The notes under the pieces were generated by a model, which was not told the origin of the DNA, ran no database searches, and saw only the letters and a list, made by a program, of their open reading frames with translations. A stretch of DNA of 53,508 nt from a virus (taxonomy: Duplodnaviria > Caudoviricetes): the IMG/VR virus record IMGVR_UViG_3300046171_000007, positions 1-53,508 of that record; one strand, given 5' to 3'. Position 1 is the first letter of the stretch, and the number at the start of each line of letters is the position of its first letter. Shown here in pieces: positions 1 through 53,508 of this stretch. A program made the translations under genes and the position numbers.

Positions 1-184
1 CTTTGGCCTGTTGATACAGGACGTTCAACTCATCCTGATATTCTTCATACCTCGACCAGTCGTCATCTGTCAACAGGTCAATTTGTTTGTCGGTCAGCAG
101 GTGGTGCCAAGCGTACAGGTTGATGATGTCGCCATCCTCGTTTCGATCCAATTCCAGGAAATCTGACATTCGCATCATCATCAT
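1..184 (-). CDS. Acidic hypothetical protein, 64 aa, continuing across the window end to a stop at 53498
   Basis: Own translation MMMMRMSDFLELDRNEDGDIINLYAW...YQQAK|DGL*; ATGA overlaps with neighbouring genes at both ends. Confidence 0.75.
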   Translation of the reverse strand, partial: MMMMRMSDFLELDRNEDGDIINLYAWHHLLTDKQIDLLTDDDWSRYEEYQDELNVLYQQAK

Positions 185-546
185 GCTACATCCTTTCCAA
201 ACCAACGCTTCGCTGTCATGTCATTGATGACATACTTGGTGCCGGTGTTCATGTCTTGCACGATCCACGGGTTCTTTCTGGCGCGTGTCTTGTAACCTAC
301 CAGCGTGAAGGCTTTACCCTGCTGGTCTGCAATCTTGCTGGTATCCAGCCCATCAATTCGGGCGAATGTTTCGAGGTCGCGTTCTTCTTTAGACGATGCC
401 CCATCCTCTCGCACTTCGACCTTGAAGGTAACTTGTGCGTCATCGTAGCTGGCATTGCCTACGTGGATGCTGTACCCATCAATGCCGTGCTGCTCAAATA
501 CTTCATTCAGCTTGTTACGTAGTGCTTTCGCTGTTGCTCTATCCAT
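181..546 (-). CDS. Hypothetical early protein (121 aa)
   Basis: ORF packed in the early operon, G-rich RBS upstream. Confidence 0.8.
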   Translation of the reverse strand: MDRATAKALRNKLNEVFEQHGIDGYSIHVGNASYDDAQVTFKVEVREDGASSKEERDLETFARIDGLDTSKIADQQGKAFTLVGYKTRARKNPWIVQDMNTGTKYVINDMTAKRWFGKDVA

Positions 547-549
547 GAC

Positions 550-684
550 CTAGCCCCCCATCTTCTGGCGTTGTTGTTTGTTCTGCCGCTGCTGCTTGCG
601 AATGGCAGCGACTGGCTTGCGATGTTTAGTCGATATCGCTTTGACCTTTACCGGCTTGCGATAGGTGAGAATTTTTTTCGACAT
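550..684 (-). CDS. Small basic protein (44 aa, MSKKILTYRK...QKMGG)
   Basis: Internal ATG of track ORF 550..756; K/R-rich. Confidence 0.6.
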   Translation of the reverse strand: MSKKILTYRKPVKVKAISTKHRKPVAAIRKQQRQNKQQRQKMGG

Positions 685-796
685 CTTTCTTGTCCCTTTT
701 TCTGTCATACTTCTTCTTGTTCGGTATGACACTTGCCCTGCGTCGGGACAAGGCAAGTGCCTTTGCTACCGGATTGACTGGCGTAACCTTACGCAC
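626..796 (-). CDS. Small basic protein, ArfA-like (56 aa)
   Basis: Not in ORF track; MRKVTPVNPVAKALALSRRRASVIPNKKKYDRKRDKK...; GTG start overlaps the end of the upstream gene. Confidence 0.6.
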   Translation of the reverse strand: MRKVTPVNPVAKALALSRRRASVIPNKKKYDRKRDKKDVEKNSHLSQAGKGQSDID

Positions 797-971
797 GTTT
801 CACAAACTGACCCGACGCCTTGTCACGTGACACCGACAGGTAGCCTTTGTTGTTCGAGAACGTACCCTTCTGCTTGTAGCGTCCGGTGGTGCGGCGGAAT
901 TGCAAGTTCTCGGCACCTACTGGGTTGCGAATGATACCGGCGACGTTCTTCTGAAACACTGTCTTTTCCAT
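789..971 (-). CDS. Small basic hypothetical protein (60 aa)
   Basis: GAAAGGA RBS then ATG at 971; promoter directly upstream. Confidence 0.7.
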   Translation of the reverse strand: MEKTVFQKNVAGIIRNPVGAENLQFRRTTGRYKQKGTFSNNKGYLSVSRDKASGQFVKRA

Positions 972-1007
972 GATATGTAGTCCTTTCATATTGGTTTCGA
1001 TACCTAG

Positions 1008-1036
1008 TCATTAGACTAGTCTGGTCATGGGGTCAA
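1008..1036 (-). promoter_or_regulatory. Sigma70-type promoter
   Basis: TTGACC-17 nt-TAATGA on the - strand; overlaps palindromes CTAGTC-ATTA-GACTAG and AGACTAGTCT. Confidence 0.5.
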
Positions 1037-1176
1037 CCCCCTATTTGCATCTACTTGGCAACGCCCCGCTGGCATCGGTTATCTAGCATCTGGCCCCATT
1101 GTGATGCCCACTAAATAGGCTTTCCTGTTAGGCCGTCGGCTTTGTTCTGCCTTTCGATGTTGTCAGTATCCCCCCA

Positions 1177-1197
1177 CAATGTGGCAAGAATAAGGCA
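1177..1197. repeat. 21-bp repeat, copy 1 (CAATGTGGCAAGAATAAGGCA)
   Basis: 20/21 identical to 3042..3062. Confidence 0.85.
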
Positions 1198-1212
1198 CAA
1201 TAAACTTTTTTG

Positions 1213-1484
1213 CGTCGGAAATTTGACACCACCCACCCCTCACCCGTCAATAATTTGACGCCAGGAACCAGGTGTTTTAACACGCTAAAACATTTAGCCC
1301 ACCCACCATGTGTTAAGCCCACCTAATAAAGTTAGCCATGCCTAACATTCTTTGCCCCACCATATAAAATTAGCTGCCCCACCCAATGTTAGCCATGCCT
1401 AACACCGTCAATATTTTGACACCAGGAACCAGGGATTTTGAAAAATAAAAAAGGCCAGCCGGTGCGATACCGGCCAGCCCCACC
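1213..1484. repeat. Non-coding array of duplicated palindromic boxes and GCCC(C)ACC repeats
   Basis: 29-mers at 1244-1272 and 1405-1433 (27/29); identical 17-mers at 1331-1347 and 1388-1404; GCCC(C)ACC at 1297, 1317, 1354, 1376, 1477. Confidence 0.85.
1441..1479 (-). terminator. Rho-independent terminator
   Basis: - strand GGCTGGCCGGT-ATCGC-ACCGGCTGGCC-TTTTTTATTTTT just after the stop at 1487. Confidence 0.8.
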
Positions 1485-1486
1485 AT

Positions 1487-1639
1487 TTAGGCCCGACTGA
1501 ATTTCCCGTCGGTGTAATAGTCCATCATGCGTCTCACATGGTCGGCATCCATTGTGGCAAGCGATGTCGCCACATATCGGGCATCGTCCCGTGATAGATG
1601 CTGGCGCAATTCACGATAGAGTTTTTGTGCTTTTGTCAT
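1487..1639 (-). CDS. Small hypothetical protein (50 aa)
   Basis: MTKAQKLYRELRQHLSRDDARYVATSLATMDADHVRRMMDYYTDGKFSRA; GAGAGGG RBS; followed by the terminator. Confidence 0.65.
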   Translation of the reverse strand: MTKAQKLYRELRQHLSRDDARYVATSLATMDADHVRRMMDYYTDGKFSRA

Positions 1640-1641
1640 GT

Positions 1642-1970
1642 CTATGCCCTCTCAATGGTGATGGTATCGTCTCCAAACGTCGCCATGTAATGGCTGGCAC
1701 CGTCCAGAAAATTCAGACACATAGCGGCCATTCAAATCGACAATGGGACGCGCTGGCGTTCCGGCAATCTTGCCCTTTGCCTTTGTCGGTGTCACGTACG
1801 TCTGCAAACTGTAGCGTCAATGCTGGCGCGTTACTGCCAATAGGTGCCACCATTACGCGCCTAAACCGTCGGCCATGTATAAAGCCATTGGCTTTCAATA
1901 TGTCGCCCTCTATCCATATACGGGCATTGCCGCGATTGAATGCTGTCTTGAATGTCTTTTGCATGGTCAT
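1642..1970 (-). CDS. Hypothetical early protein (about 108 aa; two apparent 1-nt insertions)
   Basis: Removing one base at about 1775 and one at about 1710 gives ...KGKIAGTPARPIVDLNGRYVSEFLDGASHYMATFGDDTITIERA*. Confidence 0.6.
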
Positions 1971-2054
1971 ATCCTTTTCATGCTGTTGCTAGGCCGTTAT
2001 TGGCTAAAGAATAGTGACATGGCGACAACACGCGCCGCCATGCCATGGGTTAGG

Positions 2055-2785
2055 TTAGGCCGTGAAATTATTCTTTCCGGCACCATGCGCGGGAATGGCT
2101 ATAGACTTTGGCGGCAATGCTACTGCCAGCACAAAGCTTGCAAGCTTGGCATTGAACGCGCTGTCCGGCCTCTTTACTGGCGGGGCATAGTATCTCTTTC
2201 CCGCGAATGATATCGGAAACATTAGCGACAACCCGAAATGTTCTTTCACCATTGCGCCAAGCTTCCCGCGCCTCTTGTTCTGTATCTGCAGAACGCATAA
2301 CCATGTCGGGCCTATAATCCGCGCCAGTCACGCCGGATTGGTGGCTATATCCTGTCCAACCGTCGGCATTCTTTAGCAAGGCTTTCCCATATATAGGACG
2401 GGACAGCCGACGGATCGCCATAGGTGCCTAGTCGCACCATACGTCCCGCGCCAAGCTTGGCGATAGCGTCATCGCCTATCGCGGTATCGTATATGCCGCG
2501 CTGATATGATTTCCAGACAATCAAAACGCCTTGTGCGATATTGACATAACATGACCGATTTTCGGCAAGCTTTCTATTCGGATCATTCGTCGGCGTTCCG
2601 CGATGCCGACAGTCGCCACAAATCGAATAATCCGCGCCAGTCTTGTTTGCATCGCGCGGATCAATGTCGCGGCATAGGATATATGTCTGTACCATGTCGC
2701 CAGTCTTGGCATTGCCAGATTTGCGAATGGCAATTGCGATGATAGGCGTTCCGTCTAACAGTGATGGGCCGTTGTAAATAATCAT
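2055..2785 (-). CDS. Cys-rich, putative Fe-S protein (about 242 aa; two apparent 1-nt insertions)
   Basis: Joins track ORFs 2345..2842, 2068..2421 and 2055..2252; motifs ICGDC, SCYV, RLGTYGDP, TGYSHQ, CPAS, CQACKLC. Confidence 0.7.
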
Positions 2786-2801
2786 GGTTTGCTTTCCTTT
2801 C

Positions 2802-2997
2802 CTATTCGGTGATTGCTTCAAACGTAAAGAGATAACCGGCAATGGCTATCATTTCAAATTCTGCCATGCAAAAGACATATAGAACGTCATCTAGATCGGC
2901 ATCGGCTGGCGCATAGATATGTAAATCATATGCATCGGAATAGGCCATGTATTCCGTCCAACCCATGGCGCGGCATTCAATGGCATTCGTTGGCCAT
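2802..2997 (-). CDS. First early gene, small acidic protein (about 64 aa; apparent 1-nt insertion near the start)
   Basis: GAAAGGA RBS; open frame ...AIECRAMGWTEYMAYSDAYDLHIYAPADADLDDVLYVFCMAEFEMIAIAGYLFTFEAITE*. Confidence 0.6.
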
Positions 2998-3034
2998 GGG
3001 TCCTTTCATATGCGCGTGAATATTTTGTCTGTAT

Positions 3035-3063
3035 GTCCTAGCAATGTGGCAAGAATAGGGCAA
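3035..3063 (-). promoter_or_regulatory. Putative early promoter overlapping copy 2 of the 21-bp repeat
   Basis: TTGCCC-17 nt-TAGGAC, with an A-rich upstream element. Confidence 0.45.
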
Positions 3064-3309
3064 GCATTATTTTTTAGGGGATATAGTGCTGCATTTCATG
3101 CATCGCCGGTCTGTTTTCATGTGTTAAAACATAAACACGCCATTCGGTGGCGTCGGATATGGCGTCAATTCATAGCATATGCCATTGACCATAACCTAAA
3201 AAGTCCAGGCATTTCAATAGTTTAGCAGCTTTCGATCCATCGCTTGCGTCACGGGCTGGCGCGAATGAAACAAAAGGTGTCGCAATCGGGCGTAATCCGC
3301 GCGGATCAA

Positions 3310-3351
3310 GGTGGGCAGGCGGGGGCCACGGTGGGGGTATACGTACGTATA
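3310..3351. other. G-tract cluster plus perfect 14-bp palindrome TATACGTACGTATA; candidate genome end or packaging site
   Basis: GGTGGGCAGGCGGGGGCCACGGTGGGGG followed by the palindrome at 3338-3351, between the divergent arms. Confidence 0.45.
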
Positions 3352-3470
3352 TATGGTGAAATACACAGATTGGGAAAATTGAATGGTAACCACTGCGGCA
3401 ACTCATAACCATCTTATGCACAAGTACTGCACAATGTGCCTAAAAAATAGGCAACTCCTTGCTCACGATA

Positions 3471-3489
3471 TGTTACATATATTGTAACA
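3471..3489. promoter_or_regulatory. Inverted repeat TGTTACA-N5-TGTAACA, operator-like
   Basis: Perfect 7-bp arms just upstream of the 3513 promoter. Confidence 0.55.
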
Positions 3490-3512
3490 ATCAGTAACAG
3501 TACATTTTGTTC

Positions 3513-3541
3513 TTGACAGTGTTTTTACGGTATGGTATAAC
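3513..3541 (+). promoter_or_regulatory. Sigma70 promoter of the + arm
   Basis: TTGACA-17 nt-TATAAC with extended -10 TG. Confidence 0.85.
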
Positions 3542-3557
3542 TAGTATATATAATGCT

Positions 3558-3688
3558 TCATTAGATGCTCTACATTAAATAAAAGAACATAGATGTAAAA
3601 ACATAGATGAAATAAATTTGTTAAAGACATCTAATGCTACATCTAATATAAGCAAACTTGTTAAAAGCATTAAATGCTACATCTAATA
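3558..3688. repeat. AT-rich iteron-like repeat cluster (candidate origin or operator)
   Basis: 31-mers at 3618-3648 and 3658-3688 (27/31); AACATAGATG twice; repeated CAT-N3-AT(G/A). Confidence 0.7.
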
Positions 3689-3728
3689 CCCCCCTATGGA
3701 CTAAATCTCGTATTTTCAAAAAAAGTAG

Positions 3729-3756
3729 TTGACAATGGCGAAGAAATCTGTAAAAC
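3729..3756 (+). promoter_or_regulatory. Sigma70-type promoter
   Basis: TTGACA-16 nt-TAAAAC, same pattern as the other phage promoters. Confidence 0.5.
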
Positions 3757-3983
3757 TATATACAGACAACGTATTGGAGGCATTTTATGATGCCATCAAG
3801 AATAACACATTAGATAAATTACACATACCTCATAGCGATGTATTTTTTGTACGTAAGGCAGTAGAAGCACATTATGGCCGCCCTTTCACATTAGAACACG
3901 TAGAGTGGGCTATGCGCATGGAAGGATGGACAGACGATGTTGACAGCAATGGTACTGGTATGCAGCCTCGTGACAGAGAATGA
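3735..3983 (+). CDS. Hypothetical protein
   Basis: First ORF of the + arm. Confidence 0.7.
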   Translation: MAKKSVKLYTDNVLEAFYDAIKNNTLDKLHIPHSDVFFVRKAVEAHYGRPFTLEHVEWAMRMEGWTDDVDSNGTGMQPRDRE

Positions 3984-4143
3984 CTGTATGTTGTTCACTG
4001 ACAATCGTGGGCCGTATGATACTGAAGAAAAATGTTTAGCCCGTGTTGAAGAGATGATTACGGATATCACTCCAACACTTCCACCTGTGCCAGCACAGTT
4101 TAGGTACAAGTGCGAACAAGTGATTAAGGGAACTGCGACATGA
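3937..4143 (+). CDS. Small Cys-containing, possibly exported protein
   Basis: Hydrophobic N-terminus, 4 Cys, GPYxTxExC. Confidence 0.7.
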   Translation: MLTAMVLVCSLVTENDCMLFTDNRGPYDTEEKCLARVEEMITDITPTLPPVPAQFRYKCEQVIKGTAT

Positions 4144-4442
4144 GTGTCGAATATCGTGGCATTACATTCCCAGGATATAACAAACCGATTAAGTCAAACC
4201 GTGAAGGTAAGAAGATGATGGTTCTTGCCAAGGAGGGTGACAAGGTTAAGTTAATCCACTTTGGTGCTACAGGTTATGGTCACAATTACAGTGCTGCAGC
4301 GCGTAAGTCATTTCGTGCTAGGCACAAATGTGACACAGCGAATGACAAGATGACTGCTCGGTACTGGGCATGTCGTCATCTGTGGAAAGGGCCAAGTGGT
4401 AGCAAGAAGTCCAGCCCTAAGTCACGCAAAGGAAAATACTAA
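4140..4442 (+). CDS. Basic hypothetical protein (DUF6321-like)
   Basis: RKSFRARHKC...ARYWAC motif; coupled start/stop overlaps. Confidence 0.75.
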   Translation: MSVEYRGITFPGYNKPIKSNREGKKMMVLAKEGDKVKLIHFGATGYGHNYSAAARKSFRARHKCDTANDKMTARYWACRHLWKGPSGSKKSSPKSRKGKY

Positions 4443-4693
4443 TGGCTAAGAAGAATAAAAAGAATGACGACGTAATGGTTGTCTCAATTGGTGTAGGCAC
4501 TATGCCAGCAAAGAAGCTGAAAGAAAAGATGAAGAAGGCTGAGATGGCAATGGGTGGTATGGCTAATGGTAAGAAGCATATGTATTCTGCTGGTGGCAAT
4601 GTTACTGACAAGCTGCCAAACAAAGGCTTGCAAAGGCTGGCATCTACAACCAAAGGACGGGAAGCTGTACGTAACATGGGCTTTGATGTCTAG
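4442..4693 (+). CDS. Small basic protein with xxGG motifs
   Basis: MAMGG, YSAGG; K-rich. Confidence 0.75.
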   Translation: MAKKNKKNDDVMVVSIGVGTMPAKKLKEKMKKAEMAMGGMANGKKHMYSAGGNVTDKLPNKGLQRLASTTKGREAVRNMGFDV

Positions 4694-4695
4694 TA

Positions 4696-5265
4696 GTGCA
4701 TCCTGTAGAGCAAGACATACGTAATTGGTCTGCCAATTTTCTTGAAGTACCGAATGCCAAGTTAAATGGCTTACCCCCATGCCCCTATGCAAAACAGGCA
4801 TGGCTAGAAGATAAAGTAACATTCAGTATCAACACTGGGCTGGACGGACTTGTAGAGGAAGTGCAGCAGTTTGAGTCCCACGACTCTGACATAGTTGTGT
4901 GGGCTAGTGAGTACTTACCTGTCATGGAATACTTGGATGGCTTCTGTGACGGCATAAATGAAGCACTGTCTGTGTCAGGGATTGACTTACACCTGATGCA
5001 GTTTCACCCAGACTACGGCGCAGATGAAGCCGGTCTGGACTTTTTGTTACAGCAAGGGGTAAGTGACCCTGACCTAGAATACTGCATGGTCTTTGTGCAG
5101 AAGCTGTCGCTACTGGATGATGCGGCATTAAGTCTGGAGAAGTCTGACTATTACACGAACTTCCCGACCGATACATATGAAGCCTTAGTGCTTGACAGAC
5201 GGAGATTACGAAATGGTAATGAAGAAAAAGATGCGTGGCGGCGGCATGATGAAGACAGCAGCTAA
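4696..5265 (+). CDS. Hypothetical protein (DUF1415-like)
   Basis: LPPCPYAK and FHP motifs. Confidence 0.65.
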   Translation: MHPVEQDIRNWSANFLEVPNAKLNGLPPCPYAKQAWLEDKVTFSINTGLDGLVEEVQQFESHDSDIVVWASEYLPVMEYLDGFCDGINEALSVSGIDLHLMQFHPDYGADEAGLDFLLQQGVSDPDLEYCMVFVQKLSLLDDAALSLEKSDYYTNFPTDTYEALVLDRRRLRNGNEEKDAWRRHDEDSS

Positions 5266-5341
5266 AAAGAAAATGATGCGTGGCGGTGCAGTTGCCAAGA
5301 AGAAGATGATGCGCGGTGGCGTAGCTAAAAAGAAAAAGTAA
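5213..5341 (+). CDS. Protamine-like peptide (42 aa)
   Basis: Not in track; GGAG RBS; MVMKKKMRGGGMMKTAAKKKMMRGGAVAKKKMMRGGVAKKKK. Confidence 0.8.
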   Translation: MVMKKKMRGGGMMKTAAKKKMMRGGAVAKKKMMRGGVAKKKK

Positions 5342-5452
5342 ATGGCCAAGCAATACGCAAACAGCTTTATGAAAAAGAAGCGTATTCGTAGACCCGGAGT
5401 TCATAAGAAAAATGCGAACAAGCGTAACAAACCTAAAACGTACTTCGGTTAA
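5342..5452 (+). CDS. Small basic peptide (36 aa)
   Basis: MAKQYANSFMKKKRIRRPGVHKKNANKRNKPKTYFG; abuts the previous stop. Confidence 0.6.
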   Translation: MAKQYANSFMKKKRIRRPGVHKKNANKRNKPKTYFG

Positions 5453-5555
5453 GTACTTCGGTTGGGGTTTGCTCTATATGGGCAAGCCTTTTACCGCTGT
5501 TGGCAACTGGTTCTGGAAACGGCACCGTGCTGTACTGGATTGGAATAACAAGTGA
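5412..5555 (+). CDS. Small hypothetical protein (47 aa)
   Basis: MRTSVTNLKRTSVKYFGWGLLYMGKPF...; GTGA overlap with the next gene. Confidence 0.55.
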   Translation: MRTSVTNLKRTSVKYFGWGLLYMGKPFTAVGNWFWKRHRAVLDWNNK

Positions 5556-6301
5556 GTATTACAAGCTACCCGCAACTGATTGGCATGGGAGGCGGTGTCG
5601 GATATTACCCGTACTTCGTGCAGGTTTCTCGTGGGCTAGTAGATGGCCATAAACGTATATTTAAGTTCGGTCACAATCCTCAAATACAAAACACAGAAGA
5701 AACAATCTGGGACGCTGGCGGCATCTATGCGTACCCATCTAGTGCCGTTGCAATGACGGTGACTAGCGGTGCAGCCGCAACAGACAACGGCGTACAGATT
5801 AACGTCGCCGGTTTAGACGCAAGCTACAATGAAGTCAACGAGACTGTAACACTGGCTGGTAGCGGGACGGCAACAACGACACAGACATTCCTGCGTGTTA
5901 ATCGCTGCTTTGTGGCAGGGTCTACTGCTCCCACCGATGACGTTACCATTTCGAATGGCGGCACTACGTATGCACAGATTACTAATGGTGAAAACCAAAC
6001 GCTGATGTCTCTGTGGACCGTACCGGCTGGTTATACAGCGTATCTGCTTGCGCTAGATGCAACAGCATTTACAGAACAGAATAATAAGGTTGCCACACTC
6101 CGCTACTTGACAAGAGAATTGAACGGCGTATTCAGAGTTAAAAACAAGTTTGATTTGTTTCAGGCAGCTTTCCATCAAAACTACATTACACCAGAACCAA
6201 TTTCAGAAAAGACAGATATTGAGTTCCGTGCTGTAGCTACAAGTTCTAATGCTAACCTTCATGTAGCTGCTTCGATGGACATCATTTACATAGAGAACTA
6301 A
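5552..6301 (+). CDS. Beta-rich putative structural protein
   Basis: 249 aa, Thr/Gly/Ala-rich; KFG...ETIWD motif. Confidence 0.7.
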   Translation: MSITSYPQLIGMGGGVGYYPYFVQVSRGLVDGHKRIFKFGHNPQIQNTEETIWDAGGIYAYPSSAVAMTVTSGAAATDNGVQINVAGLDASYNEVNETVTLAGSGTATTTQTFLRVNRCFVAGSTAPTDDVTISNGGTTYAQITNGENQTLMSLWTVPAGYTAYLLALDATAFTEQNNKVATLRYLTRELNGVFRVKNKFDLFQAAFHQNYITPEPISEKTDIEFRAVATSSNANLHVAASMDIIYIEN

Positions 6302-6302
6302 G

Positions 6303-6641
6303 ATGGAAACAAAGAACCGCACGGTTGGTCTTTCATTAGGCACAAGCAATGCAGACATCTATACTGTTCCCTCTAATTATGAAGCAGAGGTTGACAGCAT
6401 TTTTGTAAGCAACGCCAGTTCATCTAATGTCACATTCAGCCTCGACTGGTACGACAGCCAAAACACAACCTTCTACACACTTGCCGAAACAGTCGAGTTG
6501 CTAGGCAATTCGATGCTTCAGATTAATGATGATCCTCTGTGGCTTTTCAAGGGTGACAAACTACGTGGCCTTGCCAGTACAAGTGGTGCAGTCACTGTCA
6601 CTGTAAAGCTAAAGGAATCATATTTGCCCCAAAGGAGTTAG
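6303..6641 (+). CDS. Putative structural protein (beta sandwich)
   Basis: IYTVP...GDKL motif typical of podovirus minor structural proteins. Confidence 0.65.
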   Translation: METKNRTVGLSLGTSNADIYTVPSNYEAEVDSIFVSNASSSNVTFSLDWYDSQNTTFYTLAETVELLGNSMLQINDDPLWLFKGDKLRGLASTSGAVTVTVKLKESYLPQRS

Positions 6642-6646
6642 AGGAG

Positions 6647-6925
6647 ATGGCACGTGTCGCTAAAAAAGCCCCCGCAAAAAAGAAAACCGCATCGGCTAGA
6701 ACGCAAAAGAAATCGACTGGAAAGGTTAGCCTTGCGCCGGGGGGTTCGGTACCAAGCAAATCTAGAGTTAACCAAGCTGGCAACTATACTAAGCCCACAA
6801 TGAGAAAGAACCTATTTAATAAGATTAAAGCAGGTGGCAAAGGTGGCAATCCAGGCCAGTGGTCTGCACGTAAGGCGCAGATGCTTGCGAAACAATACAA
6901 AGCCAAAGGGGGCGGCTACAGATAA
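6647..6925 (+). CDS. Basic protein, N-terminal half of a DUF5872-like domain
   Basis: YTKPTMR...KGGNPGQWSARKAQ...GGGY. Confidence 0.7.
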   Translation: MARVAKKAPAKKKTASARTQKKSTGKVSLAPGGSVPSKSRVNQAGNYTKPTMRKNLFNKIKAGGKGGNPGQWSARKAQMLAKQYKAKGGGYR

Positions 6926-6927
6926 AA

Positions 6928-7116
6928 ATGAAACACGTCTTTCTCCTGTTCGTCTTTCTTGGCTTGGGAGAAGACAAACGTCAGGTTAGCAAGGACATGT
7001 ATTTCCGTGACCTGAATGATTGTGTTTGGTATGCACAGATGCTTCATAAGCAGGGCAAGAATATAACAGCATACTGCTTGCCCAAGTTAGTGAATAAAGA
7101 TATGGAGACGTACTGA
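6928..7116 (+). CDS. Small Cys-containing, possibly exported protein
   Basis: Hydrophobic N-terminus; YFRDLNDC...AYCLP. Confidence 0.7.
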   Translation: MKHVFLLFVFLGLGEDKRQVSKDMYFRDLNDCVWYAQMLHKQGKNITAYCLPKLVNKDMETY

Positions 7117-7547
7117 TGCTTGCTGAACTTGCCGCAGCTAATGCCGCATTCGCTGTAATCAAGACAGCGGTACAGAATGGTAAGGACATTGCTGCAGCTG
7201 GCAGTGCCATTGCTAAGTTCGTTGGGGCAAAGCAAGACCTAGAACGTAAGTCTCTGAAAAAGGGTGGCGGTTCTGATCTAGAAGAGTTCATGGCCCTTGA
7301 ACAGATACGGGAACAGGAAGAGCAACTAAAGCAGCTTATGATATACACAGGCCGTCCGGGTCTGTGGCATGACTGGCAGAGGTTTCAGGCAAAGGCACGT
7401 GTAGCTAGAAAAGAAGCAGAAGAAGAAACTAGGCGTAAGCGCAAGCAATATTTTGAAATAGCCATCATTACATTTTTACTTATTGTAGGTTTGAGTGTGC
7501 TTGCTGCTATTGTACTACTGGCACTACATGCACAGGGAAAATTATAA
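7116..7547 (+). CDS. Coiled-coil protein with C-terminal TM helix
   Basis: IAIITFLLIVGLSVLAAIVLLAL. Confidence 0.75.
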   Translation: MLAELAAANAAFAVIKTAVQNGKDIAAAGSAIAKFVGAKQDLERKSLKKGGGSDLEEFMALEQIREQEEQLKQLMIYTGRPGLWHDWQRFQAKARVARKEAEEETRRKRKQYFEIAIITFLLIVGLSVLAAIVLLALHAQGKL

Positions 7548-7792
7548 TGTCACTTGCTAAATCACAAAAAAGTCTGAAGCGTTGGACGAAGCAGAAGTGG
7601 CGTACTAAGTCGGGCAAACCTTCTGGCAAGACAGGTGAGAGGTATCTTCCTGAGAAAGCCATCAAGTCACTGAGTTCTGCAGAGTATGCAGCAACGACAC
7701 GAGCAAAGAGGAAAGGCACACGTGCTGGAAAACAATTTGTACGACAGCCTAAGTCGATTGCAAAAAAGACTGCAAGATTCCGCAGAAGCTAA
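7547..7792 (+). CDS. Basic protein, C-terminal half of a DUF5872-like domain
   Basis: QKSLKRWTKQKWRT...RYLPEKA...GKQFV. Confidence 0.7.
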   Translation: MSLAKSQKSLKRWTKQKWRTKSGKPSGKTGERYLPEKAIKSLSSAEYAATTRAKRKGTRAGKQFVRQPKSIAKKTARFRRS

Positions 7793-7872
7793 TGGCATTC
7801 GGCTACTGAAAGAGGACGTGCCAGATTGGGAAGATAGACTGGCATTGATACAAAGTTATATAGAGGTGAAAT

Positions 7873-8256
7873 ATGCTGACCGCGCTGATAGGACCGATTG
7901 CTAATCTGGCTGGTACGTGGCTGGAGGGCAAGGTTGAAAAAACAAAAGCTGAAACAGGGGCCAAGGTCGCTAAGGCACGTGCTGAAGCAACTATCATGGA
8001 GAAGAAGGCTACGGGTGAAATTGATTGGGACATTGCTATGGCTGAAGGTAGTAAGCACTCGTGGAAAGACGAATGGCTGACTATTCTGTTTAGTGTCCCG
8101 CTTATCCTAGCATTTATTCCTGGCATGGAGGGTGTTGTACAGAATGGCTTTGACCAACTCAGTTCGATGCCTGAATGGTATCAATATTCCTTGGGCGTCA
8201 TCGTTGCCGCTTCTTTTGGCGTACGTTCAGCTACAAAATTCTTTGGTAAGAAATAA
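7873..8256 (+). CDS. Putative holin (3TM type)
   Basis: SWKDEW motif, two TM segments, P.WY; upstream of the endolysin. Confidence 0.65.
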   Translation: MLTALIGPIANLAGTWLEGKVEKTKAETGAKVAKARAEATIMEKKATGEIDWDIAMAEGSKHSWKDEWLTILFSVPLILAFIPGMEGVVQNGFDQLSSMPEWYQYSLGVIVAASFGVRSATKFFGKK

Positions 8257-8459
8257 TGGCAGAACTAACAATGGAACGGATGCTGAAGTGGAAGATACTT
8301 CCGCGTCTGATGATGTTGGGAATGTCATTATCAGCATGGCGGGTAGTTGAGTGGTTTATGACGTTGCCCGACCCTACGTCACAGCAAGCCGCATTGGTTA
8401 GTGTAGTAACAGGTGCTATGACTGGTGCCTTTGCCGTGTGGATGGGACACGAGAAATGA
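8256..8459 (+). CDS. Small membrane protein in the lysis cassette
   Basis: Two hydrophobic helices. Confidence 0.7.
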   Translation: MAELTMERMLKWKILPRLMMLGMSLSAWRVVEWFMTLPDPTSQQAALVSVVTGAMTGAFAVWMGHEK

Positions 8460-8941
8460 AATATAATAAAGACGATCTAATTCAAAAGCTGATTAGCCAC
8501 GAGGGTCTACGTCTTGAGGTGTATCAAGATACGCTGGGCATCAATACGATTGGCATCGGCAGGAATCTAGATGATCGAGGTATCTCTAAGGATGAACTGG
8601 ACTGGATGGACTATCCATCTATTGACTATGTTTTTTCTGATGGTATCACTGAAGCTGATGCCATGTACCTCGCACAGAATGACGTACAGATTGTCGAAGA
8701 TGAACTGTTACGTGCGCACCCTTGCGTATACAGATTAGACGCTGTACGTCAGCTTATCTTGGTAGATATGGCTTTCAATATGGGTGTGCCGCGTTTGTGT
8801 AAGTTCAAAAAGATGTGGGCAGCTGTTCACGAAAATAAATTTGACATCGCGGCAAAAGAAATGCTTGACAGCAGGTGGGCAAATCAGGTAAAATCACGGG
8901 CAGTGAAGTTGGCCAATGCCATGCACAACGGTGAGTTCTGA
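8456..8941 (+). CDS. Endolysin, GH24 (T4-type) lysozyme
   Basis: HEG...YQDT.G..TIG catalytic E/D/T; MAFNMG; SRWANQV. Confidence 0.9.
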   Translation: MKYNKDDLIQKLISHEGLRLEVYQDTLGINTIGIGRNLDDRGISKDELDWMDYPSIDYVFSDGITEADAMYLAQNDVQIVEDELLRAHPCVYRLDAVRQLILVDMAFNMGVPRLCKFKKMWAAVHENKFDIAAKEMLDSRWANQVKSRAVKLANAMHNGEF

Positions 8942-8969
8942 TGTGGCCATATAACGAGGAAGAGTGGAA

Positions 8970-9344
8970 ATGGCTAGACAGCTAAACGAAAGACAGCAGA
9001 AGTTCCTTGAGGTACTGTTTGAGGACGCGGGTGGTGACATGGTGCTTGCCAAGAAGATGGCAGGTTACTCTGATACCTCTAGCACGACTGCTATAATCAA
9101 GGGTCTGAAAGAGGAAATTCTAGAGGCCACCCAGATGTACATGGCACGTAATGCGCCAAAGGCTGCAATGGCTATGACCGGCGCACTGTACGACCCGACT
9201 GAACTTGGCATTCGTGACAAGATGTCTGCCGCCAAGGAACTGCTTGACCGTGTAGGTCTGGTCAAGACTGAGAAGATGCAGGTGGAAGCAACCGGCGGTG
9301 TTATGCTGATGCCACCGAAAGCCGCAGTAGAGGAGGATGACTGA
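8970..9344 (+). CDS. Terminase small subunit candidate
   Basis: LNERQQKF...AKKMAGYS HTH-like start; AAKELLDR. Confidence 0.55.
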   Translation: MARQLNERQQKFLEVLFEDAGGDMVLAKKMAGYSDTSSTTAIIKGLKEEILEATQMYMARNAPKAAMAMTGALYDPTELGIRDKMSAAKELLDRVGLVKTEKMQVEATGGVMLMPPKAAVEEDD

Positions 9345-9955
9345 TGCAGGGCAAAATTAAAGCGACTATGAAACTTGCAGATTTTTTAGCGCAAGCTACT
9401 GGACGACAACTTAATAGGCTAGGCGACAAACTTGGTATGAATAAAGATATCTTGGATGGTATGTCTGAGAATCAAGTAAAGGGTGCTATTCTTGATGAAA
9501 GTCAAAAATACATGCGTAATAAACGTAAGAATATTAATCGGCGTGTTGGTGCTGCTGCCGCTGGTGGTGCTGCCACCTATGGCGTCGTTGACTTTATTCA
9601 TGATATGCTTGGTATCTCTTCCGTTGCTGATGGCACCCTGTCAGCTGCTGAACGATCAAAAGGAACTGACGAAAAATTTGGGGAAAAGACTAAACCAACG
9701 GCACCACGCGAAAGTAAAAAAGATGACATGCCAAAGTCAAAGCCCAAACCCAAGCCCAAACGTAAGCCTATGCCAAAAACCCTGCCGAAGCCAAAGCCAA
9801 AGCGGCAAAAGAAAGAAGATTCTGGCGTAACCTTCCAGTTTGAAACTGTAAATAAAAACAAAGGCGGTTCTGTCACAAAATCTAGCAAAGGCGCACAAGA
9901 CTTCCGTAAAGGCGGTATGGTCCTGTCAACTGTGGACAACCGCAAGAAGCGATGA
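9344..9955 (+). CDS. Basic low-complexity protein (PK repeats, xxGG motifs)
   Basis: KPKPKPK; KNKGG; FRKGG. Confidence 0.7.
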   Translation: MQGKIKATMKLADFLAQATGRQLNRLGDKLGMNKDILDGMSENQVKGAILDESQKYMRNKRKNINRRVGAAAAGGAATYGVVDFIHDMLGISSVADGTLSAAERSKGTDEKFGEKTKPTAPRESKKDDMPKSKPKPKPKRKPMPKTLPKPKPKRQKKEDSGVTFQFETVNKNKGGSVTKSSKGAQDFRKGGMVLSTVDNRKKR

Positions 9956-10158
9956 CTAGTTTTATTAATTGGAATGCTCCAATTAAAGAAGGTAGGAAAA
10001 ACGATATGTGTCCTAGTTGTTTTTCTAAAGGACTAAAAAGAAAAGGTAGGCACAGAAGAATTTGCACAGAGTGCAATTCCATGTTTATTAACCCAAACAG
10101 AAAAAGAAATGACACGCAGCGCAGGGCGGTGGAAGCTACCACAGCCAACAGACATTAA
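9952..10158 (+). CDS. Small Zn-ribbon protein
   Basis: CPSC...CTEC. Confidence 0.55.
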   Translation: MTSFINWNAPIKEGRKNDMCPSCFSKGLKRKGRHRRICTECNSMFINPNRKRNDTQRRAVEATTANRH

Positions 10159-10510
10159 AGAAGAAAACGAGTGGGTGCAGATACCTCGCATTGCAAGGAC
10201 TGTCCCATTCGGTTATAAGCAAAACGAAGAAGACCCCGACATTCTTGACCCTATTCCAGTTGAATTAGACTTGCTGGAGAAGGCACGTAGGCACGTAAAT
10301 CAGTATTCCTACCGTGAGGTGGCCAATTGGTTGAGTGCAAATACTGGACGATACATTTCGCACGTGGGATTAAGAAAACGGTTAGGTAATGAAAAACAAC
10401 GTAAGAACCAAGCTGCAAGCCTCCGCAAGTGGGCAGAATATGCGGAAAAGGCAATCGCCAAAGCGAAAGCCCTTGAAGAAGAAAGAACCGGAGCAAAAGC
10501 CAACGGTTAG
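10109..10510 (+). CDS. DNA-binding (HTH) protein upstream of terL
   Basis: VPFGY...SYREVANWLS...ISHVGLRK. Confidence 0.65.
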   Translation: MTRSAGRWKLPQPTDIKEENEWVQIPRIARTVPFGYKQNEEDPDILDPIPVELDLLEKARRHVNQYSYREVANWLSANTGRYISHVGLRKRLGNEKQRKNQAASLRKWAEYAEKAIAKAKALEEERTGAKANG

Positions 10511-11949
10511 CATAGAAGACGTTTCATATGAAACAGAAGCTATTGAAGAACATGCTAACGTACTGTTTAAGCCTAACCCCGGACCACAGACAGAGTTTCT
10601 TGCCGCAGCGGAACGTGAAGTTCTTTACGGCGGCAGTGCAGGGGGCGGTAAGTCATACGCAATGCTTGCTGACCCACTGCGTTACATGGGACATCCGCAA
10701 TTTAGTGGACTCCTGCTACGACACACAACAGAAGAATTGAGGGAACTCATATTCAAGTCGCAGGAGTTGTACCCAAAAATCTGGCCAGGCATTAAGTGGT
10801 CAGAACGAAAGATGCAGTGGACCGCGCCATCTGGCGCAAGGTTGTGGATGTCATATCTCGACAGAGATGATGATGTCTTGCGTTATCAGGGTCTGGCATT
10901 TAGCTGGATAGGCTTTGACGAGTTGACACAATGGGCCACACCATACGCATGGAACTACATGCGATCTCGTCTACGGTCCACTGCACCTGACTTGCCTATC
11001 TTCATGAGGGCTACAACTAACCCCGGAGGACGGGGGCATCACTGGGTCAAGAAGATGTTTATTGATCCAGCCCCGTACAATAAGTCGTTTGATGCAACAG
11101 ACCTTGAAACTGGTGAAGTACTGAAGTATCCAGCCTGGACACCAAAAGGCAGGAAAGTCTTTGTTCAAGCGGCGATTTATTCCCGCAAGGCTTGCTGACA
11201 ATCCTTACCTATCCGAATCAGGTGACTACGAAGCAATGCTTCTGTCACTACCAGAGCAACAGAGAAGGCAACTTCTTGATGGTGATTGGGATATTAAAGA
11301 GGGTGCAGCCTTTACGGAGTTTGACCGCACTATTCATGTGGTTGATCCTTTCCCCATTCCTAATAATTGGGTTAAGTTTAGGGCTTGCGATTACGGCTAC
11401 GGTTCATATAGCGGGGTTCTGTGGTTTGCTGTTAGTCCTTCTGAGCAACTTATTGTATACCGTGAGCATTACGTGTCAAAAGTTTTGGCGACGGATTTGG
11501 CAGAACAAATCTTGGAACTTGAGTCAGGTGATGGCAATATTAAGTACGGTGTCCTTGATAGTTCTCTTTGGCATAAGCGCGGCGATACTGGCCCTAGCTT
11601 GGCAGAACAGATGATTATGAAAGGGTGTCGTTGGCGTCCATCAGACAGAAGCAAAGGCAGTCGTGTAGCTGGCAAGAACGAAATTCATAGGCGTTTACAG
11701 GTAGACGAATTTACAGAGGAACCTAGACTTGTATTCTTTAATAGCTGCACAAATGTCATATCACAGTTACCGGCCCTCCCGATTGATAAAAAGAATCCAG
11801 AGGACATTGACACACATAGTGAAGACCACTTGTATGATGCCCTGAGATATGGTATAATGTCAAGACCAAGGTTTAGCATATTTGACTATGATCCTATGGG
11901 ACGCCCATCAGGTGGTATGCAGGTAGCAGACTCCACATTCGGATACTAA
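10389..11949 (+). CDS. terL: Terminase large subunit (apparent 1-nt insertion at about 11134; start uncertain)
   Basis: Walker A YGGSAGGGKS, Walker B IGFDE, TTNPGG, nuclease DYG...DHLYDALRY; removing one C gives YPAGHQKAGKSLFKRR. Confidence 0.92.
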
Positions 11950-11959
11950 GGAAATTAAT

Positions 11960-14098
11960 ATGGAAGAAGATGACATTCTAATCGAAGACGATTCAATCGC
12001 ATTGGATGACTCTGATGATAGTGATGCCGAAGATATTGGCGTATCTTCCATCATTGATTTTATTCAGGACCGATACAACAAGGCTGAAGACTATCGGTAC
12101 AACGACGAAGAACGCTGGCTGAAAGCGTATCGCAATTACCGTGGCTTGTATGGCCCAGATGTTCAGTTCACCGAAACAGAAAAGTCTCGCGTCTTTATTA
12201 AGATTACCAAGACCAAGACGCTGGCAGCGTATGGCCAGATTACTGACGTACTGTTTGCCAACAGTCGCTTTCCTCTTTCTATTGAACCTACAGAACTCCC
12301 AGAGGGCGTTGTAGAAAATGTACACTTTGATCCGCAAGCACCTGACATGGGTGCCGGTGGTCCAGAGATGGCCAGCCCCTACGGCTTTGCAGGTGACGGT
12401 ATGCAGCTTCCAGCGGGTGCTACAGAGAAGACCCTGCTGGACATGCTTGGCCCACTACAGGAAAAGCTGGACCCTGTTCAGGACAAGCTGAAGGAAGGTC
12501 CGGGTGCGACACCTACGGCTGTGACATTCAGCCCCGCAATGGTTGCGGCCAAGAAGATGCAGAAGAAGATTCATGACCAGCTGGAAGAGTCTAGCGCAAC
12601 CAAGTATCTGCGCAGCACGGCATTCGAGATGGCACTGTTTGGCACGGGCGTAATGAAGGGTCCGTTTGCTGTAGACAAAGAGTATCCTAATTGGGATGAC
12701 GATGGCGAGTACGATCCGGTATTCAAGACGGTGCCGCAGGTTTCTCACGTATCTGTCTGGAACTTCTATCCAGACCCAGATGCTAACAATATGGACGAGG
12801 CACAGTTTGTCATTGAACGACATAAGATGTCTCGCACTCAGCTTCGTTCTTTGAAGAAGCGTCCCTACTTCCGTGGCACTGTCATTGATGAGGTTATCTC
12901 TCGCGGAGAAAACTATACCAAGAAGTATTGGGAAGATGATCTGTCCGACTATGCACCAGAGCATGGCATTGACCGCTTTGAGGTTCTTGAGTATTGGGGC
13001 ATGGTCGATGTTGAGATGCTCATGGAGCAGGGCGTAGACATTCCCAAAGACTTCCAAGAGTTTGACGAGTTACAAGCTAACGCATGGGTATGTAATGGCA
13101 AGCTGATCCGTCTGGTGCTTAATCCTTTCAAGCCGTCAAAGATTCCGTACATGGCTGCACCGTATGAACTCAATCCTTACAGCTTCTTTGGCGTAGGTAT
13201 TGCAGAGAACATGGACGACACGCAGACGTTGATGAACGGCTTCATGCGCATGGCTGTGGACAATGCCGTACTGTCAGGCAATCTGCTTATTGAGGTTGAT
13301 GAAACCAATCTGGTACCTGGCCAAGACCTGTCCGTATATCCGGGCAAGGTATTCCGTCGCCAAGGCGGTGCGCCGGGTCAGGCTATCTTTGGCACAAAGT
13401 ATCCTAATGTGTCACAAGAGAATATGATGATGTTTGATAAGGCACGTGTGCTGGCAGATGAAAGCACCGGCTTCCCGTCCTTTGCACACGGACAGACTGG
13501 TGTGTCCGGCGTAGGCCGTACAGCTAGTGGCATCTCCATGCTGATGGGTGCTGCACAGGGTTCTATCAAGAGTGTCATCAAGAATGTGGACGACTATCTG
13601 CTTCGTCCGCTAGGCGAAGGACTGTTCCGGTTCAACATGCAGTTTGACTTTGACCCTGAACTCAAAGGCGACCTTGAGGTAAAGGCACGTGGTACTGAAA
13701 GCCTGATGGCTAATGAGATTCGCAGTCAGCGTCTCATGCAGTTCCTGCAGATTGCAAGCAACCCAGCCCTCGCACCGTTTGCCAAGTTCCAGTATGTAAT
13801 CACAGAGATTGCAAAGTCTATGGACCTTGACCCCGACAAAGTTGTGAACAATATGAATGAAGCCGCCCTGCAAGCTGAGATACTTAAAGGGTTCCAAGCA
13901 CCGCTTCCAGAAGGGCCACCTGCTGCTCCTGCTGGCGCGGACGTTATGGACCCGACAGGTGCGGGTGGTGGAACAATGGGTGTAGGACAAGCACCAATAC
14001 CGGGTGAACAAGGATTTAGTGGAAATGGTGGACAAGGAATTGTACAGCAAGCTGAAGCCGCTGGTGGCCAACAACCGCCAGTGGACGCACTTCAGTAA
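11960..14098 (+). CDS. Portal protein
   Basis: 712 aa after terL; FGTGVMKGP, FYPDP, RTASGISML. Confidence 0.88.
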   Translation: MEEDDILIEDDSIALDDSDDSDAEDIGVSSIIDFIQDRYNKAEDYRYNDEERWLKAYRNYRGLYGPDVQFTETEKSRVFIKITKTKTLAAYGQITDVLFANSRFPLSIEPTELPEGVVENVHFDPQAPDMGAGGPEMASPYGFAGDGMQLPAGATEKTLLDMLGPLQEKLDPVQDKLKEGPGATPTAVTFSPAMVAAKKMQKKIHDQLEESSATKYLRSTAFEMALFGTGVMKGPFAVDKEYPNWDDDGEYDPVFKTVPQVSHVSVWNFYPDPDANNMDEAQFVIERHKMSRTQLRSLKKRPYFRGTVIDEVISRGENYTKKYWEDDLSDYAPEHGIDRFEVLEYWGMVDVEMLMEQGVDIPKDFQEFDELQANAWVCNGKLIRLVLNPFKPSKIPYMAAPYELNPYSFFGVGIAENMDDTQTLMNGFMRMAVDNAVLSGNLLIEVDETNLVPGQDLSVYPGKVFRRQGGAPGQAIFGTKYPNVSQENMMMFDKARVLADESTGFPSFAHGQTGVSGVGRTASGISMLMGAAQGSIKSVIKNVDDYLLRPLGEGLFRFNMQFDFDPELKGDLEVKARGTESLMANEIRSQRLMQFLQIASNPALAPFAKFQYVITEIAKSMDLDPDKVVNNMNEAALQAEILKGFQAPLPEGPPAAPAGADVMDPTGAGGGTMGVGQAPIPGEQGFSGNGGQGIVQQAEAAGGQQPPVDALQ

Positions 14099-14243
14099 TT
14101 ATCTTGATGCGTTAATTGCAACGCACCAGAAGACTTTAGAACAAACAGACAATAATGTAGAGATACTCCGTGCGCAGGGTTCTATTTCTGTGCTACGTAA
14201 GATCAAGCGTCTCAGGGATGAAGTGAGTGAACTAGATGGCTGA
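14025..14243 (+). CDS. Small conserved protein after the portal
   Basis: RAQG motif typical of post-portal genes. Confidence 0.7.
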   Translation: MVDKELYSKLKPLVANNRQWTHFSNYLDALIATHQKTLEQTDNNVEILRAQGSISVLRKIKRLRDEVSELDG

Positions 14244-16810
14244 AGAGCAGGCACCAAACTTTCAGGGTATGCCACAGAGTGCGCGTACTAAAAAGTATAA
14301 TAAGTTATACGATACTCTGACAAGTCAGACCGTAGGTGATAGAAGTTTTGCTGACATGTATGGTGCCTTGCAGGAAGCAGAGGTAGGCGCATATAAGGAA
14401 AAGACTGGCTGGCCCTACATATTTACGGGTGCCTCTAAAAAGTCTTCCGCATTTGGTCCTTTGCAGATTACTTATAGCACAGCGTTGGACTATTTTTATC
14501 CGGGCGATAGCGAAACTGAAAAGCGCGATAATATGAAGGCCGGTAACTTTAAGGAAGGTTACACCCAGCTTCCCAGTGATGTCAAAAGCTACATTAAAGG
14601 TTTTATTGAACAAGGCATTAATAAACGTAATCGAAAGGGTGGTGTATACGGCAGCTATGGTGTTGGCGATATTTCTGCAGAAGACCATAAAAAACACTAT
14701 CCATTTTTGGCCGCAGTTCATGTAAATGAAAAGAAAAAACTTGCGGATGCAGATACGGTTCCCGCTTTTGTAAATGCACATTTTGGTGACATTCAAGAGG
14801 ACGATCCGCAGAAAGAGAATAAAGAACGGCAGCTGGCCAATCTACAAACAAAGGTTAGCGATACACTAGGTGTAACTGTACGGCCTGTCACAACAGATGT
14901 CGCAGAAGGCTTCTCTGAACCCGTCACTGTTACACCTGAACCAGAACCAAGCGCCAGAACCAAGCCCCGTAACACCTGAAACAAAAACGCAAACAGATGA
15001 AGCATTTACGCTGGACTATGAAGGCGAACTGCCGGATATTGGTGACGAAGTAAAGTTGCCCGACCTACCAGCAACAGATGTAGCACCCGACACAACGGAT
15101 GCCATTCCTCCTACTATAGTAGATAAACCAGAGGATAAAAACATTTTTGAACGGGCATATGATTATATGTTCGGTGACGACGATACACCAGAAGAAATTC
15201 AGCAACGTGAGCAGACTAGGCAACGGCTGTTGCAGAGTTTAGAAATGAACGAGGGCGGTATGGCTATTGAAAAGCAAATGGAAATGTTTGAAGACGGCGG
15301 TCTTATGGACGAGGGAGGCACAGTTGATCCAGTATCTGGCAACGATGTACCACCAGGTTCTACACAGGAAGAAGTCCGCGATGACATTCCTGCCCAGCTG
15401 AGTGAGGGCGAGTTTGTATTTCCTGCAGACGTAGTTCGGTTCATCGGACTAGAGAAGCTGATGCAGATGAGACAAGAAGCGAAGGCAGGTCTTGCTCGTA
15501 TGGAAGCTATGGGCCAGATGGGCAACAGTGAAGAAGCTGTACTGCCAGACGATATTCCGTTTGACCTTGACGATCTTGACATGGAAGATGAACCTATGGA
15601 GTTCCAGACGGGCGGTCTTGTACCTAACCCTTATGGGACGTATCAACAGGCGTCACAGTTTGCCACATATGGCCAACAGCCGTATCAGGCACCTCAGACT
15701 TCCTACAGCACCTATGGCACCTCAAGCCCCACTACAGACGGGCTTCCAGCCGCTTACAACTCCTGTTCAACCAGTGACCACAGCTACAGGCACGGTGCCT
15801 TCATTTGAGGACATCATGCCCACAACTACTGGCCGGTATGATGAACTAAAAGAATACATCAACCAGAGACGGGCGAGTCGATGACTATTCCGTTTGTTGA
15901 CGGCAAGCCTATTTATCCTATTCCGCAAGGTTTTATTCCAAAGCCGACAGAACAAGTTGAGGCTGTTGTTCCAGATACTACAGTCCCAACGGCACGAGTA
16001 GCACCAGTTTCCGGTGATGACGATAGAGATGATGGCCTTGGACTCGGCGGTGGCAGAATTGGCATGGGTGGTTTTTCGGACGGAACTGGTCGTAAACAGA
16101 ATGCTACTATTATGGGTGTCTCATTTGATATGGGTGAAGGTTTCTTGGGTGGTGCCGCTGGTATAGGTGCAACTGCTCTTGGACTTGCAACTGGTAAAGG
16201 CATTCCAAAAGACGCTACCGCTACGTTTACGTATGACAATGCTACATATACTGTATCCGGCGATGAGTATAATGACTTGAAAAAGTCAGGTTATACAGGA
16301 GATTTGGCTGACAAAATTGTTGCATCTCTTAAAACTGAAAGCGGTGTGCGTAGGGGAAGTATTGAATATAATAAAGAAACTGGAACCTTCAAAGATAAAA
16401 AATCTGGTGAGACTTTCCAAGATAGGGACGATGATAATGATGGCATCGGCGATATTCTCAATAAAGCGGGTGAAAGTATCTATTCTAAAGTAGACATAAA
16501 TGATCTTCTAGGTTCTTCACAAAAAATGAATCAATCTGAAAAAGACATTGCATCTGCGTATAATGATGCACAGTTTGAAGCGTTTGATCCTGGGCCTGCA
16601 CCAGATAGCGGCGGATCAGATAGCGACGGCGGCGGTTATGGAGGCGGTCGCACAGAATCTGCTGGTGCAGATTGGAGTGCAGGTTCCGACTTTAGTGCAT
16701 CTGAACGAGAAGAATTGGGGCCGGGTTCGTACAACGCTGGTGGTCTAGCATCTAAGAAAAATCCCAAAGCCAAAAAGATGAAGCAAGGCGGTATAGCTTC
16801 TAAAAAATAA
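14236..16810 (+). CDS. Multi-domain virion protein: lysozyme/SLT-like N-domain, LSxGEFV domain, low-complexity tail (three apparent indels)
   Basis: Joins ORFs 14236, 14897, 15492 and 15881; AFGPLQIT..TA; DDIPAQLSEGEFV; six xxGG motifs. Confidence 0.65.
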
Positions 16811-16868
16811 CCGCAATCGTTGGCCTACCCATCCCCCACCCGACAGGTGGCTACGTTGGCCCCAACAT
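16811..16868 (+). ncRNA. Structured leader ahead of the scaffold gene (candidate cis-regulatory RNA)
   Basis: GTTGG/CCAAC outer stem and CCACC-CGACA-GGTGG inner hairpin, adjacent to the GGAG RBS. Confidence 0.5.
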
Positions 16869-16880
16869 GGAGTAAAACAA

Positions 16881-17754
16881 ATGGCAGAGTCTGCTGACAA
16901 TCATGGCTGAAGAAATGCAGCCAGAAAAGAAAATTGCGTTTGCAAATCGTAAGTACACTAACGAAGAAAAGCGCAGGATGGAAGAAGAAGAACTTGAGCA
17001 ACTAATCAAGGAACAAAGAGGTGAAGCAGAGAATGCTGAACCTGAAGAACAAGAACCAGAGAACGCAGAAGAGAAAACATTCAAGAAGCGTTACTCTGAT
17101 CTTCGTAGACATCAGCAGAAACAAGCTGAAGAGTTTAAAGAGGAAATCGAAAAACTCAAGTCTCAACTCAGTGCTGCAACTAAAAAAGAAATGCAGCTTC
17201 CTAAGTCAGATGATGACCTAGAGAGTTGGGCTAGACAATACCCAGACGTTGCTGCAATCGTCGAAACAATTGCTATCAAGAAGGCGAAGGAACAAGCTGA
17301 CGGCTTGGAAGAACGCATGAAAGTAATTGACGACATGCAGTATACAGCAAAGAAAGAAAAAGCTGAAGCAGAACTTATGCGTCTGCATCCAGACTTTGAC
17401 GAGATTCGTGACAGCGACGAGTTCCACGAATGGGCAGAAGACCAGCCTAAGTGGGTACAAGATGCTCTGTACGAAAATGACAACGACGCTAAGTCGGCTG
17501 CACGTGCAATTGATTTGTACAAGGCTGACAAAGGCATGTCAACTAAGAAGTCTGCATCAGACAAGTCTGCTGCAAAATCTGTTGATTCTCGTAGGTCGCG
17601 TAGTAAACCGCAGGGCGATGAGTCCACAACCTACATCAAAGAGTCTCAAGTTCAGAAGATGTCTCCTCAAGAATACGAGAAGCGTTCTGATGAAATCATG
17701 GAAGCTATCCGTTCTGGAAAGTTTGTCTATGATGTTTCTGGTTCTGCCAGATAA
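16881..17754 (+). CDS. Capsid scaffolding protein (apparent 1-nt insertion at about 16896)
   Basis: Acidic coiled coil; FKKRYSDLRRH; HPDF; directly before the capsid gene; GGAG RBS before ATG 16881. Confidence 0.8.
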
Positions 17755-17762
17755 AAAAAGTG

Positions 17763-17790
17763 TTGACAAATAGTTATTTTTTAGTATAAC
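17763..17790 (+). promoter_or_regulatory. Sigma70 promoter of the capsid operon
   Basis: TTGACA-16 nt-TATAAC. Confidence 0.8.
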
Positions 17791-17799
17791 TATATGCAA

Positions 17800-17965
17800 C
17801 ACTAGTGTAAGTGGGTTCGCTACCTGCTTACACTAATCCGCAAACACCCTCAGTCTTACGGATTACCTGACGAGCATGGCCCGTTAAATATTCGGTCGGC
17901 CAACTGAATAGGAAACGCACCCGTTGTGAATCAGCCTCTGATTAGTCTGGTGAGTTTGTATCTGT
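17800..17965 (+). ncRNA. Structured 5' leader of the major capsid gene
   Basis: 14-bp hairpin 17803-17835; stem 17889-17910; possible pseudoknot TGGCC/GGCCA; GCAAAC/GTTTGT closing stem. Confidence 0.6.
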
Positions 17966-17992
17966 TTACATTAGCCTACATAGGAGAAAATC

Positions 17993-19048
17993 ATGGCTTT
18001 TACTACTGCTAGTGGTTATGGTAATCTTCCTAACGGTAACTTTTCACCCGTAATTTACTCCAAACAGGTGCAGCTTGCTTTCCGCAAGGCCGCTGTTTGT
18101 GAGGCAATCACCAACTCCGATTACTTCGGTGAGATTGCTCAGATGGGTGACTCCGTTAAGATTATCAAGGAACCCGAAATCACTGTTAAGGCATATGCCC
18201 GTGGTACGACTATCACGCCGCAAGACCTTGACGACGAAGACTTCAGCCTGACCATTGACAAAGCTAACTACTTTGCATTCAAGGTTGATGACATTGAAGA
18301 GGCGCACAGCCACGTTAACTTCCAGTCTCTGGCAAGTGACCGTGCTGCTTATCGCCTCGCTGACCAGTTTGACCAAGACGTTCTTGGTTATCTGTCTGGT
18401 TACAAGCAGTCGGCAATTCATGGAACTGCCGATACCGTCAACGATGTAGTCAACGGCACCAATGCTGTTGGTTCTGCAACTGACGAACTGCTTGCAAGCA
18501 TGAAGCTGGACGCATCTGACTTTAACTCCGGTTCTGCAGGGGATGCTATTGCTATCCTGCCGCGTACCGGCGCAGGTGCTGCTCCGACTGATGCTGGTGA
18601 TGCTAACCCGCTGCAGGTTATCGCCCGTATGTCTCGTCTGCTTGACCAGCAGAACGTAGACACTCAGGGTCGCTGGCTTGTACTTGACCCCGTATTCATG
18701 GAAGTCCTGAAAGACGAAGACTCTCGTCTGTTCGACGCTGACTTCGGTGGTTCGGGTCTGCAGAATGGCGTTGTTTCCAACAACATTCATGGCTTCACCG
18801 TCTACTCGTCCAACAATCTTCCTGCCGTTGGTACTGGTCCGTCCTTCACTGGTGCGAACTCGTCCACTAACTTTGGTGTGATTGTTGCCGGTCATTCTTC
18901 TGCTGTTGCAACTGCAGAGCAGATTAACAAGACCGAAACCTACCGTGACCCTGACAGCTTTGCTGACATTGTTCGTGGTATGCACCTGTATGGCCGCAAG
19001 ATTCTTCGTCCTGAAGCACTTGTTAACGCCAAATACCATCTGGCTTAA
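17993..19048 (+). CDS. Major capsid protein (HK97 fold, P22/T7-type)
   Basis: 351 aa; FSPVIYS, ITNSDYFGEI..GDSVKI, FADIVRGMHLYG; strong RBS and codon bias. Confidence 0.92.
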   Translation: MAFTTASGYGNLPNGNFSPVIYSKQVQLAFRKAAVCEAITNSDYFGEIAQMGDSVKIIKEPEITVKAYARGTTITPQDLDDEDFSLTIDKANYFAFKVDDIEEAHSHVNFQSLASDRAAYRLADQFDQDVLGYLSGYKQSAIHGTADTVNDVVNGTNAVGSATDELLASMKLDASDFNSGSAGDAIAILPRTGAGAAPTDAGDANPLQVIARMSRLLDQQNVDTQGRWLVLDPVFMEVLKDEDSRLFDADFGGSGLQNGVVSNNIHGFTVYSSNNLPAVGTGPSFTGANSSTNFGVIVAGHSSAVATAEQINKTETYRDPDSFADIVRGMHLYGRKILRPEALVNAKYHLA

Positions 19049-19062
19049 GGGGGGAATGAATA

Positions 19063-19542
19063 ATGGCTACAATTACTTCACTTCTTAAAGCTGCGACTGG
19101 CAATTCCCAGCGTGGCCGTAACCCTTACATGGTTGAGAACACCATCGACATCGTGGCTACTACTGTAGACCCGTCATCTGCTGATGTTGTTCAAGCAATC
19201 ACCATTCCTGCTGGCACCAAAATCATGGCTGCTGGTGTGGAAGTTGTTGAGAGTGCAACTATGAACACTGGTACTGACGCAACCGTAACTCTTGGTGCGG
19301 CTGATCCAGATGAGTACGTAACCGCATTCGACATTGACGGTGCTGCTGACGGTGCTTATGCGCCTAGCGTAACTGTCTCTGCCGACGTGGTTCTGGCTTC
19401 TGCCGACACTCTGGACCTGACCTTTGCTGGTTCCGGTGCATCGTTCACTGCTGGTAAACTCCGTGTTTACGCAGTAATGATGGATGTAAGTTCGCAGGGC
19501 GACACTTCTGCTGATGAAGTAGATCGTGACACTCTCGCCTAA
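19063..19542 (+). CDS. Capsid decoration / minor capsid protein
   Basis: Follows the capsid gene, same codon bias, Ala/Thr/Val-rich. Confidence 0.6.
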   Translation: MATITSLLKAATGNSQRGRNPYMVENTIDIVATTVDPSSADVVQAITIPAGTKIMAAGVEVVESATMNTGTDATVTLGAADPDEYVTAFDIDGAADGAYAPSVTVSADVVLASADTLDLTFAGSGASFTAGKLRVYAVMMDVSSQGDTSADEVDRDTLA

Positions 19543-19551
19543 CTAAGTATT

Positions 19552-19578
19552 GGGGCAGGGACTTGACATCTCTGCCCC
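19552..19578 (+). terminator. Stem-loop after the capsid operon (terminator or attenuator)
   Basis: GGGGCAGGGA-CTTGACA-TCTCTGCCCC; weak U tail. Confidence 0.6.
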
Positions 19579-19610
19579 TCTACATCTTGTGATAATATTG
19601 GAGAAAACAA

Positions 19611-20048
19611 ATGGCAATCACAACTGCTATGTGCAATAGCTTCAAAACAGAACTGTTAGGCGGTCTGCATGATCTGGACAGCGACTCGCTTAAACTTGCT
19701 CTGATTAAAGCATCCCCGTCTGGCACATACAATGCCAGCACAACTAATTATTCTGACGTAACAGGTAACTCTGACGAAGCAACTGGCACAAACTATTCTG
19801 CCGGTGGTCAGGTACTTGACGGTGCGTCTATTACGCTTGACGGTTCTACTGCCATTGTTGACTTCACTGACGAAGTATTCAACAATGTAACAGTTTCTGC
19901 TGACGGTTGTATCATTTACAACACGGCTAACTCAAATTCTGCTATTGCTGTCATTGATTTTGGCGGTACTGTAAGTGCTACCGCTGGTGACCTGACGATT
20001 GAATTTCCTGCCGCTGACGCTTCCAACGCTGTAATTCGCATCGCATAA
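19611..20048 (+). CDS. Structural protein (fibre-associated)
   Basis: MAITTAMCNSFK...YSAGG...DFGG; common marine phage structural family. Confidence 0.65.
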   Translation: MAITTAMCNSFKTELLGGLHDLDSDSLKLALIKASPSGTYNASTTNYSDVTGNSDEATGTNYSAGGQVLDGASITLDGSTAIVDFTDEVFNNVTVSADGCIIYNTANSNSAIAVIDFGGTVSATAGDLTIEFPAADASNAVIRIA

Positions 20049-20060
20049 GGAGTGTGAGGC

Positions 20061-20996
20061 ATGGCCTTTTACGACTCCTCTGATGCAATATATGGCGTAG
20101 GTGTATACGGTTCTCCTAGTTACGGAGTCGTAACACCTAATGTTGCATTAACTGGAGTCAGTGCTACTGGCGCAGTTCAGACTGTAGCTATCAACGGATT
20201 TGAGATTGATATCTCTGAACGTCTTGGTAGCGTCAGTGCGACAGGCACCGTAGGCACACTCACTGTAAATGTCTCTGAATTACTTGCTGGCGTAAGTGCT
20301 ACAGGTTCTATCGGCACAGTTGAACCGCAGGTAGATGAGGCACTAAACAGCGTATCTGCTACAGGTTCTGTAAACACAGTAACTGTAAATATTACAGAGA
20401 AAATTGTTGGCGTATCCGCGACAGGAAGTGTCAACACAGTTACAGAAAATACTGGCGCAGGTATTGCAGGAGTATCGGCAACAGGCAGCATAGGAACACT
20501 ACAGCTTAACATCAATCTGCCTATTACGGGTGTTAGTGCTACAGGTTCTGTAAATACTGTTGAGGACAAGCCAACAGAAAAACTGGCCAGTGTATCTGCC
20601 ACAGGTTCAATTGGTACAGTACAGCCGGTAGTTAGCTTCTCTGTAGATGCAGTTGGTGTACAAGGCACTACCGCACTTGGTAGCATTGAGGCGCAGACTA
20701 CTGAATCCCTGCTAAGTGTAAGTGCAACCATTTCGATAAATGGTAATCTTACGTTCTCAAACACGCATCGTCTAACCTCTGCAGGTATGACACTCTCGCT
20801 GGGAACACTTACAATTACTGCAGTACAGTTTGACTTTGAGGCAGTTAAAACACTATATGGTAGACAGAGGACTGTTTACGTAGAGAGCAAAAAAGCAAGA
20901 ACAGTCTACGTAGAAAAGAAACCGTTTAGAACTGTATTTGTAGAGAGACAATCAACTGCCGCTGAAAGACGGGCATCTGTAGCAAGGGCAGCGTAG
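20061..20996 (+). CDS. Repeat-containing fibre-like protein
   Basis: About 19-aa repeats of (G/S)VSATG(S/T)(V/I)(G/N)T. Confidence 0.7.
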   Translation: MAFYDSSDAIYGVGVYGSPSYGVVTPNVALTGVSATGAVQTVAINGFEIDISERLGSVSATGTVGTLTVNVSELLAGVSATGSIGTVEPQVDEALNSVSATGSVNTVTVNITEKIVGVSATGSVNTVTENTGAGIAGVSATGSIGTLQLNINLPITGVSATGSVNTVEDKPTEKLASVSATGSIGTVQPVVSFSVDAVGVQGTTALGSIEAQTTESLLSVSATISINGNLTFSNTHRLTSAGMTLSLGTLTITAVQFDFEAVKTLYGRQRTVYVESKKARTVYVEKKPFRTVFVERQSTAAERRASVARAA

Positions 20997-21005
20997 GAGA
21001 AATAA

Positions 21006-21351
21006 ATGTCATTCCGTTGGCCTGTAAAAGACCCTGATGAAACACTTGACTACAGCATGGACTGGTCCCGCTGGCTAGACACTGCTACCATCTCGTCTGT
21101 AACTTGGTTTGTGAAAACGCCTGAGATTGGCAAGACGCAGATTGACGCAGGTGAGACACTGACCACAGCATCCGGTAGCACCGTAACTGACAGCATTCAA
21201 AACATCAGTCAGACAAATACAAATACTGTAGCCTACACTTAATCTTGGTGGCGGTGTACTAAATAGAGAATATACATTCACATGTCAAATTGTTGACAGC
21301 ACAGGCAGCACGGCTGAACGATCTGTTAAAGTAGCTATAAGGCAAAAATAA
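21006..21351 (+). CDS. Fibre adaptor-like protein (apparent 1-nt insertion at about 21232)
   Basis: KDPDETLDYSMDW; corrected frame ends ...TAERSVKVAIRQK* with TAATG overlap. Confidence 0.7.
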
Positions 21352-22082
21352 TGGCATATAATTATCTTGGACTTGTAAATGAACTTAATCGCCGCCTGAA
21401 TGAGACGGAACTTACCTCGTCCAACTTTGCCAGTGCTACGGGTTTCTATGCTCACGCTAAAGACGCAATCAATGCCTCGCTTCGTGACATCAACCAGCAT
21501 GAGTTCAACTGGCCGTTCAACCATGTAGAGCAGGAAGATGTGCTGTCAAGTGATGTCTCACGCTATGCTTTCCCTCACGACGCTAAACTAATTGACTTCG
21601 ACAGCTTCCGCATTAAAGAAGACAGTACACTTGGCAATGCCACCACACGTCTGGGCATTGTTACATACGAAGAGTATCTTGACAAGTATGTAGACCAAGA
21701 GTACAATTCTACAGGAAGACAGGGTGTACCACAGATGGTAGCGCACGGTCCTGCACTTGAGTACATTCTCACGCCGGAACCTGATGCAGCTTACACCATC
21801 GTGTATGAGTACTACCGCATTCCTGTAGACCTTGAACTATATGATGACGTACCGGCTGTGCCAGAACGCTTTAAGCATATTGTAGTAGATGGTGCTATGC
21901 ACTATGCCTACCTGTTCCGTGGCAATACTCAGGATGCACTTGTTGCCAAAGAGAAGTTTGAAGAAGGTATCAAGAACATGCGTTCCATGCTGATTAACCG
22001 GACATACTATGTACGTTCTTACATGATCCCACAGAACACTGGTGGTGGGGGCAGAATGGGCTATGCGAGGTTGCCCATCTAA
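21351..22082 (+). CDS. Head-tail adaptor / tail tubular protein A
   Basis: YLGLVN...LNE; WPF; P.PD..Y; position in the tail module. Confidence 0.75.
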   Translation: MAYNYLGLVNELNRRLNETELTSSNFASATGFYAHAKDAINASLRDINQHEFNWPFNHVEQEDVLSSDVSRYAFPHDAKLIDFDSFRIKEDSTLGNATTRLGIVTYEEYLDKYVDQEYNSTGRQGVPQMVAHGPALEYILTPEPDAAYTIVYEYYRIPVDLELYDDVPAVPERFKHIVVDGAMHYAYLFRGNTQDALVAKEKFEEGIKNMRSMLINRTYYVRSYMIPQNTGGGGRMGYARLPI

Positions 22083-23605
22083 TGGCTGACGCATGGCAGA
22101 CCCATTCGTTTGAATTTAAGGGTGGCTTGATTACAAACCTTTCTCCGTATCAGCAAGGTTTTCAGGCACCGGGTTCTGCACGTATCCTACGTAACTTTGA
22201 ACCTTCGATCTTTGGTGGGTACACACGTATTGAAGGCTTTGATAAGTTTGACAGCAATGCTCTGTCTAATACGGGTACGGTACGTGGACTGCATCGTTAT
22301 GATGATAAAGTGTTTGCCTGTCGCGGTGACGACTTATTCTTCTCGACAGGTTCCGGCTGGACACAAGTAAGTGACAATGTTGCATACAGCAGCGCAGGTG
22401 TCACAATCGGCGGTTCTGGTAAAGTACGTTTTCTGAAGTACGACTTTGACGGAACAGAAAAGCTGATGCTTGTAGATGGTACAGGCAAACCATATAGGTT
22501 CGACGGCACAACATTTGAACAGCTTACGTCTCTATCTAGTGATACAGCAGGTTCAAGTTTTGTAATCAACTTTAAAAACCACATCGTTCTTGGCAATGGA
22601 AAAAAGATAATTTTTTCTGCTCCATATGAAGATGATGACTTTACAATTGCTAACGGTGGTGGTATAATTAATGTTGCTGATACGATAACAGGTCTGATTG
22701 TCTTCCGTGAACAGCTTATCGTATTTAGTGAAAGCAGTATTAATGTTCTGAATGGCAACAGTGTATCAGACTTTACACTACAGCCTGTGTCCCGTGACTT
22801 GGGGTGTGTGGCAGAAGACACCATTCAGGAAATTGGCGGTGATGTAATCTTTCTTGGTCCAGATGGACTGCGCCTCTTTTCTGCAACAGATCGTATCGGT
22901 GACTTCAGTCTTGCTGCAATATCCAAAACCATTCAGGTTGAGATACTTGACTTGGTTACGAGTAGCCCCGGTGGATTTACCAGTACAGTCATTCGTGAAA
23001 AAAGTCAGTATCGACTGTTCGGGTACAATGCCACATACACAAACGCTTCGGCAAAGGGTATCGGTGCTACCCAGCTACAAGAGGGCATTGCCTTTAACGA
23101 CACGCGAGGCATCAATGCCTACGTAACGTACAGTGAGTATGACGGGTTTGCAGAACGTATCTACTTTGCCAATGCAGACGGATACGTGTATCAGATGGAG
23201 CAGGGCAACTCGTTTGATGGAGTAGACATTCCGGCAACTTTTGCCACACCTTTTATTCCGCTAGGTGACCCAAATGTGCGGAAGACAATTTACAAGGGAA
23301 CTACGTATCTGGATGTAAATGGCGACTTTGATCTTGAGTTCTCACTCAAGTTTGACTTTGACCAGCCGGGTTCAGTTCAGCCAGACTCAATACTTTCAAG
23401 TGATGCAGCTGCATCCATTACATACGGTTCTGGTATTTATGGCACGTCTTTGTTTGGTGTTAAACAAAAAGCCATATATGATGTTCAAACAGTAGGTTCA
23501 GGATTTACAGTGTCAATTCTATACGAAACAACAGGTACAAACACTGACGCTGTATTTACGATTGACGCTGCCACGTTGCAGTTTACGACTAACGCTAGGA
23601 GATAG
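22082..23605 (+). CDS. Tail nozzle / tail tubular protein B
   Basis: FKGGL start; beta-propeller-like; LGCVA...FLGPDG. Confidence 0.75.
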   Translation: MADAWQTHSFEFKGGLITNLSPYQQGFQAPGSARILRNFEPSIFGGYTRIEGFDKFDSNALSNTGTVRGLHRYDDKVFACRGDDLFFSTGSGWTQVSDNVAYSSAGVTIGGSGKVRFLKYDFDGTEKLMLVDGTGKPYRFDGTTFEQLTSLSSDTAGSSFVINFKNHIVLGNGKKIIFSAPYEDDDFTIANGGGIINVADTITGLIVFREQLIVFSESSINVLNGNSVSDFTLQPVSRDLGCVAEDTIQEIGGDVIFLGPDGLRLFSATDRIGDFSLAAISKTIQVEILDLVTSSPGGFTSTVIREKSQYRLFGYNATYTNASAKGIGATQLQEGIAFNDTRGINAYVTYSEYDGFAERIYFANADGYVYQMEQGNSFDGVDIPATFATPFIPLGDPNVRKTIYKGTTYLDVNGDFDLEFSLKFDFDQPGSVQPDSILSSDAAASITYGSGIYGTSLFGVKQKAIYDVQTVGSGFTVSILYETTGTNTDAVFTIDAATLQFTTNARR

Positions 23606-23607
23606 GC

Positions 23608-26600
23608 ATGGGTACTGGTTATACTCGTAATGATACCGCCAACAATATTGCAGACGGGAACGTCATTAACGCCTCTGACCTTGATGGCGAGTTTGATGCA
23701 GTTCAGGCGGCATTCAACGGAAGCACAGGCCACAGCCACGATGGCACAACAGGCGAGGGTCCGCAGATTGACACGGCGGGTCTTGCTGATGATGCCGTAA
23801 CTGGTGCAAAGATTGACTCGACAACCACGATCACTGCCGCTGGGTTTAGTGGCCCCTTGACAGGCACAGCCTCTAACGCAGCCCTGCTTGACAGCCTTGA
23901 CAGCACACAATTCCTTCGTAGCGATGCGGCGGATACCAAGACATCAGGTGACTTGTCGTTCAGTGATAGCGTTAAGGCAAAGTTCGGTGCTGGGTCTGAC
24001 TTGCAGATTTATCATGATGGCAGCAACAGTTTTATTGATGATTCTGGTACAGGAAACCTCTTAATCCGCAGCAACAGAACCATCATTCAGAAATACACAG
24101 GTGAAGTTGCAGGTGATTTTGTAGCAGATGGCGAGGCTGCGCTTTATTACGACAACGACAAGAAAATCGCCACCACCTCCTCCGGCATCGACGTGACCGG
24201 CACCGTTACTGCTACAGGTAATATTGAACTTGGAGATAGTGGCGGTGTTTCTACTGGACGAGTAAAGTTCGGTGATGGCGACGATTTACAGATGTATTTT
24301 GACGGAACAAGCAGTGTGATTTCTAGCGAAAACACTACTGACATGTATGTTCAGGCAAATAATATATATCTTCGTAGCAGTATTCCGGGGGCAGAAAACG
24401 GTATTGTTATTGCGGGTGATGGCGCAGTGACAGCTTACTACGACAACGCCGCCAAACTCGCCACTACAGCCTCCGGCATCGACGTGACCGGCACGGCAGT
24501 CACAGACGGCCTCACGGTTGCTGGCAACGTCAGCGTGGACGGCGGCACGATTAAGCTGGACGGTAACTACCCGACAGGCACAGAGAACGTGGCTGTGGGT
24601 GACACTGCACTTGATAGCGTTGAAAGTGGTGGGCAGTACAATGTGGCAGTAGGTTCTAAGGCTGGCACTGCAATTACAACTGGTGACCAGAATGTTGCTG
24701 TTGGTGCGTATACTCTTGATGCAACGACTACTGGCGGCAACAACACGGCTTTGGGTAAATCTGCTTTAGGAGCAAACACGACAGCATCTAACAACACCGC
24801 TGTCGGCACAAATGCACTCCTCGCAAACACCACCGGCACAAACAACACCGCTGTAGGTCAAATTTCCCTAGATGCTTGTACGACGGGTAGTGGCAACACC
24901 GCTCTAGGCCGTGCTTCTGCCAGTGCTTTAACCTCTTCGGATGACAACACTTATATTGGCTATCAGTCTAATTCTGTAGGAGTCTCAGGTGATGACAATA
25001 CGGGAGTAGGGGCGAATACTCTGTACAACAACGCTGCAGCGAACAACACCGCTGTCGGTTCAAATGCGCTATATGCCAACACCTCTGGCACGAATAACAC
25101 GGCAGTAGGAAGACAGGCACTAGATGCTAATACCACCTCATCGTACAACACGGCTGTCGGCTTTAACTCACTTACAAACAGCACTGGCGCAAGCAACACG
25201 GCTGTCGGCAACCAAGCACTAGAGACTAACACTTCTGGCACACGCAACGTGGCAGTCGGTTCTAGTGCGGGGTACAACACTTCATCAGGTGCAAACAACA
25301 CGGCTATTGGAACGGTTGCTTTGTATTCTAACACCACTGCCAGCAACAACACCGCCGTAGGCGATAGCGCACTGTTCGCTAACACCACTGCCACATACAA
25401 CACCGCTGTAGGCTACCGCAGTTTGGCAGCCAACACCACTGGCGCAACCAATGTATCTGTCGGCGGCGACTCTATGCTGGCGAACACCACCGGAAGCAAC
25501 AACGTGTCACTGGGCGTTGGTACTATGCTGGCGAACACCACAGGCGGTAACAACGTCGCTATCGGTAGACAGGCACTTGATGCAAACACCACAGCATCTA
25601 ACAACACTGCTGTGGGTTATCAAACACTGACTGCAAACACCACTGGTCGTGACCTTGTTGCTATTGGTTCTGGCGCATTGGACGCAAACACCACTGCCAA
25701 CAACAATGTCGGCATCGGTAAAAATGCGTTGGGTGTAAACACTACAGGCGCTAATAACACGGCACTTGGCACTGCGGCTTTGGACGCTAACACAACAGCA
25801 GACAACAACGTGGCGGTAGGTACAGCAGCACTTGGTGCAAACACCACCGGCGCAGAAACGTCGCGGTAGGTCGCTATCTCCCTTGACGCCAACACACATC
25901 AGGCGCAAGCACCGCTGTAGGCTACAACGCACTCACAGCTAACACCGGCGCATACAATGATGCGTTTGGTTACGCCTCGCTTCAGGCCAACACCTCTGGG
26001 ACAGCTAATGCTGCTTTTGGTTTTTCTGCGCTTCAAAACAACACGACGGCTAGTAACAACACCGCTGTGGGCTATCAGGCACTAGATGCTAACACCACTG
26101 GCACACTCAACACAGCAGTCGGCAAGGGTGCTTTGGACTCAAATACAACCGCTTCAGACAATACGGCTGTCGGCGGTGGTGCAATGGAGGACAATACCAC
26201 AGGCACAAACAACACTGCCGTAGGTCGTACAGCACTTGCTGACAATACTACAGGCGGTTCCAACACGGCTGTTGGTCGTGACGCACTAAAGGTGAACACC
26301 ACCGCATCAAACAATACGGCTGTTGGCAAAGATGCACTTCTTTTGAACACCACAGGCAACAACAACACAGCAGTCGGTGCAGAAGCCCTTGATGCAAATA
26401 CCGTAGGCGATAGAAATGTTGCTGTTGGTGTGGCCTCTCTTTCAACATTTAATCCTGCTTCTAATGCTGACACATACAACACGGCTGTAGGTTATGCGTC
26501 CTTAAAACTTGCTACAACCGGCACAAACAACACTGCAATCGGTGGATTGGCACTTACCGCTAACACCACTGGCGCAAGAAATGTTGCCGTTGGTGCAAAC

Positions 26601-27402
26601 GCCCTTGATGCGAATACTACATCAAGTGACTCTACTGCTATTGGGTACAACGCTTTAAGTGCAAAAACCGGCGGGTTTGGCGACCTTGCAATTGGCACGC
26701 GGCCTTTGCAAAGCCTTACAACAGGCCACAGCAATGTTGCGATTGGTACTTCTTATGCTGGATATGCGGGTGGGTCTGTAACAACCGGCACATTCAACAC
26801 TATGGTTGGCAATGATGCGGGGCGTTCAGCCACTACAGGAACCGTGAACACATTTATAGGGAATGGTTCTGGTGGACTGATAACAACTGGAAGCAAAAAC
26901 AGTGTTCTTGGTGGCCTACAACGGCAATCAGGGTGGCCTCGACATCCGCACATCCAGCAACCGCATCGTGCTGTCAGATGGCGACGGCAACCCTAGACTA
27001 TACATGAACGAAAACGGAATACTGTTTTCTCCCCCGACCCAAGACAACACCACCGCCGCTGGCGCTAACGTGTTTATCTCAGCCGGACAGTTTTATCGTT
27101 CAACATCATCTCAGCGTTACAAAAACACCATCACTGATGCCACACACGGCCTGACGGAACTGCTTGCACTGCGTCCTGTTACCTACAAAGGCAACAATGA
27201 TGGCGACACAATCTTCGGTGGCTTGATTGCTGAAGAAGTACACGACGCTGGCCTGACAGAGTTTGTTTCTTACGATGACCAAGACAGGCCAGACTCTCTT
27301 GCATACGGGAATATGGTGTCGCTGTGCATCAAAGCTATCCAAGAACAGCAAGCAACAATCACAGCACTTGAGGCACGTATTGCCACACTTGAGTCCAACT
27401 AA
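23608..27402 (+). CDS. Tail fibre with YadA-head-like repeats and C-terminal S74 chaperone (indels at about 25855-25950 and 26914)
   Basis: Dozens of 14-aa NTAVGxxALxANTT repeats; SSQRYK...GLIAEEV...Y..coiled coil. Confidence 0.85.
24179..24494 (+). repeat. Identical 25-bp direct repeats inside the fibre gene
   Basis: CCTCCGGCATCGACGTGACCGGCAC at 24179-24203 and 24470-24494. Confidence 0.9.
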
Positions 27403-27413
27403 AGGAGACTAAA

Positions 27414-27656
27414 ATGGACGAAATCACTAGCGAACAAATCGCACAGAACTACACCGCAATGGGTCACAGCGTTGACCTTATCAATGCCATCATTGCTGGC
27501 GAGGCTATGGCAGATGACGACGCAGCCGACAGGCAGGACTGTGTTGACCGCAACGTCGAGCATCTTGAGATTATGGTCGCAAAGGACTACTGGACCGACG
27601 AGGACATGACAGCAGTTAATGCTGCCATCACGGCTGGCAACGGCTACACCGCATAA
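27414..27656 (+). CDS. Small fibre-associated protein
   Basis: GGAG RBS; RNVEHLEIM motif. Confidence 0.7.
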   Translation: MDEITSEQIAQNYTAMGHSVDLINAIIAGEAMADDDAADRQDCVDRNVEHLEIMVAKDYWTDEDMTAVNAAITAGNGYTA

Positions 27657-27868
27657 TGAAACTCACTCCAGAGACACACATGGAACCTGCTTTCAAAACT
27701 CAGATGGAACTTGAGGCACACGAGAAAGAGTGTGCCATAAGGTACGCAGCAGTGCAGGAGAAACTGGAGTCTCTGGACAAACGCATGTGGCGTTTAGAAG
27801 CGATGATTATGGGTAGCACTGTTCTTGTGGTAGCTATGGTGGTCACTGTATTTATGGGAATTAAGTAA
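27656..27868 (+). CDS. Small coiled-coil membrane protein
   Basis: HEKECAIRY plus C-terminal TM helix. Confidence 0.7.
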   Translation: MKLTPETHMEPAFKTQMELEAHEKECAIRYAAVQEKLESLDKRMWRLEAMIMGSTVLVVAMVVTVFMGIK

Positions 27869-30800
27869 TGGCAATGTTCAAAGCATTTAAGCCTAGCGGC
27901 ATGGAAAAGATTGCTCGTGCTATGGGCTATCAGGGCAATATGCAGGGCTTTCAGAACTACCTTGCTCAAGACCCCATGCGTCAACAGCAGATGCAGACAT
28001 ACCAAAACAAGGCCATGCAAATGGCAAAGGGTGGTGTCGTGAAGATGCGTGAGGGTGGTATGCTTAAACCCGGTGTAACACCTGAAATGGTTGCTTCATT
28101 TCCGCAGATGGGTCAAGTCATGGGGCCAGCGCAAAATGCTGCTGGTGGTTATAATCCACAGACAGGACAGTTTACACCATTGAATCAACTGCCACAAGGT
28201 CCAGCCGGACAATTTGCACCCGGAACACTTGCACAAGCACAGAACCAGATGCAGATGTCTGGCAATATAACAGGCAATCTAGAAGATGCGTATGACCCGC
28301 GTGGACCCATCACTGATGGTAGACCTAGTTTTGGTGGACGATTGCCCGGATTAGGTGGACCAGCAGATAAAGTTGTTGCCGCACCTATCATGAGAGATTT
28401 GAGCAAGATGTTTGATACATCTATTATTGACCCCCGCACTGGATTTGCTCAAAGACTTAAATCTGATGGGACAATAGACGAAGGCCATTTTGGCGATTAT
28501 CAATTTTATGCTGATAAGGCTAAAAAGGATTACGAAACTAAACTTGCAGAGTTTCAGCGACGGCAAGCAGCACTAGGTCAAAACTTTACGTATGGTCAAC
28601 TGCAAGAGTTTCAACGAAAAGAAGGCATTCAAAATCTAAAGAATAAGCATCAAAACGTAGATACAGGTTTCTTTGACTCACCTGAATTTAAAAATATGAG
28701 AGGTGGTCCAGCAGGACAGGCTTTTACATATTCTCCTTACTTTGGTATGCACGGAGATACTTCTATTGGGACACAGGACCAAGCCTATGAGGCATACCTT
28801 CGTAGAACAGGGCAAACAAACAAACTTCGTGGCGGTTCTGAATTTGTTCAAGCGCCGGGGCAACTACCGCGCTTAGAGAAAGCGCTGCCAGTTATGCCTA
28901 CCACAACGGAGGCACCTTCACCTGACGGATTAAATCCAAGCATAACTATGGACACTAATTATGGTCAGCCCCTAATGTCCGCAGATGGCACTATGGACAT
29001 GGGTACAATGAATACTCAACAACCTGACTACAGTGGCATGACATATGAACAAGCAGTAGCAAGACAATCACAACGTGATGTGAAATCACCAGCAGAGGCT
29101 GCAGCTATTCAGGCAGCAATTGCACGTGGTCCTGTTGCACAAACCCCACAAACACAACTGCCACAACAGGCTGTACCTACCTTTACAATGCCTGAACCAA
29201 CTACCACTACTGTAACACAGTATCAGGATGCTGACGGTAATGTATACGCAAGTGAGGCAGATGTTCCAGATGGTGTCACAACAACTCCCATAGAAGTTAC
29301 ACAAACAAAACAGCCAACTATTGGTGACATCATGGCACAACAGGCATTTTCGCCAGGTCTGCCAACTGGTGGAGCAGTTGCGCCTGTTGGTATGCAAGCA
29401 ACTGCTGACCAGCTTATTGATCCAACAACTGGCCAAGTCAGTGGTGCAATGGCTGTACCAACCGCTATGGCAACGACTGCTATGGCTGTGCCGTCACAAG
29501 AGGCAGATGCCGCACAGGTGCAAGCAGCTACTGCCGCCCCTGCCGTTGCTTCTGCGCTGGATGCAACAACGGCTGCGACAGGTGCTGTATCACCGAATGC
29601 CAACATTGTAGCTGCACAACAGACTGCTTCATCTGTTGGTAGTCTTGATGCGGCACAGGGTAATGCAACACTTATTGACAATCCTGTACAGCGTGAATTG
29701 CAACAGGGTGAACTTATCTCTGGTGCAGCTGATGCCGAAAAGGCTGCAAAGTTTACTGAGCAGATCGAAGCGGCACAGGCCACACCATCCCAGCAAGCTA
29801 CTGTACAAGGTCAGCTTGCACAGCTTACTGCAAACTTTGACGCAAAGAACCCACCTGCTTGGGCTGCGGGTGCCATGCGTAATGCTACAGCACAGATGGC
29901 CGCACGTGGGCTTGGTTCGTCCAGCCTTGCAGGTCAGGCTTTGGTACAGGCTAGCTATGGAAAGCGCACTGCCAATTGCACAAGCTGATGCTGCAACTAC
30001 TGCACAGTTTGAGGCACAGAACCTTTCCAATCGCCAGCAACGTGCCATGCTTGCTGCACAACAACGTGCAGATTTCATAGGTATGGAGTTCACACAGGAC
30101 TTCCAAGCACGTGTACAGAATGCGGCAAAGATTAGCGACATTGCTAACATGAACTTCACTGCTGAACAGCAGGTACAGCTTGAGAACAGTCGCCTGACTA
30201 ATACAATGAACCTGCAAAACCTGTCCAACTCACAGGCAATGGTTATGGCAGAGGCTGCTGCACTTGCCCAGCTTGACACAGCAAACCTGAACAATCGCCA
30301 ACAGGCTGCAGTACAGAATGCACAGGCATTCCTGCAGATGGATATGGCTAACCTGTCTAATCGTCAGCAGACCAGCATGTTCAAGGCACAACAGCGTATT
30401 CAAAGTCTGTTCACAGATCAGGCAGCAGAGAATGCAGCCCGTCAGTTCAATGCAACATCTGAGAATCAGGTGAACCAGTTCTTTGCAAATCTTAACTCAC
30501 AGGTTGCACAGTTTAATGCGGCACAGTCTAACGCACAGGCGCAGTTCAATGCTGGTCAGCGTAACACTGTAGAACGCTTTAACGCTGAACTGAATAACCA
30601 GCGTGACCAGTTTAATGCCACCAACCAGCTTGCCATTGCTCAGAACAATGCAGTATGGCGTAGAGAGATTGCTACGGCAAATACTGCCGCCATCAACCGT
30701 GCTAACGAGTTGAACGCTACTGCCGCACTAAACATTTCTAAACAAGCCTATGACAATCTTTGGACATATTATTCTGATACAATGGAATTTGCTTGGAAAA

Positions 30801-30976
30801 GTGCAGAGAATGAACTTGACCGTCTTAACAGTATGTCTATTGCGCAATTGAGTGCAGATGCTACAACCCGTGCGCAACAGCTGGCAAGTAGTTCCGCAGC
30901 AGGTACTGCTATCGGCGGTCTGATTGGTACACTTGGTAGTGCGGCTATTGAATACGGTCTTGGAAATTTATTCTAG
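27868..30976 (+). CDS. Internal virion (ejection) protein, Q/N/A-rich helical (apparent insertion at about 29952)
   Basis: Joins 27868..29988 and 29636..30976; QFNA repeats resembling DNA-pilot tube proteins. Confidence 0.75.
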
Positions 30977-30992
30977 GTTGAGGTAAGGTAAC

Positions 30993-31214
30993 ATGGCATA
31001 CACAAATCCTAGTAAGGGTGTATATCTAAATATGCAACGCATGAGGGCTATGGAAAAGGCGAAGGAAAAACCTGCACCAAAGCGTGGTGGTCTTCTTAGT
31101 TCGCCAATGAAACGTATCAAGCGTGAAGAAGAGACAGACTTTTCCATGAAACGTGTTGCACATTACATGGACATCCTTCAACAGAAACGACAGGAACTAA
31201 AAGATGGCAGTTGA
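30993..31214 (+). CDS. Small basic virion-module protein
   Basis: RBS present; KRGGLLS. Confidence 0.7.
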   Translation: MAYTNPSKGVYLNMQRMRAMEKAKEKPAPKRGGLLSSPMKRIKREEETDFSMKRVAHYMDILQQKRQELKDGS

Positions 31215-31728
31215 AAATCCAGTATTTAATGCGCCTATTCCTGGCGAATCTTTGACACACGAATTGGGTGCCAGACCTTGGCAACAGCCAGCACAGTTTA
31301 CTACTGTCGAGGAAGCACTTGACTATTACATTCCACGTTTTGCAAACGAGGACGTAATTGCTCAAACAGCTGATGTTCTCAAGATGGGCGTCCCTGTTAC
31401 AACTCTTGCCAACACAATTCAGCTTGCCAGTGTCATGGAAGGCAAGCACAGTATTGATGTTGGTATGCTTGTGCTTCCTGTTATCATGGAAATGCTTATG
31501 TATATTGCAGAAGCAGAAGGTATTGACTATGTTAGTGGCTTGGAAAAAGATAAGAAACTTCGTAGTACACTAATTCAGTCTGCCCTGATCCGTCTTGAAG
31601 AAGAGACTGAGCAGAAGGAAGAGCAAGATACAGAAACAGAAGTTGTAGAAGAGTTGCAGGATACTGTTGAAGTCGAAGAGACAGAAGATACTCAAGACAT
31701 GAGAAAAGGTTTGATGGGGCGTAGCTAA
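31204..31728 (+). CDS. Virion-module protein
   Basis: APIPGESLT..LG..PWQQP; ends KGLMGRS. Confidence 0.75.
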   Translation: MAVENPVFNAPIPGESLTHELGARPWQQPAQFTTVEEALDYYIPRFANEDVIAQTADVLKMGVPVTTLANTIQLASVMEGKHSIDVGMLVLPVIMEMLMYIAEAEGIDYVSGLEKDKKLRSTLIQSALIRLEEETEQKEEQDTETEVVEELQDTVEVEETEDTQDMRKGLMGRS

Positions 31729-34232
31729 TGGCACTGTTTGGTTTAGGAGCATTTGGTCAAGGTCTTGTTACTGGTCTGGCAACGAGTACGGACAAGGCCA
31801 TTCAGGGTGGCTTGGAACGTGTGCGTGAAAACATTGATGAGTTTTCTAGTGCTACATTGAAGCGCGAACAAAAAGCTATTGAAAAAACAGAAAAAGAAGC
31901 AGAGGAAGTTATTGAAGAACTTCGTTCTGCACAAGCTGTTCTTGGTGGTGTAAATGATCCACAGTCTGCAGGTCGCGCTGCGGCGTTGCTTGAGAACATT
32001 GGTGATCTTGATGAATTTAAATCTGTCGTAAGTCAAATAAAAGAACATAGTTTTCAAGACAATATAAGTGAAAATTATGACTTTACAAAATACTTTGACA
32101 CCCAAGTAGATGCTAGCGAAGTAAACCTTGGAGATGCTGCTGTAAATTATGTTATGCGCAGACAACTTCCTACTCGTGCTACACCTATGCCTGAGATGAA
32201 GGGTGGCGGTATTGCGCGTCTCTTTGGGGTTGATGTTGCTGAACGTGCAAGGGCCAAGACTGATGCACAACTTGCAGCACTTGGTCTAGTCCAGCCACAA
32301 GAAAAAGATATTGCACTGCCTAGCATTACATTCAAGTCAGAAGCATTCAAGCTGGATCGTATGGGACCAGAGCAGGAACGCACGTATCTTAGAGATAAGA
32401 TGCTTGACCCTGACACACCACAGGATAAGATTGAGTTCTATCGCACTCGTTATTCTGACTTGTCAAATCGTATGGGACTTGACACACAGATTGAGTCGGC
32501 TACGTTCCAGCTTAATCTTGAGCAAGACCCAGCTAAAAAGAAAAACCTCCTGTTGAATCTTCAAAATCTTAATAGAGAAAAGAAAGAGTTTGATGTTTTG
32601 GCGACGGGCAATAAAATTGATATCCTTAAATTTCAATTGGAAGATGCGATGTCTAAGGGTCAAACAGGTCGTGCTAGACAAATTACGGAAGAATTGTTCC
32701 AAAGCGGTGCTATAAAGGTTACCGACTTTATTGCTGTGCAAGAGGAGAGGCTGCTTGCTGATCTTGCTCAAGGTAAGGATGTTCAGGAAGATATTGACAG
32801 CTTAAAAAATCTAAAGGAAATAGTTAAAACTACTAAGGAAAACATTGAAGGTCTTCCTGATCCTACACCTGCTGGTATAGCAGCTTCATTTAGTAGCGTT
32901 GATAGGATAGTAAATCGTGACCTTGCAAGTGATCCAAAATTTGCAAAAGCTGGTGTTACTATTGACGCTAACAGCCAGTTAGTTATCCCAGACGATATTA
33001 GTACAAACCTCAAGATTGAACTTTCTAAAGCGCGCATAGATAGGTTTAAAAAGGTTGCAGGATTTATGGAAAATTCCATGCCTAATAATCCTGATGTTAA
33101 ACTTGTCACTAACATGGTAAACGGGGGTTATTCTTTAGAAGACGTTAAGGCACTTGGCGAAGCAGAAGCTGTAGTTTCTCCGCCACCATCTGATACACTT
33201 GGCCCTGAATATGACGATACCGCTGTAACTAAGCAAGTTATGGGCGTGTCTATACCCGAAAATGTTGCACGTCGTACAGACTTGACTGATGATGATAAAG
33301 TCGTTGTGGCAAGTACGCAATCTGAGTATGGTGTAGTTCCTTCTGAAGAAGTTCTAATGAACCTCATGTCGGATATACATGATGCCAACGCTAATGTTCT
33401 TGGTAAATCTGGTATTCAAACTTTGATGACAGATTCAATTAAAACAATTTATGGACCAAAAGTTGCAGAACAATACGCAGCACAAATTGATTCGTATATA
33501 AACTCTTACTCTGGATTTGATGATGCTGCATTAAATGAATATTCTGCTGACTCACTTGAAGGACAAATCGTGTCGGTGATGCGTGATTTAGAAAAGGCCG
33601 ATCCTAATTTTGCGGTAGAACAAGTCGCACCTATTGTCAAAAGACAATACTATGAAGGCGACAGAAGTGTTGACATTCCTGGTATTATGAGTACGGTCAC
33701 AAAACTTGTGACGCGCCACAGGAATAAGCGTCCTACTGAAACAGGATTTATTTCTCCAAAACGTAGAGCAGAGATTGAAAATGTTCGTGAAGCATCAGGT
33801 CAGCCACCTATGGAAGAAACAGGAACCGATAGCCTTTTGTTTGACAGAGATCAAATGAAACGCGGACTTATGTATCCTCTCGAAATGTTTGGTATGCCTG
33901 CTCCAGATGATGCACCGGGTAAACCCGTAAGTCTTTTTGGGGATTCAGCACCTGACGAGGATGCAGGTATTGCGCCAGAAGATGGTGGTACTGCAACGGC
34001 ACGAGGCAGAACAGGTTTAATGGCTAGGGATACAGATACGCAACCTCTGTCGCCACCTACTAGTCCAAAAGCTATGAGCATTATTTCGTTGACAACAAAG
34101 TACGCAGATGGTACTATAAGCAGTGAAGAAGCTAGTGAACTAAGGCGACGTATTGAAATGGACGAATCTGGAAAAATCGCGGAACAAGTTCAAGGAATAA
34201 TGACTGCGATAGCAAAAGGAAAGCAAGATTAA
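31728..34232 (+). CDS. Internal virion protein
   Basis: 834 aa; Gly-rich amphipathic N-terminus; position. Confidence 0.7.
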   Translation: MALFGLGAFGQGLVTGLATSTDKAIQGGLERVRENIDEFSSATLKREQKAIEKTEKEAEEVIEELRSAQAVLGGVNDPQSAGRAAALLENIGDLDEFKSVVSQIKEHSFQDNISENYDFTKYFDTQVDASEVNLGDAAVNYVMRRQLPTRATPMPEMKGGGIARLFGVDVAERARAKTDAQLAALGLVQPQEKDIALPSITFKSEAFKLDRMGPEQERTYLRDKMLDPDTPQDKIEFYRTRYSDLSNRMGLDTQIESATFQLNLEQDPAKKKNLLLNLQNLNREKKEFDVLATGNKIDILKFQLEDAMSKGQTGRARQITEELFQSGAIKVTDFIAVQEERLLADLAQGKDVQEDIDSLKNLKEIVKTTKENIEGLPDPTPAGIAASFSSVDRIVNRDLASDPKFAKAGVTIDANSQLVIPDDISTNLKIELSKARIDRFKKVAGFMENSMPNNPDVKLVTNMVNGGYSLEDVKALGEAEAVVSPPPSDTLGPEYDDTAVTKQVMGVSIPENVARRTDLTDDDKVVVASTQSEYGVVPSEEVLMNLMSDIHDANANVLGKSGIQTLMTDSIKTIYGPKVAEQYAAQIDSYINSYSGFDDAALNEYSADSLEGQIVSVMRDLEKADPNFAVEQVAPIVKRQYYEGDRSVDIPGIMSTVTKLVTRHRNKRPTETGFISPKRRAEIENVREASGQPPMEETGTDSLLFDRDQMKRGLMYPLEMFGMPAPDDAPGKPVSLFGDSAPDEDAGIAPEDGGTATARGRTGLMARDTDTQPLSPPTSPKAMSIISLTTKYADGTISSEEASELRRRIEMDESGKIAEQVQGIMTAIAKGKQD

Positions 34233-34235
34233 GTT

Positions 34236-37200
34236 ATGGCTGGGATTTTAGATAATTCTTTCTTTGCCCAGTATCGAACTGAAAAAGAAGAAGAAACTAC
34301 TTCTGATATTACTATTTCTAAACCTCAGAAATCTTCAGTTTTAGATAATTCTTTTTTCAAACGTTACGGTGGCGTATCAGAGCAAATCAAAGTAGAGTCT
34401 GATATTGCTAACGAAGAAGTTGCATCCACGAAAAGCTATCAATCTGTAAAGAACGATCCGACAATCCGTGAGACAGCTGTGCGGTTTGCTAAAGATCATC
34501 TGGGGTACGATGACATCTCAGAAGATGACGCAATCAGTGAGTTCATTGAACACTTCCGTTCCTTCAATGTCAACGAATTGACATCAGGTATGGATTTCAA
34601 TGTTGTATCCGGCTTGGCAACAGATGCAGACGGACAGACAGACAATGCTCGTAAGGCAAGACAACGCCTTGACGACTACACTAAACTCTATCAAACGTAT
34701 CAGTCCCTGCCCGGTGCCTTTGACGCTGGCGGTGCGCCTGGTGCGTTTTTAGATTATTTGGAGGGTATTGCAAAAGCCCCGTCAACTTATATCGGTATTG
34801 TTCCGGGCTTGTTTACATTTGGTGCAGGTACAGCCGCTACAAAGGCTGGGGCAACTGCTGCGACACAGGTTGCTAAAGAGGGTGTCAAGCAGGTAATTAA
34901 GCGCAAGCTGACATCTCCTGTATCAGAACTTGCCAAGGCTGCTGCTGCAAATCCTGTTAAGACAACCGTGCTTACAGAAGCTGCGGCAGGTGCCTTACAG
35001 AATACGGCACAACAAAAGACTGAGATGGAGATTGGCGAGAGGCAGGAGTTCAATAAACAAGAACTTGCCCTGATGACTGCCATCAGTGGCGCACCTGCTG
35101 CCCTAATCCCCGGACTCTTGAAAAGTGTATCCAGTAAAACTATCAACAAGAGTGCTGAAAGCATTTTGACGGATGCTGAAAAAGCTATTGCCAAGAAGAA
35201 TGAAGAGGCAATTGAGGCAGCTGAAAAAACATTCTCTGCTGACATTGAACTGGCACGGGATATTGACCTGTCGTTCCGTCTTCCAGCAGAACAAGGCACT
35301 GAACGAGTATCCTCTAAAATAAAACTTGATCCAGAGGGTGTAGCACGTGGTAACTTAAGTGCCAAAGAGATTGGTGAAAACCTTGGCATTGCCGACGAGT
35401 TTATGATTACCATTGACCCAAGCCGTGACAAGCGTCTTATAGCTGCTGGTATGGAAGTAATCAAGGCTGGTAAAGTAAAGTATGATCCGACCACTGAACG
35501 ATTTAGTGATGCACTTGGCAGGGCTTTGACAGAGGTAGACTTTGAAGAAGAGGGGCTGAAGTCGTTCAAAGACACACTGAAGAAGTATAATCTGTCATCT
35601 GATGACATGGTGAATGTTTTGGTAGGTGACTTGCAAAAGGCTGCAGCTAGTGAGGCTGGCGCACTTCTTGGACGTAGGAGTGCAGCAAAGAGACTGCTTC
35701 GTCGTATCACTGATGTAGGTTCTACAGAAATCTTTGGTTTGACTGAAGAAACTACAGCGTCCCTGAAGAAGCTGGACGATGCGCTGTCTAGCGGTGATGC
35801 ACGTAAAGTTCTACAGGCAACTGGCGAAGTCAAAGAAGGTATTACTATTCGTGGTATTGACCAGCTTCGTCTGTCGATGATGACTTCTCAGACGGCTACA
35901 ACTTTCCGTAACTTGATATCGGGCTACACACGTGTCGGCTTTGATACAGTAACTAAAGTATTTGACCGTTCTATTGCTAGTGGCCTTGGTGTTGTGGGTA
36001 AAGGCAAGGGCAAGGTGAAGCTATTTGAAGCAACGCCTAACGCAGACCTTGCAGCAGTTCTTGTCGGCATGACTAATCACACACGTTCTCGTGCCTTGCG
36101 TGAACTGTTGGCACAGGCATATCCACGTAGATACCAGCAGATGTTCCGTCAGTTGACAGACATTGCTGACGCATCGGGTGAACTCAAGGGTGCAAAGACA
36201 TCAAAGATGCAGCACATGGCACGGGAGTTGAATGCACTCAATACCTTGCAAGACAACATGTTCAAGCAAGCGTCCTTTTATGGCGAACTTGCCCGTGAAC
36301 TAAACGAAGCTGCTGCACGTGTGAAGGCAATCAACCCAGCACAGGATGTATCACAGTTTAATCTGGAACGTATCATGCGTTCTGGCAACTTTGCTGAACT
36401 GGTTGAGCAGCAGATCAAAGTCGGTGATACTGTAGTATTTGACGGCAAGGAAGCTGTAGACAGGGCTATTGACAAGTCTCTGTATTTCACGTTCCAGAGA
36501 AGCCCAAGCAATGCTACGGCAAAGGCTATGGTAAATGCTGCACACTCTCTTCCGTTTATTACGACATCCTTTGTACCGTTCCCTCGCTTTGTTGCAAATG
36601 CTCTGCGCTTTACCTATGAATACTCACCAGCTTATCTGGCATCTGGTATCAAGCAAGCACTCGCCAAGGATACTAATAACTACGAAGAACTGGCAAAGGG
36701 TCTGACAGGTAGTGCATTTCTTGCAGGGGCTATGGCATTTCGTAACAGTGAGTATGCTGGCGAAAGCTGGTACGAAGGTAAGACAATGGATGGCAAGACG
36801 TATGATCTTCGTCCATTCTTTCCTGCTGCACCATACCTATTCTTTGCTGACTTGATTACTCGTGGCCTCAAGGGTGAACCGCTGACTGGTGACAGGAGTA
36901 TCACTACTGAGGCAATTCAGGCACTATCTGGTACACAATTCCGTGCTGGCTTTGGTGTGTATGCACTTGACCAAGCATTCAAAGACATCACAGAAGCACA
37001 AGATATGGAAAAGGCTGCAGAGATTGCGGCTAACTTTACCGGCAATATCATCAACACATTCACTATTCCGTTTACATCTTTCCAAGATACGTACAACACC
37101 TTTATCGCAGAGGATGAGGCACGTATTGTGCGCGATGTGGACATGCAGATTAAGGATACTAAGGACTTCCTTACACTGATTGCACGTCGTTCTCTTGCAC

Positions 37201-37832
37201 GTATTCCACAGAACTATAAGATTGAAGAGTATTTGTCTGAACAGCTAGGTATTAAGCAAGCTGAATACTACGAGTCTGGAACTCGTGCAGAAAAGTTGCG
37301 CAGGATTGCCCCTATCAGCCGACAAACTATGGGTATCTTACTCCAAGAACGTAAGAACTTTTTTGAAGAAGAGATTGCTCGACTCAAGATTCCTCGCAGT
37401 GTAATCAATGCGCGTACTGGTGTGCCAGAAGCTGACATGATGCTTGACGCATCCTATGGTGAATACATTACCAACTACGTTGTGCCTCGTATGCAAACAG
37501 ACGTTTACAAAAATCTTGATAATGGTAAACAAGAAATCTTTATTCGTGAATTGATATCAAATTACAAAACGGATATCAAAGAAGCAGTAGAAGAGAATGC
37601 TAAAGAAACAGCACACGCACGATTTGGATTCAATCCCTTTGAGTTGGTTGAGTTTAACAAGTTTAGACCTAGCGAATACACAGAGATGGCAATCCAGCTG
37701 TATGAAGAACGCTTTGGAACTGAAGCACCAAAAGATTATGACTTGCTTCTAAAGATTGCAAAGAAACTAAAAGCACGAAGAAAGTATTCTAGATTCATAG
37801 GGTCAGAAGACTTCTTCGCAACTGACCAATAA
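34236..37832 (+). CDS. Large internal virion protein
   Basis: 1198 aa, last gene of the arm; VPFPRF motif. Confidence 0.75.
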   Translation: MAGILDNSFFAQYRTEKEEETTSDITISKPQKSSVLDNSFFKRYGGVSEQIKVESDIANEEVASTKSYQSVKNDPTIRETAVRFAKDHLGYDDISEDDAISEFIEHFRSFNVNELTSGMDFNVVSGLATDADGQTDNARKARQRLDDYTKLYQTYQSLPGAFDAGGAPGAFLDYLEGIAKAPSTYIGIVPGLFTFGAGTAATKAGATAATQVAKEGVKQVIKRKLTSPVSELAKAAAANPVKTTVLTEAAAGALQNTAQQKTEMEIGERQEFNKQELALMTAISGAPAALIPGLLKSVSSKTINKSAESILTDAEKAIAKKNEEAIEAAEKTFSADIELARDIDLSFRLPAEQGTERVSSKIKLDPEGVARGNLSAKEIGENLGIADEFMITIDPSRDKRLIAAGMEVIKAGKVKYDPTTERFSDALGRALTEVDFEEEGLKSFKDTLKKYNLSSDDMVNVLVGDLQKAAASEAGALLGRRSAAKRLLRRITDVGSTEIFGLTEETTASLKKLDDALSSGDARKVLQATGEVKEGITIRGIDQLRLSMMTSQTATTFRNLISGYTRVGFDTVTKVFDRSIASGLGVVGKGKGKVKLFEATPNADLAAVLVGMTNHTRSRALRELLAQAYPRRYQQMFRQLTDIADASGELKGAKTSKMQHMARELNALNTLQDNMFKQASFYGELARELNEAAARVKAINPAQDVSQFNLERIMRSGNFAELVEQQIKVGDTVVFDGKEAVDRAIDKSLYFTFQRSPSNATAKAMVNAAHSLPFITTSFVPFPRFVANALRFTYEYSPAYLASGIKQALAKDTNNYEELAKGLTGSAFLAGAMAFRNSEYAGESWYEGKTMDGKTYDLRPFFPAAPYLFFADLITRGLKGEPLTGDRSITTEAIQALSGTQFRAGFGVYALDQAFKDITEAQDMEKAAEIAANFTGNIINTFTIPFTSFQDTYNTFIAEDEARIVRDVDMQIKDTKDFLTLIARRSLARIPQNYKIEEYLSEQLGIKQAEYYESGTRAEKLRRIAPISRQTMGILLQERKNFFEEEIARLKIPRSVINARTGVPEADMMLDASYGEYITNYVVPRMQTDVYKNLDNGKQEIFIRELISNYKTDIKEAVEENAKETAHARFGFNPFELVEFNKFRPSEYTEMAIQLYEERFGTEAPKDYDLLLKIAKKLKARRKYSRFIGSEDFFATDQ

Positions 37833-37862
37833 AAAGGGGGCCGCAAAGCCCCCTCTCTTTTT
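37831..37862. terminator. Bidirectional terminator where the two arms converge
   Basis: AAAAA-GGGGGC-CGCAAA-GCCCCC-TCTCTTTTT. Confidence 0.85.
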
Positions 37863-37965
37863 ATCTAAGACAGTCGCATACTGTGTGTATCAATCCTGTT
37901 CCCATTATGTAAGTTATGTATGCAATTATTATACCCACGTATACTCGCATAATCCACTTAGACAT
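37861..37965 (-). CDS. Small membrane peptide (34 aa)
   Basis: GGAG RBS; MSKWIMRVYVGIIIAYITYIMGTGLIHTVCDCLR. Confidence 0.55.
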   Translation of the reverse strand: MSKWIMRVYVGIIIAYITYIMGTGLIHTVCDCLR

Positions 37966-38209
37966 ACTCCAAGATTCCCACCGCAAGGATGGCAGCGGAG
38001 ATAGCATTCAGCACGATGATTGACCTGTCGTGCCACATGAATCCTACCCATGCCCACAATCCCATTCCAATGACACCAAGCACCATGTCCATAAGATGTG
38101 AGTAGTCCGCTGCTCGTATCACGATTGCCGACAGGATGAAGAAGCTGGCAGTCCACTTGACGTACCACGTGACATCCTTATATGGCGTTACCTTATTGAC
38201 TGTCTTCAC
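37958..38209 (-). CDS. 3-TM membrane protein (DUF6552-like)
   Basis: Three hydrophobic helices; WHDRSIIVLN. Confidence 0.7.
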   Translation of the reverse strand: MKTVNKVTPYKDVTWYVKWTASFFILSAIVIRAADYSHLMDMVLGVIGMGLWAWVGFMWHDRSIIVLNAISAAILAVGILEYV

Positions 38210-38210
38210 G

Positions 38211-38687
38211 TCAGAACCTGCCTAGCCATCGTGCTATGTGCGATACAAACGGTAACAAAGTAGCTGCCATAAACAAGTTCACACCTGTGTGCGCCATTGC
38301 AATACGCAACGTATCTCCTTTAGGCATACCGTCTGACACAAACAAACCTGCCAGCCAGATTGTTCCTGTTGTGCCTATGTTTGCTCCTAACACTGCGGCA
38401 ATGGCTGCGGGTAAAGGCAAGGCACCAGAGGCAACCAGTGCAATGATGGCTGTAGTAGACAGGCTGGACGACTGCCACAGCAGTGTCATTATGATGCCAC
38501 CTGCAAACATATACAAGGGGTTGCCCAAGAACCATGAAAGATGTTCTATGTTGCCCATAGATTTCATGCCACCAGAGAATGTCTTTAAGCCTATGTAGAA
38601 TATAACTAAGCCTACTATGGCTGTTATCACAGGGTTTCCTAAGTCCATCTTACTGACTCTCTTCCATAGTTTCTTTCCCTCCATCAC
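38211..38687 (-). CDS. Na+/Pi cotransporter family protein, single repeat
   Basis: QSSS and GANIGTT signatures of the NaPi-II/NptA family. Confidence 0.85.
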   Translation of the reverse strand: MMEGKKLWKRVSKMDLGNPVITAIVGLVIFYIGLKTFSGGMKSMGNIEHLSWFLGNPLYMFAGGIIMTLLWQSSSLSTTAIIALVASGALPLPAAIAAVLGANIGTTGTIWLAGLFVSDGMPKGDTLRIAMAHTGVNLFMAATLLPFVSHIARWLGRF

Positions 38688-39067
38688 CTGTTATCGCCTG
38701 ACCCACTGATTTTCCCGCGCTTGTGTCTGTCTGCGAGTTTTTCAAGATTCTTCTCCATGATATGTCCAAGGTTCATGTCTAGTTCTTCGGCCAGCACAGC
38801 GCAGTACCACAGAACGTCACCAATCTCGTAGCCAATCTCAATCTTCTTAGCTGCGTATTCATCTGGTGGCGCACCGTCACGAATGAACTTCTTAACCTTG
38901 TTAGCAATCTCACCTGCCTCACCTGTCAGGCCAAGAGTCAGATACTCCATAGCCTGATGCTTGGGGAAGATTGCTGTCTCACACGCTTTCTCTTGATACA
39001 GAGATGCCGTAATACTACTCAATTGTTTCTCCTTCATCCACTGTTTAGCCTCTAGTTCCAAGTCCAT
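38684..39067 (-). CDS. mazG: MazG-like nucleotide pyrophosphohydrolase
   Basis: LGLTGEAGE...EIGDVLWY...N.EKL. Confidence 0.88.
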   Translation of the reverse strand: MDLELEAKQWMKEKQLSSITASLYQEKACETAIFPKHQAMEYLTLGLTGEAGEIANKVKKFIRDGAPPDEYAAKKIEIGYEIGDVLWYCAVLAEELDMNLGHIMEKNLEKLADRHKRGKISGSGDNR

Positions 39068-39296
39068 TTAGTTTCTCCAGGTTCTCGAAGTATGCAGTAT
39101 TCCAGCCACGCTGCCATTCACGATACTGCATCGTGTTCTCGTCCATGTTAGGCCGGTTTTCTACGTAAACCTTCTTAGACCTGACTTTGTTAGGGTTAAC
39201 ACTCCTAAAACTGCCACCTTTTTTGAATGCCTCATACCCCCACTCAAACTGAATGCGGAGTGGGGCGTCGTATTTTTTAAGACCATTACGCCTCAT
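39045..39296 (-). CDS. RMF-like protein (83 aa)
   Basis: FEWGYEAFKKG...REWQRGW. Confidence 0.55.
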   Translation of the reverse strand: MRRNGLKKYDAPLRIQFEWGYEAFKKGGSFRSVNPNKVRSKKVYVENRPNMDENTMQYREWQRGWNTAYFENLEKLNGLGTRG

Positions 39297-39516
39297 CAGA
39301 TTCTTCATCCTCTGCCTGTTGTTGAGTAGAACTAACGAGTGCATTCGTGAAAGCATCTTGCGCACCACGAAGCTGGTCAATGCCAAACTGTGCCTGTGCA
39401 ATCTTGCTACTCAGATCACGAAGCTGACTCACCAGATACTTCTGCTGGTCAGTCATTGCCCCAACGTCGTACTCGTCACCATTAATGTTGATAATATCTT
39501 TTTGCTGTTCAGTCAT
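39286..39516 (-). CDS. Small coiled-coil protein (76 aa)
   Basis: GGAG RBS; ININGDEY... Confidence 0.7.
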   Translation of the reverse strand: MTEQQKDIININGDEYDVGAMTDQQKYLVSQLRDLSSKIAQAQFGIDQLRGAQDAFTNALVSSTQQQAEDEESDEA

Positions 39517-39517
39517 T

Positions 39518-39628
39518 TTATTTCTCCTTTGTTTGCTGTTCCATCCACTTGCGAAGGCTGCGCACTTCGTACCATGACCCGAAGGCCATAACCCAAACTG
39601 CAAATAGCACCAGTAGTTCACCTGTCAT
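39518..39628 (-). CDS. Small membrane peptide (36 aa)
   Basis: MTGELLVLFAVWVMAFGSW... Confidence 0.55.
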   Translation of the reverse strand: MTGELLVLFAVWVMAFGSWYEVRSLRKWMEQQTKEK

Positions 39629-39629
39629 T

Positions 39630-39836
39630 TTAATCCCCTTCAGGCCAGTTGTTGAGGATTGCGAGTCGGTCTTCGTGGACAGCCATCTTGTCCATCTCTC
39701 CCTGAATGGCTTCCATGATATCGGAATGCTCACCGATACCTGCAGGGTTCTTGAAGTATGCCTCAATATTCATCATGTGTAAATGAACATTTGCTTGAGC
39801 ATGGTTTTTCAAGACACTAATCATCTTTTCCTTCAT
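39630..39836 (-). CDS. Hypothetical protein
   Basis: NPAGIGEHSDI motif; GGAG RBS. Confidence 0.75.
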   Translation of the reverse strand: MKEKMISVLKNHAQANVHLHMMNIEAYFKNPAGIGEHSDIMEAIQGEMDKMAVHEDRLAILNNWPEGD

Positions 39837-40014
39837 TTGTTACTCCTTCCATATAGCTGTATTCATCGTTGTGTTTATCAACTGCTTTCTCAATCAGAGA
39901 TAATAGACCTTCATTGATAAGTGCTTGTTTGGCTTCATCGTCACACTCAAACACTACGGTAGCGGAACCGTCTTCATGCTCTTCTACCTTTTCAACCTTA
40001 ATCATTCCTATCAC
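39817..40014 (-). CDS. Hypothetical protein
   Basis: EEHEDGSA motif. Confidence 0.7.
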   Translation of the reverse strand: MIGMIKVEKVEEHEDGSATVVFECDDEAKQALINEGLLSLIEKAVDKHNDEYSYMEGVTNEGKDD

Positions 40015-40138
40015 TTTCTTTTTCCTTTTCTTTCTGTTTCATCCACTCTTCATATTGAGGGTGGTGTCGAGGTGGGTTGTATTGCACCCACCCCACACCT
40101 TGTTTCCAGACTTTACCACTATGCTGCGGCAATGTCAA
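39998..40138 (-). CDS. Small hypothetical protein (46 aa)
   Basis: GAGGT plus TTG start; ...WKQGVGWVQYNPPRHHPQYEEW... Confidence 0.5.
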   Translation of the reverse strand: MTLPQHSGKVWKQGVGWVQYNPPRHHPQYEEWMKQKEKEKESDRND

Positions 40139-42059
40139 CTACCTCACACACGCCAGCCGTACATGCCAACTCACGTCCACCTGACGTAGTGTCTTCCTTC
40201 TCGTAGTCTTGCAACCACGTCCAGTCAATAGCTGCTGGCATACGCTTGAGCATCTCACCATACTCTTCAACTGTACAGTCCTGATACGGTGCTTGCTTGT
40301 ATGTATGCTCACTGAATGGCAGGAAGCTGATACCTGACACTTCATCGAAATGTTCATACACCCATGAACCAACTTCCATCCACTCTTCCTCTTTCACAGA
40401 GATGGTAACGGATGGCTTGTGTTCACACCAGTGACGCTGATACATCAGCCACAGTTCAAGCTGCTCAATGGCAGACATGTCGAACCGTGTAACTGCACCC
40501 TGCGGAGACTTCATCGGGAAGCTGAACACTGTTGTGCTGTCTGGCTTCATGACATCTGGTTCCGCTGGAATACCAACACTGACCATGAACTGCGTCAATG
40601 GGTCTTTGTTGTCGCCACGCACTGTACGAATGTAGTATGGATTGTGACGAGCATGGATGCCAGAAGCACTGTCCACAAGCTGTGAGACTGTACCAGACGG
40701 CTTCACACAGGTGATAGCTGCTGACTGCGGAATGCCAAGCTGTTCAGCCATAGCTGCATTAGTCTCAATGGCTTGTTCCTTGAGTGCATTCAGTGTAGCA
40801 CCAATGTTCATACCAAGATGGGCAGACTTACCCGACATCATAGCATTGTCCATGATACCAGTCAGTGACACACCAAGCAGACGTTCTTCCTCTGTGTTGT
40901 TCTTCCATATCTTGCGTAGATATTTGAAGTCAGTCAGTGTGGACTGGAACGTGCCAAGAATAGTGGCAAGGCGAACCTTCTCCGTCAGTGACTGCTGTGT
41001 GTCAGATGCACGTACAACTACCTCAGACAGATTACAGAACTGATAAGGACGCAGGATGATTTCACTGCATGGGTTGCAGCCAAAGTCCTGTTCGTAGTCA
41101 CGCCGACCATTCAGAGATGCTTGCTTCTTTGCAGCCTGACGGTTGAAGATGCCACGTTCACCTGACTTACTCTCGTAAAGTGCAAGCCACTCCCGCATGA
41201 ATGTACCCATCTGCGGCTTCTCTTTGTAGGCAACGCTGTTGTTAGCCAGCGCACGTTGCCCTTCATTCTCCCACCACTGACCTGCTTTGGCATGACGCAT
41301 CTGGTCATCGTTCAGGTTGGACAGGCTGATGAGTGCGCTACGGCGTACTCCGCCGACAACAACAACTTCACCAATCTTACACATCAGGTCATGACATTCA
41401 ATTGGGTACAGGCGACGACCTGCTGCCTTCTTGAACATGTCTACAGTAAACTGGAACAGTTCCTCAAGAGGTGCTGGACCACTGGCCCTGCCACCAAATG
41501 TCTTAAGACGTGCGCCAGCAGGGCGTACTTCAGACATGTCCCACTGAGGAATCTGCCCTGCGTACAGAAGTGAGATAAGTTCACGCAAAGACTTTGCCCA
41601 GCCAGGACGAGAGTCGCCTACCTTGATGACAGTATCTGTGTCGTGCATGTCCTCATTGACAATAGGCAGCTTGTCTGTATGATGTCTCTCCACAGAGAAG
41701 CCAACACCTGTGCCGCACATGAGAATATACATTGTCTCATCGAATGCACGAGGATTATCCACTGGTACGTAGGAGCAATTGTAGCCACCGACGTGACAGC
41801 GATCAAGTGCAGGGCCAGCCGTCATCAATGCTCTCATGCTTGGCATGATGTCTTGGTTAAGCACAGCCTGCTCCAGTTCACTCCTCAGTGAATCAGAAAG
41901 CTGATAGTCATGCTTAGTGACCAGATGCTTAGTAATATAATCAAAGTATCGTGCGACTGTTTCACCCCATGTCTCACGCCTTTGTTCATCTTCCTTCCAT
42001 CGGGCGTACCGTGAGAGGGCGATAAAGTTTTGGTAGTCTGTTGGTAAGTAATTGTTCAT
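40119..42059 (-). CDS. nrdJ: Class II (B12-dependent) ribonucleotide reductase
   Basis: PSMRAL, NC, NPCSEI, TCVKPSGT, C-terminal C...C; no beta-subunit gene seen. Confidence 0.92.
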   Translation of the reverse strand: MNNYLPTDYQNFIALSRYARWKEDEQRRETWGETVARYFDYITKHLVTKHDYQLSDSLRSELEQAVLNQDIMPSMRALMTAGPALDRCHVGGYNCSYVPVDNPRAFDETMYILMCGTGVGFSVERHHTDKLPIVNEDMHDTDTVIKVGDSRPGWAKSLRELISLLYAGQIPQWDMSEVRPAGARLKTFGGRASGPAPLEELFQFTVDMFKKAAGRRLYPIECHDLMCKIGEVVVVGGVRRSALISLSNLNDDQMRHAKAGQWWENEGQRALANNSVAYKEKPQMGTFMREWLALYESKSGERGIFNRQAAKKQASLNGRRDYEQDFGCNPCSEIILRPYQFCNLSEVVVRASDTQQSLTEKVRLATILGTFQSTLTDFKYLRKIWKNNTEEERLLGVSLTGIMDNAMMSGKSAHLGMNIGATLNALKEQAIETNAAMAEQLGIPQSAAITCVKPSGTVSQLVDSASGIHARHNPYYIRTVRGDNKDPLTQFMVSVGIPAEPDVMKPDSTTVFSFPMKSPQGAVTRFDMSAIEQLELWLMYQRHWCEHKPSVTISVKEEEWMEVGSWVYEHFDEVSGISFLPFSEHTYKQAPYQDCTVEEYGEMLKRMPAAIDWTWLQDYEKEDTTSGGRELACTAGVCEVVDIAAA

Positions 42060-42063
42060 ATTG

Positions 42064-42222
42064 TCACTCCATAATTGCTTTAATGTTACGTATGTTTGCA
42101 CCCTCTACTTCGTAAAAGTATTCTTCAATACTGTCTTGTATGTCCTGCGCTACGTTCTCGTCTGCTGGCACTGGATACTCTTCTGGATCAATGTCAAGTG
42201 TTATGAATACTTTAACTCTCAT
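42064..42222 (-). CDS. Small acidic protein (52 aa)
   Basis: MRVKVFITLDIDPEEYPVPADENV...; fills the gap before nrdJ. Confidence 0.7.
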   Translation of the reverse strand: MRVKVFITLDIDPEEYPVPADENVAQDIQDSIEEYFYEVEGANIRNIKAIME

Positions 42223-42514
42223 CATAAAACCCTTCAACCTCTTCGATCAGCTTGTTCAGATACCATCGCGCTTTCTTCAAGTCTTCTGTACCATTCTTGT
42301 AGCGATAACGCCACAGGTACTTCATGATATTGCCCTGCAGATAATACTCATAGCCATCACCTGTTGCAGCACGAATGGCATCAATACACTCAACGCCAGT
42401 CTTGTTGTAGTGTGGTGGAGAATTTACCATGTCCAGCTTGTCGCTTATGCGATTGGCTGTCTTGTTTATTTCTTCCATCATTTTTTCTTTCATGTAAGTC
42501 TCGTGTCTCATCAT
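42212..42514 (-). CDS. DUF3310 (T7 gp1.7 nucleotide kinase-like) protein
   Basis: VNSPPHY...ECIDAI...GNIMKY.WR...EDLKKA.WY. Confidence 0.85.
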   Translation of the reverse strand: MMRHETYMKEKMMEEINKTANRISDKLDMVNSPPHYNKTGVECIDAIRAATGDGYEYYLQGNIMKYLWRYRYKNGTEDLKKARWYLNKLIEEVEGFYDES

Positions 42515-42870
42515 GCACTACCTTTCGTGTTCGTGTTAAAGTTGATAGTAATTACATTTCCATCTACATCTTCAATCAATGGAACCTCTTCCCTTTCGTC
42601 AAACTCATACGTAAAGTATCTGTCTACATAATGTGCAACGAAGTCGCGGAAGTTGTCATCCTGTTCCATCAATGGTATAGTAGATAACATACACTTAACT
42701 ATATACTCCATATCTTGATACAAGTCAACAGGTATATCATGGTTCTGGCTACTGATGACAGAGAAATTTGCTTCTCCGGTATACCTGCCAGTATCTGTTT
42801 TTACCGGACGAACACGAATAAGAAAGTCCTCTTCTGTTACGTGTTCTTCTGTGTTGTTTTCCTCTGTCAT
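42511..42870 (-). CDS. Hypothetical acidic protein
   Basis: ATGA coupling; GNVITINF. Confidence 0.75.
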   Translation of the reverse strand: MTEENNTEEHVTEEDFLIRVRPVKTDTGRYTGEANFSVISSQNHDIPVDLYQDMEYIVKCMLSTIPLMEQDDNFRDFVAHYVDRYFTYEFDEREEVPLIEDVDGNVITINFNTNTKGSA

Positions 42871-43328
42871 TTTTTACTCCTTTTTACTTTAGTTCCTGCA
42901 AATTTAATAAACTTTGGATGCTTGTTTTTCCCTTTCTCTTTTAGCCAATCTTCGGGAATGATCCTGTCATAGTATCTGAATCCATACTTGATACACCATT
43001 CGCCGTAAGTTGACTTCGCCCCCTTGCGTAGCTTTCGTCTGCTGTTCTCAAAGACAAAGCGAATGTCTAGGTTAGGATGCTGACGCTTGATCGCTAAGTG
43101 CTTGCGCCGATCTGCTGCCGTAAACATACCCTTTGTCTCAATGATGACACCATTGGACAGCACGAAGTCAGGTGTATACGTCCTGTAAGCAAGGTCTTCC
43201 CATTCGATCTTGATGGACTCGTAGTCAAACTTTATTTTAAGTCCTACAAGATACTCAGAAATCTTATGCTCAAGGCCGCTACGAAATCCTAACTTACGTG
43301 CTGCCCTAAATCGTTTCGCATTATGCAC
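42867..43328 (-). CDS. T7 endonuclease I-like Holliday junction resolvase
   Basis: FRSGLE, YTPDF, IETKG, DIRFVF; start estimated. Confidence 0.9.
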   Translation of the reverse strand: MHNAKRFRAARKLGFRSGLEHKISEYLVGLKIKFDYESIKIEWEDLAYRTYTPDFVLSNGVIIETKGMFTAADRRKHLAIKRQHPNLDIRFVFENSRRKLRKGAKSTYGEWCIKYGFRYYDRIIPEDWLKEKGKNKHPKFIKFAGTKVKRSKK

Positions 43329-44181
43329 TGTCGTATTCACTCGCCAGTTCAACATACGAAACAATCTTTGGTTCCTTTGCCTGTGACTTCACTGCTGGCA
43401 ACTCTTTCATGTTAGGCCAACATGCTTTGCGATAGTCACAGAACGAACACTCTTTGGCTAGGACTTTGTTACCAGTCGGCTTGCCTCTGAATGTTTCTTC
43501 TACAGGTTCAAAGCAACGCTGAAACTTATTGTCATCAACAGTCTTCACTGTTTTCATAATTTTCATCATCTCTTGTTCAGTGTCTACGCCTGTAGCTGGA
43601 ACATACTTAAAGCTACCATTTGCTTTATTGACTACCCACCAGCCACCAGGTTTTAGTCCAGTAGCTGTAGCATAGCCGACCAACTGTCCCACATAACCGA
43701 AAGCATCTCCACTGCGTAATGTTTCAAACGATGCAAACTTGTTACGATAAGACCAATCAGATGCTGACTTGACATCATCAACAGCACCATCAATAGTAAG
43801 GTCATATGTTCCATTAATTGTATGCTCTCCGATATCCAGAGATACACTTTCCGAATCACCATACTCCACTCCTGCTTCTTTCAGTAGCCCTTTGAATACT
43901 GCTTCCACAATATCTCCAAGCATCATGTTCATGACAAATGTGGTTGGACGAGGCAGGGCTGTCTCAGGCTTGTTCTTCTCGAACCATAGCTGGCACGTGG
44001 GCCTACCAATGTTCGACATACGTAGCCTGAAGTCTCGCTTGTCTGCCCCGCCAAACTGACGTGCAAGCGCACCCATGACATCCAAACCAATCTGTTTGAT
44101 TGTCTCTTGGGACATGGTTGACTTACCATTGGCAGCGTCATCCATATACTTATGCAACGCCAGTTCAGCTGGGTGATTCAT
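43321..44181 (-). CDS. PD-(D/E)XK exonuclease (Cas4/RecB-like)
   Basis: RMSNIG..CQLW, GTYD, DVKS, Q..GY, CSFC...C. Confidence 0.85.
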   Translation of the reverse strand: MNHPAELALHKYMDDAANGKSTMSQETIKQIGLDVMGALARQFGGADKRDFRLRMSNIGRPTCQLWFEKNKPETALPRPTTFVMNMMLGDIVEAVFKGLLKEAGVEYGDSESVSLDIGEHTINGTYDLTIDGAVDDVKSASDWSYRNKFASFETLRSGDAFGYVGQLVGYATATGLKPGGWWVVNKANGSFKYVPATGVDTEQEMMKIMKTVKTVDDNKFQRCFEPVEETFRGKPTGNKVLAKECSFCDYRKACWPNMKELPAVKSQAKEPKIVSYVELASEYDSA

Positions 44182-44182
44182 A

Positions 44183-45055
44183 TCATTCTACCTCTTCAAC
44201 ATCAACGTCAACAAAAGATTCAGCAAGTTCCTTCTCTTCTTGCGTAGCCTTTTGAACATGCTTCTCGTCCCAATCAGACAGCACCCTGCGATTATGGTTC
44301 TCAACCACAGCTTGGAAGTCCCTGAGTAGCTGTTGATCTGCTTCCGTAATCTCATGGATTGTGTCAAGGTCTGCTTCACAGACTGGCACATAGTATGGGC
44401 CATTCGGGCCTTTACGTTCAGCCGTAGACACAATGATGTCGTGCATAATGGGAAGACGACGATGCTGCGCAAACTTGTTTGATACATCACCGAAGTTCTT
44501 GTAACCTTCCTTTACTGCTACATCAAATACAAAGGGTGTGTCCACAAGTTCAGCAGGATTGCCTTCTTCATCCTTTGCATCTACAAAGGTAACAGTCCCA
44601 TACATAGAACGAGTACGCTTGATAGAACGAATGAGAGTCTGCATGTCGTCAGACAAAGCATCGAAGTCCTTGATGTAACCAGAAGGTTTACCACAGTTGA
44701 AGTTACCTTGGTTATCCTTAAGGTCAATGTCCAGATTCTCTGCCATGACTGTCTTCACATAGTTCTTGTTGACCGGATCATACTTCTGGTACAGAAACCT
44801 CTGCATGAACAGGCGCATCCTGATCTTCTCAGCGTACACAGTCTTGCCTTCGATGTTTGCCAAGAAGAATGAACCAGCCGACACGATATCGACATTCATC
44901 ATCTTGCCATTAATCTCTGCCTTACCCTTGATGGGCTGACTGTGAATCTTGATACGGGCAAGGCTACTCTTGCTCTCACCTGTATCTGCAGCCATGCCTA
45001 GCATTTGTGCCATAGCTGCATAGTTGTTGGAATCAATTACTGCGAGTTCACTCAT
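44183..45055 (-). CDS. Single-stranded DNA-binding protein (putative)
   Basis: Between polA and the exonuclease; acidic C-terminus; own promoter. Confidence 0.65.
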   Translation of the reverse strand: MSELAVIDSNNYAAMAQMLGMAADTGESKSSLARIKIHSQPIKGKAEINGKMMNVDIVSAGSFFLANIEGKTVYAEKIRMRLFMQRFLYQKYDPVNKNYVKTVMAENLDIDLKDNQGNFNCGKPSGYIKDFDALSDDMQTLIRSIKRTRSMYGTVTFVDAKDEEGNPAELVDTPFVFDVAVKEGYKNFGDVSNKFAQHRRLPIMHDIIVSTAERKGPNGPYYVPVCEADLDTIHEITEADQQLLRDFQAVVENHNRRVLSDWDEKHVQKATQEEKELAESFVDVDVEEVE

Positions 45056-45090
45056 TTATATTTGCTCCTTTCGTGGAAAATAGAACCGTA

Positions 45091-45119
45091 GTTTTATCAC
45101 ACTACGTCTTTTGTGTCAA
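45091..45119 (-). promoter_or_regulatory. Sigma70 promoter ahead of the SSB gene
   Basis: TTGACA-17 nt-TAAAAC. Confidence 0.8.
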
Positions 45120-47139
45120 GCCAATTTTCACCTATTTTGGCTTCAAGTTCGAGTGGTACATTAAAGACTATGCCCCATCTCATTGTAATTAAACCAGGAA
45201 GATCGTAGTTAGTTTTACTGATAATCTCAATCACCTGACGTTCTTCATCTGGGTGTACGTCAATGACGATACTGTCATGCACAGTGTTGACTACACAAGA
45301 CTGCATACCTACAAGTAGCTTCTCAATGTGAAGCAGGGCAATAGGTACAATGTCTGCTGTAGCGAATGACTGCACCGGATAGTTCTTGATCTGCGTAAAG
45401 TTAGTAACCTTGCCACTCTCAAGACGCTGGACACCATCAAACTTAAACTGCCGACCAGAGGGTGTAGTAATCATCTCTGTAGTCAAAGCCTCTTTAGCCA
45501 GTCGGGTATGCCAATCTGCGATGCCTTGATACTTCTCCGTAAAATGCGTGTAGTATTCTGCTTCTGCTGGCGTTCTGCCGAAGCCCGTTGCTCCATATAA
45601 CGGCGCGAATGTATGCGCCTTCGCTGTCTGTCTATCCGTAGGCTGACCAGCATTGGTAATAACTTCAGCGGTGTATGCGTGTACATCAAATCCAGTAGAT
45701 ACTTCTTCAATAGCTACTCCATCTTGTGACAGGAATGCAGCTGCACGAAACTCAAGCTGTGCAAAGTCTGCTTCCAATACCTTACCATTGGGCCAGCGAG
45801 ATACAAACACCTTCTTAACAGGAAACGTACCACCACGTGGCATGTTCTGCATGTTAGGGTCTGCACCTGACAGGCGTCCAGTGGCAGTCCTATGTTGCAA
45901 TAGTCTGACATGCAACTTGCCATCCTGCTTTGTGTGGACGCGAATGCCATCGACAAAGGATGACAGGTAAGTCTCCACAGCAGATAGTCTGCGAATATTC
46001 CGCAGAAATGATACAGCGTCGTCCATTCCCTTGCTCTTAGCTGCCTTCTCAAGAATCTCAAGATTGTTCTTGCTTGTGCTAAAGCCACCTGCACTAGCCC
46101 ACTTGGCATTGGGCGGTGTAAACTTTAGACCAGCCACTGTTTTAGTTGGCTTGAACAGGAAGCCACTGGCTGCACAGGTGATGCACTTGTTAGGCTTGGC
46201 AAAGGGTGTACCATCCTTCTTCACCTTACGAATGTAACCTGTACCTTTACAGTCACTACATTGCACTGCCTCTGTCTTATACAGATACTCTGTCTGGCTA
46301 CGCACCAAGTCCTTGAAGGGCGTGTCACGCATGTAGGGATGTATCGTATTAGACCACAGGTTCTTGTCCTTCACCTTACGGCTGTAGATTACCCATGACA
46401 ACTGCTCTGGACTGTTGAGATTAATAGGCGTATCACCCATCAGTTCACGAACCTGAGACTGTAGGCTGTCAAGGAGTTCCAACTTTTCTTGTTCAAATTC
46501 CTGGCGCACTTCGTCCAGCTTTGACAGGTCAACTGCAAAGCCACGTTGATAGATACGTGCCAGACATGTAGCCACCTGATTGGTCAGGTCAACTGTACCA
46601 CGCAAGCCAGCATCGTCCTGACTATTCAGCCGAAGCATCAGCTTGTCTGCCAGTTGCTGTGTAGCACGTAGGTCAGCAGACAAATAATCTGACAATTCAG
46701 AATGAGGAATAGTACGAGTGCTATAACCCTTCTTGAAATATTCTTTTAGCGTGTCTTGCTTCTTCGTATCCAAAGCATATCTTTCGGAACACGCCTCAAG
46801 AGACAGAGGTTCCTTGACACCACGCTGTAGCACATACTCTGCCAGCATCGTATCAAATACCGGCCCATCATACTTGAAGCCCGACTCCCACAGCCACAGC
46901 AAATCATAGGCAGCATTGTGGCAGATGAGTACCGTTGCCTCGTCCAACCATTCTTGAACACCCTCATGTCCCATAGGAGTAGCTTGTTCATCTGCATGGT
47001 CAAACGTAACCAACCATTCCTCACCCCTGTCATTCAGCATACCTACCATTGTAAGGCTGTTACTAGCCTCGAATGGATCAAGGTGCATCTTGCCGTCACG
47101 CTGTGTGACAGTATTCTCTACGTCAAGTGTAAGTTTCAT
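45097..47139 (-). CDS. polA: DNA polymerase family A with DnaJ-like Zn-finger insertion
   Basis: Exo LDVE, HN..YD; TGRLS..PNMQN; motif A DFAQLE; motif B KAHTFAPLYG; motif C VHDS; CSDCKGTG...CITCAASG. Confidence 0.95.
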   Translation of the reverse strand: MKLTLDVENTVTQRDGKMHLDPFEASNSLTMVGMLNDRGEEWLVTFDHADEQATPMGHEGVQEWLDEATVLICHNAAYDLLWLWESGFKYDGPVFDTMLAEYVLQRGVKEPLSLEACSERYALDTKKQDTLKEYFKKGYSTRTIPHSELSDYLSADLRATQQLADKLMLRLNSQDDAGLRGTVDLTNQVATCLARIYQRGFAVDLSKLDEVRQEFEQEKLELLDSLQSQVRELMGDTPINLNSPEQLSWVIYSRKVKDKNLWSNTIHPYMRDTPFKDLVRSQTEYLYKTEAVQCSDCKGTGYIRKVKKDGTPFAKPNKCITCAASGFLFKPTKTVAGLKFTPPNAKWASAGGFSTSKNNLEILEKAAKSKGMDDAVSFLRNIRRLSAVETYLSSFVDGIRVHTKQDGKLHVRLLQHRTATGRLSGADPNMQNMPRGGTFPVKKVFVSRWPNGKVLEADFAQLEFRAAAFLSQDGVAIEEVSTGFDVHAYTAEVITNAGQPTDRQTAKAHTFAPLYGATGFGRTPAEAEYYTHFTEKYQGIADWHTRLAKEALTTEMITTPSGRQFKFDGVQRLESGKVTNFTQIKNYPVQSFATADIVPIALLHIEKLLVGMQSCVVNTVHDSIVIDVHPDEERQVIEIISKTNYDLPGLITMRWGIVFNVPLELEAKIGENWLDTKDVV

Positions 47140-47141
47140 AT

Positions 47142-48375
47142 CTATACCTCGTATCTGCCAATAGTGTAATTCAGTTCACAGTGTACCCTGCCATGCCAGC
47201 CAGTTAGTTTGTTCTTGACTACGCACAGATGACGCTGTGTGTCTTCCTCATCCTGCCCATCAACCTGTGGGTTCTTGGCAATCAGCACCATGAGGTCTGC
47301 CTCTGCTGCCTTGCCAGTACGTGAACCTTCCATCATACTCTGGTTCAGGACTGTCTTACCCTCTGCCTCTGCACTCAACTGTGACATATAGAATACAGCA
47401 CAACCATACTGCTTGGCAATCATCCTAGCATAGATGGCGTTAGCCTTGAGTGCTTCATCAGGCCGCGAGTAGCCAGACATTGTAGCGAATTTGTCACCCA
47501 TGTCAAGCACAATAACGTCAGGGTTGTACGACTTACATACACTCTCTACCCATGCCATGTCCCTACCTGTGGAATCCTTGATGCGAATCTTGTCATACAC
47601 AGGACGATACAGATCACGTGCCTTGGCAGGATTGTTCTTGACTTCCCACATGGTGAGGCCAGTTGCTGCTGTCAGATAACGTGCTGCCACACGATGGTAG
47701 CTTTCCTCGTTACACAAGACGATACAGTTGGCACCCTGATGCGCGAAACCACCTGGTCCTGCAATGATGCTGGCATGGAATGATGTCTTACCTGTATTCG
47801 GTCTGGCACCAATCTCAATCAGATGTCCATCGTTTACACCCTCGACTTTACGTGTCAGGGCAGGAATGTTGAATGTCCATCGTGCTTCCAGATCATTCTT
47901 GGCAATGATGGTGTCGATAGATATGTCGTCCCATTCGATGTTCAGCTTGGGCGTGAAGTCGTCACCATACTTTTCAAGAAGCTGCTGTAAGGGTTCCAGA
48001 CTGGCCTTGTCACCATTCACGTAGTCAAACCCCAACTCTGCAATCTCTGCCCCTACAACCTGCTGAAACAGGCGAGAAAGCACCTCTCCAGCTACATCGT
48101 TGCCCAGTGGTTCAGGTGCGCTGGATGGACTGGAAGATGCTGTTGTACGATTCACGCTGCGCTGGCGTCATGGATGGGTTGCTGGATAGGAACAATGCCT
48201 GTACCTCTTCTGGGGTAACAGTGCGACTGTAGCGATCCATTGCCACATCAACTGCCTTCTTAATCTTACGCACGTCAGTGCTGAACAGTCTGTCGGGACA
48301 CCTAGCCCCACGATGATCTTCATAGAAGTCTTTGTTCATCAGACTTCTGACCAGTGATAATTCCATAAGTTCCAT
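47142..48375 (-). CDS. DnaB-like SF4 helicase (apparent 1-nt insertion at about 48115)
   Basis: Walker A GARPNTGKT, NEE, SQL, KNK; joins 48112..48423 and 47142..48155. Confidence 0.9.
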
Positions 48376-49142
48376 TATGTTGCTCCTAATTGTTTCAGTT
48401 TGTCGATGTCTGTCGGGTTGCAATACTTCAAGTCTTCCTCAAGGCGCAACACCTTCACGTTTGGTATGTGACTACGCAACTCTTTCGCCATTGCAATAGT
48501 CTTGGTCAGCACGTCAGGGTCTAGTGCAACGATAGCTGCTGAGAACCGTGTGAGATAATGCTTGTGTTCTTCAAGCAATGTTGTGCCTAGCAGTGCGACC
48601 CCGACAAACTTCTCACTGCCTACCACAGCTGCACTCACACAGTCCTCAACAACCACGGCGACATCACCTTGGCCACTGGTATAGGGGAAACCTGAAGACC
48701 CATACCTTCGCCATTTAGGGAGTCGCTTTGTCAACGCCCGACCAGTAGCGTCAACAATCTTGTTGTCATGCACGACAGGAAATACAACACGGTCTTCCTT
48801 TACGTCGTACAGTAATCCCAATTCCTTTTCATTCAGACCCCATCTAGCACACCACCGATTGAATTGCAAGAGGTTTTTGTTGGGTATGATGTACTGAGGT
48901 AACTTAAATTCTTCTACCTTTGTCTCCTGCTGCATCTTCATGCGCTTGATGTCGTCAGGTGTCATGCCTACACGCTTGCCACCACTGACACCACAGGATG
49001 CCTTGTAACAATTCCATACGATGTTACCACCAATGTTCGATACAGTGAACGTCTTGTACCCTTTACATACAGGACAGTTGATACGTTTAGATTCACCGAT
49101 ATATAATGATATATCATTTACTATATTATATATATTATACAT
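48375..49142 (-). CDS. DNA primase
   Basis: CPVC...CYKASC Zn finger; TOPRIM VVED and DPD. Confidence 0.9.
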   Translation of the reverse strand: MYNIYNIVNDISLYIGESKRINCPVCKGYKTFTVSNIGGNIVWNCYKASCGVSGGKRVGMTPDDIKRMKMQQETKVEEFKLPQYIIPNKNLLQFNRWCARWGLNEKELGLLYDVKEDRVVFPVVHDNKIVDATGRALTKRLPKWRRYGSSGFPYTSGQGDVAVVVEDCVSAAVVGSEKFVGVALLGTTLLEEHKHYLTRFSAAIVALDPDVLTKTIAMAKELRSHIPNVKVLRLEEDLKYCNPTDIDKLKQLGAT

Positions 49143-50065
49143 TATATATCCCCTTCGTTTGCGGCATCTAATGTGCTTTTACCATGACTGTTTCGTTTTG
49201 TCAATGCGTAATTTGCAGCATCGTATGTGTTTTTGATGTACGGCTTGACCGATTGTGGGTTAGCATGTCCTGTAACCGACATGATTTGTCCTATTCCTAC
49301 ACCAGCCTGAACCATCTCGGTTGTGCCAGTACGTCGCAGGTCAGATAGTCGCAGAGTGTCAGGCAACCCAGCGTTGCGAATCAGTGCGCGTCCATGCTTC
49401 GACATCTTGAAGATGGTGTATGGTTCATACTTCCCATCAATGGGGTTAGGACGAGGTGCTACATATTCTTGGAACCCAAAGTCCTCATGCTGTTGTGTCA
49501 GCATCTCCATCAGGTCATCCGATATGGGTAGGTACACCTCTGCCCTACGCTTTGACTGCAGGATGTGTACACGCTGCTCATCAAAGTCGATGTTGTCCCA
49601 CTTGAGTAGGCGCATGTCGCCCACACGCTGGCACCATTCGTATGCCATCTGTGCAATCAAGCCCAGATTGCGTGTGTTGAAGTCACTGTATGCTGTATCC
49701 AATAGCTGCATGATGTCGTCCTTTTCCCACAGGGTTGTTCTACTTTTAGGTGTACGCCTACGCACAGCATTGAATGGGTTACGAGTGACCATCTCCATAC
49801 GCAAGCCGTGATTGTACACGACTCGCGCAATAGCCATCGCCTTGTTGGCAAAGTGGATGCCCCTCTCGCACCACTCATCGTAGGCGAGTTTGCACATCTT
49901 GCTTGTCAATTTATTGACATCCACCCTGCCAAAATTTTGACCATCAATCTTTGTGGCCAAAACCTGGCGAATTATATATTCATAGTTAGCTTTAGTTTCA
50001 TCCCGTAACTCTTTGTATTCATAGGATGAATAGTAATCACCAACCATTTCTCTGAAGCTAGTCAT
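49142..50065 (-). CDS. int: Tyrosine recombinase / integrase
   Basis: QRVGD (R), QSK (K), SDLRRT, TGH, PY. Confidence 0.88.
   Translation of the reverse strand: MTSFREMVGDYYSSYEYKELRDETKANYEYIIRQVLATKIDGQNFGRVDVNKLTSKMCKLAYDEWCERGIHFANKAMAIARVVYNHGLRMEMVTRNPFNAVRRRTPKSRTTLWEKDDIMQLLDTAYSDFNTRNLGLIAQMAYEWCQRVGDMRLLKWDNIDFDEQRVHILQSKRRAEVYLPISDDLMEMLTQQHEDFGFQEYVAPRPNPIDGKYEPYTIFKMSKHGRALIRNAGLPDTLRLSDLRRTGTTEMVQAGVGIGQIMSVTGHANPQSVKPYIKNTYDAANYALTKRNSHGKSTLDAANEGDI
49176..49204 (-). promoter_or_regulatory. Sigma70 promoter inside the int 3' end, driving the replication genes
   Basis: TTGACA-17 nt-TAAAAG. Confidence 0.7.
49904..49942. promoter_or_regulatory. Two GTCAA-N4-TTGAC-type boxes inside int
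   Basis: TGTCAATTTATTGACA (49904) and TGCCAAAATTTTGACC (49927); same box as at 1245 and 1406. Confidence 0.5.
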
Positions 50066-50118
50066 AGTCCGAATGCCAACAGAATAATCATGCCGACAAC
50101 TGCAATGATAATGTCCAT
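50062..50118 (-). CDS. Hydrophobic micropeptide (18 aa)
   Basis: GGAG RBS; MDIIIAVVGMIILLAFGL; ATGA overlap with int. Confidence 0.55.
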   Translation of the reverse strand: MDIIIAVVGMIILLAFGL

Positions 50119-50130
50119 GTTATTTTTCTC

Positions 50131-50313
50131 CTAATCGCAAGAGTTCCAGCGAGACATGGTGGCTGTGTACCGACCAGTCTCAGGATCATGTGTTGTCCTA
50201 GCTACTCGTGTGTCGTACCCCAAGGGGTGGTACTGGTTAAGGTACCACTCGACTTGAATGTCCAAGTCTTCCTTGGAGTCGGCCACAAGGGTTTCTTCTA
50301 CTATACGTGGCAT
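50131..50313 (-). CDS. Hypothetical protein
   Basis: YHPLGYDT...SCD motif. Confidence 0.75.
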   Translation of the reverse strand: MPRIVEETLVADSKEDLDIQVEWYLNQYHPLGYDTRVARTTHDPETGRYTATMSRWNSCD

Positions 50314-50559
50314 CTAATAGTCCCACTGCTTGATCTCGACATCCTTGTCAACAAGTGCGTTCTTCAACTCATACCATGCGATATCTACTTTTCGTAGGTC
50401 ATCGTAGTCCAGAGAACATAACTCGCTTATGTGAGTACGAATAGGCACCCATGCCTTGAGTAGTGTCATCATAGCTTCCTGCTGGTGTGGTGTCATAGAC
50501 TTCCAGCAATTGGTTGCTGCTTCGCGCCGCATATCCCATTCAGTTTTTTGCTCACTCAT
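50314..50559 (-). CDS. Hypothetical protein
   Basis: Packed in operon; RBS present. Confidence 0.75.
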   Translation of the reverse strand: MSEQKTEWDMRREAATNCWKSMTPHQQEAMMTLLKAWVPIRTHISELCSLDYDDLRKVDIAWYELKNALVDKDVEIKQWDY

Positions 50560-51068
50560 TGTGTTGCTCCTTTCATCCAGCCAGGAATATCCCGACCTTT
50601 GTTGTACCTTGCAAACCTAGCCTTGTCTGCAATGTAAAAGTTACGATAAGATTTGATAGGCCAGTGTTCGTCTGTCTTCAAGTGATCCATACCACTAAAG
50701 CATTCTGGATGCTTGGTGACGTGGTTGATGGCATCGACAGGCAGGAATTGTTTGCCGTCAGCCAATGCCATGAAGTGTTTGCTTGCACCATGTACCTTGC
50801 CGTAGCGATATGTATATTCTTCTAGCATAGATGCGTACAGATTGAAAGCATAAACGTAGTTCGCTTGGCTACGCATTGCCCACAATGTGCATGGGTGCTT
50901 CTGATGCACAGGCTTATACAAGTTCTTTTCTTCTGCGTACTCTGGTGCTTGATGCCACAGGCTGGTGCATAACATCTGTGCTTCCTCTAGTGGCATCTTT
51001 ACAATGTGCTGGTCACATAGCTGCTTGGCTATGGCCTTGGGGTGGTGGTCCAACAGGAACCGGTTCAT
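50556..51068 (-). CDS. Pyrimidine-dimer DNA glycosylase (DenV)-family protein
   Basis: CDQHIVKM.LE.AQML, HPCT.W, EY..RYGK.H. Confidence 0.7.
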   Translation of the reverse strand: MNRFLLDHHPKAIAKQLCDQHIVKMPLEEAQMLCTSLWHQAPEYAEEKNLYKPVHQKHPCTLWAMRSQANYVYAFNLYASMLEEYTYRYGKVHGASKHFMALADGKQFLPVDAINHVTKHPECFSGMDHLKTDEHWPIKSYRNFYIADKARFARYNKGRDIPGWMKGATQ

Positions 51069-51589
51069 TCTATTGCTCCTGTGTTTGCTTCCTGTTCCTC
51101 ATAGTCGAACTCAGCTTGCATGTAACTGATGCTGAACTCCCAATCAAGTTCAGGGTGTGTGGCAATGGCAAGGTTAATGTCAGATTCGCAGTAGTCAAGC
51201 AACTGCCCATCCTCATGTACGAACCAGCCAATGTACATCCAGCCCTCGTCAAAGTAACGGGCATCAATCTCAAAGCCCATCTCGACCAGCTTGTGGAAGA
51301 CACGATCAGGTGGTGACCAAGCTGACAGGAACGAAATATTAAGCTGGTTGGCATCAATGCGATCACAGTGTGCGTCATAGATGTCCCACTTGGTACCCCA
51401 ATTCTCAAGCCGCCAGTTGTACCAGTTGGGGCCATCGGACAAGCCTTCAGTGCCTTCCAACTCTTGTGGCATTGGGATCAAGGTCTGGCACAGAGGCGTA
51501 TCCTCTGTGTTCATGATGTTGTAGATCATGTCGATCTGCTTCGGGTCTTCGTGTGACAGAATGACCCTGTTGTCGGTATGATTTGGCAT
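51065..51589 (-). CDS. DUF1281/Api92-like ferredoxin-fold protein
   Basis: MPN start; WYNWR..NWGTKW; F.SAWSPP. Confidence 0.75.
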   Translation of the reverse strand: MPNHTDNRVILSHEDPKQIDMIYNIMNTEDTPLCQTLIPMPQELEGTEGLSDGPNWYNWRLENWGTKWDIYDAHCDRIDANQLNISFLSAWSPPDRVFHKLVEMGFEIDARYFDEGWMYIGWFVHEDGQLLDYCESDINLAIATHPELDWEFSISYMQAEFDYEEQEANTGAIE

Positions 51590-51604
51590 AGGTATGTCTC
51601 CTTG

Positions 51605-52145
51605 TTACTGGTCGATGTTGTTATCGTCAAAGTGATAGAACATTTCTTTCACCTTGTCAATGTCAATCTTGAACCACTCATTGCGCCGTTCATCTGCGTA
51701 CTGTTCCAGTGTACGGTGCATCAGTGTCTCAGCCCTGCGCCTGTTCTTTGATTCAAGGGTACAGACAATCTTGTAGTCACGAAAGGGTGATGATGTTTGA
51801 TACCCATTGAGACGATCCTCTGCAATGTTGGCGCAGCCGATCTTCACCCAGTCAGGCCATGCCTGATTGACGATAGCATAGACCTCACCTGATGGTACGC
51901 TGTCAATCTTCTCATGTGACCACGCATCGTCCAGACTTTTGTAGCGTCCAGGTTTATGCAAAGGGTGCGACTTTGGAATGTACTTTACCATTCACAAACA
52001 TGCGTGTCGTATTCTTCTTGGCATGATTCGCCAGCCTCTCTCTGTACTTGAATCCGGTGGTGGCAGGGCTTACGTACCACCATTCGCCATCCTCGAATAC
52101 TACATTGTTTGATCGTGCATAGTTCGGGTCAATTTTCTGTGTCAT
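51605..52145 (-). CDS. T5orf172 / GIY-YIG family protein (apparent 1-nt insertion at about 51985)
   Basis: Joins 51954..52184 and 51605..51991 (RMFVNGKYIPKSHPLHKPG); G.VY...KIG...R...QT..P...NEWF. Confidence 0.75.
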
Positions 52146-52269
52146 TGGTAATCTCCTCATAGTTGTTAGTGTCGATGTCTTCATCTGTCAGCCCGACAAT
52201 ATCATTGTCCAGCCAGTCATTGTCAAACAGGAATTGTTCCAAGCCCTGCAGCATCAGTTCCTCATCCAT
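52129..52269 (-). CDS. Very acidic peptide (46 aa)
   Basis: MDEELMLQGLEQFLFDNDWLDNDIVGLTDEDIDTNNYEEITNDTEN. Confidence 0.6.
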   Translation of the reverse strand: MDEELMLQGLEQFLFDNDWLDNDIVGLTDEDIDTNNYEEITNDTEN

Positions 52270-52270
52270 G

Positions 52271-52693
52271 TCAGTCCATCCTCGTGATGAAGTAGCCCTC
52301 GTCAGTAGGCAGGGCAGTGATGGCGTAGGGATAGAAGTATACTGTGCCATCCTTTGTGTCCATCTTGCCTACATACTGCAGGTCATCATCCTCGTCACAG
52401 TTGCTCTTGTACGAACCGTCATCTTGCACGTCGCCGCCGAAACGATACAACTCACCAAAGCCGTAGCGTTCTGTCATGTATTGCACAAGGTCTGATTCAC
52501 CCAGCATGTTATACTCTACCACCCAATGTGGCAACAGTCCCAATGACTCCGTGAGGTGTTCTTTCGGTGCGTCATAGTGTGTCGTGTTAAGTGTCAGCAT
52601 GGTGTTGGTACTCCCTCTGTTTGTTTCATAGAATTGTTTGATGTATTCGTAGTCCATTGATGTAGTATCGAACATGTCCTCACCCATTGTCAA
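52271..52693 (-). CDS. Hypothetical protein (likely start at 52600)
   Basis: GAGGGAG RBS before ATG 52600; ends ITRMD. Confidence 0.75.
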   Translation of the reverse strand: MTMGEDMFDTTSMDYEYIKQFYETNRGSTNTMLTLNTTHYDAPKEHLTESLGLLPHWVVEYNMLGESDLVQYMTERYGFGELYRFGGDVQDDGSYKSNCDEDDDLQYVGKMDTKDGTVYFYPYAITALPTDEGYFITRMD

Positions 52694-53501
52694 CCCCCTT
52701 GAATATGTGTGCTATCACATCAACTGTCCAACCATTGCCCAGCATCTTGTAGCGTTGTGTGTTACTGACATGGGCTGTGTAGTTGTCCGGCACGGTTTGC
52801 AGTCTCTCGCATTCCAGTGGCGTCAGCTTGCGAAACTCTGTCATCGTCTCGTCAGTGAATACAAGCTGGCGTCTGCGCTTCTGGAAATACTGCGTCAGGT
52901 TGCCGCCCTTCCAGTAGTTGGCGTCGATGCAGTACGACTTGTCACGATCTACGTAGCCATCCTCGATGATGTCCTGTAGCTTGATACCCTTGTCGATAGG
53001 TTCATAGTACCTGCCGGTGAATGGAATGTTCGTCCAGTAGTATCGTTGCCTGTTGTGTGCCGACACCTTGTCGCTGTTGATGAAGATCGGTTCGACACCC
53101 AGCGCGTCACTGATGACATCCATAGATTCCTGTTTCATCTTGACATTCTCCAGCAGGAAATACTTTGGCTTGAGTTTGCCCAGGATTTTTACGTACTGCC
53201 AGAATAGCTTGGATCGTGGGTCATCGAAGTGACCATGCCGTCCTGCGCTGCTGAATCCTTGGCATGGACTGCCACCGATCAGCATGTCAATGCCACCCTT
53301 GTCTGCCATAGCATTGACCCAGTTCATGAACGCTGGACTGGTGCAGTCGCCAAGCTGTACCGTGTCAGGGTAGTTGGCTTGTGCCACCTTGATGGCATAC
53401 TTGTCGATCTCGCTGGCGTAGTATTTGTTGACACTGATGCCAGCACGATCCAGCGCAATACGTCCGCATGACATGCCGTCAAACATCGAAAGAATATTCA
53501 T
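52680..53501 (-). CDS. DNA (cytosine-5) methyltransferase
   Basis: SMFDG, EID, GGSPCQGFS, ENV, R.R.YW, LGNGW. Confidence 0.92.
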   Translation of the reverse strand: MNILSMFDGMSCGRIALDRAGISVNKYYASEIDKYAIKVAQANYPDTVQLGDCTSPAFMNWVNAMADKGGIDMLIGGSPCQGFSSAGRHGHFDDPRSKLFWQYVKILGKLKPKYFLLENVKMKQESMDVISDALGVEPIFINSDKVSAHNRQRYYWTNIPFTGRYYEPIDKGIKLQDIIEDGYVDRDKSYCIDANYWKGGNLTQYFQKRRRQLVFTDETMTEFRKLTPLECERLQTVPDNYTAHVSNTQRYKMLGNGWTVDVIAHIFKGVDNG

Positions 53502-53508
53502 AGTCCAT

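Follow-up and report, generated by a model that had tools for sequence, protein, structure and literature searches.

In an HMO-2011-type marine podophage, the short hydrophobic-x-x-G-G (xxGG) motifs of several structural-arm proteins, together with an LSxGEFV element, look like a docking module that is common to the tape measure proteins of siphophages, rather than a protease system. The core of this module is homologous in the two phage types, both of which carry the flanking motifs, its sequence is invariant, its architecture is modular, and no protease of the adenain, Ulp1, HK97 or T4 type was found alongside it. By analogy, an ejected protein could carry it as an anchor or plug that folds upon binding, xxGG serving as a portable docking staple, a reading to which we assign a probability of about 0.5. 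The window analysed here comprises 53,508 nucleotides (positions 1 to 53,508 of IMG/VR record IMGVR_UViG_3300046171_000007) and is nearly complete (record 97% complete), with a portal that is 82% identical to that of HMO-2011 and a portal and adaptor of the SU10 type.

The module is encoded in a portal-adjacent multi-domain protein gene (14236..16810, + strand), the homologue of HMO-2011 gp49, which is located between portal and scaffold/coat and is a single gene whose reading frame breaks three times in this contig (near 14951-14967 and at about 15690 and 15875). An intact homologue of 825 aa (P0151), 99% identical over the domain query, maps to 14236-14967 and then, in another frame, to 14951-16807, with the middle stretch out of frame; HMO-2011 gp49 is a single 762-aa CDS adjoining the portal gene. 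The N-terminus of relatives carries PF18013 (Phage_lysozyme2; E 7.7e-22 in relative P0003), PF25735 or LysM, the hydrolase domains being swapped. The window's own N-terminal domain matched no Pfam family, and a fold search with it gave weak hits (GH19 chitinase, E 0.25; Slt, E 1.6), none at E <= 0.001. The gene product may be a virion protein that is internal or ejected. It ends in a basic tail with two motifs, YNAGGLASKKNPKAKKMKQGGIASKK (16730..16807, + strand), that is conserved in relatives, as 131 of 252 of them have an MKxGGxASK tail within their final 15 residues, preceded by unrelated sequence. AlphaFold2 modelling of the intact homologue puts all six motifs in stretches with 10-residue pLDDT means of 44-55, placed between or after confidently folded domains, which bears out, as far as this product is concerned, the earlier statement that the motifs lie at domain boundaries or termini.

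The composite module (15239..15625, + strand) consists of MNEGG, FEDGG and MDEGG, an invariant core, a helix, an acidic linker and FQTGG, and may be written as [hydrophobic-x-x-G-G-hydrophobic] - (GPGT..SD) - IPAxLSxGEFVxxAxxVxxxG..L - spacer - [hydrophobic-x-x-G-G-hydrophobic]. The core, VRDDIPAQLSEGEFVFPADVVRFIGL (15374..15451, + strand), has 26 residues with xxGG motifs on both sides and contains the LSxGEFV element that had been reported from the sequence, DDIPAQLSEGEFV, at 15380-15418. The offsets of the motifs from the core are fixed in 252 relatives (-55, -40, -35, and +65 to +75), and 61 columns around the core are invariant in 113 sequences. A search with the module matched 3098 representatives of clusters cut at 50% identity (E <= 0.001), with identities of 68-100% in the matched stretch for the best 150. 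In the same AlphaFold2 model, pLDDT is about 90 for the flanking domains, has 10-residue means of 48-70 in the module and is below 50 in the core; the module is thus predicted to be disordered despite its invariance. The low pLDDT of the module may equally reflect low alignment diversity there.

The sequence-only reading had cast the LSxGEFV element as a protease or an autonomous 'reader' domain. This is not supported, as the serine varies, the 26-residue core is shared with tape measure proteins and its pLDDT is below 50. In an alignment of eight rows, the invariant residues are just the G, E and V of GExV, the serine column holds His in lambda and Met in Thonko, JBD30 has SNDEFM instead, and no nucleophile is conserved across the module. 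Nothing observed here points to an enzymatic role of the module.

The link to tape measure proteins (core 15374..15451) was found by hhalign, PHROG and tblastn. Comparison of a profile built from HMO-type sequences only with one built from tape measure proteins only gave a probability of 97.6% (E 4.8e-12, 26 columns), and PHROG tape measure families matched the core weakly (phrog_3547, E 0.0016; phrog_5448, E 0.0036). When a 66-aa core was used in tblastn, 46 of the 60 matches listed lay outside the HMO-2011/CRP phages, namely 37 labelled 'tape measure protein', four unlabelled duplicates of such and five hypothetical proteins. A profile search of PDB sequences recovered Douge gp16 in two copies (961-1028 and 1412-1472), lambda gpH 724-796 (in gpHC) and JBD30 gp46 1018-1092, which places the module in the C-terminal part of tape measure proteins from siphophages. 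The core is present in lambda gpH and in all six fetched tape measure segments, and in six of these seven it is flanked on either side by a clear xxGG motif, the DSL-LC04 protein ending directly after the core; the comparison is partly circular, as the window's own core served to retrieve the segments and tape measure rows are included in profile A1. The signature of the tape measure C-terminal module, P-A-x-[LI]-x-x-G-E-[FY]-V followed by A-x-x-V...G...L, is found in the window with FEDGGL and MDEGGT upstream and FQTGGL downstream.

The 14236 protein matched nothing in Pfam and NCBIfam, including PF09718 and TIGR01541. Its assignment as a long-tailed-phage tape measure protein proper (PF09718/TIGR01541/PF06791 context) was rejected, the phage being a podophage with an SU10-type portal and adaptor and the gene being portal-adjacent. 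The module profile had no match at E <= 1 in the genomes of T7, P22, N4 and the portal-related phiM6, and therefore the module is not general to podophages.

Because the module sits in mid-protein, the gene adjoins the portal and N-terminal hydrolases are exchanged in relatives, the 14236 protein may be read as a podophage equivalent of tape measure or ejection proteins; it would be packed into the particle, be driven out through the tail channel and act in the cell envelope. The module would be unfolded alone and fold on a partner, and would hold the protein in the portal-tail channel as an anchor or plug. The words 'anchor or plug' follow the predictions of others and analogy, because the module is not resolved in the lambda, JBD30 and Douge maps, and no structure of it is available from any phage. 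According to PMC12617516, residues about 690-817 of lambda gpH are not resolved and belong to gpHC, a fragment that remains at the tail tip and is modelled as channel-blocking; an anchor or plug role has likewise been put forward by other authors for lambda gpHC and for the same region of JBD30 gp46.

The rival that survives best holds that xxGG marks proteolytic maturation sites, as the sequence-only reading had proposed: a host protease, a phage protease that escaped recognition or self-processing directed by the adjacent core would cleave behind GG while particles assemble or eject, so that enzymatic domains would be split off and small basic proteins trimmed. The sequence-only reading had drawn an analogy to adenain, whose cleavage site is (M/I/L)xGG, and to pS273R, but no enzyme stands behind it: Peptidase_C5 (PF00770) and Peptidase_C48 (PF02902) gave no match in six frames at E <= 10, and neither did S78 (PF04586, HK97-type) or S77 (PF03420, T4-type). 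A Pfam scan covering 40 of about 73 gene models revealed no ClpP/S49 family, and the only protease-type match was a self-cleaving Peptidase_S74 chaperone in the tail fibre, so that the remark that no conventional prohead protease is recognisable holds for these 40 proteins and the four families searched in six frames. Cleavage at GG is nonetheless possible by analogy with lambda gpH, which is cut shortly before its module: according to PMC12617516, a fragment of about 14 kDa is removed at a glycine-rich region close to the C-terminus of gpH, the site and the catalyst being undefined, and by mass the cut falls near residues 708-725, just upstream of 724-796. T5 pb2 is cut between a hydrophobic stretch and the muralytic domain, but the cut mapped in PMC10038345 follows Arg1127 and not GG. 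Motifs also lie at swapped-domain junctions in the 14236 gene family and in the 27868 protein and CRP-1 gp35, and actinophage tape measure proteins extend past the downstream xxGG into a region that, by eye only, appears peptidase-like (cell-wall). On the other side, the last motif of the 14236 product lies five residues from the C-terminus, where a cut would free only IASKK, the invariance of the module far exceeds the needs of a cleavage site, and the module has no conserved nucleophile. For phiRIO-1, a member of a different phage group, PMC4819975 describes virions without clear proteolytic processing and a genome without an identifiable protease. No proteomics of HMO-2011-type virions was found in the literature, the ISME J 2022 comparison containing 'mass spectrometry' and 'protease' zero times each. 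On balance, we consider cleavage unlikely.

If the 14236 module docks as proposed, its xxGG units would be docking staples, and copies of the staple, acting as a tag for encapsidation or docking, could bring other proteins to this site; an encapsidation role fits the docking-module reading. The candidates are the 4442 protein, the 5213 MRGG-repeat peptide, the C-terminus of the 9344 protein and the N-terminal module of the 27868 protein, all on the + strand. The first (4442..4693) is small and Lys-rich, and its conserved core consists of two xxGG motifs in tandem, EMAMGGM...HMYSAGGN (about 4544-4600). It has a homologue in 62 of 80 IMG/VR loci, the tandem-motif stretch is the only conserved part among 50 distinct sequences of the family and the only part that aligns with HMO-2011 gp67, and the protein matched no PHROG and no Pfam family above threshold. 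The 42-aa Lys-rich ORF at 5213..5341, with three KKKMMRGG repeats, was found by tblastn in 80/80 loci, and a repeat ORF of its type is present in 78/78 loci with at least 120 nt of room, the neighbouring gene of the 80 loci being 64-95% identical; it has no PHROG match and shares 61% identity with an ORF that lies, without annotation, between gp65 and gp66 of HMO-2011, and members of the family have 2 to 11 xxGG units, most often four. The basic Lys/Pro-rich protein at 9344-9955 bears KNKGGS and FRKGGM near its C-terminus (9854..9922) and is only 22% identical to HMO-2011 gp68, which likewise ends in DFNRGGMV. In the large late structural-arm protein at 27868..30976, which has a frame break near 29909-29955, an N-terminal module of 64 residues ends in MAKGGVVKMREGGM (about 28021-28062); it is conserved at residues 1-64 of HMO-2011 gp25 and 449-510 of CRP-1 gp35 and sits at junctions with variable inserted domains. 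KRGGLL (31080..31097, + strand) in the 73-aa protein at 30993-31214 is a partial motif with weak support, its GGLL(S)SP aligning with an HMO-2011 ORF (L001, 8309-8539). The small GG proteins are close to the lysis genes, and another role is possible for them.

Alternatively, Lys-flanked xxGG could bind nucleic acid or condense DNA, so that the packaged genome would be bound by the small Lys-rich proteins and the basic 14236 tail, with the likeness to tape measure proteins being confined to the 14236 gene. This agrees with the composition of the 5213 family (almost only K, M, R, G and A), with the Lys/Ala/Pro-rich sequences of HMO-2011 gp68 and the 9344 protein and with the tail of the 14236 product, which reads KPKPKAKKMKxGG. 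Charge, however, is not part of the motif, because the core-adjacent motifs are acidic (FEDGG, MDEGG) and those of tape measure proteins neutral (FATGG, YATGG); the conserved features are GG plus hydrophobic residues at -3 and +1, which suit protein contact better than DNA contact, and no DNA-binding family was matched. DNA binding hence appears rather improbable, below cleavage in our estimate.

The docking-module reading also draws on the recurrence of the motif. Every instance cited earlier was found at its ORF on the + strand: MAMGG and YSAGG (4442-4693), MRGG three times (5213-5341), LAPGG (6647), KNKGG and FRKGG (9344), MNEGG, FEDGG, MDEGG, FQTGG, YNAGG and MKQGG (14897-15808 and 15881-16810), MAKGG and MREGG (27868), and KRGG (30993). 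A strict pattern, [MFYL]xxGG[hydrophobic], which was set only after inspection of the sequence, was compared with 2000 within-protein shuffles. The enrichment over shuffles is real on the + arm, where 42 ORFs contain 16 instances against 4.94 expected (reached by 0/2000 shuffles) and 12 MxxGG against 2.26 (0/2000); the 31 ORFs of the - arm contain three against 1.84 (569/2000). A direct comparison of the arms by the GG dipeptides that fit the pattern (16/97 on the + arm vs 3/20 on the - arm) is without power. About five proteins account for the excess, which falls to 11 vs 4.5 (8/2000) without the three pieces of the 14236-16810 gene and to 8 vs 4.3 (152/2000) when the 5213 ORF is also left out, so that the earlier 'many virion proteins' was overstated; instances at 11960, 19611, 34236 and 7116 and the second in 31728 look like chance. 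In other genomes, enrichment was likewise seen in part, as the structural strands of HMO-2011 (12 vs 4.6), CRP-1 (11 vs 5.1) and CRP-9 (13 vs 5.5) have an excess as in the window and those of CRP-3 (7 vs 6.6) and HTVC033P (2 vs 5.6) have none. Among these six genomes, flanked modules and small Lys-rich GG proteins occur together in the window, HMO-2011, CRP-1 and CRP-9, HTVC033P has neither, and in CRP-3 the core lacks its FEDGG flank and no small Lys-rich GG protein accompanies it. In the proteins that carry the excess, the motif is an island of conservation within otherwise divergent sequence, which supports a functional, conserved short element in several unrelated structural-arm proteins that is linked to LSxGEFV. 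That the recurrence is mostly chance and composition, with a real feature in the 14236 gene only, is the least probable explanation: the residual 8 vs 4.3, the post hoc pattern and the several cited or matching instances that are not conserved speak for it, but it is largely refuted by conservation, which is limited to the motif stretches in the 4442 family, in 9344/gp68 and in 27868/gp25/CRP-1 gp35, and by the retention of the 5213 repeat ORF.

Three known systems invite comparison. Like the substrates of adenain (adenovirus) and ASFV pS273R, several proteins of the window, including small basic ones, contain a hydrophobic-x-G-G-type sequence; unlike in those systems, no clan CE protease was found (PF00770, PF02902), the motif lies within a larger conserved module and it requires hydrophobic residues at -3 and +1. 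Podophage internal virion or ejection proteins of the T7 gp16 type carry muralytic domains, and the 14236 protein resembles them as a large structural-module protein with cell-wall hydrolase domains in its relatives and an expected ejection, although no sequence relation was found and T7, P22 and N4 are without the module. Tape measure proteins are expelled through the tail and frequently have cell-wall hydrolase domains. They share the core D/S-x-IPA-x-LS-x-GEFV-x-x-A-x-x-V...G...L with xxGG on both sides, the composite module also occurs near the tape measure C-terminus in Burkholderia and actinophage proteins, and lambda gpH ends in an xxGG motif, MRDGGL, as the 14236 product also ends with xxGG. 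In contrast to tape measure proteins, the 14236 protein carries three motifs upstream of the core as well as an acidic linker, and the putative staple has here also spread to other proteins.

The portal-adjacent gene at 14236-16810 (+) lies in a virus record of 53,508 bases with an estimated completeness of 97%, in which the + arm (~3.9-37.8 kb) carries the genes for lysis, packaging and structure, and the - arm carries the replication genes. The portal protein is 82% identical to that of Puniceispirillum phage HMO-2011, followed by Roseobacter CRP phages and some pelagiphages; the excerpted source describes HMO-2011-type phages as a group of marine viruses that is dominant and widely distributed (PMC9038755). 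The + arm includes a lysozyme (8438), the terminase and an SU10-type portal, a scaffold-like PHROG family (16903), a coat gene placed by synteny with HMO-2011 gp47, an SU10-type adaptor (21351-22082), a nozzle (22082-23605) and a tail fibre with a C-terminal Peptidase_S74 intramolecular chaperone (26902-27402, +; E 8.9e-5). Also on this arm, a 100-aa protein (4140-4442, +) matches part of the interior of PHROG 220, "minor head protein and DNA pilot" (E 1.1e-18); its DUF5754 match is weak. The replication arm holds a tyrosine integrase (49142-50065, -; PF00589, E 1.8e-20) and a pyrimidine dimer DNA glycosylase (50556-51068, -; PF03013, E 2.5e-5), and a 158-aa ORF at 38211-38687 (-) that matches PF02690, the Na+/Pi cotransporter family (E 1.8e-15), is possibly an auxiliary metabolic gene or a gene fragment.

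Compared with intact relatives, four large genes contain frame breaks (seven in total), namely the terminase large subunit (10389-11949, near 11137-11186), the 14236 gene (near 14951-14967, ~15690 and ~15875, from the mapping of P0151, an intact 825-aa metagenomic homologue), the tail fibre (23608-27402, apparently split over three ORFs) and the 27868 gene (27868-30976, +, near 29909-29955). Programmed frameshifting was rejected as the source of the breaks in the 14236 gene, as breaks also affect the terminase and two more large genes; because the terminase is essential, contig errors seem more likely than biology. The 14236-16810 region is one gene: P0151 (99% identity over the domain query) covers its length, switching frame at these breaks, and HMO-2011 has a single 762-aa CDS, gp49, at the same place.

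Within this gene lies a composite module (15239-15625), in which an LSxGEFV core (15374-15451) is flanked by xxGG motifs (hydrophobic-x-x-G-G-hydrophobic). A 101-residue query around LSEGEFV recovered 3098 cluster representatives at E <= 0.001, and the best 150 of the 3098 are 68-100% identical over the matched stretch, despite clustering at 50% identity. Judged from these alignments, the LSEGEFV region is a near-invariant island within proteins of 160 to 1600 residues: 61 columns are invariant among 113 aligned relatives, including F351, G354, G355, L356 and all of DDIPAQLSEGEFV, and the motifs keep constant offsets from the core (-55, -40, -35 and +65 to +75) among 252 relatives. The C-terminal end ...KKMKxGG[LMI]ASKK is present in 131 of the 252, following unrelated sequence, and the N-terminal domain varies (PF18013 Phage_lysozyme2, PF25735, LysM or none recognised). 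A second conserved island, PTF..YDELxEYxNxxTGQxxxIPFVNGxPIYPIPxGF, is found downstream of the module (P0151 residues ~509-560, window ~15790-15960), with one frame break inside and an AlphaFold2 pLDDT of ~91 at 531-560.

The core is shared with tape measure proteins. In PHROG scans, the LSxGEFV element had only two weak matches, each a tape measure family (E 0.0016 and 0.0036), and 90 of 50,697 phage records gave a tblastn match to the 66-residue core. Among the 60 matches listed, 14 are HMO-2011 or CRP phages, and the other 46 comprise 37 labelled tape measure protein, four unlabelled duplicates of such records and five hypothetical proteins (four from pelagiphages, one from elsewhere); chance would not cluster the matches in one gene class. 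In a comparison set of six segments from the tblastn matches plus lambda gpH, all seven show an xxGG motif followed by GPGT..SDSIPAxLSxGEFVxxAxAV..G..L, and six have a second xxGG (e.g., RFATGGxV), the seventh protein stopping after the core; in lambda gpH the sequence reads FATGGF TGTGG KYEPAGIVHRGEFVFTKEATSRIGVGNLYRLMRGYATGGYVG. A profile of HMO-2011-type sequences only aligned to one of tape measure sequences only with 97.6% probability (hhalign, E 4.8e-12) over 26 columns, VRDDIPAQLSEGEFVFPADVVRFIGL. Against PDB sequences, the profile of an eight-row alignment matched Douge gp16 (two copies), lambda gpH 724-796 and JBD30 gp46 1018-1092, with E-values that gauge likeness among tape measure proteins, rather than to the window, as the alignment includes tape measure rows; T5 was not matched, and the window's domain alone gave only chance-level PDB matches (E 1.3 and 2). 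Pfam and NCBIfam scans of the window's domain found no match; Pfam Tape_meas_lam_C stops at lambda residue 701, before the module, and NCBIfam TIGR01541 spans the module in phi644-2 and has no match in the window. Searching for homologues of lambda gpH 715-800 returned at least 120 matches, of which those listed are 99-100% identical and thus useless for diversity. The module profile found nothing in T7, P22, N4 or phiM6 at E <= 1, and neither core nor motifs can be seen by eye in the post-portal protein of phiM6 or in that of HTVC033P. As a separate observation, also by eye only, an M15-type cell-wall peptidase-like motif (H..D...H.H) follows the downstream xxGG in the tape measure segments of Gordonia and Rhodococcus phages, and the phiM6 post-portal protein (476-2914 of its record) has a similar look.

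The sequence-only reading had inferred that the LSxGEFV domain is the reader or protease of the motifs; no sign of an enzyme was found. In the eight-row alignment, invariance is confined to the G, E and V of GExV plus two further glycines; the LSEGE serine is replaced by His in lambda and by Met in Thonko, with SNDEFM in JBD30, so that a Ser/Glu catalytic pair was rejected, the serine column being variable. Six-frame searches of the window for Peptidase_C5, C48, S78 and S77 gave no match at E <= 10, the last two bearing out the earlier remark that no conventional prohead protease is recognisable, and of 40 window proteins scanned against Pfam, none matched a peptidase family save the tail fibre, with its S74 domain. 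AlphaFold2 models of the intact homologue, from 113 aligned sequences, have confident domains at 8-211 and ~530-760, whereas 10-residue pLDDT means are 48-70 over the module, below 50 in the core and 44-50 in the C-terminal tail. Invariance in a segment predicted not to fold alone is the usual signature of folding on a partner; low alignment diversity may add to the low pLDDT. A three-copy complex prediction of the module (P0151 333-468) scored 0.00 against a mark of 0.42, which counts neither for nor against the reading, and a PDB fold search with the full-length model gave no match at E <= 0.001, the best being GH19 chitinase (E 0.25) and Slt (E 1.6).

The homology and architecture of the module are shown; its anchoring role and the recruitment of other motif-bearing proteins are inferred. 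The 14236 product would be the ejection protein of this phage, composed of an exchangeable wall-degrading head, a module of the tape measure type and a basic tail. This module would hold it in the portal-tail channel, or plug the channel, until infection, with the xxGG units acting as docking staples, and staple copies in the 5213, 4442, 9344 and 27868 proteins (+ arm ORFs named by start coordinate) would bring these to the same site. In its widest form, to which we assign a probability of roughly 0.12, tape measure and HMO-2011-type ejection proteins would have in common a portable "channel cargo and plug" code, formed by the staple and the PAxLxxGEFV core and marking polypeptides that are loaded at the channel and expelled through it; in these marine phages, small Lys-rich peptides accompanying the DNA would have acquired it, and the module would itself direct the cut beside it, as in lambda gpH to gpH*.

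Cleavage at the xxGG motifs themselves, as first proposed, has precedents in lambda gpH and T5 pb2 and suits motifs at domain junctions. In the excerpts available, gpH loses a ~14 kDa fragment from a glycine-rich region near its C-terminus, with site and catalyst stated as unknown, and this gpHC fragment is retained at the tip with gpI and modelled as a channel block (PMC12617516). Going by the 14 kDa mass, the cut would fall at around residues 708-725, immediately upstream of the module. We nevertheless consider cleavage at the motifs unlikely, as no protease emerged from the family searches and Pfam scans, the amount of invariant sequence speaks against it, a cut at the terminal motif of the 14236 product would release just five residues, and the T5 site follows an arginine (Arg1127, between a hydrophobic stretch and a muralytic motif, in the excerpted account; PMC10038345).

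Staple copies outside the 14236 gene are conserved as well. The 5213-5341 ORF encodes 42 aa with three KKKMMRGG repeats and has a tblastn match in 80/80 IMG/VR loci, retrieved via its neighbour gene; each of the 78 loci with enough space has an MRGG-repeat ORF, and family members carry 2 to 11 xxGG units. The ORF is kept throughout these loci though it has no annotation in the HMO-2011 reference record, where it fits at 36629-36781 (-), between gp65 and gp66. Homologues of the 4442 protein are found in 62 of the 80 loci, and their 50 distinct sequences are conserved only in the tandem motif KMAxGGMxxGKxHMYAAGGxV; a protein atlas placed the 4442 protein in unnamed viral clusters only (named clusters <0.9). 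The 9344 protein is 22% identical to HMO-2011 gp68, and a DF-x-x-GGMV motif terminates both. Residues 1-64 of the 27868 protein, ending in MAKGGVVKMREGG, have counterparts in HMO-2011 gp25, again N-terminal, and in CRP-1 gp35 (residues 449-510), and the copies adjoin variable inserts, as the junction positions in the gp25/gp35 comparison indicate. That the Lys-flanked copies bind DNA would suit the small proteins; with the copies beside the core acidic or neutral, we regard this as quite improbable.

All motif instances cited in the sequence-only reading are present in the window, and the enrichment it proposed as a check holds in part. With a strict pattern ([MFYL]xxGG[AVILMFYW]) picked post hoc, after inspection of the sequence, 42 + arm ORFs contain 16 instances against 4.94 expected, a count reached in 0/2000 within-protein shuffles (MxxGG: 12 against 2.26; 0/2000), and 31 - arm ORFs contain 3 against 1.84 (569/2000), yet the share of GG dipeptides fitting the motif is alike on both arms (16/97 and 3/20). 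When the 14236-16810 gene, with its three pieces, is set aside, 11 remain against 4.5 expected (8/2000), and without the 5213 ORF as well, 8 against 4.3 (152/2000). The excess is concentrated, so that about five proteins have a real signal, with several other instances probably due to chance. Automatic ORF sets give the same structural-strand excess in HMO-2011, CRP-1 and CRP-9, but none in CRP-3 and HTVC033P. Conservation is a stronger argument for the motif than counts, and it largely excludes pure chance.

Almost no HMO-2011-type structural protein has a function apart from portal, coat and terminase, and the portal-adjacent gene now gains a candidate role, as an ejection protein with exchangeable wall-degrading heads, and a defined module that ties it to tape measure proteins. 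To our knowledge, neither the module in such a podophage gene nor the staple's spread to small Lys-rich proteins has been described: we found no phage paper containing the core motif strings, nothing bearing on the module among the papers listed for C-terminal glycine-rich motifs and cleavage of tape measure proteins, and neither "protease" nor "mass spectrometry" in the HMO-2011-type comparative paper. The module is nameless in Pfam and, within the known NCBIfam model of lambda-type tape measure proteins, neither named nor delimited, and it lies outside the resolved residues in all three phage structures whose tape measure proteins contain it. According to excerpts of the respective reports, only residues 1658-1699 are resolved in Douge (PMC13033339) and only the last 33 in JBD30, for which the authors predict that 1022-1066 form a hook (two helices plus a hairpin), speculating that, once a cut at 1066 has occurred, it anchors the protein in the baseplate (PMC11445458); in lambda gpH only 818-849 are modelled, ~690-817 being unresolved (PMC10721106; PMC12617516). 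The shared, invariant element, predicted to fold on binding, offers a concrete target for lambda mutagenesis and focused cryo-EM. In lambda, the module adjoins the gpH cleavage, and were the "channel cargo and plug" code true, this 50-year-old problem would gain a defined, testable sequence element. The last 13 residues of gpH, MRDGGLFSGGGR, fall mostly within the modelled 818-849, which contact gpI. They place a hydrophobic-xxGG-hydrophobic motif at the extreme C-terminus, and in this xxGG ending lambda gpH is like the 14236 product, which terminates in MKQGGIASKK.
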